Shown here in pieces: positions 1 through 64,000 of a DNA stretch of 64,000 bases (positions are counted from its first letter, which is position 1; every line of letters starts with the position of its first letter). Origin of the DNA: an archaeon (GTDB taxonomy: Archaea; Nanobdellota; Nanobdellia; Pacearchaeales; GW2011-AR1). The position numbers and the translations under genes were made by a program. The notes beneath the pieces are model-generated. The model saw only the letters and a program-made list of their open reading frames with translations, was not told where the DNA came from and did no database searches. The stretch lies in contig JBDRNU010000007.1 of the NCBI GenBank assembly GCA_043810775.1, positions 5,050 to 69,049 on the forward strand, given 5' to 3'.

Positions 1-768
1 AAGTTTATTGCTCGCTTGGTCATAAATAGTGATTTTAAAGCTAACATTCTCCCCAGGCTTTAAAGTCTGGGTATTCATTGCAATTTCTAATCCGCTGGCA
101 GTCTGCCTTAAATTTATTCCTGTGCTTGCTGAGCCTTGGTTGGCTATTTCTCCGTCAATTTTTTCATAAGCCCTAATATTTATAATATAATTTCCTGAGC
201 TGAGAGTTTTTGGCAGTGAAAAATTCGCTTGGAAATTTCCACCAGTAACAGATCTTGTTATCTTTATGTCGCTATTTTCAACCACTATCTCAACAAATCC
301 TTCTAAAGGCTGCCCATTAGCTTTTATTGCAGTTCCCTTGACAACTGTCTGAGTTCCTGCAGTTATTTCTATGCTGTCAAGATTAGCCACAACATCAATT
401 TTATCACTAATTAAAAAAGAAGAAGTTGCATCAAAGTCATCTTTATATCTTGCTTCAATATTACAGCTTCCTTTGATGTCTCCTAAAAAAGACTTTGATA
501 AAGATAATCCAATATCAATTGTCTCTTCACTTCCTGCACTAAGAGTTAAAGGAAGAACATAAAATTCCTTGCTTTTATTTTCACATACTAAAGTTAGCCT
601 TAAAATATCATCAGTAGTGCTTAAAGCTTTTACAGCAACATTAAGCTCAATATTATCTCCAAGACTATACAAAGAGTCAGGTTGAGAAAGCATAACTTCT
701 GCAGCTGCCGAATAAACTAATAATGCTATTAATACTGCCGTGAAAATAAAAATAATTGATTTCCCCAT
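1..768 (-). CDS. Secreted or surface-anchored protein, N-terminal 256 codons (gene continues beyond window start)
   Basis: Not in the ORF track because it is open at the window edge. Hand translation of the reverse strand from ATG 768-766 runs without a stop to base 1 (MGKSIIFIFTAVLIALLVYSAAAEV...KPGENVSFKITIYDQASNKL). Hydrophobic N-terminal signal/anchor, then a beta-rich repetitive body. Confidence 0.7.
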   Translation of the reverse strand, partial: MGKSIIFIFTAVLIALLVYSAAAEVMLSQPDSLYSLGDNIELNVAVKALSTTDDILRLTLVCENKSKEFYVLPLTLSAGSEETIDIGLSLSKSFLGDIKGSCNIEARYKDDFDATSSFLISDKIDVVANLDSIEITAGTQTVVKGTAIKANGQPLEGFVEIVVENSDIKITRSVTGGNFQANFSLPKTLSSGNYIINIRAYEKIDGEIANQGSASTGINLRQTASGLEIAMNTQTLKPGENVSFKITIYDQASNKL

Positions 769-840
769 TTTTATCTTATGTGATTAATAGATATTCGTAG
801 CTATTTAAAGTTTTTCAAAGCATAATTTTATAAATACTCA

Positions 841-1986
841 GTGATAAAAATATCTATGTCAAGAGGTTTTAAAGTAACGCCTTATGAGGTTCAAGGAGAG
901 GTTGATTATGGAAAACTGATTAAACAGTTTGGGGTTTCTAAATTAGATGATAAAACTCTTAAAAGAATTGAGAAACACGCTGGAGAGATGCACTTATTTT
1001 TAAGGAGGGGGGTATTTTTTGCACATAGAGACTTAAACTGGCTTTTAGATGAATATGAAAAAGGTAATAAGTTCTTTCTTTATACTGGTAGAGCCTCATC
1101 AAAAGGTAGTAAGGTCCATATAGGCCACTTAATGCCCTGGATGATGTGCAAGTGGCTGCAAGAAAAGTTTGATGTTGATTTCTGGTTTCAGTTTCCAGAT
1201 GAGGAAAAATTCCTGTATAAACAAGATGTAACCTTAGAAGACACAGAAAAAGCAACAAGAGAAGATATGCTTGATGTTATTGCTCTTGGTTTTGATTCAA
1301 AAAAGACAAATTTTCTAATTGACACTAAACACGCGGGAATTATGTATCCAGAAGCTTGCAAAGTCGCCAAAAAAATAACTTTCTCAACTATCAAAGCCAG
1401 TTTTGGATTTAATGATACTAATAATATAGGGAGCATTTTTTATACCGCAATGCAGGCTGTTCCTGCCTTTCTTCCATCTGTATTAAAAGGAAAGAAAATT
1501 CCCTGTTTAATTCCTTTAGGAATTGATCAAGATACTCATTTTAGAATATCAAGGGATGTTATGCCTAAATTAGGGCATTATAAACCAGCGATTATTCATA
1601 ATGTTTTTCTGCCACCATTAACAGGAATTGGAGGTAAGATGGCTGCTTCAGGAGCAGTTGATGCTTCAATTTGGACTACAGATACAGAAAAAGAAGTTGA
1701 AAGAAAAATAAAAAAATATGCTTTCTCAGGAGGGCAAGCCACTATTGAGGAGCACAGGAAAAAGGGAGGCAACCCAGATATTGATGTCTCTTTCCAGTAT
1801 TTGAGGATGTTTTTCGAGCCTTCTGACCAGAAGCTGGCCAAGATTTACCAAGATTACAAGTCTGGAAAAATGCTTACTTCTGAATTAAAGGAGATTTTAA
1901 TAGAAAAAGTAAACGCATTTCTTAAGGAACATCAGAAAAAAAGAAAATTAGCAGAAAAACAGATTGATAAATTTATATTTAAATGA
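841..1986 (+). CDS. trpS: Tryptophanyl-tRNA synthetase (archaeal/eukaryal type)
   Basis: 381 aa. Class I HIGH-type motif (KVHIGHLMPW) and KMSKS-type loop (GGKMAASG). Length and layout fit archaeal TrpRS. GTG start at 841; alternative ATG at 856. Confidence 0.92.
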   Translation: MIKISMSRGFKVTPYEVQGEVDYGKLIKQFGVSKLDDKTLKRIEKHAGEMHLFLRRGVFFAHRDLNWLLDEYEKGNKFFLYTGRASSKGSKVHIGHLMPWMMCKWLQEKFDVDFWFQFPDEEKFLYKQDVTLEDTEKATREDMLDVIALGFDSKKTNFLIDTKHAGIMYPEACKVAKKITFSTIKASFGFNDTNNIGSIFYTAMQAVPAFLPSVLKGKKIPCLIPLGIDQDTHFRISRDVMPKLGHYKPAIIHNVFLPPLTGIGGKMAASGAVDASIWTTDTEKEVERKIKKYAFSGGQATIEEHRKKGGNPDIDVSFQYLRMFFEPSDQKLAKIYQDYKSGKMLTSELKEILIEKVNAFLKEHQKKRKLAEKQIDKFIFK

Positions 1987-1993
1987 TTAAAGC

Positions 1994-2154
1994 TTGATTA
2001 TCTATTAACTAACTCCTGTAGGAAGTTAATGCGTTGTGCTGATAAGCACGACAGTTGGCAACCTCCTAAACCGCAAAAATGCGTGTTCATTCTTGCATTT
2101 TTGGGGCACAGAGTAGCGAAACATCAGTGAGCTACTCTGTTGGGTTGATTATCT
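1994..2154. repeat. Exact 10-nt direct repeat TTGATTATCT (1994-2003 and 2145-2154) bracketing a GC-enriched hairpin-rich spacer
   Basis: Both copies read directly from the sequence. The second copy contains the stop codon of the 2149..3156 gene. Confidence 0.6.
2010..2140. ncRNA. Candidate structured RNA or bidirectional terminator module (four consecutive hairpins)
   Basis: Four hairpins: 2010-2016/2021-2028 (loop TGTA), 2033-2040/2045-2052 (loop GATA), 2071-2082/2095-2106 (11 of 12 bp, A5/T5 core) and 2108-2117/2131-2140 (10 bp). By hand count about 48% G+C, against a much more AT-rich surround. Lies between convergent trpS and the KaiC-like gene. Confidence 0.35.
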
Positions 2155-3156
2155 GATTTTTCCGTCAACAGCCACTTTTCCACCAACATGCACTCCTGCT
2201 TTAGTAATTTCAAATGAAAATATTTCAGTTGAATGGTTAGTTCCCCTCATTTTAAGCACCTCAATTAATCTTCTTCTCCTGTTTTTTAGCCTTATAAAAT
2301 AAAGCAGAATAATACTGTCAGCTTCAAACTCCAAGCTTGTTGAAGAGCCCTCTTCCCTATATACTGGGTCTTCTTGCAAAGTCAATAAAGAGGTGCACTC
2401 CCAATTCCTTATTATATCAAATAATTGCAGAGCCGCCTCTCTTTTTGTCAGCTCATCCTTAAAAAGCAAAGCAAAACTAGAAACAGAGTCAATTACAAGT
2501 CTTGTAATTTTATGCTTTAAAATTATGCTTTCTACAGTGCCTCCCCCCTCTTCAAGCATGACTCTTATTTTTTCAGGAGAATACTCTAAAAATACAAATT
2601 TCCCTTCTTTCTCTAGTTTATCCAAGTCCCAGCCAAATTTAAGCATATTCCTAAAGAACTCTTCCTTTTTTTCTTCAAAAGTAATGTACAAGCAATTTTC
2701 ATTATTTTTTATACCTTCAATTAAAAATTGCATTGCAAAAATAGTTTTTCCGCCTCCACTATTTCCCACAACTAGATTCACAGAATTTTCTTCAAATCCT
2801 CCCCCAATAATCCTGTCAAATCCATGAATGCCAGAAGGAACTCTTCGCAATTTAACAGGTTTATTTTCCTTAATTTTTTTCCCAGATTTTTTGCTTTTAA
2901 CCTCTTTTTTAACAGGCCTTTCAGCAAACTTAAAAGCAGTATCAATATCCTTTCCATCCCACTCTTTAGCCAGCAGTGCTTTCTTAATGTCACTCTTGCT
3001 GTAACCTTTAGCTAAAGCATCTTTAATATAAGGGACTAGCTGGTTGTTGCTTCCAGATCCGGAACTTTTTTTCGCTCTTTTTACCCTGGATTTGGAGCTC
3101 TTTTTAGGTTTAGTTTTAGAACTCTTTTTATGAGATTTCTTTTTCCCCTTTTTCAT
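2149..3156 (-). CDS. Single-domain KaiC/RecA-superfamily ATPase, FlaH-like, with lysine-rich N-terminal tail
   Basis: 335 aa. Walker A GNSGGGKT, Walker B-like RLVIDSVS, and KaiC-family C-terminal signature LIEVLKMRGTNHS...FEITKAGV. N-terminus is MKKGKKKSHKKSSKTKPKK... Sits in the type IV filament locus. Confidence 0.8.
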   Translation of the reverse strand: MKKGKKKSHKKSSKTKPKKSSKSRVKRAKKSSGSGSNNQLVPYIKDALAKGYSKSDIKKALLAKEWDGKDIDTAFKFAERPVKKEVKSKKSGKKIKENKPVKLRRVPSGIHGFDRIIGGGFEENSVNLVVGNSGGGKTIFAMQFLIEGIKNNENCLYITFEEKKEEFFRNMLKFGWDLDKLEKEGKFVFLEYSPEKIRVMLEEGGGTVESIILKHKITRLVIDSVSSFALLFKDELTKREAALQLFDIIRNWECTSLLTLQEDPVYREEGSSTSLEFEADSIILLYFIRLKNRRRRLIEVLKMRGTNHSTEIFSFEITKAGVHVGGKVAVDGKIR

Positions 3157-3178
3157 AGTATACTAAAAAAGAATTAGC

Positions 3179-3192
3179 TTATAAACCTTACT
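3179..3192 (-). promoter_or_regulatory. Putative BRE/TATA promoter element (minus strand AGTAAGGTTTATAA) for the KaiC-like gene
   Basis: TATA core centred about 26 nt upstream of ATG 3156, consistent with a leaderless mRNA. An identical 14-mer recurs at 7569-7582. Confidence 0.4.
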
Positions 3193-4198
3193 TTACCATT
3201 GAAAAACTTGAAGCTACAAACTTGAATAAGACAGTTCTTATCATGAAGAATATTGCCAGGCTTAATGCTAGCATTGGCAGCAAATATCTTAAGCCCTCTT
3301 TTTCATCACCTTTATTTACAAGCCCTATTATTAAACTAGCTAGCACATCTGTGATAATCATAAATATTACTGAAAACCAGATAATAAAACTAATTGAAAT
3401 ATCAAGAGCATTAAACTGGAAAGGAGTCTTCACAGAAGTGGCAGCAGTTGTAGCTGTTTCAGGAAAGCTTCCTATTATCTCAATTATTACCTGCACAAGA
3501 ATAGAGCTTAAGCCAAATAATATTGGAGCTCCGATTGAAGCTGCAAAGAAAATAAATATTACATACATCACAATATTTGAAGCAGCTCTTTTCTCAATAA
3601 ACTCTTTTTCACGCATATTGTTTGCGGTTTCTTCAAGCAAAGTGGAAATATTTCCTCCAGCTTTTATTCCAGAAATAATAAGCATAATAGTCTTGTGGAT
3701 TTTTTCTGAACCTATTCTTTTTGACATATCCATCATTGCACTTCCAACATCTTTTCCAGTAGTAACATCTCTTCCAGCTTTGCTCATTTCTTGGTCCAAA
3801 GGGGCAAATTCAGGTCTGGCTGAAAGCAAAAAAGCCCTGTCAATAGTCAAGCCAGCTCTTAAATTACTAGACATAAGCTGCACTACATCTGGAAATATAA
3901 ATTCCATTTTCTTGATTCTTGCGTCAGCTTGCAAGAAAACTTTAAAGTAAAAGAAAACATTTATTAAAATATAACTTACAAAAAAAGTTAAAATTACATT
4001 TATGAATAAGTTTCCCTCAAATACAGCCCTCCCAATAATATCAAGCAAAAATATCAGGCTTGAAATTACTAAAGAAATTAGCAGGCTTCCAACAATTAGG
4101 TTTGACTGGTATCTTTCAGGATTTTCTATTCCAGCTTTTGTGCTAAGACTAAGTAATTTATTCCTAAAGATTCTTGGATAAATTTTAAGAATTTTCAT
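3188..4198 (-). CDS. Type IV filament membrane platform protein, FlaJ/TadC-like half-size paralog 2
   Basis: 336 aa polytopic membrane protein. GspF/FlaJ-like soluble helical domain (LRAGLTIDRAFLLSARPEFAPLDQEMSKAGRDVTTGKDV...GGNISTLLEETA) flanked by TM helices. 4-nt ATGA overlap with the upstream paralog. Confidence 0.65.
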   Translation of the reverse strand: MKILKIYPRIFRNKLLSLSTKAGIENPERYQSNLIVGSLLISLVISSLIFLLDIIGRAVFEGNLFINVILTFFVSYILINVFFYFKVFLQADARIKKMEFIFPDVVQLMSSNLRAGLTIDRAFLLSARPEFAPLDQEMSKAGRDVTTGKDVGSAMMDMSKRIGSEKIHKTIMLIISGIKAGGNISTLLEETANNMREKEFIEKRAASNIVMYVIFIFFAASIGAPILFGLSSILVQVIIEIIGSFPETATTAATSVKTPFQFNALDISISFIIWFSVIFMIITDVLASLIIGLVNKGDEKEGLRYLLPMLALSLAIFFMIRTVLFKFVASSFSMVK

Positions 4199-5088
4199 AA
4201 CAAGCTTGGCCTCCTTGATTTTATAATTCCTAAAAACATTATTTGTATTATCGTAACTATGGCGAGAATACCAATATACATTAATTTCAACATCTTGCTT
4301 TCCATACCCACCATTGATGCAATAATAGTTAGGAATGTCAGCCCCAGTGCCGGAACAATAACCCCTATAAGCAGATAGAACATAACCATGGGATTTAGCT
4401 TGCTTCCATAACTCTGTATTTGTATTGCCTGTTCTTTAGTCATATGGTCAATGCTGTCTTTTATAACCATACTCATGTCACTTCCTGACCTCATTCCATT
4501 GCTTATCTGCCAGACTATTCTTCTAAAATAAACAGAAACATTTTCATTGCCAATTTTATCCAAAACCTCTATTTGTGGCTTTCCAGCACTTATCTCTTTT
4601 ACAGCTTTTTTAAATTCAGAACTTAACTGTCCGTAGTCTGAGCTTGCAATGTTGCTGATTATCTGGAACATTGGAACCCCAGAACTTAGTTGAACCTGAA
4701 TGTCTTGGAGTGAAGGAATAATATTTTTTTCTATGTCTTTAATTTTTTTAAATGAATATATTCTCGGATACATCATTTGGCTTAAAAGTATGAAAAAAGA
4801 AAAAATAATTGCAATGCCTATGCCATAATAATAAAAGTATCTTGTTTTAAGAATAAGAAATAATATAGAAGCGAAAACAGTGGAAAAAATCAAAAAGAAA
4901 ATTACAAAGCTTCTTATAACTAAAGCTATAAATTCCTGTTTATTAAAATCAGATTCAGAATATCTGAGATATTTTTCTAAATTACGAAAAGAGCCTCTTC
5001 TTGCTTTTACAAATCTTAAGTAAGGTTTTGTCTTTCTTCTTAAAATTTCACTGCTTGAGAAAGTATATGGGACTTTAAATTTCTTCAT
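4195..5088 (-). CDS. Type IV filament membrane platform protein, FlaJ/TadB-like half-size paralog 1
   Basis: 297 aa with TM helices flanking a GspF/FlaJ-like soluble domain (LSSGVPMFQIISNIASSDYGQLSSEFKKAVKEISAGKPQIEVL). Immediately downstream of the FlaI-like ATPase gene. Confidence 0.65.
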   Translation of the reverse strand: MKKFKVPYTFSSSEILRRKTKPYLRFVKARRGSFRNLEKYLRYSESDFNKQEFIALVIRSFVIFFLIFSTVFASILFLILKTRYFYYYGIGIAIIFSFFILLSQMMYPRIYSFKKIKDIEKNIIPSLQDIQVQLSSGVPMFQIISNIASSDYGQLSSEFKKAVKEISAGKPQIEVLDKIGNENVSVYFRRIVWQISNGMRSGSDMSMVIKDSIDHMTKEQAIQIQSYGSKLNPMVMFYLLIGVIVPALGLTFLTIIASMVGMESKMLKLMYIGILAIVTIIQIMFLGIIKSRRPSLL

Positions 5089-5100
5089 TTGTTTCTAGGA

Positions 5101-7068
5101 TTATTTTTTCTTTTTTCTTAATTTTGATTTCTTTTTTATTGGAGCAGATTTCACTAAATCTTTATCCTCTTTTATTGAGGTTTTTTCTTCAGTTGTGATC
5201 GGAGACTTGGATTTAATTTCTTCGAATCTGTTGTGTTTAATAATTTCAAAAAGCCTTTCTCGATTAGTATAGTATAGGCTCATAACTTTTCCCATTTCAT
5301 TAAGGCTTCTTATTCTGTTTTTAATAAGCCATTCCAAGATATCTTTTTTCTCTTTAAGATAGCTGTTTATCTCGCTTTGTGACATTCCAGTATGCCTGTT
5401 TAATTCCTCATAAAAAGAAAGGCTTTCGCTATGCTTCAAAATCTGGTCTTTTTCAGGTACATACCTATACAATATATTAGGATTAGCATCATCTTTAGTT
5501 ACAATAAATTCAGCAACCTGAAATACTCTTCTAACCCCTTTTCTTCTGTCTCTGAACATCACTATATTTAAGTTTACTGCTTTCAATAAATTAACAGGCA
5601 CGTTTATTGGTGGATGAGTAAGCCTATTTATAGTTTCTCCAGCAGTATCTGCATGTACAGTTGCATAAACTGAATGTCCGGTATGCATTGCCTCAAATAA
5701 TACTTCAGCCTCTTTCTGCCTTCTCATTTCTCCAAGAACTATCCTGTCAGGCCTCATTCTCAAGCTATTTACAAGAAGATCTAGCATAGAAACCTCTCCT
5801 TTGCCTTCTGGATTAGGGGTTCTCGTAACAAGAGGGCACCAGTATAAGAAATTAGGGAGCATTAGCTCACGAGTATCCTCAATGCTGATAATCCTGTGGT
5901 TTGGTGGAATAAAAGGCATGCACGCATTTAAAAATACTGTTTTTCCTGAAGCAGTTCCTCCAGAAATTAGGACATTCATCTCATACTCCACTGCAAGCCA
6001 TAATAATGCAGCTACATCAAGACTTACTGTACTATTCATAATTAAATCAATCATAGTCCAAGGGTCTCGTGCAAATTTTCTCAATGTAATTGTATTTCCT
6101 TTTGTGGCTATTGGATACAATACAGCATTTGCTCTGTCCCCAGTAACTATGTGGGCATCAAGAAGTGGTGAAAGTATGTTAATCTGCCTCCCAACTCTTC
6201 TTGCAATAATATTTGCATAATTATTTATCTCTTCTTCTCTTCGTATTCTTACATTACTTGAAAGCCATCCATATTTTTTGTGATAAACTCTAATTGGTTC
6301 AGTTTCACTTACAACTACTATTTCCTCCAAATTAGGGTCATTAATTAAGAATTCCATTTTACCTAATCCAAGCATTTCCTGCATCAGAGTGCCAATAAGA
6401 AAATCTTTGGTTTTATCCTCAATATGCGGGACTTTATCTGTAATAATTTTTGATGCCTCTTCCATAAATCTTTTCTTCATCTTAATAATTGCTTCCTGGT
6501 CCACTGTCTCCCCAATCGCAATTGCAGTAACTGCTACAAGCTCATTCCTTATATCATCAAGCAAGGCCCTTGTACCAATTTCAATTGTTGGCATGTAAAG
6601 ATTATAGCTTAGTCCTTCCAATCCCCTCTCAATACTAATAGTAATATTAGCTTTGTCAACTGAAACATTATAGGTTTCAACTACATCTTTCCTAACTACC
6701 TTCTCAACAACTGCTTTTTTCTTCAGTAGCTTTTTAGGTACTCCCAATTTTTTTACTTTAGAGTTTTCAGCTGAATCGCCAACTAGCTTAAATGCATCTT
6801 CAATTTCTTTAGAAGGCCACCCCCTTTCTAAAAGAGCTCTCCTCAAGTTTTCTTTTTTATAACCCTGTTTAAGAGCTTTTCTTAAATGTGGGATTAAATT
6901 AGCTGCATGACTAGACACACTTTTACTTTTTTTTGCCCTTACTTTTCTTACTGAGCTTTTTTTCACTCTTTTCGGCTTTACTGTCTTTGCTCTTTTCTGG
7001 CTCTTTTTCTTTAACCTCTTTTTCTGCAGCTTTTTCATCTTCATCCTCTTTTTCTTCTTTTTCTTCAT
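5101..7068 (-). CDS. FlaI/TadA/VirB11-family type IV filament assembly ATPase with lysine-rich N-terminal extension
   Basis: 655 aa. Walker A SGGTASGKT, Asp box IISIEDTREL, Walker B RPDRIVLGEMR, His box TGHSVYATVHA. N-terminal MKKKKKKRMKMKK... tail. The 5' 146 nt overlap the upstream ORF. Confidence 0.9.
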   Translation of the reverse strand: MKKKKKKRMKMKKLQKKRLKKKSQKRAKTVKPKRVKKSSVRKVRAKKSKSVSSHAANLIPHLRKALKQGYKKENLRRALLERGWPSKEIEDAFKLVGDSAENSKVKKLGVPKKLLKKKAVVEKVVRKDVVETYNVSVDKANITISIERGLEGLSYNLYMPTIEIGTRALLDDIRNELVAVTAIAIGETVDQEAIIKMKKRFMEEASKIITDKVPHIEDKTKDFLIGTLMQEMLGLGKMEFLINDPNLEEIVVVSETEPIRVYHKKYGWLSSNVRIRREEEINNYANIIARRVGRQINILSPLLDAHIVTGDRANAVLYPIATKGNTITLRKFARDPWTMIDLIMNSTVSLDVAALLWLAVEYEMNVLISGGTASGKTVFLNACMPFIPPNHRIISIEDTRELMLPNFLYWCPLVTRTPNPEGKGEVSMLDLLVNSLRMRPDRIVLGEMRRQKEAEVLFEAMHTGHSVYATVHADTAGETINRLTHPPINVPVNLLKAVNLNIVMFRDRRKGVRRVFQVAEFIVTKDDANPNILYRYVPEKDQILKHSESLSFYEELNRHTGMSQSEINSYLKEKKDILEWLIKNRIRSLNEMGKVMSLYYTNRERLFEIIKHNRFEEIKSKSPITTEEKTSIKEDKDLVKSAPIKKKSKLRKKKK

Positions 7069-7531
7069 ATAATTCTACCTCTGGTTCCGAAAACGCAGGG
7101 TAATTTATCAATGCAAGATTATGATCTTCAAGTATTCTCATCCACTCAAGTGCCCTTTCCCTGTCAATATTAAAAATTTCAGCTACAACAGAAACTCTTA
7201 ATTTTTTACCATCTTTTAACAAGCTGTAAAGAAGGTCAATATCTGTTCCTGCCTTGCCTTTTCTTTTTTCAAGACTAGAATAACTTATTTGTATTTTTTC
7301 AGTTTTAGTTTTTTTAAGATGCCTGACATAAGCAAAATAAACAATAAGGAGAATTATTAACCATTGTGCTATAAATGCAATTTTTGAAAAATCAAGCGCA
7401 CCCTCAAAATCTTCACCAATTGCAAGTCCAGTAAATGAAAAAGCACCTGTCAAATATAAAAAAATATTTATGACAGCTAATAGAATCACTATTCCAATCA
7501 CAATCACAAATCCCCTTTTTTCTCCTTCCAT
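6923..7531 (-). CDS. Membrane protein with C-terminal winged-helix-like domain and acidic/lysine tail (first gene of the ATPase operon)
   Basis: 202 aa. Two N-terminal hydrophobic helices. wHTH-like segment (DIDLLYSLLKDGKKLRVSVVAEIFNIDRERALEWMRILEDHNL). E/K-rich tail. Confidence 0.6.
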   Translation of the reverse strand: MEGEKRGFVIVIGIVILLAVINIFLYLTGAFSFTGLAIGEDFEGALDFSKIAFIAQWLIILLIVYFAYVRHLKKTKTEKIQISYSSLEKRKGKAGTDIDLLYSLLKDGKKLRVSVVAEIFNIDRERALEWMRILEDHNLALINYPAFSEPEVELYEEKEEKEDEDEKAAEKEVKEKEPEKSKDSKAEKSEKKLSKKSKGKKK

Positions 7532-7568
7532 TTTGATAATGTTTATAAACTTATTATCATATCTAATT

Positions 7569-7582
7569 TTATAAACCTTACT
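7569..7582. promoter_or_regulatory. Second copy of the 14-mer TTATAAACCTTACT in the 72-bp divergent promoter region of the filament locus
   Basis: Exact match to 3179-3192. Contains the palindromic TATA core TTTATAAA. Lies between the divergent starts 7531 (-) and 7604 (+). Confidence 0.4.
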
Positions 7583-7603
7583 GTATAAAAAGAGGAGTAT
7601 TCC

Positions 7604-8017
7604 ATGTTTGTTAAAAGATCACAAAGTAGCGTAGAGTATCTTATTGTTATAGGATTTGTCACTTTTGCAGTAATGTCAATTCTTGTTGTGGCTTTCTACT
7701 ATTCAGGTGTTGCAAGGGACAGAATAAGAGTTAATCAACTGGAAATTTTCTCGCAGAAAATCATAAATTCAGCAGAAGCAGTCTTTTTTGCTGGTGAACC
7801 TTCAAAATCAACGTTTTCAATATATGTTCCAGAAGGAGTATATAGTATATCTATACCTGAAAATGATTATTATCTAGTTGTAAGTATGTCGACAAGTTCT
7901 GGGCAGATAGTAAGAGCTTTTGACTCAAAAGTGCCTATTAATGGTACAATTTCTGCATCAAACGGAATAAAGACTATAGTAATGGAAGCTCACGAAAATT
8001 ATGTACAGATAAACTAA
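7604..8017 (+). CDS. Pilin-like protein with class III (prepilin-type) signal peptide
   Basis: N-terminus MFVKRSQSSVEYLIVIGFVTFAVMSILVVAF: basic stretch, small residue + Q, conserved E, then a hydrophobic helix. GAGGAG Shine-Dalgarno-like element upstream. Confidence 0.7.
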   Translation: MFVKRSQSSVEYLIVIGFVTFAVMSILVVAFYYSGVARDRIRVNQLEIFSQKIINSAEAVFFAGEPSKSTFSIYVPEGVYSISIPENDYYLVVSMSTSSGQIVRAFDSKVPINGTISASNGIKTIVMEAHENYVQIN

Positions 8018-8018
8018 T

Positions 8019-8408
8019 ATGGAACTGTCAAAAAAATCCCAAACTGCTATTGAGTTTATGATTGTTTTAGGTTCAGCTTTATTTTTTTTTACACTAATTT
8101 TTTTAGTAATTAATGAGAACATTGCTGATAAAAATCGTGAGAAAGAAACAATAATTGTTTCAAATCTTGCCAAATCTGTGCAGGATGAAATAAATCTTGC
8201 TTCAGAAGCAAGCAATGGATACTATCGGGAGTTTTTTATTGCTGATAATATAATTGGCAAGGATTATTTAATTAGTGTAATTGAAAGCAGGATAATTATT
8301 AAAACAGATAAAAATGCAATTTCACTGCCTGTTCAAAATGTGACAGGATTTATACAAAAAGGTTCAAATACTATAAGAAAAGAGGATGGAATCGTGTATC
8401 TTAACTAG
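8019..8408 (+). CDS. Pilin-like protein with class III signal peptide
   Basis: MELSKKSQTAIEFMIVLGSALFFFTLIFLVI. Starts 1 nt after the upstream stop. Confidence 0.7.
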   Translation: MELSKKSQTAIEFMIVLGSALFFFTLIFLVINENIADKNREKETIIVSNLAKSVQDEINLASEASNGYYREFFIADNIIGKDYLISVIESRIIIKTDKNAISLPVQNVTGFIQKGSNTIRKEDGIVYLN

Positions 8409-8880
8409 AAAAGCCCAGGTCTGGAGTATAGACTTAGCAATAGCTATTGTAATTTTTTTAATTGGAATTACAATGATGTATTTTTATGCTCTTAACTACA
8501 CTCAGGAGACAGAAGACAAGCTGGAAGTTCTGTTTTATGATGGAAATAATGTCGGAGAAATCTTGCTTTCTCCTGGCTATCCAGAAGACTGGACTGTATC
8601 TGATGTAGTAACCCCTGGGATTCTTTCAGAAAATAAAATAAATCAGACAAAGCTTGATAATTTTAATTCGCTGAATTATGATGAGATTCAGCGCCGTCTA
8701 AATACTAATTATGAGCTCTTCTTTAACTTTTCAGAGCCAATGTACATTTCAGGAGCATATCAGAAAGGAATAGGCCGTGACCCTCTTGATTATTCACCTC
8801 GGGATATAGTAAAAGTTTCTCGATTTACAATTTACCAAAATAAACCTGTAAGGATAGATATTTTTATTTGGGATGATTAA
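8386..8880 (+). CDS. Pilin-like protein with class III signal peptide
   Basis: MESCILTRKAQVWSIDLAIAIVIFLIGITMMYF. Overlaps the upstream gene by 23 nt. Confidence 0.6.
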   Translation: MESCILTRKAQVWSIDLAIAIVIFLIGITMMYFYALNYTQETEDKLEVLFYDGNNVGEILLSPGYPEDWTVSDVVTPGILSENKINQTKLDNFNSLNYDEIQRRLNTNYELFFNFSEPMYISGAYQKGIGRDPLDYSPRDIVKVSRFTIYQNKPVRIDIFIWDD

Positions 8881-11800
8881 AATGAGGAAAAAAGGATATT
8901 ATTTTAGCATTGATGCTTTAATTGCATTAATTATAATTTTTACAGTTATTGTTACAGTCAGGCCTCCAATCAGGCAGGTTACTTCAGATATGTACCTTCA
9001 GGAAGACCTCTTGCTAGTTTTAACTAGCTTAAAAATAGGGGAAATAAATGAAACTGCTTATCCTTATGTGTATAATGACTGGATTCCTAATAATTATGTC
9101 ACTAATCAAAATCTGACTTTGTTAGACCAAATAGGGGCATTTTACTCTTATGATGATGGCCTTCCTGGCTCAAGGTCAAATAAGCTTACTCAAGATATCA
9201 TAAATCATCTGGGCGCAAAAGATAAAATTGGATTATGGTTTGATAATAGGATGATAGCTAATTCCTCTATTTATAATAATACTTACCAGGTCTGGACTTC
9301 TCGCCAGCTAATATCTGGAATTCAAAATGGAACAAATGTCACTGGTTTTACTGCTACTGCTTCCCTAAGTTCTACAAGCAGGCAGAGTTATTATTACTTT
9401 GGAGGTTATGTTGGTGATGGAATTATTAAAAAGAAAGTGGAATATCAGGGTAGCATTAAGAATGCATCTATAGAAGGAGAGCTTGTTGGAACATTTGACC
9501 TTTCAGTAATTAATTCAGCAGGAGTTGAAACTCCAGCAGGAACTTATACTGGTAGTGCAGGACAGATAACTAAAATAAATATTGAACCAGCCCAAAACTA
9601 TTTCACTCCTGGGGTGAATTATGTCAAATTTAATTCAAATGATTTTTATATTTCAGGAGGATTTGTAAAATTATCTTACGAAAATGTAACTTCTCCTTTT
9701 TCAAGATATAAAAGATATAATTTCCCGGGAATCCAAGGAGTAATAAATCTTTATGATAGCTTTTATGTTCCAGGTACTTTAAATTATATGAGTATTTACT
9801 TAAATTATTCAAGTAATTATACAGCATTTTTAAATCTTGGAAATATCACAATTGTAAATCAAACTAATACTTTTAATACACCAATCAGTTTATCTAATTC
9901 TGACTTGCTTTCACTGGGGTTAAATTATAATTCTCTTACTAATGAGACAATTCCGCTAAGGTTTGGCTTGTGGAATGTTTCTTACTCTTCATCTTCAAAA
10001 TCAAATGCAGATGTATTCTCAGTAACTGACTTAAGCGGAAGTATGGATGGTTCTAAAATTTCTGCTGCTAAAAGTGCTAATAAGGCACTTATTAGTGCAA
10101 TACTTAATGAAAGTATACCTGATAATGAAAATCGTTTAGGATTAGTAGGATATGAGTATTCAGCATCACAAGATGATTTTCACCCTCTCACGAAAAACAA
10201 TAATTCTTTAATAAATAAAGTAAACCAATGGGTTGCTGAAGGATACACATGTATTTGTTGTGGTATAAATAAAGTAATTGGAAACTTTATTGGAAAAGAG
10301 GAAATATATTACAATTTTGATGACAATGTCAATGATCAGTCAGGAAACGGAAATGACGCAGCAATTGTTGGCAGTCCTTCATATGTTTCAGGAGTGGATA
10401 ATACTGCTTTAAAATTTGATGGTGTTGATGACTATGTAAATGCCCATGATGATAATCTTTATTATACGCGCTCTGGAGCAATCTCATTCTGGTTTAAGCT
10501 CGAAAGTGATTTTGACAGGTATTCAGCAACAACTCAACCAATTTGGGGAAAATATATGAATAACAATAATAATGCCTTTATTGTCTTGCGGGGAAATGAT
10601 TTAACCAGTGCTGGTAGGTCAGGTGCAATCCTGGCAAAAATGGAAATGGCAGGGGAAGGGGGTGGTGATGATTATGCTTATTCAAATAGAAGAACATGGG
10701 ATGCTGATACTTGGTATCATTTAGCATTTGTATGGAATAGTAATACTATGCAAATTTATATAAATGGCGTCTTAGACAGAAGCACTTCTGGTGGGCAGGA
10801 TATAGGTTTTACTGGAGATAATGAAATTGGAAGAGTTAGCTTTGATTCCAGTGATATCAGCGGTCAGAGATATTTAGATGGCACAATTGATGAATTCAGG
10901 ATGCATAATCGTGCTTTAAATCTTACAGAAATTCAACAACTTGCAAATAATGTTCCTGTCTGTGGTGATAATCGCATTCAAGTAGGAGAGGTTTGCGATG
11001 GAAACTTTTTAGGATGCAATTCAGGAAGTGAAGTTGGAACTAAAAACTGCAGTTCTGATTGCATTTCTTATAATACTTGCGCAACTGAAAACAAGCACAG
11101 GACAATGATTGTAATGAGTGATGGTCTTGCTAATCGTGTTTGTGGAAATACTGCTTTGGATTATGATGGTGACAGCGATACTACTGAAGACCCCCAAGAC
11201 CAGGCAATAGATGCAGCTTGTGATGCATTTAAAAACTACAGTATAACTGTCCACGCTGTTGCTTTTGGTTCAGATGCAGATGATGACACCTTGCAGCTAA
11301 TAGCTCAATGTGGAAACGGAAGCTTTAGCTCAGGGACAGTTGAAGATATTGTAGATGTTTATATGCAGTTAGCTCGTTATATTCTTGAAGCAACTTTTCA
11401 AGAGCAAAGAATAGTAACTACTGGGGGGATTAACACTACTTTAGACCCAAGCTCGTATATTATTTTTAATTATTCTGCACCCTCAGTTTCAACCGGATTA
11501 TTGCTAAATATTGAAACTAATGAGTTTAATAATAATATAGCTGAAGGAAACTTTAGTGTTCCTGAAGACGCTGAATTATTAGAAGCAAATCTCATATCTT
11601 ATTCAAGAAGCTGGTGGACCTCAAATGTCTCAATTTTTAATACAAACTGGAAAAAAGTTTTTAATCTAGCTGACTATGGCTCTGATTATCTGCAGCTTGG
11701 CGACCCTTATGTTATAAATATTCCCATTGATTTAGCTGAGAATGGAGAAAATAAAGTTAGAGTTCAGTTAGGGTTATCTCCAACAAACTATACTGGTGGT

Positions 11801-12157
11801 TCTAATAAGAGTAAAATAATCTATACTATATTAAAAGAGCGTACTTCATTTTCCCCAATTAAACCAAAAGCAGACGGATGTATCTGGATTTTAAAATTTA
11901 ATGATGGGCAGGAATCTTCTATAAAAGTTCCACAGTACTATACTGGAACTCGCCTGTGCTATTATAATGAATCAGTCTACAACACTAATGATGCAATAGA
12001 TGAAGCTACTTATGCTTTACTAGAAAAAATGGATATTAATTCAGACGGAATAATAGATACTAAATTTACAGAGCAGGACTTGGAAGTTACAACCAATAGG
12101 CTAAAAGGAGTGCCATTTGCCTGGTCTACTGAAGCTCAGGTGAGAGTGTGGAGGTAA
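8873..12157 (+). CDS. Giant pilin-like adhesin candidate: class III signal peptide + vWA domain interrupted by LamG-like and Cys-rich modules
   Basis: 1094 aa. N-terminus MRKKGYYFSIDALIALIIIFTVIV. vWA MIDAS DLSGS at 10028-10042, with the matching distal vWA strand MIVMSDGLAN near 11105-11130. In between: LamG/ConA-like signature (GNGNDAAIVGSPSYVSGVDNTALKFDGVDDYV...TIDEFRMHNRALNLTEIQQL, about 10313-10942) and a Cys-rich repeat (CGDNRIQVGEVCDGNFLGCNSG...C, about 10960-11080). Confidence 0.75.
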   Translation: MIKMRKKGYYFSIDALIALIIIFTVIVTVRPPIRQVTSDMYLQEDLLLVLTSLKIGEINETAYPYVYNDWIPNNYVTNQNLTLLDQIGAFYSYDDGLPGSRSNKLTQDIINHLGAKDKIGLWFDNRMIANSSIYNNTYQVWTSRQLISGIQNGTNVTGFTATASLSSTSRQSYYYFGGYVGDGIIKKKVEYQGSIKNASIEGELVGTFDLSVINSAGVETPAGTYTGSAGQITKINIEPAQNYFTPGVNYVKFNSNDFYISGGFVKLSYENVTSPFSRYKRYNFPGIQGVINLYDSFYVPGTLNYMSIYLNYSSNYTAFLNLGNITIVNQTNTFNTPISLSNSDLLSLGLNYNSLTNETIPLRFGLWNVSYSSSSKSNADVFSVTDLSGSMDGSKISAAKSANKALISAILNESIPDNENRLGLVGYEYSASQDDFHPLTKNNNSLINKVNQWVAEGYTCICCGINKVIGNFIGKEEIYYNFDDNVNDQSGNGNDAAIVGSPSYVSGVDNTALKFDGVDDYVNAHDDNLYYTRSGAISFWFKLESDFDRYSATTQPIWGKYMNNNNNAFIVLRGNDLTSAGRSGAILAKMEMAGEGGGDDYAYSNRRTWDADTWYHLAFVWNSNTMQIYINGVLDRSTSGGQDIGFTGDNEIGRVSFDSSDISGQRYLDGTIDEFRMHNRALNLTEIQQLANNVPVCGDNRIQVGEVCDGNFLGCNSGSEVGTKNCSSDCISYNTCATENKHRTMIVMSDGLANRVCGNTALDYDGDSDTTEDPQDQAIDAACDAFKNYSITVHAVAFGSDADDDTLQLIAQCGNGSFSSGTVEDIVDVYMQLARYILEATFQEQRIVTTGGINTTLDPSSYIIFNYSAPSVSTGLLLNIETNEFNNNIAEGNFSVPEDAELLEANLISYSRSWWTSNVSIFNTNWKKVFNLADYGSDYLQLGDPYVINIPIDLAENGENKVRVQLGLSPTNYTGGSNKSKIIYTILKERTSFSPIKPKADGCIWILKFNDGQESSIKVPQYYTGTRLCYYNESVYNTNDAIDEATYALLEKMDINSDGIIDTKFTEQDLEVTTNRLKGVPFAWSTEAQVRVWR

Positions 12158-12158
12158 A

Positions 12159-13103
12159 ATGAATTCAAAAGCCCAGATGTTTACAATGTTTGCAATATCA
12201 ATTCTTATTCTGCTTTTTGTATCTTATAGTGTCTATACTTTAGCCCAGGATAGAAAGGCAATAAAAATAAGAGTCACTACTATGGATAGTTTTCTTTCAT
12301 CCATAGAGCAAGATCTCGAAAGGCAGCTGTATATTTATGGTTTTAGATCACTAATCATAGCTGAAGATTATGTTTCAACAAAAGGAGAGTATATTCCTGA
12401 TGTAAATGAATTTTTCAATCTAACTTTTTACAATGAAACAGTTTACGAAAAAAATTATACTGAACTAATTTCAGGCGCAAACTATCCTTATATCCTTTCA
12501 AAAATTAACAAAGCCTCTTCAAAAATAAATGTTGAAATCTTGCTGACTGATATAAATATTTCTGTGGCTCAGGAAGATCCCTGGCACGTGGTTGTTATTT
12601 TCCAGGCAAACCTGACAATGCGCGATAAAGCTGGCCTTGCATACTGGAATAAGACAGAAGTGATAAAATCCTATATTCCTATTGAAGGATTTGGAGAGCC
12701 TGTTTATATAGTCAAGACAAAATCATTTTTATTAGATAAGTCAAAAATAAATAAAACTTTATATGATGGGAATTACAACTCTGCAGGAGATCGCTCCAAT
12801 CTTACCAGTCATGTTATTTATGGCCTTTATGCAGAAAATCCAGATGCCCCTAGTTACTTGCAGAGATTAGAGGGGAAAATTTCAGATTCAAGCCCAAATG
12901 GAATTGAGAGATTATTATATATTCCAGATTTGAGCTTGTATGAAGACCAGGGTGTTCAAGTTTTTGACGGAAAAAGTGTTGTTGACCATGTTTATTTTTC
13001 TTCAGGGTTTACAGGTGGCTCTCAAATTTCAGGAACAGGAATTCCTGCTGGTTGGAGTTGGTTTATTATTGACTCAAATCATGACGATGAAAAGTATACT
13101 TAA
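12159..13103 (+). CDS. Pilin-like protein with class III signal peptide
   Basis: MNSKAQMFTMFAISILILLFVSYSVY. Starts 1 nt after the upstream stop. Confidence 0.6.
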   Translation: MNSKAQMFTMFAISILILLFVSYSVYTLAQDRKAIKIRVTTMDSFLSSIEQDLERQLYIYGFRSLIIAEDYVSTKGEYIPDVNEFFNLTFYNETVYEKNYTELISGANYPYILSKINKASSKINVEILLTDINISVAQEDPWHVVVIFQANLTMRDKAGLAYWNKTEVIKSYIPIEGFGEPVYIVKTKSFLLDKSKINKTLYDGNYNSAGDRSNLTSHVIYGLYAENPDAPSYLQRLEGKISDSSPNGIERLLYIPDLSLYEDQGVQVFDGKSVVDHVYFSSGFTGGSQISGTGIPAGWSWFIIDSNHDDEKYT

Positions 13104-13121
13104 TTATAATTCAGCGATACA

Positions 13122-13129
13122 TTTATAAA
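13122..13129 (+). promoter_or_regulatory. TATA-box-like TTTATAAA upstream of the major-pilin candidate
   Basis: About 50 nt upstream of ATG 13179. This leaves a short leader carrying the GGAGGT ribosome-binding site. Confidence 0.35.
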
Positions 13130-13167
13130 GTCCACATTCAAAATAATATTATATACTGATTAAAAAA

Positions 13168-13173
13168 GGAGGT
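13168..13173 (+). promoter_or_regulatory. Strong Shine-Dalgarno sequence GGAGGT
   Basis: AAAAGGAGGTAAAAAATG; 5-nt spacer to ATG 13179. Confidence 0.6.
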
Positions 13174-13178
13174 AAAAA

Positions 13179-13643
13179 ATGATAATGTCTAAAAAAGGAC
13201 AGGCAGCAATGGAATTTTTGATGACCTATGGTTGGGCCATTCTGGCAGCTATAGTAGTAATTGCAGTGCTTGCATGGTTTGGTGTATTTAATCTTGGAAA
13301 TCTCGCACCTAGTGCTTGTGTAATTTCTGCGCCTTTTAGCTGTGAAGAATACGGAATAACTGAAACATCAGGAATTCAGCTAGTTGTAAGAAATGGATAT
13401 GGTAATACTGTTGATATTGCAAGTATTGATGTTATGGGTTGTGGTTCTGAAGATAATAGTGCAGCAGGATGGATTGTACAAGATGGGCAGCTTGTTAGTG
13501 GAACAACTTTGACAATTACATGCGGAACAGCATTAACAGCAGGTGAACTTTTCAGAGGAGATATAAATATCACTTACATGAAATCTGGTGGTTCAATTTC
13601 ACAAACAGCATCTGGTTCAATCAAAGGCGAAGTAGCACCTTAA
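13179..13643 (+). CDS. Major pilin candidate (class III signal peptide, small secreted globular domain)
   Basis: MIMSKKGQAAMEFLMTYGWAILAAIVVIAVLAWF. 154 aa. Has its own TATA box and strong SD, and is followed by oligo-T tracts. Confidence 0.7.
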   Translation: MIMSKKGQAAMEFLMTYGWAILAAIVVIAVLAWFGVFNLGNLAPSACVISAPFSCEEYGITETSGIQLVVRNGYGNTVDIASIDVMGCGSEDNSAAGWIVQDGQLVSGTTLTITCGTALTAGELFRGDINITYMKSGGSISQTASGSIKGEVAP

Positions 13644-13644
13644 A

Positions 13645-13674
13645 TTTATTTTTTTATTTTTTTAAATATTTTTC
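13645..13674 (+). terminator. Oligo-T archaeal-type terminator region
   Basis: Two T7 runs (13649-13655 and 13657-13663) directly after stop 13641-13643. Confidence 0.45.
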
Positions 13675-13825
13675 TTAAGTATAGTTTAGTCTAGTTTTAT
13701 ATAGAACAAATATTATTGTCAATCAGATAAATTTAAAAATTACCTAAGATTAAGTCAAATATGATAAGAAAAATTAAATTAAACAATTTAAGGGAAAGCA
13801 AAAGAAAACCATAGGTTGTCAGAAT

Positions 13826-15508
13826 ATGAAAATTATAACTTTGCATTGTGACTATATTAAATTCAAGCCTTTGAAAAAGGCATTGAAGTCAGCTGAAGAA
13901 GTTGATAATAATGAAAAAAAAGTGAGTGAGTGCCTTGTAGTCTTAACTGCAGTTGAGAAAGGCGATACTGAAAAAACTACTGATTTATATATTAAGGAAA
14001 TAAAAGATATTGCCTCGCAAGTTAAGGCAAAGAATATTGTCCTTTATCCTTATGCACATTTATCTTCAAATCTTTCTAATCCAGATTTGGCAGTTAGCAT
14101 TATGAAAGATGCAGAGAAAAAACTTGGAAAGGAATTTTCAGTTGAGCGGGCTCCTTTTGGCTACTATAAGGAATTTGAGTTAAAATGCAAGGGCCATCCT
14201 CTTAGCGAACTGTCTCGCACGATAACTAGTGAAGGAAAAGTCAAAGAAAAATATGATGTTAAACAGCTTTTAAGAGAGCTTTCAAAAGCTAAGCTAGATA
14301 CTTCCAAGCTAAAGGAAAATGACCACAGAATTTTAGGGCAGAAGCTGGACTTATTTAGCTTTCATGACTCAGCCCCAGGAGCAGTTTTTTTGCATGACAA
14401 GGGACTGATAATTTATAATGAACTAATTAAATACTGGAGAGAAATGCATAGGAAATCCCAATACAGAGAAATATCCACCCCTTTTATACTGGACAAAAAA
14501 TTATGGCAGATTTCAGGGCACTGGGAAAAATACCATGAAAATATATTTCTAACTGAATATGAAAAGCGTCAGTTTGCAGTCAAGCCAATGAACTGCCCGG
14601 GCGGAATTCTAGTCTTTAAGTCTAATCCAAAATCTTATCGGGATTTTCCATTGAGAGTAGCTGAACTTGGAGTTGTTCACAGGCAGGAATTATCTGGAAC
14701 TCTTGCAGGATTATTTAGAGTTATTAAAATAACACAAGATGATGCCCATATTTACTGTACAAATGAAAGCCAGGTAGAATCAGAAATTGGCAAAATTATT
14801 GATTTAACTCTTGAAATTTATAAGAAATTCAAGCTGAAGGTAGACCATATTGAGCTGTCTACTCGCCCGGAAAAAAGAATTGGAAGTGATGCTATCTGGG
14901 ACCTTGCAGAAAAAACTCTTGAAAAAGTTTTAAAAAAGAAAAAAATTCCATTTAAAGTCAATAAAGGTGATGGAGCTTTTTACGGCCCTAAAATAGATTA
15001 TCATATAAAGGACTCTCTTGAAAGAAACTGGCAGTTAGGAACAATCCAGCTGGATTTTGCAATACCAGAACGTTTTGACTTAAATTACACTGGAGAGGAC
15101 AATAAAGAGCATCGCCCAATAATGATTCATCGAACTATTTATGGGAGTTTAGAGAGATTTATAGGGATATTATTAGAGCATACAAATGGCAATCTTCCTG
15201 CCTGGCTAGCTCCAATTCAGGTTCGAGTATTAAGCTTCACTTCCAGAAATGAGAAATATACAAGGCAAGTCGCTGGCAAGTTGCTTGAAGCTGGAATTAG
15301 GGTCGATTTAGATGTCGAAGATAAAACAGTCTCAAGTAAAGTAAGAGAAGCTGAAATTCAGAAAATACCCTATATTATAGTAGCAGGAGATAAAGAGCAG
15401 AAATCCAAGAAAATAGCACTAAGATCCCATGGAAGCAAGAAAATATCTACCTTGAGTATAGATAATTTTATAAAAGACATAAGCTTAGAAATAAAAGAGA
15501 GGAAATAA
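13826..15508 (+). CDS. thrS: Threonyl-tRNA synthetase, archaeal type with N-terminal editing domain
   Basis: 560 aa. N-terminus MKIITLHCDYIKFKPLKKAL resembles the archaeal ThrRS editing domain. Class II core (HRQELSGTLAGLFRVIKITQDDAHIYC, GAFYGPKID). C-terminal anticodon-binding domain (VRVLSF...IPYIIVAGDKE). Confidence 0.92.
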   Translation: MKIITLHCDYIKFKPLKKALKSAEEVDNNEKKVSECLVVLTAVEKGDTEKTTDLYIKEIKDIASQVKAKNIVLYPYAHLSSNLSNPDLAVSIMKDAEKKLGKEFSVERAPFGYYKEFELKCKGHPLSELSRTITSEGKVKEKYDVKQLLRELSKAKLDTSKLKENDHRILGQKLDLFSFHDSAPGAVFLHDKGLIIYNELIKYWREMHRKSQYREISTPFILDKKLWQISGHWEKYHENIFLTEYEKRQFAVKPMNCPGGILVFKSNPKSYRDFPLRVAELGVVHRQELSGTLAGLFRVIKITQDDAHIYCTNESQVESEIGKIIDLTLEIYKKFKLKVDHIELSTRPEKRIGSDAIWDLAEKTLEKVLKKKKIPFKVNKGDGAFYGPKIDYHIKDSLERNWQLGTIQLDFAIPERFDLNYTGEDNKEHRPIMIHRTIYGSLERFIGILLEHTNGNLPAWLAPIQVRVLSFTSRNEKYTRQVAGKLLEAGIRVDLDVEDKTVSSKVREAEIQKIPYIIVAGDKEQKSKKIALRSHGSKKISTLSIDNFIKDISLEIKERK

Positions 15509-15523
15509 TAAGGAGAAAAAAAG

Positions 15524-16018
15524 GTGAAATTTGACCACTATTTAAATCGTGCACAAGAAAGCAGTGAATTTAAAAAATTCAAAGGTAAACATGAAAAAGC
15601 ATACCTGTGCGCAGGTTTCTTTGTCCTAGATTTTGAGTCTGGGAAGAACATGCACCAGATTGATTTTTATATTCCTACTAATAAAAAAATAGCTACTTTT
15701 AATTTACACGAAGGAATTGATTTTCATGTTTCAAAAGGAGTTATGAAAAAAAAGCCAAAAGTGCTTGATAATAATATAAAACTGGACTTAGAGCAGCTAA
15801 AGGGGATAGTTGAAGATGAGATGCATAATCGTACAGTAACTCATGAAATCAAAAAAATAATTGCAGTAATACAAAACGTAGACGGCAAGAAAACCTGGGT
15901 TCTTAACTGCATAACTGACGGTCTTGGCCTGATAAAAGTTAATATTGATGATTCTGATGAATCTGTCCTTAAATTTGAAAAAGCTAATTTAATGGACTTC
16001 ATCAAAAAGGTCAAGTAA
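15524..16018 (+). CDS. Hypothetical protein
   Basis: 164 aa. GTG start preceded by AAGGAG. Tightly follows thrS. No motif recognised. Confidence 0.55.
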   Translation: MKFDHYLNRAQESSEFKKFKGKHEKAYLCAGFFVLDFESGKNMHQIDFYIPTNKKIATFNLHEGIDFHVSKGVMKKKPKVLDNNIKLDLEQLKGIVEDEMHNRTVTHEIKKIIAVIQNVDGKKTWVLNCITDGLGLIKVNIDDSDESVLKFEKANLMDFIKKVK

Positions 16019-16050
16019 GATTTAAATATACTCTTTCTATCAGGAAATTA

Positions 16051-17403
16051 ATGGTTTTCAAAGTTGAAGTTATAGATTATCCATCATCAGATGAATTATT
16101 AAATTCAGATTTTGTTCTTGCCGGAAATTCAATTCAAGTAGCTTCTAGTCTTAGAGTTCTTGAGCTAGACCCTTCAAGAGATATTAGAAGAGGAGTTTAT
16201 TGCCCAAATATCTCAAATATTCTTGAAATAATAAAAGGGTGTGAAATTCCAGAAGAAGCCTGTCTGGGGGACTTAAATGATAGCCCCTCAGCAGTTTATC
16301 TTGATGTTGAAAATAATAAGATTGCAGGATGCACTGCTTATCATGATGGATTTGATAAAGCAAGTCTTCTGGACTTTCAGGCTACAGTTTTTTTAAGGGA
16401 TTTAAGAGGTTTTGTAGATGTTCTAACTCCAAGAGGAGTTGATAAGTTAGATAATCTTAAGTATGCTTTTCATAGATACCTTGGCTTAAGAACTGAATTT
16501 TTTCCTGTAACTGAAGAGGATTTAGTAAGATTTAATTCAGAAGCAAGAGATAAGCAAGTTGAATCATTTAAGAAAGTTCCAAGGAAAAGCGAGCCAGAAT
16601 GCGCTGAATTTTTTAGTAAAGTATTTGATGAAGCTTATTTAGGATGGGATACTTTTCTTTATTTTGGAGATAGTGATATGGATCTAAAATTCACAGATAA
16701 TCTAAGAGAATTGACTGGAAAAACTTGTCGTACTGTAATGATTCCGAGATTTAGCCTTGAAGAAATAGTCAATGTCCTTGATGAAGTGCAGATTTCTAAG
16801 TCAACCATAGTAGCTTCTGATATTGACAAAACCTTTCTTGCACCTAAAGAAAATAGCAGTGTTCTAGATTCAGTTTTTGTTCGAGCTCTAAAAGATTTTA
16901 CTTTAGACGTACTAGGTTATTGCAACGAGCAAAGATTAAGAGATAGCTATTTTTGGCTATCAGGAGATAAATGCAGCAGAGTTATTAAACATGATAATTG
17001 CAGAGTAGCTTTAGCTGTGCTTTTAGACCAAGCAAATCTTGTAGAGTACCAGTATATAGATAGAAGAGCAAGCTTTTCAAGTCTATTATTTACTTCAGAA
17101 GTAACTCATAATATGGGGAAGCTAGGAAAGATAGTCGCTGAAGCAAAAGAATACTATGGAAGACAAGAGCCTATTCTTCTCCCATTATATCGTGAAAAAG
17201 AAGCCAAAGCAACTCATGATGCCCTATACAGTGGAGAATTAATGTATAATCGTCCTCTCGCAGAGTTTTTCCATCTTATTTCTAATAAAGTTGGATTTCT
17301 AGCCTTGATATCTGATAAGCCATTGCAGTCTTCTGCACCAATAGCAAAAGGAAGACTTATTGGAAATTCCATACTTCCAGAGTTAATCAGAAAACTTCAC
17401 TAA
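16051..17403 (+). CDS. Hypothetical protein (possible HAD-like DxDxT motif in the C-terminal half)
   Basis: 450 aa. IVASDIDKTFL resembles HAD motif I; the other HAD motifs were not confidently seen. Confidence 0.5.
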   Translation: MVFKVEVIDYPSSDELLNSDFVLAGNSIQVASSLRVLELDPSRDIRRGVYCPNISNILEIIKGCEIPEEACLGDLNDSPSAVYLDVENNKIAGCTAYHDGFDKASLLDFQATVFLRDLRGFVDVLTPRGVDKLDNLKYAFHRYLGLRTEFFPVTEEDLVRFNSEARDKQVESFKKVPRKSEPECAEFFSKVFDEAYLGWDTFLYFGDSDMDLKFTDNLRELTGKTCRTVMIPRFSLEEIVNVLDEVQISKSTIVASDIDKTFLAPKENSSVLDSVFVRALKDFTLDVLGYCNEQRLRDSYFWLSGDKCSRVIKHDNCRVALAVLLDQANLVEYQYIDRRASFSSLLFTSEVTHNMGKLGKIVAEAKEYYGRQEPILLPLYREKEAKATHDALYSGELMYNRPLAEFFHLISNKVGFLALISDKPLQSSAPIAKGRLIGNSILPELIRKLH

Positions 17404-18678
17404 TCACTCACCTGCAAATTCTATCATCTTAAAAATAGAATATTCCTTAAGTTTTTCCCTTCCTTTTAGCTCTGGAAGCTCAATAATAAACGCAATTTCC
17501 ACAATTTCCCCGCCCAGTCTCTCAATTAGCTTGCACGCAGCTTGTGCAGTTCCTCCAGTAGCAATTAAATCATCAACAAGCAGGACTCTCTGCCCGGGCT
17601 TGATAGCATCCTTATGAACCTCAATAGAGTCAGTTCCATACTCTAAGACATACTCCTGTCTCTCAACCTCACTAGGAAGCTTGCCGGGTTTTCTTAGCGG
17701 AACAAATCCTACACCAAGCTTCTCAGCCAGCATTCCCCCAAATATAAAACCTCTTGACTCAATTGCAGCTACAACGCCAATCTGCTTATTTTTGTATCTC
17801 TGGTAAAAAATTTCAGTTACCCTCTTTAGCCCTTCAGGGTCTTTTAGTAAAGTAGTTATGTCGCGAAACATAACTCCTTGTTTAGGCCAGTTAGGAATTG
17901 TTCTTATCCTGCTTTTCAAAAAATCCTGGTCTTTTCCCGAAAGTTTTTCTATGCTTTTTATAATTAATTTTTTAACTTTTTCTGAATTAGAATTCATTAT
18001 CTTCATAATTTCTTCCCAAGATACTGGAGCTTCATCTTGTTTCCAGCAGTCATAGTCAGTTGACATTGCAATTACACCATATTCAATCCCAGTTTCTTTT
18101 GCAAGAATAGCTTCAGGACTAGTTGACATATTAATTACATCTGCACCCCACTGTCTGAATATATTGCTTTCAGCTCTTGTTGAAAATCTTGGCCCTTCAA
18201 TTGTAACTACAGTTCCAACTTTATGGTGTTTAATTCCAAGTTCTTCGCATGCAGCTATAATCTGCTCCCTAATCTCTTTAGAAAAAGGTTCAGCAAGACT
18301 TACATGATTTATTCCTTTTTGAAAGTCATCATAAAAAGTTATTTCCCTATGTCTGGTAAAATCAATTAAGTCAGAAAGAATAACAAAATCCTCTCTCTGA
18401 ATTTCTTGTTTTAAGCTTCCTACCGCAGTTGTTGCAATAATATGCGAGCAACCTTCTTTAGCTAGCGCAAAAATATTAGCCCTGTTATTAACTTTAGTTG
18501 GAGTAATCTCATGATTCTTGCCGTGTCTTGAGAGAATACAAACCTCAGTTCCAGATATTTTTCCACAAACCAAACAGCTTGAAGGCTTGCCATATGGAGT
18601 TATAATTTCTTTTTCCTCATAATTCTCAACTAATTTAGGGTCCTCAAGTCCACTACCCCCAATAATTCCAATTTTCAT
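17404..18678 (-). CDS. mtnP/apt: Bifunctional fusion: 5'-methylthioadenosine/purine nucleoside phosphorylase (N-terminal) + adenine phosphoribosyltransferase (C-terminal)
   Basis: 424 aa. Residues 1 to ~248 are MTAP-like (MKIGIIGGSGL..., TIEGPRFSTRAES, VINMSTSPEA). Residues ~252-424 are APRT-like (LKSRIRTIPNWPKQGVMFRDITTLL, PRPP loop VLLVDDLIATGGTA). Confidence 0.9.
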   Translation of the reverse strand: MKIGIIGGSGLEDPKLVENYEEKEIITPYGKPSSCLVCGKISGTEVCILSRHGKNHEITPTKVNNRANIFALAKEGCSHIIATTAVGSLKQEIQREDFVILSDLIDFTRHREITFYDDFQKGINHVSLAEPFSKEIREQIIAACEELGIKHHKVGTVVTIEGPRFSTRAESNIFRQWGADVINMSTSPEAILAKETGIEYGVIAMSTDYDCWKQDEAPVSWEEIMKIMNSNSEKVKKLIIKSIEKLSGKDQDFLKSRIRTIPNWPKQGVMFRDITTLLKDPEGLKRVTEIFYQRYKNKQIGVVAAIESRGFIFGGMLAEKLGVGFVPLRKPGKLPSEVERQEYVLEYGTDSIEVHKDAIKPGQRVLLVDDLIATGGTAQAACKLIERLGGEIVEIAFIIELPELKGREKLKEYSIFKMIEFAGE

Positions 18679-18746
18679 CTTAGTCTTATTCTACACTAAA
18701 ACTTTAGCTTTAAATACATTATTTTTCTTCAGTATATAGAATTAAA

Positions 18747-20099
18747 ATGAAAATCCCTCATAAAAATCAAATAAGAAAGCCGACAAAGACACTTTCAGGA
18801 GTAACTCCAATTGCAGTTATGTCCAAGCCTAGAAAATGCTCTCACGGAACCTGCTTATACTGTCCTTCGCTAGAAGTTCCCCAATCTTATACGCCTTTAT
18901 CTCCTCCTGTAATCAGAGCTAAGATGCTTAATTATAATCCTTACGAGCAAGTTTGCTCTAGGCTAAAGGCCTTTAAGCTCATGAATCATCCAACAGAAAA
19001 AATCGAGCTAATAATAATGGGCGGAACTTTTCTGGCATTTCCTTACAAGTATCAGGAAAATTTTATTAAGCAATGCTACGACGCTTTAAACTCGAAAAAA
19101 TCTCACAATCTAGCTCAATCAAAAAAGCTAAATGAAAAAGCAAAGCATCGCTGTGTTGCCCTAGCTATGGAGACTCGTCCAGATTACTGCACCAATAAAC
19201 TTGTAAAGCAAATGTTAAAGTTCGGAGTTACAAGAGTTGAGCTTGGCGTTCAGGCTATTTCAGATAAAATTTATAAAAAAGTAAATAGAGGTCATACAGT
19301 CAAAGATGTAATCCTTGCCACTAAACTTCTCAAAGATTCAGGTTTTAAAGTAGGCTATCATATAATGCCTGGCCTTCCTTCAAGTAATCCTAAACTAGAC
19401 CTAAAAATGTTTAAAGAGCTTTTTTCAGATGAAAACTATCGTCCAGACCAGCTTAAAATATATCCCTGTCAGGTCATTAAAGGTTCAGCTCTGGAATCTA
19501 TGTACTTGCAGGGAAAATACAAGCCTTATACAAAAACTCAAACAGAAAAATTGCTGATTCAGATGTTTAAAGTTATTCCAGAATATACCCGAGTTATGAG
19601 AGTTATGAGGGAAATTCCCCCGGTATTTTTAAAAGCCGGAACAATTAGAATTGATTTGCGAAAAGATGTAGAAGCCTATCTAAGAAAGAAAAATATCAAA
19701 CTCAAAGAAATTCGCTTTAGGGAAATTGGATTTTCTGGCTCAAAAGACAGGAAAATCCAAATCAAAACTATAAATTATAATGCTAGTGGTGGAAAGGAAA
19801 TATTTATTCAGGCAGTTAATAAGGATAATATTATTTTTGGCTTGCTTAGGTTAAGAATTCTTAGAGATAGAGCTTTTATTCGAGAGCTTCATATTTATGG
19901 TAAATCTGCAGAAATTGGTAAGAAAGGAAAAATACAGCATACAGGTATTGGCAAGTCTCTGCTAAAAACAGCAGAAGAGCTAGTTAAAAAAGCTAAAATT
20001 AAAGATTTGTATATTATTTCAGGAGTGGGAGTCCGCGAGTATTATCGCAAGTTAGGCTACAAACTAAAAGATGAATATATGTTTAAGGAGATAGTTTAA
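18747..20099 (+). CDS. elp3: Elp3-family radical SAM / GNAT acetyltransferase (tRNA wobble-uridine modification)
   Basis: 450 aa. TLSGVTPIAVMSKPRKCSHGTCLYCP Fe-S motif. Radical SAM core (RVELGVQAISDKIY). C-terminal GNAT-like domain (HTGIGKSLLKTAEE). Confidence 0.85.
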   Translation: MKIPHKNQIRKPTKTLSGVTPIAVMSKPRKCSHGTCLYCPSLEVPQSYTPLSPPVIRAKMLNYNPYEQVCSRLKAFKLMNHPTEKIELIIMGGTFLAFPYKYQENFIKQCYDALNSKKSHNLAQSKKLNEKAKHRCVALAMETRPDYCTNKLVKQMLKFGVTRVELGVQAISDKIYKKVNRGHTVKDVILATKLLKDSGFKVGYHIMPGLPSSNPKLDLKMFKELFSDENYRPDQLKIYPCQVIKGSALESMYLQGKYKPYTKTQTEKLLIQMFKVIPEYTRVMRVMREIPPVFLKAGTIRIDLRKDVEAYLRKKNIKLKEIRFREIGFSGSKDRKIQIKTINYNASGGKEIFIQAVNKDNIIFGLLRLRILRDRAFIRELHIYGKSAEIGKKGKIQHTGIGKSLLKTAEELVKKAKIKDLYIISGVGVREYYRKLGYKLKDEYMFKEIV

Positions 20100-20111
20100 T
20101 AATTTCTATTA

Positions 20112-20357
20112 TTATTCTAAATTTATGCCTAAAATTTCGGCTATTAAGAATATGCCACCTATTACTAATAAAAATATTCCAATAGCAAGCATTAATTTTC
20201 TTCCCTTATTTTTTCCCAATTTTTCTTCAAAACTCTTGCCTTTAAACCCCTTGGGAATTGTTATGGTATGAGATTTAGAAAAGTAACTTCTAAAAATTAT
20301 TATTGCCAGTCCAATAACTATATTAATAATACCTCTTATTATATTCGAGCTAATCAT
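20112..20357 (-). CDS. Small membrane protein (two TM helices)
   Basis: 81 aa. Hydrophobic N- and C-terminal helices separated by a basic loop. Confidence 0.45.
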   Translation of the reverse strand: MISSNIIRGIINIVIGLAIIIFRSYFSKSHTITIPKGFKGKSFEEKLGKNKGRKLMLAIGIFLLVIGGIFLIAEILGINLE

Positions 20358-20434
20358 ATTAGTTAAATAAATTCATTTCTTTATAAATTTTAACTTAATC
20401 AGACAATTTAAAAAATTACAAGAAAAAAATAAAA

Positions 20435-20881
20435 TTAAGGAACTTCGTAACTGTCCATTATATCACACTGAAATACATCTGTTCCGTCAGGGTCTTTGAT
20501 TATAGGAGCAATCTTAACAAACTCTCCAGCTGCAAGCTGTACTCCTGACAGCACTATTGTCTTTGTCTCAAATATATCTAAATCATCTGAAACAGTTCCA
20601 TTATTCACTATACTGTCACTTCCGCCTGAACTCTTTATTACAACAATCTTGTAAAGTCTGCCCTCTCCAACACCTCTCTTAACAGTTATATTAGCATCAA
20701 CCCCATTATTTTGAGCGCTCGTTATATCCATACTAAGAGTAAAGCAGTCAGCAGATAAGGTTCCAGTTTCAGTTCTCTGAATCAAAGGGCTAATTACTTG
20801 CCAGATAATAATTACTGCAGTTATTGATAGAAGTATAATTAAGATAACAGTAACAATCTCGCTAACACCTTTTTTATTCAT
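20435..20881 (-). CDS. Archaeal type IV pilin-like protein (class III signal peptide), unlinked to the main locus
   Basis: MNKKGVSEIVTVILIILLSITAVIIIWQV. 148 aa. Confidence 0.7.
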   Translation of the reverse strand: MNKKGVSEIVTVILIILLSITAVIIIWQVISPLIQRTETGTLSADCFTLSMDITSAQNNGVDANITVKRGVGEGRLYKIVVIKSSGGSDSIVNNGTVSDDLDIFETKTIVLSGVQLAAGEFVKIAPIIKDPDGTDVFQCDIMDSYEVP

Positions 20882-20923
20882 ATTTAATGCCTCTTTTTAT
20901 TATTAATAATTTGAATTTATACT

Positions 20924-20937
20924 ATATAAACTTTACT
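20924..20937 (-). promoter_or_regulatory. Promoter-like element related to the filament-locus 14-mer (minus strand AGTAAAGTTTATAT)
   Basis: 12 of 14 positions match TTATAAACCTTACT. Lies 43-56 nt upstream of pilin ATG 20881. Confidence 0.3.
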
Positions 20938-20957
20938 ATCTCAATGGAAGTTTATTT

Positions 20958-22646
20958 TCACCTATGACCAAACCAAAACTCATTTCTGTCTTTATTATTA
21001 AGCTTGCAGAATCCAACTCTTTCAAACTGGATAATATCTTCACTCTTTAGTATGGAAATTCCAGATTCAGCCAGCCCCTCCACCCAGTTGCCTTCAGGCA
21101 TCAGAATCTTGGCATTTACTCCTTCTGAAACCCACTGAATTTTTTGAATATCTTTTCTGTCAGTGCCCTTGAACTTTGCTTCCAGCTTGCCGTCTTTTTC
21201 AATTTTTTTTCCAAGCTTAATATTAAAAAGATGCATTAATCTAATTTCCTGTCCTTTGAATTTTTCAAAATCCTCCCGCGAAATAAAAATCTTGCTGATT
21301 TTTACAGTCCGAGTCTCTTCTTTTTCAGGATGAACCTTTATATCCACGCTGCTTATTCCAATTTTTCCCAGCTCTTTATTTAGCTTTATCTCAATAGGGT
21401 CAGGAACAAAATAATATCTATACACTACAGGGTCAAGTTTTTTCCTGTTTATAGCATAAAGCGAGTCAACTGGCACAATTATATCATTTTCATTTAATCC
21501 TATGCTTTCAACAAACTCCCTTATTGATTCTGCAAAAATCCCCCTGTTCTTTAAAGAGTGAATGCTCCAGGTTCTTGGGTCATCCCATCCCATGAATTTC
21601 CCGCTTTCAACCTCTTTCTGAGCCTTGCTCTTAGATATCTTTGCGCCAACTCCTTCTAATTGAACTAATCCTGTATGAATTATTACCGGTGATTTCCACT
21701 TAAATATTTCCCAAATGTATTTTTCCATTTCAGTTTCAATCATAAGGTCCTTTCCCCTGATAATATGGGTAATTTTAAGCAAATGGTCATCTACTGCCCA
21801 GGAAAATTCCAGCATCGGCCAGACTCTATATTTTTTTCCAACTCTCGGATGCTCCTTGTCAGAAATCCTGAAAATAACCCTGTCCCGAAATGCTGGATTT
21901 GGATTCTGCATATCAGTTTTTATTCTTAAGGTAAAATCCCCCTGCTTAGCTTTAAACATTTTCTTCCACCTTTTTTTCTGCTCACTAACTGGAAACTGTC
22001 GGCAGCTGCACTCTACTCCTTTTGCTCGGTTTTCTCTAAGTTCTGCTTGAGGACAGCTGCAAACATAGGCTTTTCCTTTTTTAATTAATTCCTCAGCATA
22101 TTTATAATAAGTTTTCAGCCTAGAAGACTTGTAAATAATTTTTTTGTCATATTTAACTCCAAGCCACTTAAATGATTCCTGAATAAGATTGTATGCATCT
22201 TTATGCAGCCCTTTTGCATCACTTCCAATTGTGTCATCAAATACAAAAATAGTTTTTCCCTTGTAAGCTTCACCATAAATTGCATTTAGCAAATAAGTTT
22301 TGGCATTTCCAATATGCAAGTCCCCTGAAGGAAACGGTGCCAGCCTCAGAACTATCTTTCCTTTAACAGCATCAGGCAATGGTGCAAGTTCCTTGTCTTT
22401 TTTTTCAGGCTTTACAAGCAGGTCTTTGATTTTTTCAAGTTCAGATTCAAGTTTTTCTTTATTCAAGGAATTAACTTGCTTAACACTCTCTTTAATCAAG
22501 GGCATAATCTCTTTAATTTGTTCTTTCTTCAGGCCCTCTTTAAATAATCTTCCCAAAACCTTGTCTTCTCTGGCTTTTCCATATGAGGTGGCATTTTCAA
22601 TAGCATATGCATAAATCTTATTTTTAAAATTATCTAATTTTTCCAT
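20958..22646 (-). CDS. gltX: Glutamyl-tRNA synthetase (archaeal type)
   Basis: 562 aa. HIGH motif (PSGDLHIGNAKT). KMSKS-type loop (GAKISKSK). Archaeal GluRS-like C-terminal domains. Confidence 0.92.
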   Translation of the reverse strand: MEKLDNFKNKIYAYAIENATSYGKAREDKVLGRLFKEGLKKEQIKEIMPLIKESVKQVNSLNKEKLESELEKIKDLLVKPEKKDKELAPLPDAVKGKIVLRLAPFPSGDLHIGNAKTYLLNAIYGEAYKGKTIFVFDDTIGSDAKGLHKDAYNLIQESFKWLGVKYDKKIIYKSSRLKTYYKYAEELIKKGKAYVCSCPQAELRENRAKGVECSCRQFPVSEQKKRWKKMFKAKQGDFTLRIKTDMQNPNPAFRDRVIFRISDKEHPRVGKKYRVWPMLEFSWAVDDHLLKITHIIRGKDLMIETEMEKYIWEIFKWKSPVIIHTGLVQLEGVGAKISKSKAQKEVESGKFMGWDDPRTWSIHSLKNRGIFAESIREFVESIGLNENDIIVPVDSLYAINRKKLDPVVYRYYFVPDPIEIKLNKELGKIGISSVDIKVHPEKEETRTVKISKIFISREDFEKFKGQEIRLMHLFNIKLGKKIEKDGKLEAKFKGTDRKDIQKIQWVSEGVNAKILMPEGNWVEGLAESGISILKSEDIIQFERVGFCKLNNKDRNEFWFGHR

Positions 22647-22743
22647 TAATACATAAGAAAAAACACTTTATTAAAGATTTTATAACTACTATCTAGAGGC
22701 TACATACAGAAAGATTTATAAATATTAAAGTTATATTAAAACA

Positions 22744-23334
22744 ATGACATCTACTACTGATTGGAATGACCAGCTTATTAAATGGTATGATAGCCAGAAA
22801 GATTATGCAACAATTAAAGAATTAGCAGAAGCAACTGGAATTCCTAGGTCTACTCTTAGTGATTATCTCAATAAAAAAGCAACTAATCTTAAGAGAGTAG
22901 CTGATAAAAGAAAAGATTTATTATACAGAATCACAGGATTAGATGTTTTCAGAACTGGAGCACCATTAGAAGAAGACTCTAAGCCTTACAGTGAAGTTGG
23001 AGGTTATGAGCAGTTAATGGAAAAGTTTTCAGCAGCTGTCAGTGAATTATCTCAAATTGAGAAAATACTTTCCCAGAATTATCCAGAGAGAGTTAAGCAG
23101 ATAACTGCAAAACAAAGAGCATCTGATATTGTTGAATTATTTAAGGATGCAGCAGGATTAATATTATCTTTTAATACAGCAAGTAACAATGAAATTCAAA
23201 TTTTAATGGATAAATTAAAGGAAAACAGGGAAGTATATATGACCATAGTCAGGGCAGTTGGAGCATATGACCAAGAAAAACCAGAGCATGTTAGACCCAT
23301 ACTTAAATTACTCCCAGATAAACTAACAAAATAA
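22744..23334 (+). CDS. Putative HTH DNA-binding protein (first gene of the GHKL cassette)
   Basis: 196 aa. Helix-turn-helix-like segment TIKELAEATGIPRSTLSDYLNKK; the rest is helical. Stop and next start form TAAAATG. Confidence 0.5.
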   Translation: MTSTTDWNDQLIKWYDSQKDYATIKELAEATGIPRSTLSDYLNKKATNLKRVADKRKDLLYRITGLDVFRTGAPLEEDSKPYSEVGGYEQLMEKFSAAVSELSQIEKILSQNYPERVKQITAKQRASDIVELFKDAAGLILSFNTASNNEIQILMDKLKENREVYMTIVRAVGAYDQEKPEHVRPILKLLPDKLTK

Positions 23335-23335
23335 A

Positions 23336-25030
23336 ATGCCAAAATATGAAGATGTAAAGTTTGGAGAAAAAGGAGCTAGCAGGGCTCTTCTTCAGATAGC
23401 TAAACTTTATGATGCTGAGAGTGTTGTCAGAGAATATCTTACAAATTCATATGATGCTGCAATAGAAGGACTTCTTTTAAATGCAAGAGTAAGTGTAATT
23501 CCTGAACAAAAAAGATTAATATTCAGTGATAATGGCTGTGGAATGAGCCTTGAAAAACTAACATCATTAAGGTCAAGAATTGGTGAATCAGATAAAGTGG
23601 AGAGAGAAGATTTAAGGGGAAACAAAGGTTTAGGAATACTATCTTTTGCATCTGTAGGTGACATGGTGCATATAGTCTCAAGAGAAGCAGGAAATCCAAA
23701 TCAAGTTTATGGATATATGCAGTTTATAAATAAAAGCAATATAATTAAGGCATTTTCTGAGGCTGAAGAATTAGATATGGATAAGTTAGACCAGTTAGGA
23801 GGGTATTTTGATTTTGGAACAAGAATAATAATTGACTTAATAGACCCATATCATTTTGAAAAAAGAAAAGGAAGACAAAGTTTTGGTTCAGGAACATTTG
23901 GCCAGGCAAATCTGGTAAACTTACTATCAAGATTATACACACCAGCCTTAAGAAAACAAGATATATCTATTCTTGTAGAAAGAAAAAAAGATTTATTAAG
24001 CGGCAGAAAAACAAATGCAAAGCAGGTTGAACCAATAGAGTACAAAGGTGATATTCTTTTAGAAACTGAATTGGAATTTCAGGACATGGATAAGAAAATT
24101 GGACAAGATAAAAATCTAAAACTAGAATGTCTTTTGCTTTTTAACCCAAAGGCAGATACAAGCAAAGTAGCTGTATATTCAAGAAATGTATTAGTAAATA
24201 ATTCAGTAACTTTAATTCCAGGTTTTGAAAAGAACAAATTTTGGGGTTGCGGGAAGCTTAGTGGTTATGTAAATGATGAATTTGTAGACCTTAAATTAGC
24301 AAGAAAAGATATAGATACTCAATCAAGGGAATTTAGAATTTGGCTTGGTGGAATCGATCAGATTGAAGAACAACTTGGAAAAACAGTAGCAGATAGAATT
24401 TCAAGAGAGCCAAAAGATAAACATAAGCAGGATGAAAGAGTCAAGAGAGTATGGGATGCAATTACAGATACTTTAAAAAATCTTACACCACTGTATGATA
24501 CCCAATTATACGTAAGAGCAGGAAATAAAGGTGTGTTAAGAAGAGTTAGGGGAGTATCACCATCAATAGGTACTACTGATAATAAACAAAAAGACAAGAT
24601 TAATGATGATCCTTCTAAAGGAAAGCCAAGAAGAAAAAACAAAGTAAAAGGAAAAAAAGGCGGATTGTACGAGCCTGATGAAGGAGGAGAAGAAAAAAAA
24701 GTAGCACCAAAAACTAAAACTATAATTGAATGCCCTATACTATCTCGTTTTTCAGAAGAGGAATCTCATCTAAGAAGCAAGTTTGATACTAAATTAGGGG
24801 AGCCTGCAATTTATATTAGCAGTATTCATGAGGATTATCTTAGAAGTTTAAAAGATGAAAATAGCCAGTATAGATACCTTCTATACCATACATCAAAAGA
24901 ATTAGCCCACATAGAAGCAGCAAATATTCCAGAAGGATTGGTAATCACAAAAGAAGAAATTGCCAAAAATACTCTTCTTAGAGCAGAAGAAATTTATTTT
25001 CAGGCTATTTCAGCACTGAATATAAGATAA
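23336..25030 (+). CDS. GHKL-superfamily ATPase (Bergerat fold, MORC/HATPase_c_3-like) with an uncharacterised lysine-rich C-terminal half
   Basis: 564 aa. N box REYLTNSYDA, G1 box SDNGCGMS, G2 box GNKGLGILSFASVGD, followed by GTRIIIDL. Confidence 0.8.
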   Translation: MPKYEDVKFGEKGASRALLQIAKLYDAESVVREYLTNSYDAAIEGLLLNARVSVIPEQKRLIFSDNGCGMSLEKLTSLRSRIGESDKVEREDLRGNKGLGILSFASVGDMVHIVSREAGNPNQVYGYMQFINKSNIIKAFSEAEELDMDKLDQLGGYFDFGTRIIIDLIDPYHFEKRKGRQSFGSGTFGQANLVNLLSRLYTPALRKQDISILVERKKDLLSGRKTNAKQVEPIEYKGDILLETELEFQDMDKKIGQDKNLKLECLLLFNPKADTSKVAVYSRNVLVNNSVTLIPGFEKNKFWGCGKLSGYVNDEFVDLKLARKDIDTQSREFRIWLGGIDQIEEQLGKTVADRISREPKDKHKQDERVKRVWDAITDTLKNLTPLYDTQLYVRAGNKGVLRRVRGVSPSIGTTDNKQKDKINDDPSKGKPRRKNKVKGKKGGLYEPDEGGEEKKVAPKTKTIIECPILSRFSEEESHLRSKFDTKLGEPAIYISSIHEDYLRSLKDENSQYRYLLYHTSKELAHIEAANIPEGLVITKEEIAKNTLLRAEEIYFQAISALNIR

Positions 25031-25031
25031 A

Positions 25032-25778
25032 ATGAAAACTGAATTAAAAAAAATAATTGAAAAAGACAAGCAAAGTAAATTAAATTTTATCAGAGAAGAA
25101 ATTATCAACCCATTATACGAAGGAAAGATTTCTGATATAGAAAAGCTTGAAGTATTTTTAAAATTAATAGGTGAAAGCGTTAAAGACGGAACTCTTGAGC
25201 AGAGAATTCAGGCATTTAATAAATTTACTTCAGATGATGAAGCAATTAAATCTAAAGCAAGAGAAATAATTGAATCAGTCAAACCTAAAGAACCAAAAGT
25301 AATAGATTACCAGGTATATTGTAAAGCTATGGAAAATGGATATTCTGTTGAAGACTTAAAAAAATCATATCCAGACACTACATCAAGGCAATGGGGAGGA
25401 TTGAAGACAGCTTATCAGAAAAAAAAGAAAAAAGCTGAGGAAAAATTAGAAGATGCTCCAGCATCAGATGATTTAACATTTGAAGAATTTAGAAAACTGA
25501 TAGATCAAGGAAATCCTTATGAAACAATTATAAAAAATTATGCAACTGATCAAAAAGTAAAACTAAAAATTACAAGTTTTAAAGCTAAACTTACACAGCA
25601 GAAAAAACAAGAGCAAATTAACAATGATCCAAGGGAACCCCTCCATTATGGATTATACTGCAAATTAAGAAAGGAAGGATATTCAGAAGAAGAAATGTTA
25701 AAAGTCTATAAATCTCCTAAACCAAATTCTATGGTAGGGTTTAGAAGGCAATATAAATCAAGAGAATTAGGGAAATAA
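25032..25778 (+). CDS. Repeat protein with three copies of a ~45-aa module (YCK-x-x-x-x-GYS-type), unknown function
   Basis: 248 aa. Internal repeats DYQVYCKAMENGYSVEDLKKSY..., FEEFRKLIDQGNPYETIIKNY..., HYGLYCKLRKEGYSEEEMLKVY... TAAAATG junction with the upstream gene. Confidence 0.6.
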   Translation: MKTELKKIIEKDKQSKLNFIREEIINPLYEGKISDIEKLEVFLKLIGESVKDGTLEQRIQAFNKFTSDDEAIKSKAREIIESVKPKEPKVIDYQVYCKAMENGYSVEDLKKSYPDTTSRQWGGLKTAYQKKKKKAEEKLEDAPASDDLTFEEFRKLIDQGNPYETIIKNYATDQKVKLKITSFKAKLTQQKKQEQINNDPREPLHYGLYCKLRKEGYSEEEMLKVYKSPKPNSMVGFRRQYKSRELGK

Positions 25779-26123
25779 TTACTTCCCTTCAAACCTGTTT
25801 AGTTTTTTTTCAACCAAATCAATTCTGTCAATTAGCTTATCCACTCTTCTTAGCATTGATTCAAGCTTGAATTCAATATCTTCAACCTTGTTTTTCATGC
25901 TAGACTCTAATCCTGGTTTTTCAAGCTTGCTTCCAGAACTTGAGGCAAGTGCTCCAAGAAAATCCATGCCGCTGGTATCTTCACTAGAAACACTTGTTTT
26001 AGTTAAATCTAATTCTTCAACTTCTCTTTCAGGAGCCTTAATAATCCCCCTTTTATGAAGCATGCTTAAATCAATAACATCAGCCTTCTTTTTCTTCCAT
26101 AACATAACTATCTTAGCAATCAT
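25779..26123 (-). CDS. Hypothetical coiled-coil protein
   Basis: 114 aa. C-terminal heptad-like segment (VEDIEFKLESMLRRVDKLIDRIDLVEKKLNRF). Confidence 0.5.
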   Translation of the reverse strand: MIAKIVMLWKKKKADVIDLSMLHKRGIIKAPEREVEELDLTKTSVSSEDTSGMDFLGALASSSGSKLEKPGLESSMKNKVEDIEFKLESMLRRVDKLIDRIDLVEKKLNRFEGK

Positions 26124-26141
26124 AATTTTATAAATATATCG

Positions 26142-26738
26142 TTAATCTATATTGACAAAATCAGAAGAGTAATTAGGAATGCAGTCTCTTAAATTACCCT
26201 GATAATTTACCCAGTCAATGCCCAAATCATCCAAATTTATAAGTTTATAGGATTTATATTCATTAAATGATTTCACCAAATCACTAATTGTATCAAATGG
26301 CTTGCTGTTTTTTAATCTGTCTACATATCTCCACTTCTCGCTCTCTTTATAAATAAAAACAGCATGCCCGTATTTTCTTGTTCCTTGTGCATCATTTACT
26401 AAATTTTCACCATCTCTTTTATAAGGTTCCATATCCAGTATTAAGGGAGGATAGTCATTATCAGCAAGAACTCCTGCAGCAAGTATAGCCATTCCATCAC
26501 AGTCTTCCATCATTGTTTCAGCTGTTTTTGCCGGAGCCTGCCAGTAATCTTCAGCATTATGCATGTATAAATCATGGGAATATGCAACTGCATCAAGAAA
26601 ATAAGCGCAATCATCAGGAGTTTTAACAGTTTCTTGATATCTCTTGAAATAATCAAAATCCTCACTATGCCCTTTTAAAGGAAGCATGCTCAAAGCTGAA
26701 CATACTAATACAGCTGCCAAATTCTTTATTTTCCCCAT
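26142..26738 (-). CDS. Secreted protein, possible transglutaminase-like/papain-fold cysteine peptidase
   Basis: 198 aa. Signal peptide (MGKIKNLAAVLVCSALSMLPLKG). Candidate Cys-His-Asp triad context (EDCDGMAILAAG, YGHAVFIY, RYVD). GGAGGT SD upstream. Confidence 0.4.
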   Translation of the reverse strand: MGKIKNLAAVLVCSALSMLPLKGHSEDFDYFKRYQETVKTPDDCAYFLDAVAYSHDLYMHNAEDYWQAPAKTAETMMEDCDGMAILAAGVLADNDYPPLILDMEPYKRDGENLVNDAQGTRKYGHAVFIYKESEKWRYVDRLKNSKPFDTISDLVKSFNEYKSYKLINLDDLGIDWVNYQGNLRDCIPNYSSDFVNID

Positions 26739-26788
26739 AATTATACCTCCATGCAGGGAATTTTTAAATTTATCGCTAGCCAGAATAT

Positions 26789-27331
26789 CTACCCATTAGA
26801 AATCCTCAGGTTTTTACCGCATTCAAATAATCTTCCAACAACTCCTTGTTTTCCAAAATACTCAAAATAATCATGAAATAACCAATCAGTTTCTCCCTCG
26901 TTTTTCACTATTGATTTAACTTCTCCAATAAATAAATCATGGTCACCTAGTTCAAGTATCTCTGTTAATTCACACTCTACACTCAGTGGAGACTCTTTAA
27001 TTAGAGGAACTCCAGTAATTCCTTTTTGTTTTGTGAATTTAGTCACCTCAAACTTATTTACATCTCTTCCAGAAACTAAACCGCAATAATCAGTTTCCTT
27101 AACATAATCTGCCCCCATATAATTAATTCCAAATTTTCTTTGCTCGCTTATTAATTTATTACTATGTCTTGAAGGTCTAATTCCAATATACATTAATCTA
27201 TCTGATAATTGTCCAACATAACTTATAGTTATAATATTTGGTTCTTCATAAGTTCCACAAGTAACTAGTGTCACTGGTTTAGGACCAGGAATTACCCCTA
27301 ATCTTAACTCCTGAGGATTTATTATCTTCAT
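26789..27331 (-). CDS. Flavin reductase-like FMN-binding protein (flavoredoxin family)
   Basis: Track ORF is 26789..27370. The probable start is ATG 27331, forming a TAAAATG junction with the upstream radical SAM gene. Motifs: VTLVTCGT...PNIITISY, IGIRPSRHS, DHDLFIGEV. Confidence 0.7.
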   Translation of the reverse strand: MKIINPQELRLGVIPGPKPVTLVTCGTYEEPNIITISYVGQLSDRLMYIGIRPSRHSNKLISEQRKFGINYMGADYVKETDYCGLVSGRDVNKFEVTKFTKQKGITGVPLIKESPLSVECELTEILELGDHDLFIGEVKSIVKNEGETDWLFHDYFEYFGKQGVVGRLFECGKNLRISNG

Positions 27332-27332
27332 T

Positions 27333-28784
27333 TTAAAACCCACTAATAATTCTAGAAGGATCAACACCAAGTTTATCTTTAAAATCTAAAGGAAGTTTGC
27401 TTTCATAAATATCTGCCATAATTGTAACTCTTTCAATATCTAATTCATGCATCTTTTCTCTTGGAATTCCTCCTTCATATTCAAAAACTGGAAAGGTTTC
27501 TCCCTTCCATCCAGAATAATTCCAATCAACAATTTTTAATCCATATTCATCTCTTGAGTTAAATAGAGCAGATCCAGGAGATGGAATAACAATATAACTT
27601 TCAGCATAATCCATTATTCCCTCACTCATTAGTCTGCAAATTGCATCAGTAGTATATCTTTGAGTTGACTCTGATTCGCCAGGAAGCCAAGATAACCAAT
27701 TTCCAAAATATCTCATTCCCTGTTCTTTTACCATTTCTCCTGCTTCTTTAATGACTTTTGCTCTCAGGCCTTTTCTTGCTAAATTTAATACTTTTTGGTC
27801 AGCACTTTCAGCTCCTACCTGCACCTCTTTGCACATTCCAGAGTCTCCTAATTCTTTTAATAATTCAGGTCTTTGTAATATGCTTTCAGCATTTCCCTGA
27901 ACAAAATAAGTAAGCCTTCCCTGAAATCTATCTTTCAGTTCCCTGACTAATTTAGAAGAATGTTCAGGATTTCTGAAAAAGTTTTCATCTCCAATATATA
28001 TAAATTTAGTTCCAAAATCATCTACTAGCTCCTCAACATAGGAAATAATCTTTTCCAAATCTCCCACAAAATGCTTATTCTCTAGCTGATTAATACTTGA
28101 ACAAAAAGTACATGGCTTTGTTTTACCACATCCAAGAGTAGTATAAATTCTTCCAGCAGGAAGAAAATCAACATTCATTAAGCTATTATCTGGTTGTGGA
28201 AAAAGTGAAGGCTCTTCAGTACCTTGAAAATAATCTTCTGGAATATCTCTTTCTGAAACTACTGATTTTTTTACATTTGCTTCAACAATCCAAGGAAGAA
28301 CTTTATGACCTTTGCCACGTGCATAAATATCAATTGGTGAGTCTTCTTTTTCTGTAAATCCACTTGGATGAGGTCCTCCAAGAACTACTGTAAGTTCCGG
28401 GTTAGCTTCTTTCGCCTGAACAGTTAGCTTTTCTGCAAGAGGAACTCCACAAGTATGGCTATAAAAACCTAGAAAATCACTATCTTTTGATTTTTCTAGC
28501 ACACCACTAACAAATTCTTCTTCACTAAGAGTAGCCCAAGGAGCAAAATAATCTACTATATGGTTTCTCTTCTTAAGTATCCCTCCTAAATGTAGCAATC
28601 CTATGTTTTGATTTCCTAAATTAGCATAAAAAGGGAGCTCATCTTGCTTTAGTCCAACACTATTATCTGCAGCACGCGAAGCTAAATAAGCCCTCCAGAA
28701 CCTTTCGTGCTCTGGATGCTGTTTTGTTACAGGGTCCATATTTGCAACAAGCAATACTTTTTTACTCTTATTTGTCATTTTCAT
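27333..28784 (-). CDS. B12-binding-domain radical SAM protein
   Basis: 483 aa. N-terminal cobalamin-binding-like domain (KKVLLVANM..., VVLGGPHPSGF). Cys cluster TTLGCGKTKPCTFCSS. Radical SAM core (FIYIGDENFF). Confidence 0.8.
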   Translation of the reverse strand: MKMTNKSKKVLLVANMDPVTKQHPEHERFWRAYLASRAADNSVGLKQDELPFYANLGNQNIGLLHLGGILKKRNHIVDYFAPWATLSEEEFVSGVLEKSKDSDFLGFYSHTCGVPLAEKLTVQAKEANPELTVVLGGPHPSGFTEKEDSPIDIYARGKGHKVLPWIVEANVKKSVVSERDIPEDYFQGTEEPSLFPQPDNSLMNVDFLPAGRIYTTLGCGKTKPCTFCSSINQLENKHFVGDLEKIISYVEELVDDFGTKFIYIGDENFFRNPEHSSKLVRELKDRFQGRLTYFVQGNAESILQRPELLKELGDSGMCKEVQVGAESADQKVLNLARKGLRAKVIKEAGEMVKEQGMRYFGNWLSWLPGESESTQRYTTDAICRLMSEGIMDYAESYIVIPSPGSALFNSRDEYGLKIVDWNYSGWKGETFPVFEYEGGIPREKMHELDIERVTIMADIYESKLPLDFKDKLGVDPSRIISGF

Positions 28785-28799
28785 GTTATTTTTTTAAGA

Positions 28800-29294
28800 T
28801 CATTTAATTAAAGATGCGAGATTTCTCCAACTATCTGCCCATGTGCTGAGAGATTCTCCCAATTCCCTAACCCTTCTAAGCTCTGATGCCCCTCTTGGCC
28901 CATACATTTGATAAATAAAATTCATATGCATTTTCCCGCGATAATCTTTCCTATCTTGGTACCATTTTCTAGGTTTAGTTTTTTTATAGAGATCTCCATC
29001 TGGAAGATTGATAGCTAAGTAATACAATGCTTTTCTCAGATGAAATTCAGTATCTGCTTCTCCTAATTTTGGCCTTAAAGGCCATCTAACAGGAGATGTT
29101 AAGGAATATACCAGTTTATGACAGATTCTTTTTAATAAAGGAGTCTCAACTAACCATTGTTTATGAATTTTTTCAGCTTCTTCAGCTTCTTCAGCAACTC
29201 TAGCTATCTGTTTCTCTTGCATTTCTTCATGCCATTCTCTGAGTTCGGGAGTTATAGGTCCATAGTAATTATCCATTTTCTCAATAAATATCAT
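28800..29294 (-). CDS. Hypothetical protein (first gene of the radical SAM operon)
   Basis: 164 aa. 15-nt spacer to the radical SAM gene. No motif recognised. Confidence 0.55.
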   Translation of the reverse strand: MIFIEKMDNYYGPITPELREWHEEMQEKQIARVAEEAEEAEKIHKQWLVETPLLKRICHKLVYSLTSPVRWPLRPKLGEADTEFHLRKALYYLAINLPDGDLYKKTKPRKWYQDRKDYRGKMHMNFIYQMYGPRGASELRRVRELGESLSTWADSWRNLASLIK

Positions 29295-29396
29295 AATTTA
29301 TTACTCCATAGTTAATAATAAACTATATTTAAAATAATATAACTCATAATTTTTAAAAATAGTAAGATTTATAAGTAAAATATACTATTAATTCTA

Positions 29397-30371
29397 ATGG
29401 GACATAAATCTAAGCTTGATAAAAAAGATAAGCAAATATTATTTGAACTAGATTTAAATGCAAAAATTCCGCTGACTCAGCTTGCAAAAAAAATCAATCT
29501 TTCTCCTCAGACAACTAAATACAGGATTCAGCAACTTGAAAAAAAAGGTATAATTAGGGGATATGTCACTTTTTTTGATGTTTCTAAATTTGGATATTTA
29601 TATTATAGATTATACATCAGATATGAAAATGTATCTTTAGAAGATGAGAAAAAAATAATTGAATATTTTAAAAAGCATTCAAATGTGGTCTGGTTTATTT
29701 CTACATCAGGAAGATATGACTTAGAGGTTTTATTTACAGCAAGAAATTTTATTCATTTTGATGCAATGCTCAAAAAAATTTATAAAAGATTTCCAGGAAA
29801 GCTACATAACAATGTCACTTCTGTATCAATTAAAAACTATCATCATCTTAGAGGATATCTTTTAAATAAAAAAACAGAGCTCCAACTTAGTATTGGTGGA
29901 GAGCCAGTTTTTGAGAAAATTGACAAAATTGATGAAAAAATCATAAAAATAATAAATCAAAATGCAAAACTCACAAATGCAGAAATTGGAAATAAACTAA
30001 ATTTAAATTACAAAACAATTCAAAATAGAATAAAAAAAATTGAGGAAAAAGGAATTATACAAGCTTATAGAACTTGGATTGACTACCAAAAAATAGGTTC
30101 AACATACTATAAAGCTTTAATTACTTTGAGAAAATTCTCAGATGAAGAAGAAAAAAAGATATTAGAATTTGCAAAACAACACCCAAATATAATTTATATT
30201 ATAACTTGTGTATGGCCTTGGGATATTGAAATAGAAGTTGAATGTGAAAAACATGAAACATTCCTTGATATACTTAAGGAATTTAGGGAAAAAATGGGAA
30301 ATCTTATTGTTGATTATGAATCTCTGACTGTAACAAAAGAACACAAGCTTAACTATTATCCTGTGATATAA
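29397..30371 (+). CDS. Lrp/AsnC-family transcription regulator, covalent tandem duplication (two HTH + two effector domains)
   Basis: 324 aa. Two full units: LDKKDKQILFELDLNAKIPLTQLAKKINLSPQTTKYRIQQLEKKGIIRGY and IDEKIIKIINQNAKLTNAEIGNKLNLNYKTIQNRIKKIEEKGIIQAY. Confidence 0.85.
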   Translation: MGHKSKLDKKDKQILFELDLNAKIPLTQLAKKINLSPQTTKYRIQQLEKKGIIRGYVTFFDVSKFGYLYYRLYIRYENVSLEDEKKIIEYFKKHSNVVWFISTSGRYDLEVLFTARNFIHFDAMLKKIYKRFPGKLHNNVTSVSIKNYHHLRGYLLNKKTELQLSIGGEPVFEKIDKIDEKIIKIINQNAKLTNAEIGNKLNLNYKTIQNRIKKIEEKGIIQAYRTWIDYQKIGSTYYKALITLRKFSDEEEKKILEFAKQHPNIIYIITCVWPWDIEIEVECEKHETFLDILKEFREKMGNLIVDYESLTVTKEHKLNYYPVI

Positions 30372-30430
30372 GAATTTATCGCTATATTTAAAAACATCTC
30401 CCTCTAAATATAATAGAGGAAAAAGAGAAA

Positions 30431-31816
30431 ATGACAGCAAGTGTAACAAAGATAATATCTGAAATATCAAAATATAATAAGGAGCCTTTAGAAGAGCATA
30501 AGCTTCGCTATGATTCTTCTTCTGAAACCTTGGAGCCGGTATATTTCTGGATTTTAGATAAAATGAATGATGATTTTGATGAAGTTGAAAAGCTGGTGGA
30601 TAACTTCACTTCCTCCCCGGGAAGCGGGCATTTTTCTGAGCTAATGGGAAAATCAACACACATGCAAAAAGAAGCAATGACCACCATGTCTACAATCAAC
30701 ACACTAATTAGAAGCATAATTAATATTATTTATGATTTAAAGGAATTTAAAATAAGGTTAGGTTATTATGATGCAGCAAACTCGAAAAATGAATCAGAAG
30801 CTCAAGCAGGAGTTCTTGGTTTAAAGCAGCTCTGGATGGATAATGTAGATATGAAAAGGGGAAATACTGCACTAAAAGCAATGGCAGCACAGTTTTCCTA
30901 TGTAACTGTAATTGACGCATTTATGGCTGCAAAATCAGCTGACGATGTTGATAAAATGGACCTAAATGACCGAGTTAAGAGATTTATAAAGCCAAGAATT
31001 CACGAATTTTTTGACTGGAAAAAGCGTTCAGAATCAGAACTCAAAAAAAGATACGAAATTGAAAAAACATATCTTAAAAGCCAGGTAAATTCTCTTAAAT
31101 TATATTCAAGGTGGGTAAAGCCTTACCTCAAAGCATCATCTCAGCTTGAAATGTCAGACCAAGAAAATCCAGCCCTGGTCACAGCTTTTAATACAATTGT
31201 TTTTCAGCTAACACTAATTGGGAAAAAACCTATTAAAGTTGACCAGTCAATCGTAGATGACGACCTTCCAAGAGCTTTCAAAAATGTAAAACTAAAAAGG
31301 AAATACTATTCATGTGTTTTAGTTGATTTTAATTTTAGGGGAATTCCTCAAAAAGCCGGACAGCACTATGTCTTTGGAGGGCGAGCTGAAGTTACTTTTA
31401 GAGGATATACACTGAATGACGACGAAATTAAAATGCTAAAACAGAAATTAGATGATTCTGACTTGCAAGAAGGGCTAAGATTAGCTGAAGGAGCAACTAG
31501 CGAATCTCTGGACCAATTACAAGAAGATATCGAAAAATTTATTGAGGAAGATTTTGAGGATAAAAAAGAAAAAAAATCCAGTGATGATACTGACCCATTT
31601 TCAGCTTTATTTTCAGGTCTATTCAAAAAATCAGGCAAAGAAGAAAAGAAAATAGATTCAGGAAAGATTGACAAAGTAAAGCCTGATAATCATGTTGAAA
31701 GCATAATCAGAATTCTTGCTGAAAAAAAAGTCAAAGACCAGTGTTTTGGCTTATTTAATAACTATAAAAAAGCCCATAATATGGCAAACTATCCTACTCC
31801 TTATGATTCCACCTAA
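30431..31816 (+). CDS. Hypothetical protein, largely helical with an acidic C-terminal region
   Basis: 461 aa. No motif recognised. The 3' end is duplicated downstream (see the repeat at 31782-31947). Confidence 0.65.
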   Translation: MTASVTKIISEISKYNKEPLEEHKLRYDSSSETLEPVYFWILDKMNDDFDEVEKLVDNFTSSPGSGHFSELMGKSTHMQKEAMTTMSTINTLIRSIINIIYDLKEFKIRLGYYDAANSKNESEAQAGVLGLKQLWMDNVDMKRGNTALKAMAAQFSYVTVIDAFMAAKSADDVDKMDLNDRVKRFIKPRIHEFFDWKKRSESELKKRYEIEKTYLKSQVNSLKLYSRWVKPYLKASSQLEMSDQENPALVTAFNTIVFQLTLIGKKPIKVDQSIVDDDLPRAFKNVKLKRKYYSCVLVDFNFRGIPQKAGQHYVFGGRAEVTFRGYTLNDDEIKMLKQKLDDSDLQEGLRLAEGATSESLDQLQEDIEKFIEEDFEDKKEKKSSDDTDPFSALFSGLFKKSGKEEKKIDSGKIDKVKPDNHVESIIRILAEKKVKDQCFGLFNNYKKAHNMANYPTPYDST

Positions 31817-31947
31817 TCCATATAAGTAGTTTGCCGTTAACCAGACTCATTGCAGTAAGTTAACATGGTGAGCTGTAAGCTCGCGTTTGCCAAGCTTATT
31901 TTAAGCTTGACTTGGCAGACTATCCTACTCCTTATGAGTAGTTTGCC
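31782..31947 (+). repeat. Duplicated gene 3' end (25-nt direct repeat, 24/25 identical, 131-bp period) enclosing a hairpin-rich GC-enriched spacer
   Basis: TGGCA[A/G]ACTATCCTACTCCTTATGA at 31782-31806 and 31913-31937. GTAGTTTGCC at 31826-31835 and 31938-47 is complementary to the start of each repeat. Internal hairpins: GTTAAC...GTTAAC, GAGCT-GTA-AGCTC, GCCAAG...CTTGGC. Confidence 0.75.
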
Positions 31948-31995
31948 CTCGGTTAAATTCATTAAACTTATAAATTCTTGATTCCTAGTATTCTT

Positions 31996-32508
31996 ATGGC
32001 TAGAAAAGTAATTCGCGAGTTGCGGGAAGAAAAGTTTAAGAAAGTTAAGGAAATAAAAAAGAAAGAGGAGTCACTCGAAGATATAAAAGACAGCCAGGAT
32101 GTAAAAGAATTTGATAATTTTTTCAGCTCATCAGGAGAAACAGCTCCCTCACTAAAGCCTTCAGATCGAGCTCAGCAGGCTCAAACACCTGTTCTTGAAG
32201 ATACAGCTGGCAATGCTCCTTCAGAAAAAAAAGAGAAAGAACAAGTAACCTATGCAGGAGCTGTCAATGCTCCTGAATACGGCAATGTATACGAGCAAAT
32301 ATCTCAGAGAGTCGAAAACAGGCGAACAGATTCTCAAGTAGATATAACTCGTGCTCAAAGAATGAGTATGGAGCCAAGGTTTACAAGCGAACAGGAAATT
32401 AATTTTGCAAACTGGCAGCGGGAAAATCTCGAGAGAAAAGATTCTAGTAATGACTATCAGATAGGTAAAATAAGAAAAAGAAAGCGTGATGATGAGCCAT
32501 TTGACTGA
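31996..32508 (+). CDS. Hypothetical acidic, probably disordered protein
   Basis: Track ORF begins at TTG 31978. The first ATG is at 31996 (MARKVIRELREEKF...). Confidence 0.5.
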   Translation: MARKVIRELREEKFKKVKEIKKKEESLEDIKDSQDVKEFDNFFSSSGETAPSLKPSDRAQQAQTPVLEDTAGNAPSEKKEKEQVTYAGAVNAPEYGNVYEQISQRVENRRTDSQVDITRAQRMSMEPRFTSEQEINFANWQRENLERKDSSNDYQIGKIRKRKRDDEPFD

Positions 32509-32573
32509 TAAGTATATTTTTAAACTAATTTAACTAAATAATACAGATTAAAAGAGGGAAATAAAAGAGAAAA

Positions 32574-34397
32574 ATGGTTGAAAATTATGAGTATTTTTAT
32601 ACTGGGACAAAGTATAGTTTAGAGCCTACTTATGGTAATGTTTTTACTGGATATAGGTCTCCAGCTGCATATATAGGAGGCACTACTTCAGTTCAGACAG
32701 CTAATCAGCTTAAGGAAGTTTCAAATCTGCTAAATACAGGTATGAAAGTAATTGAAGTTTCACAAATTCAGCCAGAAGTATTTGAGTCAATCCCCAAACA
32801 GCATTTAGAAGAAGTTAATCGTCTTTCAAAGCTTACAGGAGCTCAAGTTTCAGTTCACGCCCCAATAGTTGAGCCTTCTGGCTTCACTCAGCAAGGATGG
32901 AGTGAACAAAACAGGTTTCAGGCAGAAACACAGATGAAGGATACTGTGTTAAGGTCTCATGCAATGAATCCTGATGGAGTAATGCCAGTGACTTTTCACG
33001 CTTCAGCTATTCCAGGAACAGAAACAGTTCCAGTACATCTTATAAAAGACATACAGCCTGATGAAATACAAATTGCAGAAAAGTTAGGAGGAGTCCCTAC
33101 AACTCTTGTCGCAGTTAACCGGGAAACTGGTGAGTTCGTCCCTCTAAGAAGGGAAAAACAAGTTCATCCTGCTACAGGAGAGTCAGTATGGACAGCTGAA
33201 AAACGTCTTGAAGCGCTAAATCATACTCAATGGCTAAAGGATATAAGAAATATTGCTTTTTACAAAAAAGAGTCTGACGAGGTTCTTGGAAATGTTCAGG
33301 CCCAGCTTCACCCATTTTTAGAAAAAATCCAAAAAGGCAACTTAACAAAAGAAGAATATTATGAATTATACAGCAGATATCAACCTCAACTAAGCCAAAT
33401 AAGAAGAGTTGATTTATTTTTAGATAATGTAGATAATTCATTTCGTGAATTATACGAGAAAGCTGCAAAATACGGCAATGATGAAACAAAAGAAGTATGC
33501 AGAGATATTTCAAAAGAATGGCAAGAACATTTAGATGAGAGGAGAAAAGGTATGGATCCTGCTCAGGCTGTTATAAGGAGATCCCATCTTTTAGATTACT
33601 CTATGGACAAGCTTCAGGCAGTGACAAATCAAACAGAAGAGCCTCAAGTATTTATTCCAATTGAGCAGTTTGCAATTGAAAAAGCAGGAGATACCTTTTC
33701 AAATGTTGCTCTTGAAGCTTACAAAAAATACGGTGAAAAAGCTCCAATAATCAGTATTGAAAATCCTCCTTACGGAACTGCTCTATCAACTGGTCACGAG
33801 CTTAAGAAACTAATTGAAGCAACTAGAGATAAATTTGTAGAAAAAGCAGTAAAGCAGGGTATGGGTAGGGGAGAAGCTCAAAATGCAGCCAAAAAACTTA
33901 TCGGAGCTACCTGGGATACTTCCCATATAAGTATGATGAGGAAAATGGGCTATGATGAAAAAGCCTTGATTGAAGAATCACGTCAAATTGCTCCTTTTGT
34001 CAAGCATGTTCATTTAAATGATAATTTTGGTCATACACATACTGACCTTCCTCCTGGAATGGGAAATGTTCCTATCAAGGAAATCTTGGAAGAGTTTGAG
34101 AGAAAAGGAGTAAAAGCTAATAAAATTGTGGAAGGTGGAAATTTCTTCCAGCACTTCCAGATGGGGCCTCATTCAATTGCTTTAGAAGCAATGGGCTCTC
34201 CCTTATATTCAATGGTAGCTCAGCCAGGTTGGAATCAGGTATCCCAGATTTATGGAAATTATTTTACAGGATATGGTAGAGTCATGCCAGAACAGCATTT
34301 TAATTTATACGGTGGAGGTTGGACCACTCTTCCAGTAGAGCTTGGCGGTCAGGTGCAAGGAGCACAGTCACGCTTTTCAGGAACTCCAACAGAATAA
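32574..34397 (+). CDS. Xylose-isomerase-like/AP-endonuclease-2-like TIM-barrel protein with a large internal insertion
   Basis: 607 aa. N-terminal barrel strands (MKVIEVSQ..., AQVSVHAPIVEPSGF). C-terminal metal-site-like motifs (GATWDTSHI, VKHVHLNDNFGHTHTDLPPGMGNVPI). These are separated by about 250 aa of helical sequence. Confidence 0.55.
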   Translation: MVENYEYFYTGTKYSLEPTYGNVFTGYRSPAAYIGGTTSVQTANQLKEVSNLLNTGMKVIEVSQIQPEVFESIPKQHLEEVNRLSKLTGAQVSVHAPIVEPSGFTQQGWSEQNRFQAETQMKDTVLRSHAMNPDGVMPVTFHASAIPGTETVPVHLIKDIQPDEIQIAEKLGGVPTTLVAVNRETGEFVPLRREKQVHPATGESVWTAEKRLEALNHTQWLKDIRNIAFYKKESDEVLGNVQAQLHPFLEKIQKGNLTKEEYYELYSRYQPQLSQIRRVDLFLDNVDNSFRELYEKAAKYGNDETKEVCRDISKEWQEHLDERRKGMDPAQAVIRRSHLLDYSMDKLQAVTNQTEEPQVFIPIEQFAIEKAGDTFSNVALEAYKKYGEKAPIISIENPPYGTALSTGHELKKLIEATRDKFVEKAVKQGMGRGEAQNAAKKLIGATWDTSHISMMRKMGYDEKALIEESRQIAPFVKHVHLNDNFGHTHTDLPPGMGNVPIKEILEEFERKGVKANKIVEGGNFFQHFQMGPHSIALEAMGSPLYSMVAQPGWNQVSQIYGNYFTGYGRVMPEQHFNLYGGGWTTLPVELGGQVQGAQSRFSGTPTE

Positions 34398-34445
34398 GAA
34401 GCTTTTTAAATATAGCTCAATTAATTAAAATATTATTAAAAAAAG

Positions 34446-35771
34446 ATGGTGGAAAAAGACGAATTTCCAGATTTTGAAAAACTTTCTCAAGGTAAGTCTG
34501 AAAAGAAAGCAAAGCCAGCTCCAGCTGTAAGCAGGAATTTAGATTCTCCTTTAGATTTGCCTGTTTTTGGAGGTGCGAAAAAATCAGCTCCAGAGTCTAA
34601 ACCTCCTGCCCCGCCAAAACCAATTCCTCCTGTTCCTAAGCCAAAAAAAGTTAAAGTTAAAAAGGAAAAGCCTAAGAAAAAAGTAAAGAAAGTGCATAAA
34701 GTTAAGATAAAAAAAGCCAAAGTTAAAAAACCTAAAGCTAAGAAAGTAAAAAAAGAGCATAAGAAAGCTCAAGTTAAAAAAGAAATTCCAAAGCCAGCAA
34801 GTCCTCAAATTCAAGCTCCAAGTTTTCCAGAAGAAGCTCAGCAAGAAGTCCAAAAAGCAACTCCAAAAATTGAAGATAATAAGGTGAAAATTAGTCAAGT
34901 TCCAAAACCAGTTGCTCCAATCCTCCCAGTAGAGTTCGGAGCAATAAAAAAATCAGTTCAAAAAATAAAACAAGTTCCTTCTAAATATCCTTCACTTAAG
35001 CTGGTAGATGAAAGAGAAATTGCTATGGATTTTGCAGCAAAGGTTTACGAAAGATATGACAAGCTGATTAAATCAGTTGTATTATTTGGAAGCCAGAATA
35101 AAGATACAGCTACAACCACTTCAGATATTGATATTATAATAATAGTTGATGATGCTTCAATAAAATGGGACGACGAGCTTGTAGCCTGGTATCGTGAAGA
35201 GCTTGGGAAAATAATTCAGACAAATCCATACAGAAAAAGTCTTCATATAAATTCTGTTAGGCTGACTACCTGGTGGCAGGATATGATAATGGGGGATCCA
35301 ATAGTCATAAATGTATTAAGATATGGTGAATCTCTAATTGATTTTGGAGGATTTTTTAATCCTCTTAAAGTCTTATTGCAATCTGGAAGAATAAAATCAA
35401 CTCCTGAAGCAATTTATTCTGCTCTTCAGCGAGCTCCATTGCATTTATCAAGAAGCCGCGTTTCAAAGCTTTCATCAATTGAAGGAATCTACTGGGCAAT
35501 GGTAGATTCAGCTCATGCATTGCTCATGGCAGCAAAACAAGTTCCTCCAAGCCCAGAGCACGTGCCTATTATGTTAAAAGAAATTTTCGTAGATACTAAG
35601 CAGCTTAAGATTAAGTATGTAGTCTGGTATAGGGACATCTACCTCCTTCATAGGAAAATAGTTCACGGAATTCTTACTGAAATAAAAGGCGAAGAAATTG
35701 ATGAGTGGCAGGCCAAAGCTGATGAGTTCATGAGAGTAATGACTGCTTTAGTAAAAAGATTAGTAGAATAA
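34446..35771 (+). CDS. Nucleotidyltransferase-domain protein with a Pro/Lys-rich N-terminal extension and a helical C-terminal domain
   Basis: 441 aa. Pol-beta-type NTase motif VVLFGSQNKDTATTTSDIDIIIIVDD. N-terminal PPAPPKPIPPVPKPKKVKVKKEKPKKK. Paralog of 43296..45083. Confidence 0.7.
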   Translation: MVEKDEFPDFEKLSQGKSEKKAKPAPAVSRNLDSPLDLPVFGGAKKSAPESKPPAPPKPIPPVPKPKKVKVKKEKPKKKVKKVHKVKIKKAKVKKPKAKKVKKEHKKAQVKKEIPKPASPQIQAPSFPEEAQQEVQKATPKIEDNKVKISQVPKPVAPILPVEFGAIKKSVQKIKQVPSKYPSLKLVDEREIAMDFAAKVYERYDKLIKSVVLFGSQNKDTATTTSDIDIIIIVDDASIKWDDELVAWYREELGKIIQTNPYRKSLHINSVRLTTWWQDMIMGDPIVINVLRYGESLIDFGGFFNPLKVLLQSGRIKSTPEAIYSALQRAPLHLSRSRVSKLSSIEGIYWAMVDSAHALLMAAKQVPPSPEHVPIMLKEIFVDTKQLKIKYVVWYRDIYLLHRKIVHGILTEIKGEEIDEWQAKADEFMRVMTALVKRLVE

Positions 35772-35777
35772 ATGAAT

Positions 35778-36695
35778 TTATTTTACTCTCTGATAAGCAA
35801 TCTCGCCTACTCCCATGTAGTAAGGTGTTATCTCTTTATTGAATATTTCTTCTCTCTTGCTTTTCTTTTTCTCATTGTAGAACTTTTCATTAGCTTTAAC
35901 TAAGTTCTTATTCAATACTTTTTCAAGTAATTTTTCATCAAGCACTAGCTTTTTCCTGTTTCCATCAATTACTTCTTTTGTAATTGCTTTTGTAAGGTCA
36001 GCTAAAGCCTCTTCAATGTAAGATTCAAAAGCAGCTTCATTATACCCTCTGCTCATTACATTAAATGATTCATATGAATCTCTTAGCCAGTCAGGAGTAT
36101 CAGGGTCTTTCATTTTTTCTTCAATATAATTTGCATGTTGTCCTGAAGCTTTAAGCCCAGCCATCTCCTTAATTTTTTGAATAGCCTTAGTAACATTATC
36201 TACTTTTTCATCTCCAGTTTCATAAAGCTGCAAAGTCATTAATAGACCAGCTGCTCCACCATAAAGATTTCTTAATTCATCTTCACCTAAACTTCTAGAA
36301 GATAAAATTGTTCTAATTGCATCAGGATTAATTAAATCTTGAGCTTTTAGTTTGCTTACAAGATCATTCCAGTTTTTTGAAACATAACCTTCATTTATAT
36401 CAAGATTACTTCTCCTATTCACAAGCTCACCATTAAGTAATTTATCAAAGCTTTTTAAAGCTGCCTTTATATCAGCATCTCTATTTTCAGGTTTTATTTC
36501 ATCTCTAGCATAAAAACCAGGATCTTCAGGTCTAAGTTCAAGACCTATATTCATTATTGCTTCAGAATTATTAGGATTTTGAGTAAGTAAAGAATCAAGT
36601 GTCTTAAGTTTGCCTCGTTTTTGCAGTCCTCTGGCAAACTTCTGTTTATCATAATCATCATTCGGATTAATGTCAGTTATTGGATTGTATGGCAT
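35778..36695 (-). CDS. Hypothetical protein
   Basis: 305 aa. No motif recognised. Confidence 0.55.
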   Translation of the reverse strand: MPYNPITDINPNDDYDKQKFARGLQKRGKLKTLDSLLTQNPNNSEAIMNIGLELRPEDPGFYARDEIKPENRDADIKAALKSFDKLLNGELVNRRSNLDINEGYVSKNWNDLVSKLKAQDLINPDAIRTILSSRSLGEDELRNLYGGAAGLLMTLQLYETGDEKVDNVTKAIQKIKEMAGLKASGQHANYIEEKMKDPDTPDWLRDSYESFNVMSRGYNEAAFESYIEEALADLTKAITKEVIDGNRKKLVLDEKLLEKVLNKNLVKANEKFYNEKKKSKREEIFNKEITPYYMGVGEIAYQRVK

Positions 36696-36790
36696 TTTAC
36701 CTTTATTTTTCCTTCAATTTTCTTAAAATACATAGTATTTTAACCTTTATAAATCTTTCTATTTTGTTACTACTAGGTAGTTAATATATA

Positions 36791-37600
36791 TCACTCTTCA
36801 ACCTCAATTTCTTCTGCATCATAAACTTCATTATTTTCATCAACTTTAGCTCTGATTTTACTTTCCTTCCCAGACAATATTATTTCAATCATTCTAGCCG
36901 ATAATCCAGTCTCTCTGTAATCAATGCAAGCATCTTTTGCAGGATAATATAGTCTCCCTTTAAACTGTATTTTATCATTATCCAGCCATTCTGGTTCATA
37001 AAAGCTGCTTTGTATACCTAAATTCCATCTCTGATTATTATAATTCTCACCAGAATGAAGGTCTATTCCTTCAATATGGTTAATTTCAACAAGATTAGTT
37101 CCATCAAGATTTACAATAAAAACTGATTTAATATCTTCAGGAAATAAAATTTTATTCTTACCTCTTACATCAAATACAAGCCTTCTTGAATCAGGAGATA
37201 AAGAAGCATTTCCAATAAGATTCCATAATAATGATAATCTGGTATAATCAAATTTTTGAGCTGTGCACACCACCTTTTCTTGCTCTTCTTTTTTAGCAAG
37301 CAAAATTTCAAGCCTATATCCTGGATATTTAAACATCTTTAATTCCTTGCTTATTTTTACAGGCTCTTCAATTATTACATATTTTTCTTCTTCATAAGGT
37401 AATCCCTTGCTAGTATGTTCATATAATAACCTGCCAGTATCAAAACTAATTTGGCTTGCCACAATAGTAGCCCCTTCAGATTTAGTAGCTTTAGAATAAA
37501 TCCTTTGCTTATCTCCACCACCATCCCCCCCTCCGCTATCACCCGCCTCCCCCATTTCAGCAAGCTTTCTTAATTCTTCTTCTAAATTTTCCTCAGCCAT
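36791..37600 (-). CDS. Hypothetical protein (Gly/Asp-rich N-terminus, beta-rich body with a PD40-like segment)
   Basis: 269 aa. SPDSRRLVFDVRGKNKILFPEDIKSVFIVNLDGTNLVEI is reminiscent of TolB/PD40 beta-propeller blades. Confidence 0.45.
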   Translation of the reverse strand: MAEENLEEELRKLAEMGEAGDSGGGDGGGDKQRIYSKATKSEGATIVASQISFDTGRLLYEHTSKGLPYEEEKYVIIEEPVKISKELKMFKYPGYRLEILLAKKEEQEKVVCTAQKFDYTRLSLLWNLIGNASLSPDSRRLVFDVRGKNKILFPEDIKSVFIVNLDGTNLVEINHIEGIDLHSGENYNNQRWNLGIQSSFYEPEWLDNDKIQFKGRLYYPAKDACIDYRETGLSARMIEIILSGKESKIRAKVDENNEVYDAEEIEVEE

Positions 37601-37620
37601 TTTCCTCCACCACCTCTTAA

Positions 37621-40200
37621 CTAGAATATATCAAGAGACTCATCTTCCCCCTCATCCTCCTCCGCCTCCTTAGCTTCAGCTTTTTCCTCAGGCTCTTCTT
37701 TGTCTTCCTTGTTTTCTTCTTGCTTTTCCTCAGAATCTACCTGGCTTGCAAAAGGGTCAAATCCATACTCAACACTCTCACTCCACTCTTCCTTTTTTTC
37801 CTCTTTCTTGCTCTCTTCTTCCTCTTCCTCAGCTTTTTCCTCCGCTTCAGCTTCTACTTGTTTCTCTTCAACTTCAGCTTCTCCTATTGGTTTATCTTCT
37901 TTCATAGTACTATCCTCTTGCTTTTCCTCAATCTCAGAACCTTTTAAACCTTTCTCCTCCAGCTCCTTAACAAATTCAGAAATCTCCCAGGCAACATCAG
38001 CATTTACACTTATGCTGTCAATTCCGTGCTTAACTAGAAATTCAACCATATCTTTATTGCTTCCTGCCTGTCCGCAAATGCTGGTTTCAATATCATATTT
38101 TTTGCATACTCTAATTACATGAGCTAGCTGGGAAAGTACAGCCGGGTTAGTCTCATCATAAATATACTGCACTTCCTCATTATTCCTGTCAATAGCAAGA
38201 GTAAACTGTGTCAAATCATTAGTTCCAAATGAAATAAACTCAATTCCTTCCTTGCATAGCTCTTCAATTATCTGCACAGAAGCAGGAGTTTCTACCATTA
38301 CACCTACCTTTGCATCTAGAAACTCTATTTCCTGAAGAGTTTCCTTAACCTGCTTAACTTCATGAACAGAAATAACTTGGGGCAATAACAATCCTATTTT
38401 CGTATTTTCAATTCTTTTTAGCGCTCTTAACTCAGCTTTTAGTATTTCTTTAAATTTTAAGCCAGCCCTTATGCCATGCATTCCTAGCATTGGATTTGAT
38501 TCAATCTCCTTAGGTGCACCTTCTAAATTACTATACTCATCAGACCTGATATCTGAAGTCCTGACCCAAATCTCATCAAAATACTCTGCAATCTGTTTAA
38601 TGCCTTCATATATGATTTTTTCATACTCCCCCATATTCCCTTTCTTTAAAAAATAAAAAGGGTGTTTCTGGCTGGAGGCAATTATCCCTTCCAGCCTTGT
38701 AAGCCCAGTATGCTTTAGCCCGGTTAGGCTTGCTCTTTTTGCAAATCCAGGCAAATCAACAATAACTTTTAATTTTGTTTTTGTAGGTACAGCTTCCTTA
38801 ATCTCAGCTTTTTTGCTTTCAGCCAGACCCTCATATACCTTTCCGGTTGAGCCATTAACTGTAACTTCCATATCATCTTTTAGTATTTTAGTAGCTTCCC
38901 TGGTTCCAACAACACACGGAATTCCCATCTCTCTAGATACAATTGAGGCATGGCAGGTCATCCCGCCCTCGTCAGTTACAATGGCGATGGATTTCTGCAT
39001 AGTCACTACCATATCTGGATTAGTCATTTCAGTAACAAGAACATCACCTTTCTTTACTTTCTTCATATCCTTTAAGTCTAATACAAGCCTTACTTTTCCA
39101 GAACCAATTCCAGGACTGGCAGGAATTCCAGCTAAAATTTCCTTGCCCTCAGTCTCTTCAATTGCTATTGTTTCAGTAGTAATTGGTCTTGTCTGTACAA
39201 TATAAATCTCATTAGCTTCTAAGGCAAATTCAACATCCTGGGGCTTGCCATAATGCTCTTCTAGTTTAACCCCATAATCTGCAAGCTTTTTTATTTCATA
39301 ATCTTTCAATACCTGGCTTTTGCTTCTGTCTTCATTTAGCTTAACTAGCTCATTTGCTCCAGCTGAATTTCTGACTATTGCAATTTTTTTATTAGATATA
39401 TCCTTGCTTAGTATTTCTAAATCCCTTGAAACCTTATAGTGGTCTGGTTTTATCTTGCCAGAAACTATTCCCTCTCCCAAGCCATAAACAGCCTCAATAA
39501 TCAAATTGTCAGTCTGCTCCACAGGATCCTGGGAAAACATTACTCCAGACTTTTCAGAGTCAATCATTTTTTGAACCACTACTGCCACAAATACATCTTC
39601 ATGCTTGAATCCTTTTTTCAATCTATAATAAATGCTCCTCGCAGTAAATAAAGAAGAAAAGCATTTTTTAACATGCTCAATTAAGCTGCTTTTTCCCTTG
39701 ACATTCAAGAAACTATCTTGCTGTCCTGCAAAGCTTGCAGCGTCGCTGTCCTCAGCAGTAGCTGAGCTTCTAACTGCAACAAAAACCGGCTCTTTGCCTT
39801 TTTTTAATATAGCTAGTGCATCTCCAGAAGCCTGCTGTAGAGCCTCCCTGTTTATATCTAGATGCTCATATGCTTCTAAAATTTCTTCCTGCATATCTTT
39901 AGGCATTTCAGGAGTTTCAATTATTTCCCTTATTTTTTTGCTTGCTTCATCAAGTTCATCAGTATCTTCCTCGTCAAGCTTTTCTAAAATTGAGTATATT
40001 TCCTTGTCAATCCCAGTTTTTTCCAAAAAGCTCTTGTAAGTTTCAGAAGTAATTACAAAAGCCGGAGGAACAGGAAACTTGTTATTATACATTTCAGCTA
40101 AATTAGCTCCTTTACCGCCGACTTTAGCAACATCATCCTTGCTTAGTTCAGAAAGCCATTTAACATAAATTTCCTCCTGTTTAACCTCTTTTTTCTGCAT
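37621..40200 (-). CDS. ppsA: Phosphoenolpyruvate synthase (pyruvate, water dikinase) with a ~115-aa acidic C-terminal extension
   Basis: 859 aa. N-terminal ATP-grasp signature (VAKVGGKGANLAEM). Phosphohistidine swivel (TDEGGMTCHASIVSREMGIPCVVG). PEP-utilising TIM barrel (FISFGTNDLTQFTLAIDRNN). Confidence 0.9.
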   Translation of the reverse strand: MQKKEVKQEEIYVKWLSELSKDDVAKVGGKGANLAEMYNNKFPVPPAFVITSETYKSFLEKTGIDKEIYSILEKLDEEDTDELDEASKKIREIIETPEMPKDMQEEILEAYEHLDINREALQQASGDALAILKKGKEPVFVAVRSSATAEDSDAASFAGQQDSFLNVKGKSSLIEHVKKCFSSLFTARSIYYRLKKGFKHEDVFVAVVVQKMIDSEKSGVMFSQDPVEQTDNLIIEAVYGLGEGIVSGKIKPDHYKVSRDLEILSKDISNKKIAIVRNSAGANELVKLNEDRSKSQVLKDYEIKKLADYGVKLEEHYGKPQDVEFALEANEIYIVQTRPITTETIAIEETEGKEILAGIPASPGIGSGKVRLVLDLKDMKKVKKGDVLVTEMTNPDMVVTMQKSIAIVTDEGGMTCHASIVSREMGIPCVVGTREATKILKDDMEVTVNGSTGKVYEGLAESKKAEIKEAVPTKTKLKVIVDLPGFAKRASLTGLKHTGLTRLEGIIASSQKHPFYFLKKGNMGEYEKIIYEGIKQIAEYFDEIWVRTSDIRSDEYSNLEGAPKEIESNPMLGMHGIRAGLKFKEILKAELRALKRIENTKIGLLLPQVISVHEVKQVKETLQEIEFLDAKVGVMVETPASVQIIEELCKEGIEFISFGTNDLTQFTLAIDRNNEEVQYIYDETNPAVLSQLAHVIRVCKKYDIETSICGQAGSNKDMVEFLVKHGIDSISVNADVAWEISEFVKELEEKGLKGSEIEEKQEDSTMKEDKPIGEAEVEEKQVEAEAEEKAEEEEEESKKEEKKEEWSESVEYGFDPFASQVDSEEKQEENKEDKEEPEEKAEAKEAEEDEGEDESLDIF

Positions 40201-40239
40201 AGAATTTAGTATAATATTTAGTTAATAAACTTTTCTTCA

Positions 40240-40935
40240 CTAGTTTTCGCTAATTTCTTCATTTGCACCTAGCTTTTTCATTACTTCATTATAATATCCA
40301 TCTAAGAGAATCAAATATTCACCTAAAATAGATTCAGCGCAAGGTGCTTTAATCTGATTATACATCTGGGTTGAAATATCAATATGGTTATTTCTTAAGA
40401 CCTCTTCTCTTGTCTCTTCTAAAGGTGGTCTTAAAATAACCAAGCCATTTTTAATAAAAAACCAAAAGTCATTGACCTGGGTGTATATTGACTTTATTGC
40501 TCTCTGAAGTCCGTTTAATTTTGTTTTTTCAATTAAATCCTTTTCTCCATCATCAAATTTTCCTCTTAAATATTTAAGTCTTGAATTGGTTATTTCCAGG
40601 ACTTTTTTCGGAATCATTTGCTCTAAAAAAATCTCACCTATATTCTCTGCTCCTGCATTGCAGCAGTCAGACTCGCTAATATCAAGCGCAAGTTTCTTAT
40701 AATACTCTCTTAAAGGAATATAATTTGGATTTTTTGAAAGCATCTCATTTCTTAATTCAACAGCATTTTCAGGAAAAGGCTTATCAGGATGGCCATCATC
40801 TAAAATTGAGTCTAAAAATTTTCCTTCATTGATATTAATTAAGTTGCATAATTCAGACGCTTCATGTTCAGAAAGTTCTAAACTAAAATCAATCTCATAG
40901 ATTAATTTTTCTTTCTGAAGTAATTGCCTTAACAT
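40240..40935 (-). CDS. Hypothetical protein
   Basis: 231 aa. No motif recognised. Confidence 0.5.
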   Translation of the reverse strand: MLRQLLQKEKLIYEIDFSLELSEHEASELCNLININEGKFLDSILDDGHPDKPFPENAVELRNEMLSKNPNYIPLREYYKKLALDISESDCCNAGAENIGEIFLEQMIPKKVLEITNSRLKYLRGKFDDGEKDLIEKTKLNGLQRAIKSIYTQVNDFWFFIKNGLVILRPPLEETREEVLRNNHIDISTQMYNQIKAPCAESILGEYLILLDGYYNEVMKKLGANEEISEN

Positions 40936-40965
40936 TTTTATTTACCTAGAAAATAGTTTATAAAT

Positions 40966-41499
40966 TTATCTTTTCTCAACAATAACTCTTGTCTTGCAGG
41001 GAAGCTTTGACTTTATTTTGTTCAACGCATCTCTTGCAATTTTAACTGCCTTGTCCCCATTAACTGCAACCAGCATAACATCCTGCCCTGATGCAACCAA
41101 TGCAGCTCTACCCATGGCTTTACCATAACTCTGCTGCATGCCTTGTGACATTCTGTCTGCTCCAGCTCCAGTTAGGGCTTTATTTTCTCTTAAAATATGA
41201 TGTGGAAATACTCTTATTGCAAAGTAATGCTCTTTAGGTAAATTTTTATCAAGAATTTTATTAATAAACTGTCTTGAGGCTTCAAGTGCATTATCCCTAA
41301 CTTGAATTCTTTCCAAGCTTACTAGTTTTAAAATAGATGAATATTTTCCTCTTTCATAACCTTGTATATCTCCCATCTGCATCTTTACAATCTTATGTGG
41401 TGGAATAGCTTTAATATAAGATTTAGCCTTAACACTGGACTTTCTAGTATAAGGGCGGGCTTTTTTCTTACTGTAAGCAGCAGCTTTTCTTAGTGCCAT
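40966..41499 (-). CDS. rpl10e: Ribosomal protein uL16 (L10e)
   Basis: 177 aa. MALRKAAAYSKKKARPYTRKS...IPPHKIVKMQMGD, typical of the L10e N-terminus. Confidence 0.92.
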   Translation of the reverse strand: MALRKAAAYSKKKARPYTRKSSVKAKSYIKAIPPHKIVKMQMGDIQGYERGKYSSILKLVSLERIQVRDNALEASRQFINKILDKNLPKEHYFAIRVFPHHILRENKALTGAGADRMSQGMQQSYGKAMGRAALVASGQDVMLVAVNGDKAVKIARDALNKIKSKLPCKTRVIVEKR

Positions 41500-41501
41500 T
41501 T

Positions 41502-41699
41502 TTAAATTTCACCTTCAGTTTTTTTATAATTTTGTTTTTGAGGGCAGTAATCTCCACCCTGCCTGCACCTTAAAAAATAATCTCTAGCTAGTTCATCCTC
41601 TTGGTCATTTCTACTAACTGGCAGATTAGTTCTGACTCGCATTCTGCTGCATTTCCCTATATATTTACAAGTGTCTCCCATTTTAAATTTCACCTTCAA
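41502..41699 (-). CDS. Small four-cysteine protein, possibly a zinc-binding protein, co-transcribed with rpl10e
   Basis: 65 aa (59 aa from the internal MGDTCKY start). Cys at CKYIGKC and C...C in the C-terminal half. Stop lies 2 nt from the rpl10e start. Confidence 0.4.
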   Translation of the reverse strand: MKVKFKMGDTCKYIGKCSRMRVRTNLPVSRNDQEDELARDYFLRCRQGGDYCPQKQNYKKTEGEI

Positions 41700-41787
41700 T
41701 TTTAATCATAATATTCCTCTTCATCTATATCTTCTTCTTCAAAAGTCTTTTCAGATTCACTATTCTTACTAATTATGTTTTCTGGCC

Positions 41788-42060
41788 TCATTTTGCTTCC
41801 ACCTCTGTGGTTAATGATTGTCCTGGTAGCCCTTTTTCAAATATTGCTCTGACCAATCCTTTATTTCCGTGGGCGCTGGCAACCTTTCCTTTGATAATTT
41901 TTCCAGCTGGAGATTTCCAGCTAACTTCCTTGCCAACTAGCTTGCTGGCTTCTTCTCTATTTTTTGCACCTAAATCTAGCAAAAAATGCTTTTCGTGAAT
42001 TGTGCGTTTTCCTCTTCTAAACTGCACTACTATTCCTTTAGTTGTCATTTTCCTTAACAT
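41788..42060 (-). CDS. rpl35ae: Ribosomal protein eL33 (L35Ae)
   Basis: 90 aa. KGKVASAHGNKGLVRAIFEKGLPGQ matches the L35Ae C-terminal signature. Confidence 0.85.
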   Translation of the reverse strand: MLRKMTTKGIVVQFRRGKRTIHEKHFLLDLGAKNREEASKLVGKEVSWKSPAGKIIKGKVASAHGNKGLVRAIFEKGLPGQSLTTEVEAK

Positions 42061-42100
42061 TTACTGATAAAATTAGTTTTTAAAGCTTGCTATTTACATA

Positions 42101-43261
42101 TCAATAATATTTCTCTAAATGTTTCTTTTTTCTTGCTTCATATTCTGATATTGATTCCCCAGATTTTCTAAAGATTTTTGGGGGTTTTTCAGGCTTCCCA
42201 TATTGTTTTTCAAATTCTTTTGCTTGAGAATTAGATAATTGACCAGAAAAATACATTTCTCTTTTTACAACAAAATCACTAGGTTTATAGTCATCTCCTA
42301 TTGAATATTCAACTCTTCTTTTATTAGAGTCATAATTTGAATTATAATCTCTTTTATTTAATTTCTCACTTTTTTTATTTACATCATATGAAGGTGTATT
42401 ATCTTTACCTCCAAAAACACCATCAACAAATTTTTTATTTAAATTAGAAAATGATTCCAGTAAACTTCCGCTTTCTTCTTGCTTTGGTTGGGGTGGTGAG
42501 GTATAGGTTTGCGTAGGTTTTGATGATTGAATTGAAACAGGGGGAGTGTAAGTTAGAGTAGGAGCAGGTTTAGGGGTTGGTTTTGGAGTAGGAGGGATAT
42601 AGGTTTGAGTTGGCTGCGGTGTTGGTTTGGATGCTTCTAACCCATTAAGAACATTATCAGGAACTTCAATAATTATATTATTGCCTTGAATTTTTGATGG
42701 TTTTGGATTATAATTTGGGTTATTTTCTTCAGAAGAAGGTATGAATATAATACTTCTCTCTTTATTTTTAATTGTATTTCTCGTCGTTCTTGCATCAATT
42801 TCAGTAAAAGAAGTTATTTGTTTTGGAGGAATATACGGCTGTGAAATTTCCTGAGGAATTGGGGTTTGTTCATGTCTAGATATAAAATTAGCCACCTGAT
42901 ATATTACTGTAAGTATTGTACCTGCAGCAGCCAATCCCCCAATTAACCATTTTAGTTTGCCTGATTTTTTTGCTGGTGTAATTTGAGTGGCAGAAGGTTG
43001 TGCTTTTGAAGGTTTTGGTTTTAGACTAGCCCCCTGCTGCTTATTTAATCTAGCAATATAAATTCCTTCCCATCCTTTTTTTACATTACTATAAACTCTA
43101 GAAATATCTTGATACTCAAGTCCGCCATCTCTTAATTTACAATAATGTTCAAAGTCATTTATTTTTATTTCAGAATCAACCTTTCTCTCAAGAGGCTGTC
43201 CAGCTTCTCTACCTAACTTAACTAGTTCAGCTTCTAAATTTCCTTCATCCCCATTAGTCAT
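42101..43261 (-). CDS. Single-pass membrane protein with an N-terminal YCKLR module and a Pro/Thr-rich extracellular region
   Basis: 386 aa. FEHYCKLRDGGLEYQDISRVY is related to the repeats of 25032..25778. TM helix LKWLIGGLAAAGTILTVIYQVANFI. PTQTY-type proline repeats. Confidence 0.6.
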   Translation of the reverse strand: MTNGDEGNLEAELVKLGREAGQPLERKVDSEIKINDFEHYCKLRDGGLEYQDISRVYSNVKKGWEGIYIARLNKQQGASLKPKPSKAQPSATQITPAKKSGKLKWLIGGLAAAGTILTVIYQVANFISRHEQTPIPQEISQPYIPPKQITSFTEIDARTTRNTIKNKERSIIFIPSSEENNPNYNPKPSKIQGNNIIIEVPDNVLNGLEASKPTPQPTQTYIPPTPKPTPKPAPTLTYTPPVSIQSSKPTQTYTSPPQPKQEESGSLLESFSNLNKKFVDGVFGGKDNTPSYDVNKKSEKLNKRDYNSNYDSNKRRVEYSIGDDYKPSDFVVKREMYFSGQLSNSQAKEFEKQYGKPEKPPKIFRKSGESISEYEARKKKHLEKYY

Positions 43262-43295
43262 AAAAACAATAAGAAATAGAAATATAAATATTTAT

Positions 43296-45083
43296 CTAAA
43301 AGATAATTTCAAAGTCGCCAAGCTCTTTCTTCAATACTTCAAATATCTTGCTAGTGCTCTTAATTATCATCTTGTCCTTTTGTTCAGTCAGTGCTTTTTT
43401 CAGCTCTTCTTCATTGCTGTCCACAAGCTTGCTTGTTATCTTGCTTATTTTTCCCTCTTGAATTAAAAATGAAGCAGTATCGCTAATAATTAAATCATAA
43501 TGCTTATCTCCTGCTTTTATTCCAATCCTGCCTTTCTGCAAGCTTACTAGCTCGCATCTCTGATTATACTCAATCAAGTGATTTAATAGTATGGAAGCAT
43601 TTTTCCTTGCCTCTTCAACACCATGCTTGTCCAGCTTGCCCTGCTTGAACTTATTTTTTGAAGAAACCAGCTCTTTCAAAATCCTCAGATAAGTTTCAGG
43701 TAGCTTTCCCTTGTCAATAAATTCAGTTTCAAACTCCTTAATTATTGCAGCCTCTCCTTTCTTGCCAAATACTGATTGAAGCATCTTAAACACATCACTG
43801 TAAATCTGGTCAACAGTCTTTTCATTAAACCTTTTTTCAATCTGCTTTCTTAATTCCTTAAGCCTTTTCATATAAGATTCAAAGTCTTTTCTCAGTTCAT
43901 CGATTTCTTTTCCGCTGACTTCCTTTACTTTTTCATGCTCATATCCCTTGTAAAGCTTCAAAACCCTGTCTAAAATATCAACATACTTCTTTTCAAGCAT
44001 TTTCTCTTTATCAACAAAAATTTCTTTCATCATTGGAACAGTCTCCTTAGTAGTTGGAGGAGGCAGTCCGTATAGCATAAGTATTGCCTGGCTAGGCGTC
44101 AAAATTCCCCAATAAATATCTCCAATTGCAATATCCAATAATCTTCTTTTTACTGTTTCAGAAACTTTATCACCCATAGACATGAACATATCAATAGCTT
44201 CTGGGCTAGGTTTTAACTTGCCCATTTTAAGCAATAGCTTCCATGGCATAAAAGTTCCCTTGTCAAATAAAGGAACACCATCTCTAATCAGTGTAAAGAA
44301 AACAGGATTTGCGTCTTTAACTCCATCCCAGAATTCAGTTAAAATATAAATCTGCACATTCAGCTTGTTTTTAACTCCAGCTAGTTCACCAGCCTCAATA
44401 ATATAGCTGTAAATTATGCTTCTTAGCTTTTCTTTTAGCTCTAATCTTGGCATTCTCTTAACGTCAGTGTCATCAATTACAATCCATACATCAACATCAG
44501 AAGTTTTAGTAGTGTCTCCTCTTACGAAACTTCCTGAAAGAATATAACTTACCACATATTTTTCAAATTTTCTTAAAACTAGGCTTTTATGAATTTCAGA
44601 AACTCTCAAGCTTCCTAAAAAGCCCTTGTCATGCAGTGGAAAAGACATTGAATATGCAGATACAAGCTCAAACTTGCTGTCTAAGCTTGCATTAAAAATA
44701 TCAACTGGCGTCTTAATATGAATCCAGAGTTTCATCTTTGTATTTGCAGCCATCTTAATTATTTCTGGCTTGATTTTTGGAATAGATTTGAACTTTTCTT
44801 CAGGAATCATAACTAATAAGTGAATTGGCTTTTCTTTCCTTTCAGCTTCAGGGACCTGTTCCTCATCTTCTACTTTTTGCGCAGCCTGCGGAGGTATGAT
44901 TCCTATACTAAAAATAAAAGGATACTTCTTAATCAAGTCTTTTTTCAGTTTTTCAAGCTTGGTTCTTGTTTTTTCCAAGTCCTTTCTTACACTATCAGGA
45001 ATATCAGAAGGAAGTTTTTCAGAATTATACTTGTCCTTTACCTGCTTCATGGTTTCTTCAACGCCTTTCTTTTCCTCTGTCAT
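43296..45083 (-). CDS. Nucleotidyltransferase-domain protein with helical C-terminal domains (paralog of 34446..35771)
   Basis: 595 aa. LSGSFVRGDTTKTSDVDVWIVIDD. Shares the SPEAI...MLKEIFVD segment with the 441-aa protein. Confidence 0.7.
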   Translation of the reverse strand: MTEEKKGVEETMKQVKDKYNSEKLPSDIPDSVRKDLEKTRTKLEKLKKDLIKKYPFIFSIGIIPPQAAQKVEDEEQVPEAERKEKPIHLLVMIPEEKFKSIPKIKPEIIKMAANTKMKLWIHIKTPVDIFNASLDSKFELVSAYSMSFPLHDKGFLGSLRVSEIHKSLVLRKFEKYVVSYILSGSFVRGDTTKTSDVDVWIVIDDTDVKRMPRLELKEKLRSIIYSYIIEAGELAGVKNKLNVQIYILTEFWDGVKDANPVFFTLIRDGVPLFDKGTFMPWKLLLKMGKLKPSPEAIDMFMSMGDKVSETVKRRLLDIAIGDIYWGILTPSQAILMLYGLPPPTTKETVPMMKEIFVDKEKMLEKKYVDILDRVLKLYKGYEHEKVKEVSGKEIDELRKDFESYMKRLKELRKQIEKRFNEKTVDQIYSDVFKMLQSVFGKKGEAAIIKEFETEFIDKGKLPETYLRILKELVSSKNKFKQGKLDKHGVEEARKNASILLNHLIEYNQRCELVSLQKGRIGIKAGDKHYDLIISDTASFLIQEGKISKITSKLVDSNEEELKKALTEQKDKMIIKSTSKIFEVLKKELGDFEIIF

Positions 45084-45165
45084 ATTAATTACTCAAAAGA
45101 AGTATATTTAAAGCTATTGGTGGGTGTATGCAAATTTTTATATAGTTATAAATAAAGTGATTTTC

Positions 45166-46305
45166 ATGGTTTTTGATAGCCTAAGGGAATCTATAAGTGA
45201 TTTGAATAAAAGACTTGTTAGTAGAATTACAGGCGGCAAGAAAAAACAACAAGGGAAAAATCCACAAGTTAAAACTAAATCGTCAGTGCCAACTCCCCCT
45301 TCAATCACTAGAGAAAAAACTCCTCAAAAAGAATCTATTTCTATTTCTCCTAAAGAATTAGCTCCTTCTGCTCAAGAATCAGCAGTAGAAAATTATATGC
45401 GAAATTATCCAGAGCAATATAAGCAGGAGCAGGAGTTCAATCAATTTAAACAGACTCTTTATAATGCAGAAGCTAATAGAAAAGCAGCTTATACTCTAGC
45501 TTACTCAATTGGAAAAGACATACACGGAAAGGAAAAAATAGAAGTATTAAATTATTCAGCACTAACTGATTTAAAGCCTATTTTTTATGAAAAATATAAT
45601 AAAAAATCTTTTAGAGGAGTAATTGCAGCAGTTAAAACTCCTCAGGGAAAAAAGCAAAATATTCTTACAGCTAAGACAGTTCATAATCTTCTTAAAAAGC
45701 TAGAAAAAGACGGAATAGAGCCAGTTTCACTTGAGCAAAGAATTAAGCTATTTAGAGAAAGGCAAATAAAATCAACTAAGCCAGTTGATATTTCTGGCAC
45801 TACTTATAGTGAAGATGTAGGATACGCATCTTTAAGAAAAATGAATGACGAGCTTAAAGCTCAAAAAAAACCTCCAGCTTTCCGGTTTCCAGGTGAAAGT
45901 AAACCAATATATGAATATATTAAAGAGCCAGAACCTCCAAAAGTTGATTCAAGTACAGGCCAGCTAATAAAGCCCAAAGATCCTAGGCAAGAATTAAGGG
46001 AAAGAGTTAAAAAAAGCTATGAAAGCATAAAAAATATTCTTGGAAAAGATATTAATCTAATTATTAAAGATTCAGAAGAAAACGAGCTTTATCGCGGAAA
46101 AGATTCACAAGCTATTTATCAGGTTCTCTGGGAACAGCTTGGGCAAGATACCTATCCACTAAGCTTTTCATATGAAGGTAAGTCTGACCCTTCAAAGCTC
46201 TATGATTTAATTTTTTGTGAAAAAATAGATTCAAATCTTCATGAAGAGCTTCAATGCCACTACTGGACTATAACTAGAAAAGAGTCACTTCAGCTTAAGG
46301 ATTAG
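45166..46305 (+). CDS. Hypothetical protein
   Basis: Track ORF starts at GTG 45124. ATG 45166 lies 22-29 nt downstream of a TTTATATA box (45137-45144), suggesting a leaderless start. Confidence 0.55.
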   Translation: MVFDSLRESISDLNKRLVSRITGGKKKQQGKNPQVKTKSSVPTPPSITREKTPQKESISISPKELAPSAQESAVENYMRNYPEQYKQEQEFNQFKQTLYNAEANRKAAYTLAYSIGKDIHGKEKIEVLNYSALTDLKPIFYEKYNKKSFRGVIAAVKTPQGKKQNILTAKTVHNLLKKLEKDGIEPVSLEQRIKLFRERQIKSTKPVDISGTTYSEDVGYASLRKMNDELKAQKKPPAFRFPGESKPIYEYIKEPEPPKVDSSTGQLIKPKDPRQELRERVKKSYESIKNILGKDINLIIKDSEENELYRGKDSQAIYQVLWEQLGQDTYPLSFSYEGKSDPSKLYDLIFCEKIDSNLHEELQCHYWTITRKESLQLKD

Positions 46306-46618
46306 CTTGCTCATTTTTCCTTAAGTAAGGCCCTCCATGAACAATCTGCATTCTTGAAGAAACTGTTTCTTGGAATTCTTTAAAATGATAAACTACAGTT
46401 CCCCCAACTTTTTCTACATCAAATGATTCTTCCCAATACTCTGTAGCACAATGATCATGGGGCTGTTCAGGGAGTTTTGGAGGAGAAGCTAATAATAAAA
46501 TATTTTCATATAAAATCTCTTTAAATCTGTTTTCATCTGGAATATGCATACCATTACTAAAATGCAAGTGAATCTTCACTCTATCTTCAAGCTCTTCAAC
46601 TTTTTCAATTACAGGCAT
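46295..46618 (-). CDS. Hypothetical protein
   Basis: 107 aa. Convergent with the 45166..46305 gene, with an 11-nt overlap. Confidence 0.45.
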   Translation of the reverse strand: MPVIEKVEELEDRVKIHLHFSNGMHIPDENRFKEILYENILLLASPPKLPEQPHDHCATEYWEESFDVEKVGGTVVYHFKEFQETVSSRMQIVHGGPYLRKNEQANP

Positions 46619-46657
46619 TAAAGTAAATACTTAATAGAATATTTAAATTTTATTATA

Positions 46658-46870
46658 CTAAGTTGCTAGGAACTTAAGCACTTCATATACTAAAAAAGCA
46701 GGCCATACTAATGCTTTTAAAAATCCAAGAACTCCATTCCAAAAGCCAGTTGCCTGCTGTATATAATATACTGCAGCTCCTAAAAATCCTAAGAAATAAG
46801 TACAACCTCCACAAGCACCACTGCATGAACCACACTTAAGTCTTTCTTTATCAGTTTTTCTTCTTGCCAT
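46658..46870 (-). CDS. Small membrane protein with an N-terminal Cys-rich motif
   Basis: 70 aa. CGSCSGACGGC followed by two hydrophobic helices. Confidence 0.5.
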   Translation of the reverse strand: MARRKTDKERLKCGSCSGACGGCTYFLGFLGAAVYYIQQATGFWNGVLGFLKALVWPAFLVYEVLKFLAT

Positions 46871-46924
46871 GTTAATATTAATAATTTAAGTTATTTAAAT
46901 CTTTAGAAATATAAACTGTTTATT

Positions 46925-47086
46925 TCACTTTCTCTTCCTTGATTTGATTACTAGAAAGGTAATTAAAATTATGAAAAATAATGCAGTTCCTGAATATGCT
47001 AAAAAATTACTTTCTGGATTTGGAAAAAAGAACAAAGTAAGAACTCCAATAATAATGATTATTAGGATTAAATTATTGATTTTCAT
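46925..47086 (-). CDS. Possible 53-aa two-TM membrane peptide (below the ORF-track size cutoff)
   Basis: Hand translation: MKINNLILIIIIIGVLTLFFFPNPESNFLAYSGTALFFIILITFLVIKSRKRK, then stop. Confidence 0.3.
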   Translation of the reverse strand: MKINNLILIIIIIGVLTLFFFPNPESNFLAYSGTALFFIILITFLVIKSRKRK

Positions 47087-47095
47087 TATAAAATA

Positions 47096-47202
47096 TGGGC
47101 CTGCGCAGAATTGAACTGCGGATCTACTCGGTGTAAACGAGTCGTCATTTGCGGGCTTCTAAAATGATTATTTCAAGAAGCTAACCACTAGACCACAGGC
47201 CC
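47096..47202 (-). tRNA. tRNA-Val (anticodon UAC) with a 34-nt non-canonical intron in the D-loop
   Basis: Reverse strand reads GGGCCTG TG GTCT AGTGGTTA [34 nt] TGAC G ACTCG TTTACAC CGAGT AGATC CGCAG TTCAATT CTGCG CAGGCCC A. It has a 7-bp acceptor stem, 5-bp anticodon and T stems, and discriminator A. No encoded CCA. Confidence 0.85.
47148..47181 (-). other. tRNA-Val intron (between nucleotides 21 and 22 of the mature tRNA; boundaries +/- 1-2 nt)
   Basis: Removing GCTTCTTGAAATAATCATTTTAGAAGCCCGCAAA restores the canonical tRNA-Val D-arm GGTCTAGTGGTTATGAC. The insert contains its own 6-bp hairpin GCTTCT/AGAAGC. The flanking GTTA/TGAC can pair, giving a relaxed bulge-helix-type structure. Confidence 0.7.
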
Positions 47203-47208
47203 ATTAGA

Positions 47209-48108
47209 CTAAGAAGATTTACTCATTAAAAAGCTTTCTGTTTCTTTAGAAGTTGGAATTTTTCCAATTTTAATAAATTGTTTAAACTTAAATAAATTTT
47301 TAGGATTTGATGAACCAATAATCTTATAAAATTGATTAATTTTATTTTCACCATAAATAAGTATTCCTTTATTATACTTACCAACTTTTATTCCGAGATG
47401 ATTAAAACCTAAACAAATTGAATCTCTAAGAGATTCTGAAGTTACTGACAAATGAATCATTGCTTTAGAGTGAGGATGTGCAGATAAACTTCCATCTGTG
47501 TCAAATAATCCTCTAATACAGTATGAGGTTAACTCATTATTTTTTAAAATATACTTTGGTATCTTTATTTTATGATTTAATTTCTTCCCCTTAGGAAATC
47601 CTATTTTTAATAAGTATTCTGAAATGGGTTTGCTATACATAATTAATCGTAGTGACCTATTAGCATTTGATAAGTTTATCCTAGGAGTCATATTAAATAG
47701 GTTTTTCAAAAGCTTTTTCAAATAATTCTCAAAATATTCTCTTTCAAGAATTTTATCGCCACTAATACATATTCCTTTAAGATCAGAATAGAGACATCCA
47801 TCTCCAAGCATTATCCCATAAAATTCTGCAAATTCTTTTGTATTTTTGCTTGGTAATAAATATGGTTTAAAATATTTATTACCAGATTTTTGCCCCCAAT
47901 ATGGTTCTAAAATTTCAATTTTGCTTTTGAAATCCTCAAAAGATAATTTAGGATTTAATCTAATAAGCTTTCTAAAAACTGATAAAGGAATTGTATTTCC
48001 TTTAATCAACCAATCATATCTTAGAGTATATTCACTAATACCTAATTCTTTAGCTAAATAAATAAAGCTTTTACCATTTTTTATTTCAAAAACTAGTGAG
48101 TTAATCAA
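47209..48108 (-). CDS. Free-standing double-motif LAGLIDADG homing-endonuclease-family protein with an N-terminal HTH-like region
   Basis: 299 aa. Two LAGLIDADG motifs (FYGIMLGDGCLY and IRGLFDTDGSLS). Stop lies 6 nt from the tRNA-Val 5' end. Confidence 0.85.
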   Translation of the reverse strand: MINSLVFEIKNGKSFIYLAKELGISEYTLRYDWLIKGNTIPLSVFRKLIRLNPKLSFEDFKSKIEILEPYWGQKSGNKYFKPYLLPSKNTKEFAEFYGIMLGDGCLYSDLKGICISGDKILEREYFENYLKKLLKNLFNMTPRINLSNANRSLRLIMYSKPISEYLLKIGFPKGKKLNHKIKIPKYILKNNELTSYCIRGLFDTDGSLSAHPHSKAMIHLSVTSESLRDSICLGFNHLGIKVGKYNKGILIYGENKINQFYKIIGSSNPKNLFKFKQFIKIGKIPTSKETESFLMSKSS

Positions 48109-48196
48109 TTTTTTTGAAATTTTGACTCTTTTTTCAATAAATCATTGCCCAATTTTATTCATACTAATTAAACCACTATAATTTTTAAAAACATTT

Positions 48197-48796
48197 CTAT
48201 TCTAAATGTTTTGTATAATTAAAGGATTCAAATTCACTTCTTCCTTCTTCATCAATATTTACTATAGAAATAGTGGCATTTTTCCTCATAACATATTTTT
48301 CAGTATTTTGCAATGTATCTCCATGCAAATATGAAAGAAGGCAGGAAATTGGCCCTCCATGGCTTACAAAAAGCACAGATTTATCATGATGTTCACTTCT
48401 AATTTTTTCATAAAACTTTATAACTTTTTCCCAGACCTCTCCCATTGTCTCCCCCCCTTCTGGTTGAAATTCCCACCACTCTTGCCCTAATTTTTCTAAA
48501 TCATTTTGACTCACTTCTCGCGGTTTGCCCTCATATATTCCCTTTGACTGTTCTCTTAATTCAGGAATTTTCCTCATTTCAACTTCAGGATGAAACTTTA
48601 AAATTTCTTCAGCAGTTCTTACACATCTGTCCAAATCACTTGAATAGCAATAATCAATTTTATCATCTTTAAGTTTTAAAGCAGCTCTTCTTGCTTCATC
48701 CTCTCCTTTAAGAGTTAGTTTAGAATTAAAATGCCCTTGAGAGATTTTATTTAAATTTGCATGACTTTCACCATGTCTTACTATATATAATCTCAT
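48197..48796 (-). CDS. Histidine phosphatase family protein (phosphoglycerate-mutase-like)
   Basis: 199 aa. MRLYIVRHGESHANL (RHG catalytic motif); later SHGGPI. Confidence 0.85.
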   Translation of the reverse strand: MRLYIVRHGESHANLNKISQGHFNSKLTLKGEDEARRAALKLKDDKIDYCYSSDLDRCVRTAEEILKFHPEVEMRKIPELREQSKGIYEGKPREVSQNDLEKLGQEWWEFQPEGGETMGEVWEKVIKFYEKIRSEHHDKSVLFVSHGGPISCLLSYLHGDTLQNTEKYVMRKNATISIVNIDEEGRSEFESFNYTKHLE

Positions 48797-48818
48797 TTTA
48801 TACTGTAGAAATTCTACT

Positions 48819-49112
48819 TTATAAGCTGCTGCTTATATTCCCGCCGCATAAAAGATATAATGAAGGTTTCTTTTCGCCGCACTTATGACAAGTAACTTGT
48901 GTTTCAAAATGTTCCATTATTCCAGATAAGCCTTTCTCACAAATAAATTTTAGCTCGTCATGCTTTTGTTCACTCATTTCAACTTCAAGAACTCTATTAT
49001 CTGGATTAAAATCCAAAATACTTACATCCTTGTATATTTCAGACTCCCTTTCAATTTTTTCCCAGTCCCACTGTTTCTTAAGTAAAATTCCGTATTTTGC
49101 CATATTCTGCAT
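48819..49112 (-). CDS. Hypothetical protein
   Basis: 97 aa. CHKCGEKK...LLCGG suggests a possible small zinc-binding element. Confidence 0.4.
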   Translation of the reverse strand: MQNMAKYGILLKKQWDWEKIERESEIYKDVSILDFNPDNRVLEVEMSEQKHDELKFICEKGLSGIMEHFETQVTCHKCGEKKPSLYLLCGGNISSSL

Positions 49113-49274
49113 ATATTTAAAGTATTTTTAAACTTTATGGCACTAACAAAATTTAAATATAAACAAATCAACAGAAAGGTTAAGAGAGAGTAAAAGAAAA
49201 CCGTTAGGTGTTCATCACCCCCGAGGCATGTTTAATAGGAGGGTTTGATAAAGGGAACCTTTGGTGCCCTTTAT

Positions 49275-49346
49275 GCGCCAGTAGTATAGTGGTTATTATA
49301 CGGCGTTGCCAACGCTGTGGCCCGGGTTCGACTCCCGGCTGGCGCA
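49275..49346 (+). tRNA. tRNA-Gly (anticodon GCC), intron-less
   Basis: GCGCCAG TA GTAT AGTGGTTA TTAT A CGGCG TTGCCAA CGCTG TGGC CCGGG TTCGACT CCCGG CTGGCGC A. Discriminator A. No encoded CCA. TATA-like TTTGATAAA lies about 27 nt upstream. Confidence 0.88.
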
Positions 49347-49349
49347 TTC

Positions 49350-49375
49350 ATGGGATTGAAAAATCCCATTTTATT
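49350..49375 (+). terminator. Hairpin (8-bp stem, GAAA tetraloop) followed by a T-rich tract directly after tRNA-Gly
   Basis: ATGGGATT-GAAA-AATCCCAT (49350-49369), then TTTATT. Confidence 0.45.
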
Positions 49376-49478
49376 CTACCGGTATTTGGAGAGAGTACTC
49401 TGAAAGTGATGGTTTCGAATCACGAGCGATTTCACGAGTAAAAAGCAATGTAGCCCAGAACGAGTGAGGTCGCGAGAA

Positions 49479-49490
49479 GGCTGGCGCATT
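49479..49490 (+). repeat. 12-nt duplicate of the tRNA-Gly 3' end (GGCTGGCGCATT), 142 bp downstream of the original (49337-49348)
   Basis: Exact repeat read from the sequence. A shorter third copy, TGGCGCAT, is at 49536-49543. Confidence 0.6.
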
Positions 49491-49560
49491 TGACTTTGCT
49501 ATATAGTAAGATCAATAAGAAGTCAGGTGCGTCATTGGCGCATATGATTTCACTATCTAA

Positions 49561-50199
49561 TTAGTCTGCCATCATAGGCCCATTATCTATCATTAAAAGA
49601 GCAGCTTCTATCCCAATATCTAATTTAGCTGTTTTATAGCCTTTATCACCTTCAACTGCATCAGCTCTATGAAAAGTATAAGCTCCTAAATCTCTAAACT
49701 CTCCAAACTCCCTTATAGCATCTATCATGCTTCCACTATATCTTAAAAACCCATTTGGAGAAGCCTGCATACTAGCAGCCTCTCTCAGTGTCTCATAATC
49801 TCTTGGATTAAAACTCCTTACTAAAATAACTTCTCTCTTATCAAGATTAATCATCCCTACACTTTTCCCATTAGAAATAAAGCACTTATCTATAATACAC
49901 GAACTATCTGGGAATCTTGCAGCAACAAAACCATTTTCCTCAATTAAGAATCCCTCTTCATCTTTCTGAGCTAATAATTTTTTTATTGTTTTATCTTCGA
50001 GATGTACTCCCCTTATATAGTTTCCATATCTCATTAAAGCAGTTGCATAACCCTCATCACCTTTGTTAATAATTCTAATACCCTTCACACAGCTGCCTAA
50101 TCTAACATCAATCCCTTTTACTACATCCTTCCCTTCTACTAAATCTCTTAACCCAAATTCATAAGTTCTAAAAGGATTAGTATTATGGATTTTTCCCAT
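49561..50199 (-). CDS. Hypothetical protein
   Basis: 212 aa. No motif recognised. Confidence 0.5.
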   Translation of the reverse strand: MGKIHNTNPFRTYEFGLRDLVEGKDVVKGIDVRLGSCVKGIRIINKGDEGYATALMRYGNYIRGVHLEDKTIKKLLAQKDEEGFLIEENGFVAARFPDSSCIIDKCFISNGKSVGMINLDKREVILVRSFNPRDYETLREAASMQASPNGFLRYSGSMIDAIREFGEFRDLGAYTFHRADAVEGDKGYKTAKLDIGIEAALLMIDNGPMMAD

Positions 50200-50226
50200 T
50201 TTATTTAAATTTCCCTTATTTTCATC

Positions 50227-51852
50227 TCAATCCATTCCACCCATTCCAGGAGGCATTCCACCATATCCTCCTCCCCCACCGCCTCCACCCCTGCTTGATG
50301 CAGCAATTACATCATCTATTCTTAATATCATCATTGCAACTTCAGAAGCAGAATCAATAGCCTGGGTCTTTATTCTAAGTGGCTCAACTATTCCTGCGCT
50401 TAAATTATCTTCAATCTTTCCAGTAAACAAGTTTAATCCAGCATTTTTCATTCCAGAATCATGCTTTGCTTTTAGTTCAGTTAAAGTATCAATAGGGTCT
50501 AGTCCTGCATTTTCAGCTAAAGTTACAGGAATATATTCAAGCGCAGAGGCAAACTCATCAACTGCAAGCTGTTCTCTCCCAGATAAACTCTGCCCGTAAA
50601 GCCTAAGCATTCTAGATAGCTCCATCTCAATAGCTCCTCCACCAGCCACAATCTTATCATCTTGAATTGCAGCAGACACATCTCCCAAGCCATCTTTTAT
50701 AGCTCTCTCAATTTCATCAATAACATGTTCAGTTCCGCCATGAATAAGTAAAGTCAAAGCCTTGGGATTATCACAGCCCTTAACATGAGTCATTGCCTCA
50801 TCTCCCTGCTTTACCTCTTCAACTATACTTGCCTTTCCAAGCTGTTCACTGGAAAGCTCATTTAAATTGCTGACTATCTTCCCGCCAGTGGCTCGTGCAA
50901 GTTTTTCCATGTCAGACTTTGCAATTCTTCTGCAGGCATAGATTTTTTCCTTAGCCAGATAATACTGGGCTACATCATCTATTCCCTTCTGGCAGAATAC
51001 AACACTAGCGCCAGAAGTTTTTATCTTTCTCACCATATCTTTCAGCATTTTATCTTCCTGTTCAATAAAGCTCTGTAATTGTTCAGGAGTTGAAATTGAA
51101 ATCTTAGTGTCAGTTTCAGGGCCTTTAATTTCTAATGCAGCATCTAATAATGCTATTCTTGCATTTTCAACTTTAAGAGGCATATCCATTGAAACCTTCT
51201 CCTTGTCAAAAACAATTCCAGAAATTAGTTCTGTACGGTCTATTCCAGATCCCTTGTTTTTTTCAATCTTAATATTGCTTAAATCTACTTTTCCATTTTC
51301 AGAAATCTGCTTCACAGCCTTTACAATCAAGTCAGCAAATTTTTCTTTGACTGATTCAGCGCCCTTTCCAGTCATTGCAGTCATCGCAATATTTTTTAAT
51401 ATCTGGTCATTATTGCCTACACTAGTGGCTAGCTCTTGAAGAATCTGCTGGGCTTTTTCAGCAGCTAATCTATACCCTTTAGTGATTACAGTTGGATGAA
51501 TCTTGTTATCAAGAAGCTTTTCTGCATTTTCTAAAAGCTTTCCTGCAAGCATTACAGCAGTAGTAGTTCCATCTCCTACCTCATTTTCCTGTGTCTTCGC
51601 TATCTCAACCATCATCTTAGCAGCAGGATGCTCAATTTCCATTTCTTCAAGAATAGTAACCCCGTCATTAGTAACAGTAATATCTCCAATACTGTCTACA
51701 AGCATCTTATCCATTCCTTTTGGCCCTAAAGTAGTTTTTACAGTATCTGCAACCAGCCTAGCAGCTAAGATATTATTTCTTTGCGCATCTTTCCCAATCA
51801 TTCTGCTCATATTCTCTGGCAAAATAAAAATTGGCTGTTTGTCGTTATTCAT
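50227..51852 (-). CDS. ths: Thermosome subunit (group II chaperonin)
   Basis: 541 aa. [34 protein letters not shown]. Gly/Met-rich C-terminal tail [19 protein letters not shown]. Confidence 0.95.
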
Positions 51853-51904
51853 ATTTTTCTTCCTGATTTATACTTATTAAATTTTATTATACTGGATAAT
51901 CTAC

Positions 51905-53239
51905 TTATCCCCCGCTTGCTTTAACATAAGAATCTATTTTTTCAGCTGTTAAATTGCCCGCATTAATCTTATATCCTTCTTCACCTTCCATTTTTTTGAA
52001 AAATTCCCTGACTTCATTTAAAGATGAGCTAGTAGTAACTACATTTTCCAATCCATTTATGATTTTATATCCTGTATCTAGGAAGTTTCTAACAGTTTTT
52101 TCAAGATTAGCTAATCTATCTGTATCTTCTAAAAATGCTCTCCAGTAATCATGTCCTGCATTTAGTGGAATTCCGTGAGCTAGGGCTCCGTAGCTTCCTC
52201 TTAATGTACCTGCAATTAAAGCTCCTGCATAAAGCCCGGCAAAAAATTCAGCACTATCAATTGTTGTTATATAATCTGGACTAACTTTAAGTTTTTCAGC
52301 AAAAAGTTTAGTCTTAAGATAGTATTCTTCAAGAGTTCTAATAGCTCTTGTTTCTAAATTCATTTCAATAGCATCTCCATTTTCCTGAAGTTTTGAAAAA
52401 ATAGGATGTAAAGGCAGTGCCAAATCAAATACTAAAGGGCCTTTTTTTGTCTCTCCCGCATCTAAAAGCCTGCTTTTCATTACATGATGTGGGCAGGCTC
52501 CAATATCCCCGCTTATTACTTTTTTAAAGTCATTTTTTACAATATAAGTTTCAGCAATATCTTTAAAAGCCCTTCCTAATTTTTCTCTTTTATCTTCAGG
52601 AAGTCTTTCACCATTAGCTCCAAAATAAAGCCTGTCGCAATATTTTATGCAAGCCTTAGTTATTTTTTCAGAACTCATATAATCTTCAAGCTGTGCTAAT
52701 AATTCTCTTTCAATAATCCCACTGGCTACATGAAGCAATGCTATAGAAGAAATAGAGCTTTTTACATCATCCCATTTAGGAACCTCTTTTCTTCTCACAG
52801 CATCACTAACCATTCTCTGAAGTGTTAAATCAGGAACATACTCTCTGATTATAATCCTATTCTGGTCGCACTCAGGAACATTAGCACTATATAAGTAAGG
52901 AAATATTCTTACTTCTCTTCCATCAGTTGAAACCTTGATATTATTAGCAACACCAAGCACTGCTTTTTCAACTCTGAACTCCTTTTCATATTCCCCATTT
53001 TCACCGTCATATATTTTAAATACAGTTACTGGTTTAATAAGGATGTCAGAAGGCATGTCATATCCAGTTACTTTTACTCTAAATACCCTGGACTTTCTAT
53101 TTTCTTCAGGAGATATTTGATATGCTTCATAACTATTCACAGTCATGTCTCCAAAATTTCTGGAATAAACTTTTGACAATAAGTTGCATACTATTTCAGG
53201 CTCAATTCCAATATCTGCATTAGTATTTTCTTCATTCAT
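51905..53239 (-). CDS. Hypothetical protein, possibly a divergent kinase-like/phosphotransferase fold
   Basis: 444 aa. Weak resemblance only (VFKIYDGENGEYEKEF, IIREYVPDLTL, ISGDIGACPHHVM). Confidence 0.35.
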   Translation of the reverse strand: MNEENTNADIGIEPEIVCNLLSKVYSRNFGDMTVNSYEAYQISPEENRKSRVFRVKVTGYDMPSDILIKPVTVFKIYDGENGEYEKEFRVEKAVLGVANNIKVSTDGREVRIFPYLYSANVPECDQNRIIIREYVPDLTLQRMVSDAVRRKEVPKWDDVKSSISSIALLHVASGIIERELLAQLEDYMSSEKITKACIKYCDRLYFGANGERLPEDKREKLGRAFKDIAETYIVKNDFKKVISGDIGACPHHVMKSRLLDAGETKKGPLVFDLALPLHPIFSKLQENGDAIEMNLETRAIRTLEEYYLKTKLFAEKLKVSPDYITTIDSAEFFAGLYAGALIAGTLRGSYGALAHGIPLNAGHDYWRAFLEDTDRLANLEKTVRNFLDTGYKIINGLENVVTTSSSLNEVREFFKKMEGEEGYKINAGNLTAEKIDSYVKASGG

Positions 53240-53240
53240 T

Positions 53241-54203
53241 TTAAATTATATTATAAATTATAATTTTATTTATCTGGTGAATCTTAGCTCTTATCTGCTT
53301 GAGTTTTTCTCCAATTTTAGCTATGTTAGCTTCCTTATCATCAGCTATAAGGCTGATTTTCTTCATTATATTATCCTTATTTAGTATAACTTGCATAGCC
53401 AAATCCTTATCCTTTTTATAATAAGAATTTATAAGTTCAATATAGCACTGCTTTAATTCTAAAAAAACCTCGCTAATTTTCTTAGTCTTGTCTTTTTGAA
53501 TCTCATCATTCTTTAAAAATCTTGCGATTCTCTTGATTTCATCCCCTACATGCTCTAAATTATATGCAAGCCACCAGTGATTAAACATTTCTAATCCATC
53601 AAGCTTTAGCATATTCAATACTGAAGGATTATTTGCTCCCTTAATAAGAATTTTATTAATTAAAAAATAAAATTTATTTATATCTTCATCAGCTTCATAA
53701 ATTTCATTAAACTGCTTGGAGTTTAGCTTGCCTTCATTAAATCCAGCTTCAAGAAGTTCAAGCATGTTCCTTATATTATTGTCAATTCTCTTGACAAAAT
53801 TAGACATATTTACCTCTTCTAAGTCAAAATAATCCCTGGCAACTAGCCTGTCCTTATCATCTTCAATAATTTCCAGTCCAATCAGGTAGTTTAGCAATTT
53901 TTTTACTTTAGGCTTCTTGTCGCTGTCTAGCCCTTTAATTTCAAAAGTATTAAAATCCTGTGCATAAGCTACAGAAATCTCTCTTTTCATTGTATCCTCT
54001 CCAATTACATTGGAAAAATCCAAAACTTTTTTGTTCTCGCCGTTAATTTTTTTATAAGTAGGGCTGATTGTTATCTCTCCATTTGCACTTCTCTCTAAGA
54101 ATATATGGTCCCCTTTTTTCAAGCCTGACTTATCAATCCAGTCTTTAGGTAAAGCCAAAGCAAAGCTTGAATTCCCAAGTCTGATTAATTTTCTTTGTTC
54201 CAT
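53241..54203 (-). CDS. AbrB/SpoVT-domain + PhoU-domain phosphate-uptake-regulator-like protein
   Basis: 320 aa. N-terminal swapped-hairpin motif (KLIRLGNSSFALALPKDWIDKSGLKKGDHIFLE), followed by PhoU-like helical repeats. Confidence 0.78.
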   Translation of the reverse strand: MEQRKLIRLGNSSFALALPKDWIDKSGLKKGDHIFLERSANGEITISPTYKKINGENKKVLDFSNVIGEDTMKREISVAYAQDFNTFEIKGLDSDKKPKVKKLLNYLIGLEIIEDDKDRLVARDYFDLEEVNMSNFVKRIDNNIRNMLELLEAGFNEGKLNSKQFNEIYEADEDINKFYFLINKILIKGANNPSVLNMLKLDGLEMFNHWWLAYNLEHVGDEIKRIARFLKNDEIQKDKTKKISEVFLELKQCYIELINSYYKKDKDLAMQVILNKDNIMKKISLIADDKEANIAKIGEKLKQIRAKIHQINKIIIYNII

Positions 54204-54316
54204 AATTTATACCCCTTAGACTTTCAAAATTATTAAAATGCGGAAAGTCAAATCTAAGTTTTTTCCACATGAAATGCAGGTTAATTTAGTTTTTAAAGCA
54301 ATATTATAATATAAAG

Positions 54317-54450
54317 TATATATTAAAGAATATATATTAGTAATACTTGTATATACTAAAAAGAATAAAGTTAACACTCTTTTCAAATTAAGTATATAAG
54401 ATATATATTACATTTCCATTACCAATAAAAGTATCTATTACTATATATTA
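54317..54450. repeat. Four exact copies of the 9-mer TATATATTA in the phoU-like/CBS divergent intergenic region
   Basis: Copies at 54317-54325, 54331-54339, 54402-54410 and 54442-54450. Confidence 0.6.
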
Positions 54451-54453
54451 TTA

Positions 54454-54480
54454 CAGCGAGGCTGGCTGGATCCCTCGCTG
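54454..54480. other. GC-rich 8-bp hairpin CAGCGAGG-(11 nt)-CCTCGCTG in an otherwise AT-rich 383-bp intergenic region
   Basis: Read directly from the sequence. Followed by weaker stems and a T-rich tract (TTTATTTTTTC) near 54527-54537. Confidence 0.4.
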
Positions 54481-54586
54481 ACTTTATAATCACTTTAAGA
54501 CAGGGAAAAAGAGTGAAATTAGCGTATTTATTTTTTCTTAACGCAGTTTCCAATTTTATAATTTAAATAAATCAGTTTAAAATAAA

Positions 54587-55021
54587 ATGAAAATAGGAAT
54601 TCAAGCTAGAGAAATAATGAATGAAGATTTTCCAATAGTAGACTCATCGCTAACTTTGGATAAGTGTGTAAAAAGTTTAGGAAGGAATAATGAAGCCTGC
54701 ATAGTTGTAAAACAAGGGTATTTTCACAGCATTCTGGGCTATGATGACTTGCTTAGGGGATTTATGGAAAGAAAGGACAATTCAGCTAAAATCAGTGATA
54801 TAAGCATTGAAGAAAATTTTAGGGTAGTTGGCCCTGATAAAGATATAATTGAGATAATAGAGCTTATGAATTCAAACAATACAGAATTTATAGTTGTCAA
54901 GGACAGCAAAAAGATATTAGGCCTAATAACTAAAAAAGATATTATCGACATTGAACCTTTGTTATTTGATTCTATAAAGCTAAAGAGTCCCGAACAGCAG
55001 CTAATTACACTTTATCACTAA
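54587..55021 (+). CDS. CBS-domain pair protein
   Basis: 144 aa. Two CBS-like units (ARVIMNEDFPIV-type start, ILGLITKKDIIDI). Confidence 0.75.
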   Translation: MKIGIQAREIMNEDFPIVDSSLTLDKCVKSLGRNNEACIVVKQGYFHSILGYDDLLRGFMERKDNSAKISDISIEENFRVVGPDKDIIEIIELMNSNNTEFIVVKDSKKILGLITKKDIIDIEPLLFDSIKLKSPEQQLITLYH

Positions 55022-55102
55022 AATTGTATTTACTTTGAAATATATATTACTAAAATATAACATTTATAAACAGGTGCACCTTTACACATAAAAGAGGACA
55101 AA

Positions 55103-55666
55103 ATGGAAGCAAGAATCAAGGTTGGTGACGTAATGACCCGAAATTTTGTGTCTGTTGCTCCAGATGTAAATCTAACTGACTGCGCTAAAATTATGATAAA
55201 AAAACGCGTAGGAAGTTTAATTATCAAGGACAAGCAAAAGTTACTAGGAATTATAACTGAAAAAGATATTATCTGGGCCCTCACCAAGAAAAGTGAATCT
55301 GATTTAAGGAAAATTAAAGTAAAGGAAATTGCAGCTAGAAAAGTAGCTACTATAAAACCCTCAGCAGATATCTCTCAGGCAATTAACCGTATGAAAAAAC
55401 TAAAATTCAGAAGGCTTCCAGTAGTTGTAAATGGAAATGTTATAGGCATGCTGACTCTAAAAGATGTACTCAGAATCGAGCCTTCTTTATTTGATATAGC
55501 TTCTTACAACAATGATATAAAAGAAGAGGGTGAGAAATTAAGAAGAAAGGCTCAAGATGGAGGGCGCTGGATAAATGAAGGCATGTGCGAGGAATGCGGA
55601 AATTATAACCTTCTTTATAAAGTAGATGGAAGAGTAATATGCCCTGTCTGTAAAGATTCCATGTAA
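55103..55666 (+). CDS. CBS-domain pair protein with a C-terminal zinc ribbon
   Basis: 187 aa. VGDVMTRNFVSVAPD, LLGIITEKDIIWAL, RLPVVVNGNVIGMLTLKDVL. Zinc ribbon CEECGN...CPVC. Confidence 0.8.
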   Translation: MEARIKVGDVMTRNFVSVAPDVNLTDCAKIMIKKRVGSLIIKDKQKLLGIITEKDIIWALTKKSESDLRKIKVKEIAARKVATIKPSADISQAINRMKKLKFRRLPVVVNGNVIGMLTLKDVLRIEPSLFDIASYNNDIKEEGEKLRRKAQDGGRWINEGMCEECGNYNLLYKVDGRVICPVCKDSM

Positions 55667-55721
55667 AAAAAAGATTTAAATATACCCAATTCTAATAATT
55701 ATTAGTAAAAAAGAGAATAAA

Positions 55722-56222
55722 ATGTCAGAGAAAGATGTAATATTTACGGGAAAAGTTAAATCTTCAGCTATTTTTGATTATAAGGAAACTTACAAATTCG
55801 TATATAATGCCTTGCTTGACCTTAGTTATTTTGTAGAGGAAAAAACCTATACTGAGAAAATTACTTCAGCAGGAAAGGAAATAGAAATAGAGTGGTTTGC
55901 TAAAAGAAAGATTTCTGATTATTTTAGGTTTTTGCTTAAAGTTAAATGGAGAGTGATGGATTTAGTAGATGTTGAAGTAGAGGAAAACGGCAGGAAGAGA
56001 AAGATGAATAAAGGAAGTGTTGAAGTCAAGATAACTGCCACCCTTGAAAAAGACTATGAGCATAGGTGGGAAAATAATGCTTTTACCAAGTTTATGCGGG
56101 GATTATATGATAAGTATATTATAAGGTCAAGAGTGGATATGTATGAAGATAAGATTACAGAAGAAACTGAAGAGGTCCTAGCTCAAGTAAAATCCTGGCT
56201 TTCACTAGAAGGAATGAGATGA
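55722..56222 (+). CDS. Hypothetical protein
   Basis: 166 aa. No motif recognised. Confidence 0.5.
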   Translation: MSEKDVIFTGKVKSSAIFDYKETYKFVYNALLDLSYFVEEKTYTEKITSAGKEIEIEWFAKRKISDYFRFLLKVKWRVMDLVDVEVEENGRKRKMNKGSVEVKITATLEKDYEHRWENNAFTKFMRGLYDKYIIRSRVDMYEDKITEETEEVLAQVKSWLSLEGMR

Positions 56223-56267
56223 TCTTAAGGAAAGGTTTATATATTTCTTCCAATTTTAGGTAGCATA

Positions 56268-57659
56268 ATGATAAAAAAAGGTATTTTTTTCATAATATTC
56301 TTGTTCCTATTAATAATCCCAGTTTATGCTGATGTTATAAAACTTAATGTACAGACTGAAGTAGTAAATGATGTAATAATTTCTGAATTAAATGAGCCGG
56401 CAATATTCAATCTTAAAATAACTAATCTGGGGCCAACTGACAATTTTGAAATATATAATTTGTTAGGGATAAGCATGAGTCCAAAAGGCACTTTTAAAAT
56501 AGAATCAGGCCAGATTAAAGAAGTTGAAGTAAGAGCCTTGCTTCCTGAAAAATACAGGGCTCAGTCAGGGTTTTTTAATTTTGTGTATAAGATTAGAGGT
56601 CAGGATTCAGGAATCCAGGATGAGATTCTAACTGTAAATGTAGCTAAAATTCAAGATGCAGTTGAAGTCGGAGCTTATGATATTGACCCTGAGTCTGAAG
56701 CTGCTATAATTTATGTGATAAATAAAGTAAATCATGACTTTACTAATTTAAATTCTAATTTTAATTCAGCTTTTTTCACTTTTAGCGAGTCTTTCTCACT
56801 AGGCCCTCTAAGCCTTAAAGAATTTACAGCTCCTATAAATAAGGATCAAACTAGGACTCTTGAAGCTGGAAATTATATTGTTACTGCTGAAATTGAACTA
56901 GAGAATATTAAAAAAACTCTTGAAGGAAATATTAGGTTTGTTGAAAAAACAGGGATATCTACTTCTGAAAAAAAATCAGGCGTAATAATTTCTAGTCTAA
57001 TAATCACTAAAAATAATGAAGGAAATCTTCCAACAGTGGCTCAAGTTAGTGTAAGTAAAAATGCTATCTCAAGATTATTTACTAGTTTCAGTTTAGAGCC
57101 AGATTCAGTTGAGAGAACAGGTTTTATTATTGAGTATAAATGGCAGTCAGAGCTCCGGCCAGGGGAAAATATCCAAGTCAAAATTACTACTAACTGGACT
57201 TATCCTTTGCTGATATTATTGGGAATTATAATTATTGTATTTTTAGCTTATGTTTATACTAAATCTAACCTAGTTTTAAAGAAAAAAGTAAGCTTTGTCC
57301 ATACTAAATCTGGAGATTTAGCTCTAAAAATTATAATACATGCTAAAGCTAGGAAATTTGTTGAAAAAATATTAGTAGTTGACAAGCTTCCTCCTCTGGT
57401 TAAGCTTCATGAAAGATTTGGTAGCATAGAGCCTGATAAAGTTGATCATAAGAATAAAAGATTAGAATGGAATGTAGATGCCCTGCAGGCTGGAGAAGAG
57501 AGAATATTTACTTACATAGTTTATTCTAAAGTAGGGATAGTTGGAAAGTTTGAGTTGCCTCCAGCTAATGCTGTATTTGAGAGAGAAGGCAAGATTCACG
57601 AGACCGAATCTAATAAGGCATTTTTCGTAGCTGAACAAAGATCTATTAGGGAAGAGTAA
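56268..57659 (+). CDS. Surface protein with an N-terminal signal peptide, beta-rich ectodomain and a TM helix in the C-terminal third
   Basis: 463 aa. MIKKGIFFIIFLFLLIIPVYA signal. TM helix LLILLGIIIIVFLAYVY. Confidence 0.55.
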   Translation: MIKKGIFFIIFLFLLIIPVYADVIKLNVQTEVVNDVIISELNEPAIFNLKITNLGPTDNFEIYNLLGISMSPKGTFKIESGQIKEVEVRALLPEKYRAQSGFFNFVYKIRGQDSGIQDEILTVNVAKIQDAVEVGAYDIDPESEAAIIYVINKVNHDFTNLNSNFNSAFFTFSESFSLGPLSLKEFTAPINKDQTRTLEAGNYIVTAEIELENIKKTLEGNIRFVEKTGISTSEKKSGVIISSLIITKNNEGNLPTVAQVSVSKNAISRLFTSFSLEPDSVERTGFIIEYKWQSELRPGENIQVKITTNWTYPLLILLGIIIIVFLAYVYTKSNLVLKKKVSFVHTKSGDLALKIIIHAKARKFVEKILVVDKLPPLVKLHERFGSIEPDKVDHKNKRLEWNVDALQAGEERIFTYIVYSKVGIVGKFELPPANAVFEREGKIHETESNKAFFVAEQRSIREE

Positions 57660-57660
57660 A

Positions 57661-57668
57661 TTTAAAAA
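57661..57668 (+). promoter_or_regulatory. TATA-box-like TTTAAAAA upstream of tRNA-Tyr
   Basis: Centred about 27 nt upstream of the tRNA 5' end at 57692. Confidence 0.4.
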
Positions 57669-57691
57669 CACTCTCATATTCTAAATTCTAT

Positions 57692-57823
57692 CCCCCGGTG
57701 GCTCAATGGTAGAGCGTCTGGCTGTAGATTGCTAGGGTGGATTTTCCATTCAGGAAATAAAATGAAACCTGAGAAGCCTACGCTGAAACTAGAAGGTCGG
57801 GAGTTCGACTCTCCCCCGGGGGA
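57692..57823 (+). tRNA. tRNA-Tyr (anticodon GUA) with a 60-nt intron at the canonical 37/38 position
   Basis: CCCCCGG TG GCTC AATGGTA GAGC G TCTGG CTGTAG [60 nt] A CTAGA AGGTC GGGAG TTCGACT CTCCC CCGGGGG A. The C1:G72 pair is the archaeal/eukaryal tRNA-Tyr identity pair. No encoded CCA. Confidence 0.88.
57728..57787 (+). other. tRNA-Tyr intron (boundaries +/- 1-2 nt)
   Basis: ATTGCTAGGGTGGATTTTCCATTCAGGAAATAAAATGAAACCTGAGAAGCCTACGCTGAA. Intron CTAC pairs with anticodon-loop GTAG, as expected for a bulge-helix-bulge substrate. Confidence 0.7.
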
Positions 57824-57883
57824 TATATTTTTATATCTCCTCCTATTTCACTGAATATAAAAAAATCAGGGGAAAAAGGTAAT

Positions 57884-58279
57884 ATGGAAGCAACATTAAT
57901 TTTATATCTGGTAATCTTATTATGTTTTCTTTATTTATATTTTAAATCAGATATTATATCTTTTTTATTTAAGAAAAATTTTAAGTGCACTAATTGCACA
58001 CAGTGCTGTAAATTAAGAGTGAAGCTTAGTAAAAAAGATATTGAACGAATTAAAACCGAACTTGATTATATTGAAACTGATAAAGGTAAAAAATGGATAA
58101 AAAGAGTTAATAATTACTGCATATTTATGAATATAAAGCAAGGAAAATCTAGATGTTCAATTTATAAAAATCGCCCAGATATATGCAGAGTTTTCCCTGT
58201 AAGGAGAATTTTTGGCTTTAAAAGTTATGATCATAGATGTAAAGCTTTTAAATTCCCAAAAATCTTGTCTAAAAAATAA
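57884..58279 (+). CDS. YkgJ-family (CxxCxxCC) putative Fe-S/zinc-binding protein with an N-terminal TM helix
   Basis: 131 aa. FKCTNCTQCCKL..., YCIFMN..., RCSIYKNRPDICRVFP. Confidence 0.7.
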   Translation: MEATLILYLVILLCFLYLYFKSDIISFLFKKNFKCTNCTQCCKLRVKLSKKDIERIKTELDYIETDKGKKWIKRVNNYCIFMNIKQGKSRCSIYKNRPDICRVFPVRRIFGFKSYDHRCKAFKFPKILSKK

Positions 58280-58334
58280 GAAAGATATTTTTCTTATCAG
58301 AAAAGCTTAAATTTACTGCTTTCTAATATAACCA

Positions 58335-58700
58335 ATGCGGTATGATGATGACCAATCTTTATTTGAATTGCCTTATATAAAAAGGTTGGAGAAGTCAAGA
58401 GATTTTAAGAAGATTACATCTACAGGAAGAGTTATTGTGAGGTATACTGCTGAGTGGTGCAGGCCTTGTAAAAATTTTGAGAAAAGAATTCTGCCTAGAA
58501 AAGATATGTTAAGATTTCTTAAAGAAAAAGACATTACCTTATTATTTGTGGATGTAGATGATTTTAGAGAGTTAGCTGAAGAAGCAGGAGTAAGGAATTT
58601 ACCCCATGTTGAAGGATATCTAAATGGTAAAAAGGTGGGTTCAAGTTGGACGAATAATAATCCCAAGACTTTTTTTTATACGTTTTTTCAGGATGAGTAA
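58335..58700 (+). CDS. Thioredoxin-fold protein
   Basis: 121 aa. Active-site WCRPC (VIVRYTAEWCRPCKNF). Confidence 0.8.
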   Translation: MRYDDDQSLFELPYIKRLEKSRDFKKITSTGRVIVRYTAEWCRPCKNFEKRILPRKDMLRFLKEKDITLLFVDVDDFRELAEEAGVRNLPHVEGYLNGKKVGSSWTNNNPKTFFYTFFQDE

Positions 58701-58774
58701 TGGGTGGTTGGAATGTAGAGGATATTTTTTATCACCATTAACTTTAAAAGATTTGATTTTTTACAACTAATAAG

Positions 58775-58780
58775 GGAGGT
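58775..58780 (+). promoter_or_regulatory. Strong Shine-Dalgarno sequence GGAGGT
   Basis: TAAGGGAGGTATAAAATATG; 7-nt spacer to ATG 58788. Confidence 0.6.
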
Positions 58781-58787
58781 ATAAAAT

Positions 58788-59141
58788 ATGGTAAAAATTG
58801 CTGACGTGAAGAAACTTCAAGGCAGTGTAGAAGGCAGTATTGAAGCTGAAGTAATGGAAATTGGGGAAACTAGGGAATTCAACAAGTTTGGGAATATTAT
58901 TAAAGTAGCTAATGCAACTTTAAAAGATGACTCTGGCACAATTCAGTTAAGCTTATGGAATGATGAAATTAATAAAGTAAGCAAGGGTGATAAGGTAAAG
59001 GTAACTAATGGATATGTAAAGGAGTTTCAAGGAGACCCTCAACTTTCTGCTGGTAAATTTGGAAAATTAGAAGTTATAGGTGGAGATGGTGGGGAAGGTG
59101 AAGAAGAAAAAGAAGAAGTTGAAGAAGAAAAAGTAGAGTAA
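58788..59141 (+). CDS. Single OB-fold ssDNA-binding protein (RPA/SSB-like) with an acidic C-terminal tail
   Basis: 117 aa. OB-fold pattern VANATLKDDSGTIQLSLWNDEINKVSKGDKVKVTNGYVKEFQGDPQLS. Tail GGDGGEGEEEKEEVEEEKVE. Confidence 0.7.
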   Translation: MVKIADVKKLQGSVEGSIEAEVMEIGETREFNKFGNIIKVANATLKDDSGTIQLSLWNDEINKVSKGDKVKVTNGYVKEFQGDPQLSAGKFGKLEVIGGDGGEGEEEKEEVEEEKVE

Positions 59142-59222
59142 ATCTCTGTTTTTATAAATTTTTTATTATTTTTTTATTATTTGAAAGAATACTTTTAAAA
59201 ACTTCTAATTTCACTACTTCTA

Positions 59223-59684
59223 ATGGAAACAGAAGTAGAGGAAATATATTCTAAGCATGCCTATGAGGGCATATATGACTTAATAAGGCTTAAAGATTCA
59301 ATGGAATTCTGCAAGGAGATTGATGCAGAATTCAGTCAAGACCCTTTTCGTTGTAAACCTTTTATTCTAATGTTTATAGCTTATAGGGTAATTACAGATG
59401 ATACTCAATTTAACAAAGAAATAGAAGACAAAAAATTACACGAGCCACATTTTAGGGCAAAACTTGAACAAATTCAGCAGTATTTTAATTCAACTCTTCT
59501 GGAAGCTACAGTTTCCAAGTTATCTAAAACAGTTCCTACTAAAAGATATATTCTTCATAAAGATGATATTATATCTTCTCGTGAGGCAAATGCATTCTCA
59601 GCGCTCTCGCTTGACAGATTTAATGAATATCTTGATAGTTTCATTAGCGGAGAATTTGACAGGCGCGTTAGAGCTTCCAGTTAA
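59223..59684 (+). CDS. Hypothetical protein
   Basis: 153 aa. No motif recognised. Confidence 0.5.
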   Translation: METEVEEIYSKHAYEGIYDLIRLKDSMEFCKEIDAEFSQDPFRCKPFILMFIAYRVITDDTQFNKEIEDKKLHEPHFRAKLEQIQQYFNSTLLEATVSKLSKTVPTKRYILHKDDIISSREANAFSALSLDRFNEYLDSFISGEFDRRVRASS

Positions 59685-59962
59685 AACTCATCCTTAAGCC
59701 AGTGAGCTACTAGATAAATTACAATTAAACTTACTATAGTTATGAATACAGAGGTGACTATGCTGGCTGCTGAAGAATCCTCAATATGAGTTATAAATCT
59801 TACAAAACTAAGTGAAATATCAAATACTGTCTGCCTCCAGGTAAAAGCTATTGTAAATCCTAAAGTAATTACTATCAACAGTCTAATCTGATTTGCAAAC
59901 TCTCGCTTAAAATTTCTCTCAGTAAATAGCGAATGATTAATCTTCTTAAATTTCTCCCTCAT
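59681..59962 (-). CDS. Small membrane protein (two TM helices)
   Basis: 93 aa. Hydrophobic segments LLIVITLGFTIAFTW and IVTSVFITIVSLIVIYLVAHW. Confidence 0.5.
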   Translation of the reverse strand: MREKFKKINHSLFTERNFKREFANQIRLLIVITLGFTIAFTWRQTVFDISLSFVRFITHIEDSSAASIVTSVFITIVSLIVIYLVAHWLKDEF

Positions 59963-59964
59963 TT

Positions 59965-60162
59965 TTATTGATGTTTGTCAATTAAATCGCATAAATTCCT
60001 TATTAATAATTGTTTCCGAGTATTTAAAAAATGTTCCCTTCCTCTTTCAATTGTATGCTGTCTGCTTGTATTAAGAATTTCTTTTTGCCTCTGCCTCAAT
60101 TCATAAGCTTCACTAGCTAATTTAGCTTGTGTATAAGCAGTATAGCTAGCAGTTAGGCTCAT
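59965..60162 (-). CDS. Hypothetical small helical protein
   Basis: 65 aa. Lies 2 nt upstream of the 93-aa membrane protein gene. Confidence 0.4.
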   Translation of the reverse strand: MSLTASYTAYTQAKLASEAYELRQRQKEILNTSRQHTIERGREHFLNTRKQLLIRNLCDLIDKHQ

Positions 60163-60212
60163 ATCTATCTAAGTATAGTAATTTTTATAAATGCTCTGCT
60201 TTCACTGTTTAT

Positions 60213-61550
60213 ATGAGCAAGAAGAAAAGGCGTCAGGCAAAGCATCCTCATAAGAATAAATATGAAAAAGGCTCCAAAGCTCCTGCAACACCAGGAGAAA
60301 TAATCACTCCAAATTTTCAATCAAGCATATCTCCTGTAAGTATGTCATCTAATCCAAGAGTAGAAAGACCAGCTCCTCAACTAGAAGAAGAGTTTTACTT
60401 AAATGAAAACTACTATCCACCTGAATTTAAGTCAGCAGAAAGCCCAGATACTCAGGTCTGGATAAAAGTCGGGAAAATCATACGTCCCACTAGAGACCAT
60501 TATCCTTTTTATATTTTAGAGGATCAAGAGCAAACAATAGACACTCTACCTTGGGGGCAGGTAAGAAAAGCATTAAAAGATTATGATAAGCGCAAGCTTC
60601 CAACAAAAATTAATAAGCATTCACTTGAAGCTTCTGTAATGATGTCAGAAAATCAGTTTAGAGAATCAAGAGGAATAAAAAGAAAAGGAGAATCTTCTTA
60701 TTTTCATGAACAGGCAAGATTTGGGCAAGTTGCCAGACAAGAGCCTTCAAGGCAATTTCAGCCGGAAATTACTTACAAAGGCAGGGCAACTCAAACACTA
60801 ATTGATCACTGCAGAAATAATGATTTAGATTATGATTTACATGGTGACGAGCTTGTTGTAACTTCATCTAAAGAAGAGTGGGAAGAGTCTTTAAGAAATA
60901 TTCCAAGAAGTAACAGCCAAGAAGATTTAGACCCAGACGAGATAATTGAAACCTCATTTTATGTTACTAGGTTAAGTATAAATGCTGGAATAAATTCCAG
61001 AAATCTTACTCCAAGCCAATCAGAACTGCCTAGAATTTTAGGTACAAGCGGGCTTAACTGGAAATATAACTATCCTAGGCAAGAGAGATCAACTACTTAT
61101 TCCCTATCAAGTGAAAATCCTCAAGTAGAAGTTAGTGTTTTTGGACCGCGCTCACTTATGAATAAATTTCTATCTAATCCTTATGTAAAGAGAGTAATTG
61201 AAGGCGAAAAAGAAGAAGAGACAGGTATGCAAGAAGCCGAGACAGGTATGCAAGAAGCCTCATTTGAAGTAAGGCTTGAAACTCCAGGAGTGTACAGTAA
61301 AGATTATTTAACTGGTTTCAGTTATGGCTTAGTTAATGAAATTGAATCACAGGGATTAAAGCCAGTTATAGAGCCGCATCCAGATGGAGATGATTCTAGA
61401 GCACTGGCAACTGTTCACGCGCCTAAATCAAAAATTGAGAGTTTACTAGAAATGGGAATGATGAGGGAAAGGCAGTATGTTCGAGATGATAAAAATCCAG
61501 ACGAATCTTTTGATGTAAGCAGTTATCTTAAGAAAATATTTGGTGATTAG
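60213..61550 (+). CDS. Hypothetical protein containing a perfect 7-aa tandem duplication
   Basis: 445 aa. ETGMQEA ETGMQEA is encoded by the 21-bp tandem repeat at 61218-61259. Confidence 0.55.
   Translation: MSKKKRRQAKHPHKNKYEKGSKAPATPGEIITPNFQSSISPVSMSSNPRVERPAPQLEEEFYLNENYYPPEFKSAESPDTQVWIKVGKIIRPTRDHYPFYILEDQEQTIDTLPWGQVRKALKDYDKRKLPTKINKHSLEASVMMSENQFRESRGIKRKGESSYFHEQARFGQVARQEPSRQFQPEITYKGRATQTLIDHCRNNDLDYDLHGDELVVTSSKEEWEESLRNIPRSNSQEDLDPDEIIETSFYVTRLSINAGINSRNLTPSQSELPRILGTSGLNWKYNYPRQERSTTYSLSSENPQVEVSVFGPRSLMNKFLSNPYVKRVIEGEKEEETGMQEAETGMQEASFEVRLETPGVYSKDYLTGFSYGLVNEIESQGLKPVIEPHPDGDDSRALATVHAPKSKIESLLEMGMMRERQYVRDDKNPDESFDVSSYLKKIFGD
61218..61259 (+). repeat. Perfect 2 x 21-bp in-frame tandem duplication GAGACAGGTATGCAAGAAGCC
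   Basis: 61218-61238 and 61239-61259 are identical. Confidence 0.9.
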
Positions 61551-61552
61551 CT

Positions 61553-62476
61553 TTAAACTGCCATCTGTACTATATTATTGCTCTCATCAAGCTCATTGAT
61601 GAGATTATCATCATCTAAGATAAAGCTAACTGAGTTGCTTGTAAAAGGCAGCTTGAAATTTTCAACTTTTAGAACTTTGCCAGCTCCAAAATCAATTTTT
61701 TCCAGCTCAAAGCTGTCAATCTCCTTTCCATCAGAAAATATTTGTAAGACTACATTGTCAGCGTCCATTAATCCCTGATTCTTGACTTCCACCTCAAAAT
61801 TAAGCAGTCTGCCCCTTTTTTCAGCTTCAATACTTGAGAAATAAATGTCAGGAAGTTCAGAAATAGAATAAAGCCTGTCAAGCTCATTTAAAATATCTTG
61901 TGTCACTTCTTGATCGCAGGAGCTTGTATTATACATTATGCTTCTCGAGTTACTTGAATGCTCAAAGCCGAAAACATGCAGAAGTTCATGCAGCTCAACA
62001 TTATACTCGCAGGATTCTTTGTAAAGGACAATTTTCCCTTTAGTTATAACATTAAATAAGCTAGTATTTACTATTTTCACTGGTCCCCCTTCTCCAGCTA
62101 CAAATACATCCTCCCCAGTTAAATACTCCTGACCGCAGTAAACATCAATATCTCCAGCATCACTCACTTCCTTAAAGTTGATTGAGTCAATATTATTTTC
62201 AATAAAATCAAATGCAGAGTGAATATTGTCTAATTTTCTAGAACTGCACCCATTATGGATAAGATAAGTTATAGGCATGTGATTAAATCTCATATTAGTG
62301 TAAAATTGCAAGTTTGACTGGTAGCTTATTTCATCTATATTTGCAGAAGGAGTATAATTAGTGGCAAATTCAATAGGAGTTGCAAACTTAATTGATAGTG
62401 CATCATAAAGTAAAAAAGAAGTTACAGCAAGTAATCCAAGCAATATTATAAGAGACACCACTTTTCCAATTTTCAT
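61553..62476 (-). CDS. Secreted/anchored metzincin-type zinc metalloprotease with a C-terminal CARDB-like beta-sandwich domain
   Basis: 307 aa. N-terminal hydrophobic anchor. HELLHVFGFEH (HExxHxxGxxH). C-terminal VEVKNQGLMDADNVVLQIF...ESNNIV. Confidence 0.75.
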   Translation of the reverse strand: MKIGKVVSLIILLGLLAVTSFLLYDALSIKFATPIEFATNYTPSANIDEISYQSNLQFYTNMRFNHMPITYLIHNGCSSRKLDNIHSAFDFIENNIDSINFKEVSDAGDIDVYCGQEYLTGEDVFVAGEGGPVKIVNTSLFNVITKGKIVLYKESCEYNVELHELLHVFGFEHSSNSRSIMYNTSSCDQEVTQDILNELDRLYSISELPDIYFSSIEAEKRGRLLNFEVEVKNQGLMDADNVVLQIFSDGKEIDSFELEKIDFGAGKVLKVENFKLPFTSNSVSFILDDDNLINELDESNNIVQMAV

Positions 62477-62507
62477 ACTATTGGGGGTGGATGTATGTAT
62501 TTAAATT

Positions 62508-63002
62508 TTAACTTCTTTTAGGATCTAAATTTGATTTAGCTAGGCTTAGATATTGGCGAGCTATTGGATATTCAGGTTTTAATTTAAGTGCTTCTTCTAG
62601 GCATTCAATAGCTTCACTATATTTCCTTTGAGAAATATAAGTTGAGCCCTTATTAGTCAGTGCAAGATGTTTTACTTTTTCTCCAATTTTATATGCTTTA
62701 TCAAAATAATCAATTGCCTCATGAAGTCTTTCTAAAGCACAAAGAGCCAGGTTGTAATTATTCAGGCAAGATGAAATCATCTCTCTTTCTTTTATATCAC
62801 CTCGTTCAGCCAGCTCTAAAAGAAAAGAAGAAATTTTCATTGAAGCAGTCGGCCTTCTATTTAAGAGATTATTACTATAGTTAAATAATTCTAATAAGGT
62901 CCTTTCTTTCCCGCCAAATTCATAAGTTTTCTTAAAAAGTGAGCCATCCTTTAATCTTACTCCTTCAGTTCTAGTTTGAATTTCCATTGTAAAATAAATC
63001 AT
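62508..63002 (-). CDS. TPR-repeat protein
   Basis: 164 aa. AIDYFDKAYKIGEK..., YSEAIECLEEALKLKPEYPIA. Confidence 0.6.
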   Translation of the reverse strand: MIYFTMEIQTRTEGVRLKDGSLFKKTYEFGGKERTLLELFNYSNNLLNRRPTASMKISSFLLELAERGDIKEREMISSCLNNYNLALCALERLHEAIDYFDKAYKIGEKVKHLALTNKGSTYISQRKYSEAIECLEEALKLKPEYPIARQYLSLAKSNLDPKRS

Positions 63003-63014
63003 AATTACTAATTT

Positions 63015-63686
63015 TTAAATGTTTTTATAATCTAAGTAAGATACAACACCCCTCGCTGCTCCTAGAATCTCTTCTTTGCTTCTTAAGTCAATAGAGTGAA
63101 GTACAGAAACAGCGTATCTTAGTTCATCAGAATCAAATTGCCTGGCAATATCTACTCTATTTATAGGATACTCCCCAGAATTATAATAACCCTTTATTGC
63201 TAAGAACATAAATGCATGCTTAAACTGCTTCCAGAACTTATCTCTTATTTTTTCAGTTGACCAGTAGCTAGTATTAGCAAGTGCGCTTTGAAGCCTCCTC
63301 CTAACTTTTTCAAGTCCAGATGTATAAATTTTTTTAGTAGTCTCTCTTGAAGGTAGTTTCGCTTTTAAAACTAAATCCTCTCCAAATAATGTTCTGCTCC
63401 TGTATCTATTAGTAAAATCAAAAGTTGTATTTTTTGGACCTATAAAGTGCTCTTTTGTAAGTGGAGTAAGCAGGAAAGTGTCATCAAGTTCAGATTCAGA
63501 CAATATATCTTCAATAGCTGGAAGATGAACTTCAGGATTATTTTCAAATATTAATAAAATATCATTATCACTTCTTCCTTGCATAAAGGGATCATTAGTA
63601 GCTATAGAGCCAGTAGCTATCATGGAAATATAGTCTTTAAATTTTAAACAAAGTCTAGTATTCAATCGCTGTAATTCTGAATTCAT
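63015..63686 (-). CDS. Nucleotidyltransferase-domain protein
   Basis: 223 aa. ATGSIATNDPFMQGRSDNDILLIFEN (GS...D.D NTase motif). Confidence 0.6.
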   Translation of the reverse strand: MNSELQRLNTRLCLKFKDYISMIATGSIATNDPFMQGRSDNDILLIFENNPEVHLPAIEDILSESELDDTFLLTPLTKEHFIGPKNTTFDFTNRYRSRTLFGEDLVLKAKLPSRETTKKIYTSGLEKVRRRLQSALANTSYWSTEKIRDKFWKQFKHAFMFLAIKGYYNSGEYPINRVDIARQFDSDELRYAVSVLHSIDLRSKEEILGAARGVVSYLDYKNI

Positions 63687-63905
63687 AGCTTATCTATTTT
63701 TTTAAACTTTTTAATTATTACTGTGTTTATATGGAAATTTTATCTGCAATAATCTGTAGGCCTTTAGAATTGTACTTTTCCTAGTTTCAGCTGGCTTCTG
63801 AATCTCCAATAACTGAAATAACTGCTATTTCAATTAAAATATAGTAAGGTTTTTAAGCTTGCTCATTTATTGATTTCTATCACCCCAAAGTATATTCAAG
63901 TTAAA

Positions 63906-64000
63906 ATGGAAACATTTGACTATTTTCCAGCAGTTGAATTATCAATTCTCGCAGAAGCATCAAGAGATATTTCAACTAGAGAGCATTTAAGGAATTTAGA
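63906..64000 (+). CDS. Start of an ORF running off the window end (METFDYFPAVELSILAEASRDISTREHLRNL...)
   Basis: ATG at 63906, open to the window end. Too short to assess. Confidence 0.3.
   Translation, partial: METFDYFPAVELSILAEASRDISTREHLRNL

What the first reader, a model, noticed from the sequence alone, without database searches (positions are those of the whole stretch)
2149..13643. Divergent two-operon type IV filament locus with archaellum-style motor core (FlaH/FlaI/FlaJ-like) but pilin-type subunits
The minus-strand operon (7531 down to 3188) encodes a membrane/wHTH protein, a FlaI/TadA-family ATPase with all four signature boxes, and two half-size platform proteins. A KaiC/FlaH-like ATPase follows with its own promoter-like element.

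The plus-strand operon (7604 to 13643) encodes six consecutive proteins. All of them start with a basic stretch, a small residue plus Q/Y, and a ~20-aa hydrophobic helix: KRSQSSVEYLIVIG, KKSQTAIEFMIVLG, RKAQVWSIDLAIAI, KKGYYFSIDALIAL, SKAQMFTMFAISIL, KKGQAAMEFLMTYG. These are class III prepilin-type signal peptides.

A FlaH-like KaiC ATPase is characteristic of archaellum motors. Here, however, there is no archaellin, no FlaF/G and no FlaX/CDE. No prepilin peptidase is present in the window. The combination looks like an under-described filament class in a small-genome archaeon. It could be relevant to host attachment.
Basis: partly seen in the sequence, partly recalled or inferred. Interest (0 to 1): 0.65.

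Follow-up and report, generated by a model that had tools for sequence, protein, structure and literature searches.

The report
DPANN archaeal type IV pilus locus
An 11-gene cluster in a small-genome (DPANN) archaeon encodes a complete type IV pilus: a motor ATPase, a split membrane platform, a KaiC-type ATPase, a membrane-anchored winged-helix protein and six pilin-like subunits including a giant adhesin. It is conserved across many related uncultured archaea and most likely serves attachment, not archaellum-style swimming.

Summary
All 11 ORFs exist at the stated coordinates and carry the stated domains, and six consecutive proteins have class III (prepilin) signal peptides. These signals are conserved family by family in relatives.

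The whole locus recurs in Woesearchaeota/Pacearchaeota/Nanoarchaeota genomes. All 11 families are present in 25 of 80 sampled loci. A KaiC-like gene lies within 10 kb in 51 of 64 informative loci.

The "archaellum-style motor" reading is not supported:
- The KaiC-like protein is a catalytically intact KaiC-family ATPase, not FlaH/ArlH (56 bits against a cut-off of 215).
- The ATPase fails the FlaI model (279 against 550) and forms its own clade outside FlaI.
- The platform is split into two genes, as in Tad/Epd systems.
- There are no archaellins and no FlaF/G.

The pilins carry the +1 Gln/+5 Glu signature of Methanococcus Epd pilins. The modelled major pilin resembles solved archaeal type IV pilins. 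The 1094-aa pilin carries a VWA domain with an invariant MIDAS motif and a lineage-variable lectin insert.

Best reading: an adhesive type IV pilus with a KaiC-type regulator. KaiC–pilus linkage and conserved DPANN pilus loci are already published. This is therefore a well-dissected member of a known but uncharacterised kind, of moderate interest.

The parts
2149..3156 (-). KaiC-family single-domain ATPase (335 aa). It has a Lys-rich tail, a 45-aa N-terminal module (aa 36-82) and a RecA-like KaiC domain (aa 106-325).
   Evidence: Pfam KaiC 9.5e-60. It is closest in the PDB to KaiC CI, PH0186 and PH0284, and far from FlaH. Walker A K137, E161/E162 and D223 are conserved in 53-54 of 54 family members. 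A KaiC-like gene follows the platform gene directly in 37 of 64 related loci.
3178..3185 (-). TATA-like box (TTTATAAG), 22 nt upstream of the KaiC start codon.
   Evidence: Read from the sequence. It is one base off TTTATAAA, an octamer found 20 times in the window against 9.4 expected.
3188..4198 (-). Platform protein 2 (336 aa, TadC-like, one T2SSF domain).
   Evidence: Pfam T2SSF 1.5e-15. It has 5-6 hydrophobic helices. It weakly matches the C-terminal half of the ArlJ model, 21 bits against a cut-off of 400.
4195..5088 (-). Platform protein 1 (297 aa, TadB-like, one T2SSF domain). It overlaps the next gene by 4 nt.
   Evidence: Pfam T2SSF 4.1e-15. It is 21% identical to platform protein 2, E 3e-7. 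The pair is present in 74 of 80 loci.
5101..7068 (-). Secretion-superfamily assembly ATPase (655 aa as the longest ORF; NCBI aa). It has a Lys-rich tail, the shared 45-aa module (aa 54-100), an N-terminal domain, the ATPase core and a C-terminal helical domain.
   Evidence: Pfam T2SSE 2.3e-33. NCBIfam FlaI 279 bits against a cut-off of 550. PDB matches: afGspE2 233 bits, FlaI 194, CpaF 164. Thousands of DPANN homologues are 60-79% identical.
6923..7531 (-). Membrane-anchored protein (202 aa). It has two N-terminal membrane helices, a conserved cytoplasmic winged-helix-like domain of about 65 aa (aa ~92-152, nt 7076-7258) and a charged tail.
   Evidence: Hydropathy. The domain is the only part shared by all 75 family members. 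It gives sub-threshold matches to many winged-helix families: MarR in 12 of 42 members, TrmB in 9 of 42. It lies directly upstream of the ATPase gene in 70 of 80 loci.
7532..7603 (.). A 72-bp divergent promoter region with two palindromic TATA boxes (TTTATAAA at 7542-7549 and 7568-7575) and a GAGGAG element before the first pilin gene.
7604..8017 (+). Pilin-like protein 1 (137 aa). Predicted cleavage KRS|QSSVEY (+1 Gln, +5 Glu, +6 Tyr).
   Evidence: The motif [KR][GAS]|Q.[SG].EY is conserved in 54 homologues. The family occurs in 56 of 80 loci.
8019..8408 (+). Pilin-like protein 2 (129 aa). Predicted cleavage KKS|QTAIEF (+1 Gln, +5 Glu).
   Evidence: The motif is conserved in 46 homologues.
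8386..8880 (+). Pilin-like protein 3 (164 aa). Predicted cleavage RKA|QVWSID.
   Evidence: The motif K[GA]|Q[AV]W..D is conserved in 49 homologues. The gene travels together with the next two genes when loci are rearranged.
8873..12157 (+). Giant modular pilin-like adhesin (1094 aa). Predicted cleavage KKG|YYFSIDA. Its VWA domain (aa 380-473 and 774-817) is interrupted by a LamG/concanavalin-like lectin domain (aa 516-688) and a Cys-rich stretch.
   Evidence: Pfam Laminin_G_3 5.5e-22, VWA 4.7e-7, VWA_3. The MIDAS residues D386/S388/S390 are invariant or nearly invariant in 37 homologues. VWA is found in 25 of 37 members, LamG in only 4 of 37, and BNR or sialidase-type carbohydrate-binding domains in others.
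12159..13103 (+). Pilin-like protein 5 (314 aa). Predicted cleavage SKA|QMFTMF.
   Evidence: The motif K[GAS]|[QIM].FT is conserved in 35 homologues.
13122..13129 (+). TATA box (TTTATAAA) for the last pilin gene. GGAGGT lies 6 nt before its ATG, and oligo-T tracts follow its stop codon.
13179..13643 (+). Predicted major pilin (154 aa). Predicted cleavage KKG|QAAMEFLMTYGWAIL. It has an N-terminal helix and a beta-sandwich with conserved cysteines.
   Evidence: The N-terminus is invariant in 42 and 119 homologues. The search found 2315 relatives, some named 'UPF0333 family' by JGI. It is often duplicated in relatives. The AlphaFold2 model has pLDDT 89.9. The best PDB fold matches are Pyrobaculum type IV pilins 8FK7 and 6W8U.

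Best explanation
The locus encodes a self-contained adhesive type IV pilus of a DPANN (Nanoarchaeia: Woese-/Pacearchaeota-type) archaeon.

Shown:
- A divergent promoter region separates a machinery operon from a pilin operon.
- The machinery operon encodes a membrane-anchored winged-helix protein, the assembly ATPase and two half-size platform proteins, followed by a KaiC-family ATPase behind its own TATA-like box.
- The pilin operon encodes six class III signal proteins.

Inferred mechanism:
- A prepilin peptidase encoded elsewhere cuts after [KR]-[G/A/S]. This leaves Gln (or Tyr in the giant pilin) at position +1, as in the EppA-processed pilins of Methanococcus.
- The hexameric ATPase docks on the heterodimeric platform and drives extraction of pilins from the membrane into a filament.
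- The body of the filament is the 154-aa last gene product. That gene has its own promoter, a strong ribosome-binding site and an invariant N-terminus, and is often multi-copy in relatives.
- Proteins 3, 4 and 5 always move as a block. They probably prime assembly and sit at the tip, presenting the VWA-MIDAS and lectin modules of the 1094-aa pilin to a partner cell or surface. The lectin insert differs between lineages, which fits differing targets.
- The KaiC-family ATPase keeps all catalytic residues. It most likely forms a ring that tunes the assembly ATPase or relays a signal to it. This is functionally analogous to ArlH-ArlI in the archaellum, but it is not orthologous.
- The winged-helix membrane protein is either a scaffold that holds the cytoplasmic ATPases at the platform or a membrane-tethered regulator of the divergent promoter.
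For: - Domain content and motifs.
- The whole 11-family set, and only that set, is conserved around the ATPase in 80 genomes whose ATPases are 53-70% identical to the query. Gene order is the same or shows block-wise rearrangement.
- Class III motifs are conserved within each pilin family.
- The +1 Gln/+5 Glu pair matches the experimentally defined Epd pilin signature.
- The major pilin model has pLDDT 89.9 and is closest to solved archaeal type IV pilins.
- The giant pilin has an invariant MIDAS and a variable lectin or carbohydrate-binding insert. This parallels the tip-located modular pilins PilB (VWA) and PilC (lectin) of Streptococcus sanguinis.
- KaiC catalytic residues are conserved in 53-54 of 54 members.
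- KaiC stays linked to pilus genes even where the locus is rearranged, for example in L023, L025 and L040.
- KaiC-pilus linkage is established in other archaea.
- Pili linking ultrasmall, likely CPR/DPANN cells to hosts have been imaged.
Against: - No prepilin peptidase lies in the window or in the conserved neighbourhood, so processing is inferred.
- The Pfam class III signal model is not reached: 8.3 bits against a cut-off of 23.7.
- There is no expression, filament or binding data for any member.
- Which pilin is the major one is inferred from gene organisation only.
- The KaiC-ATPase interaction is by analogy. No KaiC-ATPase gene fusions were found in the nine long relatives examined.
- 13 of 64 loci show no KaiC gene within the DNA retrieved.
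- The model of the winged-helix protein was poor, pLDDT 54.
Confidence: 0.75

Rival explanations
1. It is a reduced or divergent archaellum, a rotary swimming filament. The FlaH/FlaI/FlaJ-like core would turn a filament made of unusual subunits. This is how KEGG-style annotation labels these genes in Woesearchaeota studies ('flaH, flaI, flaJ: motility').
For: The FlaI model is the best-scoring NCBIfam model for the ATPase at 279 bits. JGI names many homologues 'flagellar protein FlaI'. A RecA/KaiC-superfamily ATPase is adjacent, as FlaH is in archaella. A Woesearchaeota study reports flaB/H/I/J/K genes in most genomes and high 'archaellin' expression.
Against: - All three core proteins fail the curated archaellum models: FlaI 279/550, ArlH 56/215, ArlJ 21/400.
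- The ATPase clade excludes FlaI in 100 of 100 bootstraps.
- The KaiC-like protein scores 20-27 bits against the two solved FlaH structures and 115 bits against a single KaiC CI domain.
- The platform is split into two genes.
- There is no archaellin, FlaF, FlaG, FlaX or FlaCDE match.
- One subunit is a 1094-aa VWA/lectin adhesin.
Confidence: 0.05
2. The machine does not build a long adhesive pilus. Instead it builds a short pseudopilus used for surface display, secretion or DNA uptake, like the Sulfolobus bindosome, bacterial type II secretion or competence pili.
For: The same core parts serve all these functions. DPANN archaea depend on importing DNA and nutrients, and authors have speculated about DNA uptake via pili. 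[quoted passage not shown]
Against: - The bindosome ATPase model scores only 140 bits against a cut-off of 1000.
- No substrate-binding proteins with class III signals are present.
- No DNA-binding or channel component was recognised among the conserved neighbours.
- A dedicated, highly conserved and often duplicated 150-aa pilin with its own promoter fits an abundant filament subunit.
- The VWA-MIDAS plus lectin modules point to adhesion.
Confidence: 0.12
3. The KaiC-like gene is a general signalling ATPase that merely neighbours the pilus genes and has no mechanistic role in the machine.
For: It has its own TATA-like box. 13 of 64 loci lack it within the DNA retrieved, and in 14 it lies kilobases away. 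KaiC-like ATPases are proposed as general signalling hubs in archaea (reference list seen).
Against: - It is adjacent to the platform gene in 37 of 64 loci and within 10 kb in 51 of 64, across genomes whose ATPases are 53-70% identical to the query.
- After rearrangements it stays next to pilin genes.
- In this genome it shares a 45-aa N-terminal module with the assembly ATPase: 43% identity, E 1e-14.
Confidence: 0.12

Closest known systems
Conserved type IV pilus loci of 'cluster 2' DPANN archaea (Hamm et al. 2024, PMC11291902; also Makarova et al. 2019, PMC6393860; Nanohaloarchaeota clusters with kaiC, PMC9563170)
   Same: The lineages match (Woese-, Pace- and Nanoarchaeota). The loci hold a CpaF-type ATPase, TadC platform genes, an adjacent membrane or coiled-coil protein, unannotated signal-peptide proteins taken to be pilins and, in some clusters, kaiC genes.
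   Different: Those reports give only outlines. The following were not found in the passages of those reports that were read: the six-family pilin set, the VWA/lectin modular pilin, the winged-helix domain as the universal part of the upstream protein, and KaiC as a near-constant member. Identity of their 'coiled-coil protein' with the protein at 6923-7531 is likely but was not tested.
Epd pili of Methanococcus maripaludis (Makarova 'clade 1' type IV pili)
   Same: - The pilins have short signal peptides, +1 Gln and +5 Glu.
- There are many minor pilins of 130-300 aa.
- There are two TadC-like platform genes.
- JGI labels relatives of the major pilin 'UPF0333'.
- A Methanocaldococcus 'CpaF family' ATPase is among the nearest named relatives outside DPANN: 44% core identity, against 38-39% for FlaI and afGspE2.
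   Different: - The major pilin is 154 aa, not about 70 aa.
- There is no EppA peptidase and no FleN/MinD ATPase in the locus. A KaiC-family ATPase and a winged-helix membrane protein are present instead.
- All genes lie in one locus.
- In a tree rooted on CpaF the ATPase does not group with the Methanocaldococcus protein (0 of 100 bootstraps).
- The Pfam DUF361/Class_IIIsignal cut-off is not reached.
Euryarchaeal 'clade 2' pili (Haloferax PilB3/PilB4 loci; Archaeoglobus GspE2, PDB 2OAP)
   Same: - KaiC-family ATPases are often in the same operons, and there are often two tadC genes.
- afGspE2 is the best PDB match and aligns through the C-terminal helical domain.
- About a fifth of close homologues carry a PilB3_C Pfam hit.
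- The ATPase groups with afGspE2+FlaI rather than with clade-1-type proteins in 98 of 100 neighbour-joining bootstraps.
   Different: - Core identity to afGspE2 is only 39%.
- afGspE2 pairs with FlaI to the exclusion of this clade in 100 of 100 bootstraps.
- The pilins are not of the PilA (DUF1628) type. A separate ORF at 20435-20881 looks more like that type.
Archaellum (ArlB/F/G/H/I/J plus X or CDE)
   Same: It uses the same superfamily of ATPase and platform. A RecA-superfamily ATPase lies next to the motor genes, and the subunits carry class III signals.
   Different: It fails all curated archaellum models. It has no archaellins and no ArlF/G/X/CDE, its platform is split, its KaiC protein is catalytically intact (E161/E162, D223 conserved) and far closer to KaiC than to FlaH, and it carries an adhesin pilin.
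Bacterial Tad/Flp pilus
   Same: It has a CpaF-like ATPase (164 bits to CpaF structures) and separate TadB-like and TadC-like platform genes. Pilin 1 has the +5 Glu/+6 Tyr pair of Flp pilins.
   Different: The TadA model scores 178 bits against a cut-off of 373. The pilins are 2-3 times longer than Flp. There is no secretin, TadZ/CpaE or TadV in the locus.
Modular tip pilins PilB (VWA) and PilC (lectin) of Streptococcus sanguinis
   Same: A class III signal and pilin helix are grafted onto a VWA module with a MIDAS, or onto a concanavalin-like lectin module. Both are proposed to sit at the pilus tip and mediate adhesion.
   Different: Here both modules are in one 1094-aa archaeal protein. The lectin is inserted inside the VWA domain and is replaced by other carbohydrate-binding modules in relatives. 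No sequence relationship beyond the domains is implied.

Membership tests
Type IV filament superfamily | Secretion-superfamily ATPase with Walker A, Asp box, Walker B and His box | tested here: met
   Pfam T2SSE 2.3e-33. The motifs were read in the alignment to afGspE2, FlaI and CpaF.
Type IV filament superfamily | Polytopic platform protein(s) of the T2SSF/PilC/TadC family | tested here: met
   Two genes, each with one T2SSF domain (1.5e-15 and 4.1e-15) and 4-6 hydrophobic helices.
Type IV filament superfamily | Subunits with class III signal peptides and an N-terminal hydrophobic helix | tested here: met
   Six consecutive ORFs carry them. The motifs are conserved in 35-54 homologues per family. 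The model of the last one gives a helix at aa 6-33 plus a beta-sandwich, and its top PDB matches are archaeal type IV pilins. The Pfam Class_IIIsignal HMM itself is sub-threshold.
Type IV filament superfamily | Dedicated prepilin peptidase (A24 family) | tested here: not met
   None is apparent in the window: only the two platform proteins have three or more membrane helices. None appears among the conserved neighbours. The rest of the genome could not be examined.
Archaellum | ArlI/FlaI orthologue | tested here: not met
   NF058587 scores 278.7 bits against a cut-off of 550. The clade excludes FlaI in 100 of 100 bootstraps.
Archaellum | ArlH/FlaH orthologue | tested here: not met
   NF052589 scores 55.8 bits against a cut-off of 215. 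FlaH structures score 26.6 and 20 bits, against 115 for KaiC CI and 112 for PH0186.
Archaellum | Single double-domain ArlJ/FlaJ | tested here: not met
   There are two separate single-domain genes. The ArlJ model scores 20.9 bits against a cut-off of 400 for one and gives no hit for the other.
Archaellum | Archaellins (ArlB) and ArlF/ArlG | tested here: not met
   None of the six proteins matches an archaellin/ArlF/ArlG family in Pfam or NCBIfam.
Archaellum | ArlX or ArlCDE scaffold | tested here: not met
   No family match. A membrane-anchored protein, with coiled coils in some relatives, occupies the position next to the ATPase. It shows no detectable homology to these scaffolds.
Epd pilus (Makarova clade 1) | Pilins with +1 Gln and +5 Glu processed by EppA | tested here: met
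   +1 Gln and +5 Glu are present in proteins 1, 2 and 6. +1 Gln alone is present in proteins 3 and 5. Protein 4 has Tyr at +1. The signature is as defined. Processing itself was not tested.
Epd pilus (Makarova clade 1) | Pfam DUF361/Class_IIIsignal (PF04021) match | tested here: not met
   8.3 bits against a cut-off of 23.7. 17 of 42 relatives match only at E up to 10.
Epd pilus (Makarova clade 1) | ATPase inside clade 1 | tested here: inconclusive
   Core identity is highest to a Methanocaldococcus non-FlaI ATPase and its relatives (44-47%). A neighbour-joining tree rooted on CpaF never groups them. That the Methanocaldococcus protein is clade 1 is itself inferred.
Epd pilus (Makarova clade 1) | EppA (9-helix peptidase) and FleN/MinD ATPase in or near the locus; major pilin of about 70 aa | tested here: not met
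   Neither gene family is seen in the window locus or in the conserved neighbourhood. The predicted major pilin is 154 aa.
Euryarchaeal clade 2 pili (PilB3/PilB4 type) | ATPase inside clade 2 | tested here: inconclusive
   afGspE2 is the best PDB hit, but it pairs with FlaI and excludes this clade. PilB3_C hits occur in a minority of relatives and not in the window protein at E up to 0.1.
Euryarchaeal clade 2 pili (PilB3/PilB4 type) | Frequent KaiC-family gene and two tadC genes in the locus | tested here: met
   The features are as described.
Bacterial Tad pilus | TadA/CpaF orthologue, Flp pilin, secretin, TadZ | tested here: not met
   TIGR03819 scores 178 bits against a cut-off of 373. The pilins are 129-1094 aa. 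No secretin or TadZ family is found.
KaiC family (RecA superfamily) | KaiC domain with Walker A Lys, paired catalytic Glu and Walker B Asp | tested here: met
   Pfam PF06745 scores 202 bits against a cut-off of 26.6. K137, E161, E162 and D223 are conserved in 53-54 of 54 members.
KaiC family (RecA superfamily) | Circadian-type double domain (CI+CII) with KaiB/KaiA partners | tested here: not met
   It has a single domain. The circadian KaiC models score 161/408 and 111/546. No KaiA or KaiB was found among the ORFs scanned, but not every window ORF was scanned.

The most novel reading that the evidence does not exclude
Nanoarchaeia (Woese-/Pacearchaeota) carry their own ancient lineage of type IV pilus. 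Its ATPase is monophyletic and lies outside the archaellum clade and both non-archaellum archaeal reference types tested: Archaeoglobus GspE2, and Methanocaldococcus, inferred clade 1. A catalytically active KaiC-family ring and a membrane-anchored winged-helix protein have become core motor or regulatory parts, independently of the archaellum's ArlH and ArlX. The tip adhesin swaps lectin modules to set host specificity. This would make it the main host-attachment organelle of the largest DPANN radiation.
Probability: 0.3. Interest if true: 0.65.

Novelty: new member of a known kind. Interest (0 to 1): 0.4.

Why it matters
DPANN archaea make up a large share of archaeal diversity. Those cultivated so far live attached to other cells, yet the molecules that make contact are unknown.

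This locus is among the most conserved surface systems in Woese-/Pacearchaeota. The ATPase is 60-79% identical across its best 120 of more than 7,700 metagenomic homologues. It is routinely mislabelled as 'flagellar motility' in metabolic reconstructions, and correcting that changes ecological inferences from swimming to attachment.

The analysis yields concrete candidates for experiments:
- a predicted major pilin suitable for antibodies or cryo-EM;
- a VWA-MIDAS/lectin tip adhesin whose variable insert may track host range;
- a KaiC-type ATPase that could show how archaeal pili other than the archaellum are regulated.

Tried and rejected
1. Clade assignment of the ATPase. No Epd, Ups, Aap or PilB3 reference sequences could be fetched. 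I rebuilt afGspE2, FlaI and CpaF from PDB alignments and added a Methanocaldococcus 'CpaF family' protein found by the exhaustive search. Identity and the neighbour-joining tree disagree. I therefore dropped my first idea, 'clade 2, PilB3-like', and claim only a separate clade.
2. PilB3_C as a marker. It occurs in scattered relatives and in more distant ATPases and does not discriminate.
3. A search for KaiC-ATPase fusions among long homologues. Nine long relatives showed tandem ATPases or unannotated N-terminal extensions, and four others carried inteins. No KaiC fusions were found.
4. Structure of the winged-helix membrane protein. Only 5 homologues passed the word filter, and the model had pLDDT 54. 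It was not used for fold search. A profile search against PDB sequences gave only marginal winged-helix hits.
5. Recovering the rest of the source contig to look for the peptidase. Exact-sequence look-ups found nothing.
6. The KaiC paper of Makarova et al. 2017 is not held in the library.
7. No solved structure matches the platform proteins by sequence.
8. I considered whether the membrane protein's N-terminus (EKRG|FVIVIG) is a seventh class III signal. It has a second membrane helix and a cytoplasmic domain, and the N-termini of its relatives are variable. I treat it as an ordinary anchor.

Full report
**1. Observation**

On the minus strand, running down from 7531:
- a 202-aa protein with two N-terminal hydrophobic helices;
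- a 655-aa ATPase;
- two polytopic proteins of 297 and 336 aa;
- after a 31-nt gap, a 335-aa protein.

Pfam assigns T2SSE to the ATPase (2.3e-33), one T2SSF domain to each polytopic protein (4.1e-15 and 1.5e-15) and KaiC to the last protein (9.5e-60). The two platform proteins are distant paralogues, 21% identical with E 3e-7. Walker A, Asp box, Walker B and His box can all be read in the ATPase.

On the plus strand, six tightly packed ORFs (7604-13643) all begin with a short basic stretch, then G/A/S, then Gln or Tyr, then about 20 hydrophobic residues. A crude scan for that pattern flags 9 of the window's 68 ORFs, and six of them are these consecutive genes.

TTTATAAA occurs 20 times in the window against 9.4 expected, mostly just upstream of ORFs, so it behaves as this genome's TATA box. 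Two copies lie in the 72-bp divergent intergenic region and one lies upstream of the last pilin gene. A one-off variant (TTTATAAG) sits 22 nt before the KaiC start.

Only the two platform proteins have three or more predicted membrane helices. No prepilin peptidase is therefore apparent in the window.

**2. Organism and conservation**

The window has 33% G+C. The ATPase is identical over 95% of its length to a protein from an NCBI 'MAG: archaeon' contig of 70 kb. Its best 120 of more than 7,700 homologues are 60-79% identical, and the named ones come from Woesearchaeota, Pacearchaeota or Nanoarchaeota.

A scan of one genome per GTDB species found 547 stretches encoding a relative, and I took the best 80 loci. 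Searching their ORFs with the eleven window proteins shows the same architecture again and again: pilins 6-5-4-3-2-1 divergent from membrane protein-ATPase-platform 1-platform 2-KaiC.

An unsupervised clustering of all ORFs in these loci finds only these families conserved:

| Family | Loci (of 80) |
|---|---|
| ATPase | 78 |
| Platform pair | 74 |
| Membrane protein | 70 |
| Pilin 1 | 56 |
| KaiC | 53 |
| Pilin 3 | 52 |
| Pilin 2 | 45 |
| Pilin 6 | 38 |
| Pilin 4 | 37 |
| Pilin 5 | 34 |

The next most frequent family occurs in 12 loci. Twenty-five loci hold all eleven families.

Of 64 loci with enough DNA after platform 2, 37 have KaiC immediately downstream, 14 more have it within 10 kb, and 13 show none. 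When loci are rearranged, pilins 3-4-5(-6) move as a block, often together with KaiC, while pilins 1-2 stay next to the promoter. This is a real, selected gene set.

**3. The pilins**

Each family keeps its own cleavage-site motif across 35-54 homologues:
- pilin 1: [KR][GAS]|Q.[SG].EY
- pilin 2: K[GAS]|Q.A.EF
- pilin 3: K[GA]|Q[AV]W..D
- pilin 4: [KR][GA]|[YIV][FY]FS.DA
- pilin 5: K[GAS]|[QIM].FT
- pilin 6: KKG|QAAMEFLMTYGWAIL, invariant from Q8 to A20 in 42 sequences and nearly so in 119

The pairing of +1 Gln with +5 Glu is the signature of Methanococcus maripaludis Epd pilins, where +1 Gln appears essential for cleavage by EppA. The +5 Glu is absent from Sulfolobus and Haloferax pilins. 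JGI labels several pilin 6 relatives 'UPF0333 family'. The Pfam Class_IIIsignal model is nevertheless not reached, at 8.3 bits against 23.7.

An AlphaFold2 model of pilin 6 built on 119 homologues is confident (pLDDT 89.9). It shows a helix at aa 6-33 followed by a beta-sandwich. Its two best matches in the PDB are the Pyrobaculum calidifontis and P. arsenaticum type IV pilins (E 9e-4 and 1.6e-3, probability 1.00). The TM-scores are low (0.32-0.35), as expected when a long helix and a globular domain are superposed together.

Pilin 6 has its own TATA box, a GGAGGT ribosome-binding site and oligo-T tracts after the stop codon. It is duplicated or triplicated in several relatives. I infer that it is the major subunit.

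Pilin 4 (1094 aa) has a VWA domain whose N-terminal part (aa 380-473) and C-terminal part (aa 774-817) are separated by a LamG/concanavalin-like domain (aa 516-688, 5.5e-22). In 37 homologues the MIDAS residues D386/S388/S390 are invariant or nearly so. VWA is detected in 25 of 37, but LamG in only 4. Others carry BNR or sialidase-type carbohydrate-binding modules. The protein is thus a modular pilin with a constant metal-dependent adhesion site and an exchangeable lectin. This is the logic shown experimentally for the tip pilins PilB (VWA) and PilC (lectin) of Streptococcus sanguinis.

**4. The KaiC-like protein is not FlaH**

| Comparison | Score |
|---|---|
| NCBIfam ArlH model | 55.8 bits (cut-off 215) |
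| NCBIfam archaeal KaiC-domain models | 150, 114 and 109 bits |
| PDB, isolated KaiC CI domain | 115 bits |
| PDB, Pyrococcus PH0186 | 112 bits |
| PDB, Pyrococcus PH0284 | 97 bits |
| PDB, SSO2452 | 78 bits |
| PDB, FlaH (4YDS, 4WIA) | 26.6 and 20 bits |

Walker A Lys137, the paired glutamates E161/E162 and Walker B Asp223 are conserved in 53-54 of 54 family members. An active ATPase is therefore likely.

Makarova et al. (2016) already reported that KaiC-family ATPases are encoded in or next to operons of the archaellum, of clade 2 pili and of subclade 4B pili, and proposed them as regulators. A Nanohaloarchaeota study noted pilus clusters with two kaiC genes. A KaiC neighbour is therefore not an archaellum hallmark.

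**5. The ATPase**

The FlaI model is the best-scoring NCBIfam model but falls far below its cut-off (279/550). TadA scores 178/373 and bindosome BasE 140/1000. In the PDB, Archaeoglobus GspE2 is best (233 bits, aligned through the C-terminal helical domain), then FlaI (194), then CpaF (164).

An exhaustive search of 1.8 billion cluster representatives found 21,518 relatives. The nearest named ones outside Nanoarchaeia are Iainarchaeum 'CpaF family' proteins and a Methanocaldococcus lauensis 'CpaF family protein'. The Methanocaldococcus protein is not a FlaI (276/550). Methanococci are reported to have only clade 1 and archaellum ATPases, so it is probably Epd-type; this is inference.

Mean identity of the Nanoarchaeia ATPases to each reference, over 287 ungapped columns:

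| Reference | Identity |
|---|---|
| Unnamed relative (P0334) | 47% |
| Methanocaldococcus protein | 44% |
| Iainarchaeum protein | 44% |
| afGspE2 | 39% |
| FlaI | 38.5% |
| CpaF | 36% |

Neighbour-joining bootstraps rooted on CpaF give a different picture. The Nanoarchaeia are monophyletic in 100 of 100 replicates. The afGspE2+FlaI group excludes them in 100 of 100. They join that group rather than the Methanocaldococcus group in 98 of 100.

The method is crude and long-branch effects are possible. I therefore conclude only that this is a distinct clade that is not nested in FlaI or in afGspE2-type ATPases. The archaellum label is not supported either.

**6. The membrane protein**

The only part shared by all 75 family members is a domain of about 65 aa just before the C-terminal tail. 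Its consensus is TDLD.LY.LL.EKK.L..S.IAK.F.I.K..A.EW.KILE...LA.I.YPAFGEPEL. Individual members give sub-threshold hits to many winged-helix families: MarR in 12 of 42, TrmB in 9, PCI in 9.

Upstream of this domain, relatives have two to six membrane helices and, in some cases, coiled coils. This probably corresponds to the 'coiled-coil proteins' drawn next to CpaF/TadC in DPANN loci by Hamm et al. 2024, though that was not tested. The structure model was too poor to use.

Two functions remain open. It may be a scaffold tethering the cytoplasmic ATPases; its topology (membrane anchor, coiled coil in some relatives, then a cytoplasmic domain) recalls my recollection of ArlX, which was not checked here. 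Or it may be a membrane-tethered regulator of the adjacent divergent promoter.

**7. A shared module**

In this genome the KaiC-like protein (aa 36-82) and the ATPase (aa 54-100) carry the same 45-aa module behind Lys-rich tails. They are 43% identical over 67 aa, E 1e-14. The module matches no Pfam family. It occurs sporadically in relatives, including twice in one membrane-protein homologue. This hints that the three cytoplasmic components use a common docking element. It remains unexplained.

**8. Synthesis**

The locus is a complete type IV pilus system apart from the peptidase. Its parts combine features known from different archaeal pilus groups:
- Epd-type pilin signals;
- a split platform, as in Tad, clade 1 and clade 2 systems;
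- a KaiC-family ATPase, as in clade 2 and 4B systems;
- a modular adhesin.

This agrees with the modular evolution described for archaeal pili. The most likely function is attachment to surfaces or partner cells. That fits images of pili linking ultrasmall, likely CPR/DPANN cells to hosts and the proposal of conserved pilus loci in cluster 2 DPANN. Literature that lists flaH/flaI/flaJ 'motility' genes in most Woesearchaeota genomes is probably describing this locus under a misleading name.

**9. Novelty and score**

The kind of system is known, and the presence of such loci in these lineages has been published in outline. New here are:
- the demonstration that the full 11-family set is conserved;
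- the pilin inventory and its Epd-like signature;
- the VWA adhesin with a variable insert;
- the separation of the KaiC protein from FlaH;
- the distinct ATPase clade.

I rate the locus a new member of a known kind, with interest 0.4. There is a 0.3 chance that a proper phylogeny and experiments would establish it as a separate DPANN pilus lineage with KaiC as a core component.

Noticed in passing
window 20435-20881 (-): A seventh pilin-like ORF (148 aa) lies outside the locus. It has a different class III type, 'MNKKG|VSEIVTVILIILLSITAVIII', with no +1 Gln or +5 Glu. It gives a sub-threshold match to the archaellin/type IV pilin N-terminal model (13.6 bits against 20). Two signal types in one genome may mean two peptidase specificities, as in Methanococcus.
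   Followed up: partly
window 2911-3051 (-) and 6769-6909 (-): The KaiC-like protein and the assembly ATPase share a 45-aa N-terminal module (43% identity over 67 aa, E 1e-14), each behind a Lys-rich tail. The module has no Pfam family. It is sporadic in relatives and is present twice in one homologue of the membrane protein (L067).
   Followed up: partly
homologues of window 5101-7068 (P0248, P0249, P0255, P0276 and many others): Many relatives' ATPases are 1000-1400 aa because an intein is inserted near query residue ~399. The intein has Intein_splicing and LAGLIDADG domains, and some copies add HTH_3. The window copy is intein-free.
   Followed up: yes
window 47209-48108 (-): A free-standing LAGLIDADG homing-endonuclease-like ORF (299 aa).
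   Followed up: no
window 57692-57823 (+): Rfam finds a 132-nt tRNA match (54.7 bits) that ARAGORN did not report. It is most likely an intron-containing archaeal tRNA.
   Followed up: no
window-wide; e.g. 827, 7542, 7568, 13122, 22715, 36746, 40957, 55063, 59151, 60184: The palindromic octamer TTTATAAA occurs 20 times against 9.4 expected, mostly a few tens of bases upstream of ORF starts. It behaves as this genome's TATA box.
   Followed up: partly
window 7604-8017 (+) and homologues: The pilin 1 family has +5 Glu and +6 Tyr (Q.[SG].EY), the 'EY' pair typical of bacterial Flp pilins. Pilins 2 and 6 have EF.
   Followed up: no
loci L035, L050, L051, L056, L063, L069, L070, L076, L077: A second, more divergent KaiC-like paralogue (83-115 bits to the window protein) lies in these loci, in most of them in tandem with the main one. 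This recalls the 'two kaiC' pilus clusters reported in Nanohaloarchaeota.
   Followed up: partly
window 6923-7068: The acidic/basic C-terminal tail of the membrane protein and the Lys-rich N-terminus of the ATPase are encoded by the same 146 nt in different frames. NCBI starts the ATPase 34 codons later, which still leaves an overlap.
   Followed up: no
window 23336-25030 (+), 61553-62476 (-), 27333-28784 (-): Three other ORFs were noted. One is a 564-aa HATPase_c_3 (MORC-like) protein next to small ORFs. One is a zincin protease (Matrixin/Astacin motifs) with a hydrophobic N-terminus and a CARDB domain. One is a B12-binding radical SAM enzyme.
   Followed up: no

What the first reader, a model, noticed from the sequence alone, without database searches (positions are those of the whole stretch)
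2929..6897. The two unrelated filament ATPases share the same lysine tail + ~37-aa N-terminal module
The KaiC-like and FlaI-like proteins belong to different ATPase families. Both nevertheless begin with a poly-lysine tail followed by a colinear module:
- KaiC-like (nt 2929-3039): LVPYIKDALAKGYSKSDIKKALLAKEWDGKDIDTAFK
- FlaI-like (nt 6787-6897): LIPHLRKALKQGYKKENLRRALLERGWPSKEIEDAFK

My hand alignment is gapless. It gives 16 identical positions of 37, and most other positions are conservative.

A shared add-on domain on two different motor ATPases of one machine suggests a common docking partner (membrane, nucleic acid, or the wHTH protein at 6923-7531). It could also reflect domain shuffling within the locus. 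I do not recognise this module as a named domain.
Basis: seen in the sequence. Interest (0 to 1): 0.7.

Follow-up and report, generated by a model that had tools for sequence, protein, structure and literature searches.

The report
Shared three-helix add-on on two pilus ATPases
Two different ATPases of one archaeal pilus-like machine really do start with the same small three-helix domain, but that domain is an unnamed, very widespread "bead-on-a-string" module of DPANN archaea, found mostly on the inner tails of surface proteins, so it is not special to this machine.

Summary
The KaiC-like ORF (2149-3156, minus strand) and the FlaI/PilB-like ORF (5101-7068, minus strand) each carry a basic tail followed by a colinear 37-aa module. 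The modules share 16/37 identities, with z=10 against shuffles and BLASTP E=2e-12.

- **Fold:** the module is a confident three-helix bundle held between disordered lysine-rich leashes.
- **Naming:** no Pfam or NCBIfam model covers it. The nearest named relatives are the RecX three-helix repeat and UBA-like domains, all below threshold.
- **Distribution:** it is not private to this locus. A profile finds 823 protein clusters (69-5173 aa, 1-10 matched stretches each), mostly in Woese-, Pace- and Nanoarchaeota.
- **Usual context:** 71% of the best 150 carry it at a terminus next to a membrane helix, opposite extracellular adhesin-type domains. The module is therefore probably cytoplasmic. It also heads some MoxR ATPases.
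- **On the ATPases:** a separate clade of 22 FlaI-like orthologues has its own version. On KaiC-like proteins it occurs only here and in the closest relative (GCA_043815245.1), which also keeps it on both ATPases.
- **Tail:** the lysine tail is a general trait of these proteins.

Best reading: a lineage-specific double fusion of a promiscuous docking or tethering domain. Its partner is unknown. A dedicated link to the neighbouring 202-aa protein is not supported.

The parts
2149..3156 (-). KaiC-like single-domain ATPase gene (335 aa) carrying the add-on
   Evidence: ORF. Pfam KaiC PF06745 E=9.5e-60 at residues 106-325. NCBIfam KaiC_arch_3 scores 150 bits against a cutoff of 249, and ArlH 56 against 215. 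Identical to NCBI protein P0001.
3049..3156 (-). KaiC-like residues 1-36: lysine/serine-rich tail, predicted disordered
   Evidence: AF2 pLDDT is 38-56 with no secondary structure. Sequence shown.
2923..3048 (-).
   Evidence: AF2 helices at 37-49, 54-63 and 68-78, pLDDT 92-96. Family profile A4 E=4.4e-18.
2845..2922 (-). KaiC-like residues 79-104: lysine-rich linker between the module and the ATPase domain
   Evidence: pLDDT is 52-60 with no secondary structure.
2164..2844 (-). KaiC/RecA-like ATPase domain (residues 105-331)
   Evidence: Pfam match. PDB KaiC chains align from query residue 97-106 onwards. AF2 fold is confident.
5101..7068 (-). FlaI/PilB (VirB11-superfamily) secretion ATPase gene, 655 aa as the longest ORF (NCBI model starts at Met35, nt 6966)
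   Evidence: ORF. Pfam T2SSE E=2.3e-33. NCBIfam FlaI scores 279 bits against a cutoff of 550. Best PDB matches are Archaeoglobus GspE2 (2oap) and FlaI (4ii7), aligning from query residues ~168-176.
6898..7068 (-). FlaI-like residues 1-57: lysine/arginine-rich tail; nt 6923-7068 overlap the upstream 202-aa gene
   Evidence: The true start codon is uncertain.
6787..6897 (-). FlaI-like residues 58-94: three-helix module
   Evidence: Translation. Family profile A4 E=1.6e-15 on P0121. Gapless alignment with 13 other modules.
6664..6786 (-). FlaI-like residues ~95-135: lysine-rich linker before the canonical N-domain
   Evidence: Sequence. The orthologue cores begin at the 'Y.L.VDKA.V.I.IE' motif.
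3188..5088 (-). Two TadC/FlaJ-like platform genes (336 aa and 297 aa)
   Evidence: Pfam T2SSF E~1e-15 for each. The order FlaI - TadC - TadC - KaiC is conserved in L001-L005 and L075.
6923..7531 (-).
   Evidence: Homologues lie upstream of the FlaI-like gene in L001-L005 and L075, E from 1e-34 to 2e-69. No Pfam or PDB hit supports a winged helix.
7604..12157 (+). Divergent genes: three small proteins with hydrophobic, pilin-like N-termini (inferred from sequence) and a 1094-aa vWA + Laminin_G_3 protein
   Evidence: Translations. Pfam Laminin_G_3 E=5.5e-22 and VWA E=4.7e-7. The same arrangement occurs in L001.

Best explanation
Both ATPases carry one copy of an unnamed, promiscuous three-helix-bundle module of about 38-42 residues.

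Shown here:
- The module sits between a disordered basic tail and a disordered basic linker, so it is a small folded bead on a flexible leash in front of each ATPase core.
- The module family is abundant, chiefly in DPANN-type archaea. It usually occupies the terminus of single-pass membrane proteins on the side of the membrane helix opposite their extracellular adhesin-type domains, often in tandem.
- It also heads some FlaI-like and MoxR-like ATPases.
- On the KaiC-like protein it is found only in this MAG and its closest relative.
- The FlaI-like proteins of that same small lineage carry a copy that lies apart from the one other FlaI clade with a module.

Inferred:
- The common ancestor of these two genomes fused tail plus module to both ATPases, probably by copying from one gene to the other.
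- The module is cytoplasmic. It works as a protein-protein docking or tethering element that holds the FlaI-like hexamer and its KaiC-like (FlaH-analogous) accessory ATPase at the same membrane-proximal site.
- It could do this either by binding a common partner or by pairing with other copies of the module.

Rough sub-confidences: identity, fold and distribution about 0.85; lineage-specific double acquisition about 0.65; docking or tethering function about 0.3.
For: - **Real similarity:**
- **Fold:** AF2 on the module alignment gives pLDDT 88.8 with three helices. The full KaiC-like model has residues 1-36 and 79-104 at low confidence and the module at pLDDT 92-96.
- **Family size and architectures:** 823 clusters at E<=1e-3 and 56 at E<=1e-10. 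Of the best 150, 69 have a membrane helix followed by C-terminal modules and 38 have N-terminal modules followed by a membrane helix.
- **Partner domains:** these are extracellular types (MopE, NPCBM_assoc, NosD, Ig-like, CARDB, beta-helix), plus one MoxR AAA_3 ATPase. A second MoxR with an N-terminal module is in L050.
- **Taxonomy:** 45 of 69 pattern hits in species-representative genomes were verified by HMM, and 38 of those 45 are archaeal MAGs (Woese-, Pace-, Nano-, Aenigmatarchaeota, or records labelled Methanosarcinales).
- **Distribution on the ATPases:** 2 of 120 KaiC-like and 24 of 120 FlaI-like homologues carry it.
- **Related loci:** L001 has it on both ATPases. L002-L005 have it on FlaI only.
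- **Two FlaI origins:** the neighbour-joining tree places the window plus L001 apart from the 22-member clade with a module.
- **Closeness of the two copies:** their pair score is at the 98th percentile of family pairs.
- **Precedent for the ATPase pair:** FlaH-FlaI interaction is established for the archaellum (PMC5019145, title and abstract). KaiC-family ATPases are recurrently linked to archaeal type IV pilus loci (PMC4858521).
Against: - No interaction was tested, so the function is inference from context only.
- The conserved positions are mostly core and helix-capping residues. No obvious conserved binding surface was identified.
- The family profile matches de novo designed three-helix miniproteins better than any natural solved protein (8skx, E=1.9e-8). 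Sequence statistics alone therefore cannot prove common ancestry of all members.
- The coding DNA of the two copies is only 57% identical, 43% at third positions. Any copying event is old, and independent capture from a third gene cannot be excluded.
- Several unrelated proteins are about as close to the KaiC copy as the FlaI copy is.
- The tree is neighbour-joining without support values.
- Membrane helices were called with a simple hydropathy window.
- 96 of 120 FlaI-like and 118 of 120 KaiC-like relatives function without the module, so it is dispensable for the core machine.
Confidence: 0.6

Rival explanations
1. Neutral domain shuffling. The tail plus module was copied between the two genes, or captured twice, in an AT-rich genome prone to lysine-rich extensions. 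It is tolerated as a harmless folded bead with no role in the machine.
For: - The module is absent from most orthologues of both ATPases.
- Conservation is largely structural.
- Lysine-rich tails are common without it.
- The module evolves no more slowly than the cores: 26/37 identical between the window and L001 for the KaiC copy, and 18/34 for the FlaI copy. The whole proteins are 72% and 79% identical.
Against: - Both copies are retained intact and in frame in two genomes whose coding DNA has diverged substantially.
- FlaI-like, KaiC-like and MoxR-like ATPases have each acquired the module, which suggests repeated selection for this fusion.
- A 22-member FlaI clade keeps the module throughout.
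Confidence: 0.2
2. The module plus its polybasic flanks is a membrane- or nucleic-acid-binding element (helix-turn-helix-like, as in RecX or RepB-type three-helix units) and not a protein docking domain. It would hold the ATPases on anionic lipids, or bind DNA or RNA handled by the pilus system.
For: - Sub-threshold Pfam hits are to three-helix units of DNA-metabolism proteins: RecX_HTH1 in 13/79 modules, RepB_primase_C in 8/79, and RuvA_C.
- Strongly basic tails and linkers flank both copies.
- The usual position of the module is directly next to a membrane helix.
Against: - Tandem arrays of up to 8-10 copies on the tails of adhesin-like surface proteins are hard to reconcile with sequence-specific nucleic-acid binding.
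- The family consensus is roughly charge-balanced (K/E-rich), with no conserved basic recognition helix.
- No solved DNA-binding protein matches significantly.
Confidence: 0.12
3. One reading: both modules dock onto the neighbouring 202-aa membrane protein (6923-7531) as a dedicated partner within this machine.
For: - The 202-aa gene is a constant member of the operon, directly upstream of the FlaI-like gene.
- It has a cytoplasmic acidic stretch that could attract the basic tails (sequence).
Against: - The 202-aa protein is equally conserved where KaiC lacks the module (L002-L005) and where neither ATPase has it (L075).
- The module occurs in hundreds of unrelated proteins.
- The winged-helix assignment has no support from Pfam or PDB sequence searches.
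Confidence: 0.05
4. The resemblance is convergent. Both segments independently approach the 'ideal' minimal three-helix sequence (Gly C-cap, aromatic staple, Ser/Thr-x-x-Glu N-cap) and do not share ancestry.
For: The family profile hits de novo designed miniproteins at E=1.9e-8 and 3e-7, which shows that such similarity can arise without descent.
Against: - Helix and loop lengths are identical, the alignment is gapless across 79 instances, and the aromatic positions are shared.
- The pair is closer than 98% of family pairs.
- The similarity extends into the preceding tail.
- Both fusions are restricted to one small lineage.
Confidence: 0.03

Closest known systems
RecX three-helix repeats (Pfam PF21982 RecX_HTH1, PF02631, PF21981)
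   Same: - Both are three-helix units of about 40 residues with an 'S-x-x-E-[IL]-x-x-x-L-x-x-x-G-[FYW]-x-x-x-x-[IV]' pattern.
- RecX_HTH1 is the most frequent Pfam hit among family members: 11/91 proteins with best E=1.7e-8, and 13/79 isolated modules.
- RecX 3e3v is the top Foldseek PDB hit (TM 0.62).
   Different: - The two window modules do not hit the RecX models at all.
- The Foldseek E-value is 3, which is not significant.
- RecX is a soluble protein of about 150 aa made of three packed repeats that regulates RecA. Here single or loosely linked copies are fused to ATPases or to the tails of membrane proteins.
UBA / UBA-like domains (for example Cbl UBA; Pfam UBA_2)
   Same: A three-helix bundle of about 40 residues with a Gly-aromatic first loop. 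Weak sequence hits were found: UBA_2 E=0.014 for the FlaI copy, Cbl UBA E=0.17-0.33, and UBA-type families for a few members.
   Different: All scores are below the curated thresholds. No ubiquitin-like partner is known or tested here.
Pex14 N-terminal domain
   Same: A small three-helix protein-docking domain next to a membrane. Foldseek TM is 0.68-0.72.
   Different: The E-values are 3-9 (not significant), there is no sequence relationship, and Pex14 is eukaryotic and peroxisomal.
De novo designed three-helix miniproteins (PDB 8skx HHH_rd4_0518, 8vl3)
   Same: These are the best sequence matches in the PDB to the family profile (E=1.9e-8 and 3.1e-7), sharing 'GYSxE[DE]I..xLkkxG'.
   Different: They are artificial and have no common descent. 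The value of this match is as a warning that the motif encodes generic helix capping and packing.
Archaellum FlaI-FlaH (ArlI-ArlH) pair and archaeal type IV pilus loci with KaiC-family ATPases
   Same: The same gene kinds occur in one operon: a VirB11/FlaI-type ATPase, FlaJ/TadC platform genes and a single-domain KaiC-like ATPase. The FlaH-FlaI interaction is documented (PMC5019145). KaiC association with pilus loci was noted in PMC4858521.
   Different: - NCBIfam FlaI and ArlH models score far below their cutoffs (279 against 550, and 56 against 215).
- The partner genes seen here are three small pilin-like ORFs and a vWA/LamG protein, and no Pfam or NCBIfam match to an archaellum-specific component was found among the ORFs scanned.
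- PMC4858521, as far as the passages read go, does not describe this N-terminal module.
N-terminal accessory domains of bacterial T2SS/T4P ATPases (GspE N1 domain binding GspL; MshEN c-di-GMP-binding domain of MshE/PilB) - from my own knowledge, not tested here
   Same: The same design principle applies: a small extra domain on a flexible linker in front of the secretion ATPase, mediating docking or regulation.
   Different: The folds and sequences are unrelated. In those systems only the hexameric motor ATPase carries the extra domain, and no second ATPase shares it.

Membership tests
Unnamed DPANN three-helix module family (defined here by profiles A2 and A4) | Significant match to the family profile over its whole length | tested here: met
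   The KaiC copy scores E=4.4e-18 and the FlaI copy E=1.6e-15 against A4. Both were among the seed sequences, so this is partly circular. Independent support comes from 823 database proteins found with A2 and nearest neighbours with 18-20/37 identities in unrelated proteins.
Unnamed DPANN three-helix module family (defined here by profiles A2 and A4) | Compact three-helix bundle of about 38-42 residues | tested here: met
   AF2 pLDDT is 88.8 and 92-96 in the full-length context. This is a prediction only.
RecX three-helix repeat (PF21982 / PF02631 / PF21981) | Pfam model match at or above the gathering score (26 bits) | tested here: not met
   Neither window module gives a RecX hit even at E<=10, and member 1 of A4 matches 0 families. 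Only a minority of family members match, and mostly below threshold.
RecX three-helix repeat (PF21982 / PF02631 / PF21981) | Three tandem packed repeats forming a stand-alone RecA regulator of about 150 aa | tested here: not met
   There is a single copy on each ATPase, flanked by disordered linkers.
RecX three-helix repeat (PF21982 / PF02631 / PF21981) | Structural superposition on a solved RecX repeat | tested here: inconclusive
   3e3v is the top Foldseek hit, but E=3.0 and TM=0.62 over 45 columns.
UBA domain | Pfam UBA-family match above threshold | tested here: not met
   UBA_2 scores 15.8 bits against a cutoff of 23 for the FlaI copy, and the KaiC copy has no UBA hit.
UBA domain | Binding of ubiquitin or a ubiquitin-like protein | not testable with these tools
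   No interaction assay or multimer prediction was available.
Archaellum motor pair FlaI/ArlI + FlaH/ArlH | NCBIfam equivalog models at or above their cutoffs | tested here: not met
   FlaI scores 278.7 bits against 550, and ArlH 55.8 bits against 215.
Archaeal type IV pilus-like system (VirB11/FlaI-type ATPase + TadC/FlaJ platform + pilins) | T2SSE ATPase adjacent to T2SSF platform genes | tested here: met
   PF00437 and two PF00482 matches lie in one minus-strand gene row. The arrangement is conserved in six related loci.
Archaeal type IV pilus-like system (VirB11/FlaI-type ATPase + TadC/FlaJ platform + pilins) | Pilin genes with class III signal peptides, and a prepilin peptidase | tested here: inconclusive
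   Small ORFs at 7604-8880, and the 1094-aa protein, have short polar N-termini followed by a hydrophobic stretch. No Pfam match was found, and no peptidase was looked for.
KaiC family (PF06745) | Pfam match above threshold with the P-loop and the EE motif | tested here: met
   202 bits against a cutoff of 26.6. 'GGGKT' and 'TFEEKKEE' are visible in the sequence.

The most novel reading that the evidence does not exclude
The module is a previously undescribed cytoplasmic 'docking code', chiefly of DPANN archaea. The same three-helix bead would be displayed on the inner tails of many surface adhesins and on the ATPases linked to the pilus machine (FlaI-like, KaiC-like, MoxR-like). Module-module pairing, or a shared hub, would then physically couple the pilus motor to surface proteins. 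In this lineage the two ATPases would each contribute one half of the two-copy arrangement that most family members carry in a single chain.
Probability: 0.12. Interest if true: 0.75.

Novelty: new variant of a known kind. Interest (0 to 1): 0.4.

Why it matters
DPANN archaea live attached to host cells and depend on surface proteins and pili, yet most of these proteins are unannotated. This work identifies a large domain family with no dedicated model in the databases tested (at least 823 clusters at 50% identity). The family marks the apparently cytoplasmic ends of such surface proteins and has been fused repeatedly to ATPases associated with pilus machinery.

If the module is a docking element, it would give a concrete handle on how the inside of these tiny cells organises their surface machinery. 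That handle is a 40-residue, easily expressed domain. At the least, the family deserves a database model, which would improve annotation of many DPANN proteins. It would also correct gene calls that cut the module off, as happened for the FlaI-like gene of GCA_043815245.1.

Tried and rejected
- **Short-query protein search:** The search for homologous proteins with the 50-column two-sequence alignment found nothing, because the word index needs three shared 5-mers. One of three searches was lost.
- **Locus search with the module alignment:** I replaced it with a degenerate DNA pattern scan. 24 of its 69 hits, nearly all bacterial, were chance matches and were discarded after an HMM check.
- **Source names:** The listing of cluster members gave essentially no names for ten module proteins.
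- **Provenance:** The look-up of encoding contigs could not locate P0001, so the window's own assembly accession was not recovered.
- **Structure comparison:** Foldseek against the PDB and viral libraries gave no match better than E=0.7. For a 45-residue three-helix query this says little either way.
- **Literature:** four searches found no description of the module.
- **Composition bias:** rejected by the shuffles and by composition-adjusted BLASTP.
- **Recent duplication or gene conversion:** rejected, because third-codon-position identity is only 16/37.
- **Third copy in the window:** the ORF at 25032-25778 has only two half-motifs ('ENGYSVEDLKK', 'KEGYSEEEMLK') and scores E~1e-3 at best, so it is not a full module.
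- **Linker-fused two-module model:** I did not run a structure prediction of a linker-fused two-module chain. The tool returns no contact or PAE data, so it could not test pairing.

Full report
**1. The observation**

They lie near the N-termini of two ORFs.
- ORF 2149..3156(-) is 335 aa, with Pfam KaiC PF06745 at residues 106-325 (E=9.5e-60).
- ORF 5101..7068(-) is 655 aa, with Pfam T2SSE PF00437 (E=2.3e-33).

The gapless alignment has 16/37 identities and a BLOSUM62 score of 100. None of 200,000 shuffles of one peptide exceeded 38 (mean -32.8, SD 13.0, z=10.2). BLASTP of the whole proteins with compositional adjustment gives E=2e-12 over 71 columns. The similarity is therefore real and is not lysine/alanine composition. 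A six-frame HMM scan finds no further full copy in the window.

**2. What the segment is**

AlphaFold2 on a 14-sequence module alignment predicts a three-helix bundle with mean pLDDT 88.8. In a model of the full KaiC-like protein:
- residues 1-36 are disordered (pLDDT about 40);
- the helices at 37-49, 54-63 and 68-78 are very confident (pLDDT 92-96);
- residues 79-104 are again low-confidence with no secondary structure;
- the KaiC domain follows.

Solved homologues align only from query residue ~168 (Archaeoglobus GspE2, FlaI) and ~97-104 (KaiC chains). In both proteins the module is thus an add-on in front of the canonical core, tethered by lysine-rich leashes.

**3. Is it a named domain?**

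- Neither module reaches any Pfam or NCBIfam threshold. The best value is UBA_2 at E=0.014 for the FlaI copy.
- Scanning 79 isolated family members, 13 touch RecX_HTH1 (best E=4.5e-5), 8 touch RepB_primase_C, and a few touch UBA-type models. No family covers the majority.
- In whole proteins, RecX_HTH1 is the commonest hit (11/91, best E=1.7e-8).
- Foldseek gives nothing significant. RecX 3e3v and the Pex14 N-domain rank top, at E=3 or worse. The viral library's best is E=0.7.
- A profile search of PDB sequences returns de novo designed three-helix miniproteins as the best matches (8skx, E=1.9e-8). Natural proteins (RecX, Cbl UBA) stay at E=0.17 or worse.

That last result shows that the motif largely encodes generic helix capping and packing. 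It is a caution against reading every match as descent.

**4. How widespread it is**

A profile of 14 modules was searched against 1.84 billion representative proteins. It found 823 proteins at E<=1e-3 and 56 at E<=1e-10, ranging from 69 to 5173 aa with 1-10 matched stretches each.

Among the best 150 (simple hydropathy calling):
- 69 have a membrane helix followed by C-terminal modules;
- 38 have N-terminal modules followed by a membrane helix;
- 34 have no membrane helix and are mostly short fragments.

Most carry two copies, separated by linkers with a median length of 17 residues. This list is biased towards multi-copy proteins because it is ranked by total score.

The other domains in these proteins are extracellular types: MopE, NPCBM_assoc, NosD, Ig-like, CARDB, beta-helix, Laminin_G_3. 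The module sits on the opposite side of the membrane helix and is therefore inferred to be cytoplasmic. That fits its presence on soluble ATPases. One MoxR AAA_3 ATPase in the representative set, and another in a Nanoarchaeota MAG (L050), also begin with the module.

A degenerate DNA pattern scan of species-representative genomes gave 69 loci, and 45 were confirmed by HMM. Of those 45, 38 are archaeal MAGs whose records are titled Woesearchaeota, Nanoarchaeota/Nanoarchaeia, Pacearchaeota, Aenigmatarchaeota or 'uncultured Methanosarcinales'. I did not verify the Methanosarcinales label. Seven are bacterial (Cytophagia, Spirulina, Parcubacteria and others, two of them weak).

**5. Distribution on the two ATPases**

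The closest homologues of the window proteins are annotated as Pacearchaeota, Nanoarchaeota or 'archaeon' MAGs.
- **KaiC-like:** of the 120 best homologues, only the window protein itself (P0001) and its closest relative P0002 (72% identical) have the module. The rest are about 250 aa, often with a lysine-rich tail only.
- **FlaI-like:** of the 120 best homologues, 24 have an N-terminal module. Of these, 22 share a distinctive version ('WVKEAI.KGYS..DIR.LLLK.GY...QILKVLS.YEK') placed at the very N-terminus.

In the relative's contig (L001, GCA_043815245.1) the NCBI gene call for the FlaI-like protein is truncated to 520 aa. The open frame actually runs from 5937 and encodes a basic tail plus the module 'ILKPALERALKQGHDKDKLTKALLGKGWKSEDIRQAFK'. 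That genome therefore also has the module on both ATPases.

Four loci from the FlaI-module clade (L002-L005) have it on FlaI only. L075 has it on neither ATPase.

A neighbour-joining tree of the FlaI cores places the 22 as one clade and the window plus L001 as a separate pair, with many module-less lineages in between (no support values). The window's FlaI copy resembles the general 'GW....I..AF' type, not the FlaI-clade type.

**6. Relationship of the two copies**

- Among 131 full-length family instances, the KaiC-FlaI pair scores at the 98th percentile of all inter-protein pairs. The KaiC copy is the best match of the FlaI copy, and the FlaI copy is third best for the KaiC copy.
- Several unrelated proteins are nearly as close, at 18-20/37 identities.
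- The coding DNA is only 57% identical, 16/37 at third positions.

I conclude that a common origin of the two copies in the ancestor of this small lineage is likely. The event is old, and independent capture cannot be excluded.

**7. The lysine tail and the 202-aa neighbour**

Basic tails are a general feature. 51/120 KaiC-like and 59/120 FlaI-like relatives have at least 35% K/R in the first 40 residues.

The start of the FlaI-like ORF is uncertain. Its first 146 nt overlap the upstream gene, and the NCBI model starts at Met35.

The 202-aa protein at 6923-7531 is a conserved operon member in L001-L005 and L075, whether or not the ATPases carry modules. That argues against it being a dedicated partner of the module. 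Its winged-helix nature has no support from Pfam or PDB sequence searches.

**8. Mechanism**

Shown:
- a folded three-helix bead on flexible basic leashes at the N-terminus of both ATPases;
- a family whose normal place is the membrane-proximal tail of surface proteins, inferred to be cytoplasmic;
- repeated fusion to pilus-associated ATPases.

Inferred: the module is a docking or tethering element that keeps the FlaI-like hexamer and its KaiC-like accessory ATPase at a common membrane-proximal site. It could do so through a shared partner or through pairing of modules. The KaiC-like protein is taken as analogous to FlaH, which binds FlaI in the archaellum (PMC5019145). KaiC-family ATPases are recurrent neighbours of archaeal pilus loci (PMC4858521).

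I put this function at roughly 0.3. Neutral shuffling is at about 0.2, lipid or nucleic-acid binding at about 0.12, and the 202-aa-partner idea at about 0.05.

**9. Comparison with known systems, and verdict**

- **Pilus system:** the operon is a type IV pilus-like system, not an archaellum. NCBIfam FlaI and ArlH equivalogs score far below their cutoffs. The companion genes are pilin-like ORFs and a vWA/LamG protein.
- **Module:** it resembles RecX repeats, UBA domains and the Pex14 N-domain in fold class, but fails each family's sequence test.
- **Design principle:** an accessory N-domain on a secretion ATPase is known from bacterial GspE and MshE/PilB (my own knowledge). Sharing one module between the motor ATPase and a second, KaiC-type ATPase appears not to have been described in the literature I could search.

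The finding is real and modestly interesting. Its main value is that it exposes a large, unnamed domain family found mainly in DPANN archaea. It does not reveal a mechanism unique to this locus.

Noticed in passing
L001 5937-7964 (GCA_043815245.1, JBDRJD010000018.1); window 6923-7068: The NCBI gene call for the FlaI-like protein of the closest relative starts at 6402 (520 aa) and cuts off the basic tail and the module. The open frame begins at 5937 and overlaps the upstream gene by 122 nt. The window shows the same long overlap (146 nt, or 44 nt with the NCBI start at Met35). An overlap conserved in two genomes suggests it is real.
   Followed up: partly
window 25032-25778 (+): A 248-aa ORF with no Pfam hit contains two half-motifs resembling helix 1 - loop - helix 2 of the module ('YCKAMENGYSVEDLKKSY' and 'YCKLRKEGYSEEEMLKVY'). 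It matches the profile only weakly (E~7e-4 in the window scan) and is not a full module.
   Followed up: partly
L050 1-1185 (+) (Nanoarchaeota MAG JAHKAF010000052.1): A MoxR-type AAA_3 ATPase (E=1e-55) carries the same module at its N-terminus (residues 14-47). One MoxR was also among the 91 representatives scanned. MoxR/vWA pairs are reported neighbours of archaeal pilus loci (PMC4858521), so this is a third pilus-associated ATPase type with the module.
   Followed up: partly
window 2149-12157; L001-L005, L075: The locus plan is conserved: a membrane protein of about 200 aa, then the FlaI-like gene, two TadC-like genes and the KaiC-like gene on one strand. In the window and L001 three small pilin-like ORFs plus a large vWA-containing protein lie divergently upstream; a VWA-annotated large protein is also called near the operon in L003-L005. 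In the window and L001 a TrpRS/TyrRS-class tRNA synthetase gene flanks the KaiC-like gene.
   Followed up: partly
family profile A4 versus PDB: The best PDB sequence matches of this natural domain family are de novo designed three-helix miniproteins (8skx E=1.9e-8; 8vl3 E=3e-7). This is a striking case of a natural family sitting very close to 'ideal' designed sequences.
   Followed up: no
L075 8653-9402 (+): In this related locus a SAM-dependent methyltransferase gene (Ubie_methyltran and related Pfam hits) is inserted between the two TadC-like platform genes.
   Followed up: no
window 5104-5208 (-), C-terminus of the FlaI-like protein: The FlaI-like protein also ends in a lysine-rich tail ('...SAPIKKKSKLRKKKK'). 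Many orthologues carry a weak PilB3_C (PF23989) match near the C-terminus. The 202-aa protein likewise ends in a lysine run.
   Followed up: no
L048 4606-7998 (-) ; L064 3779-4852 (-): MAGs titled 'uncultured Methanosarcinales archaeon' hold proteins with 8 and 3 tandem modules. Fourteen such records carry the module. Their taxonomic label is taken from the record title and may not be reliable.
   Followed up: no
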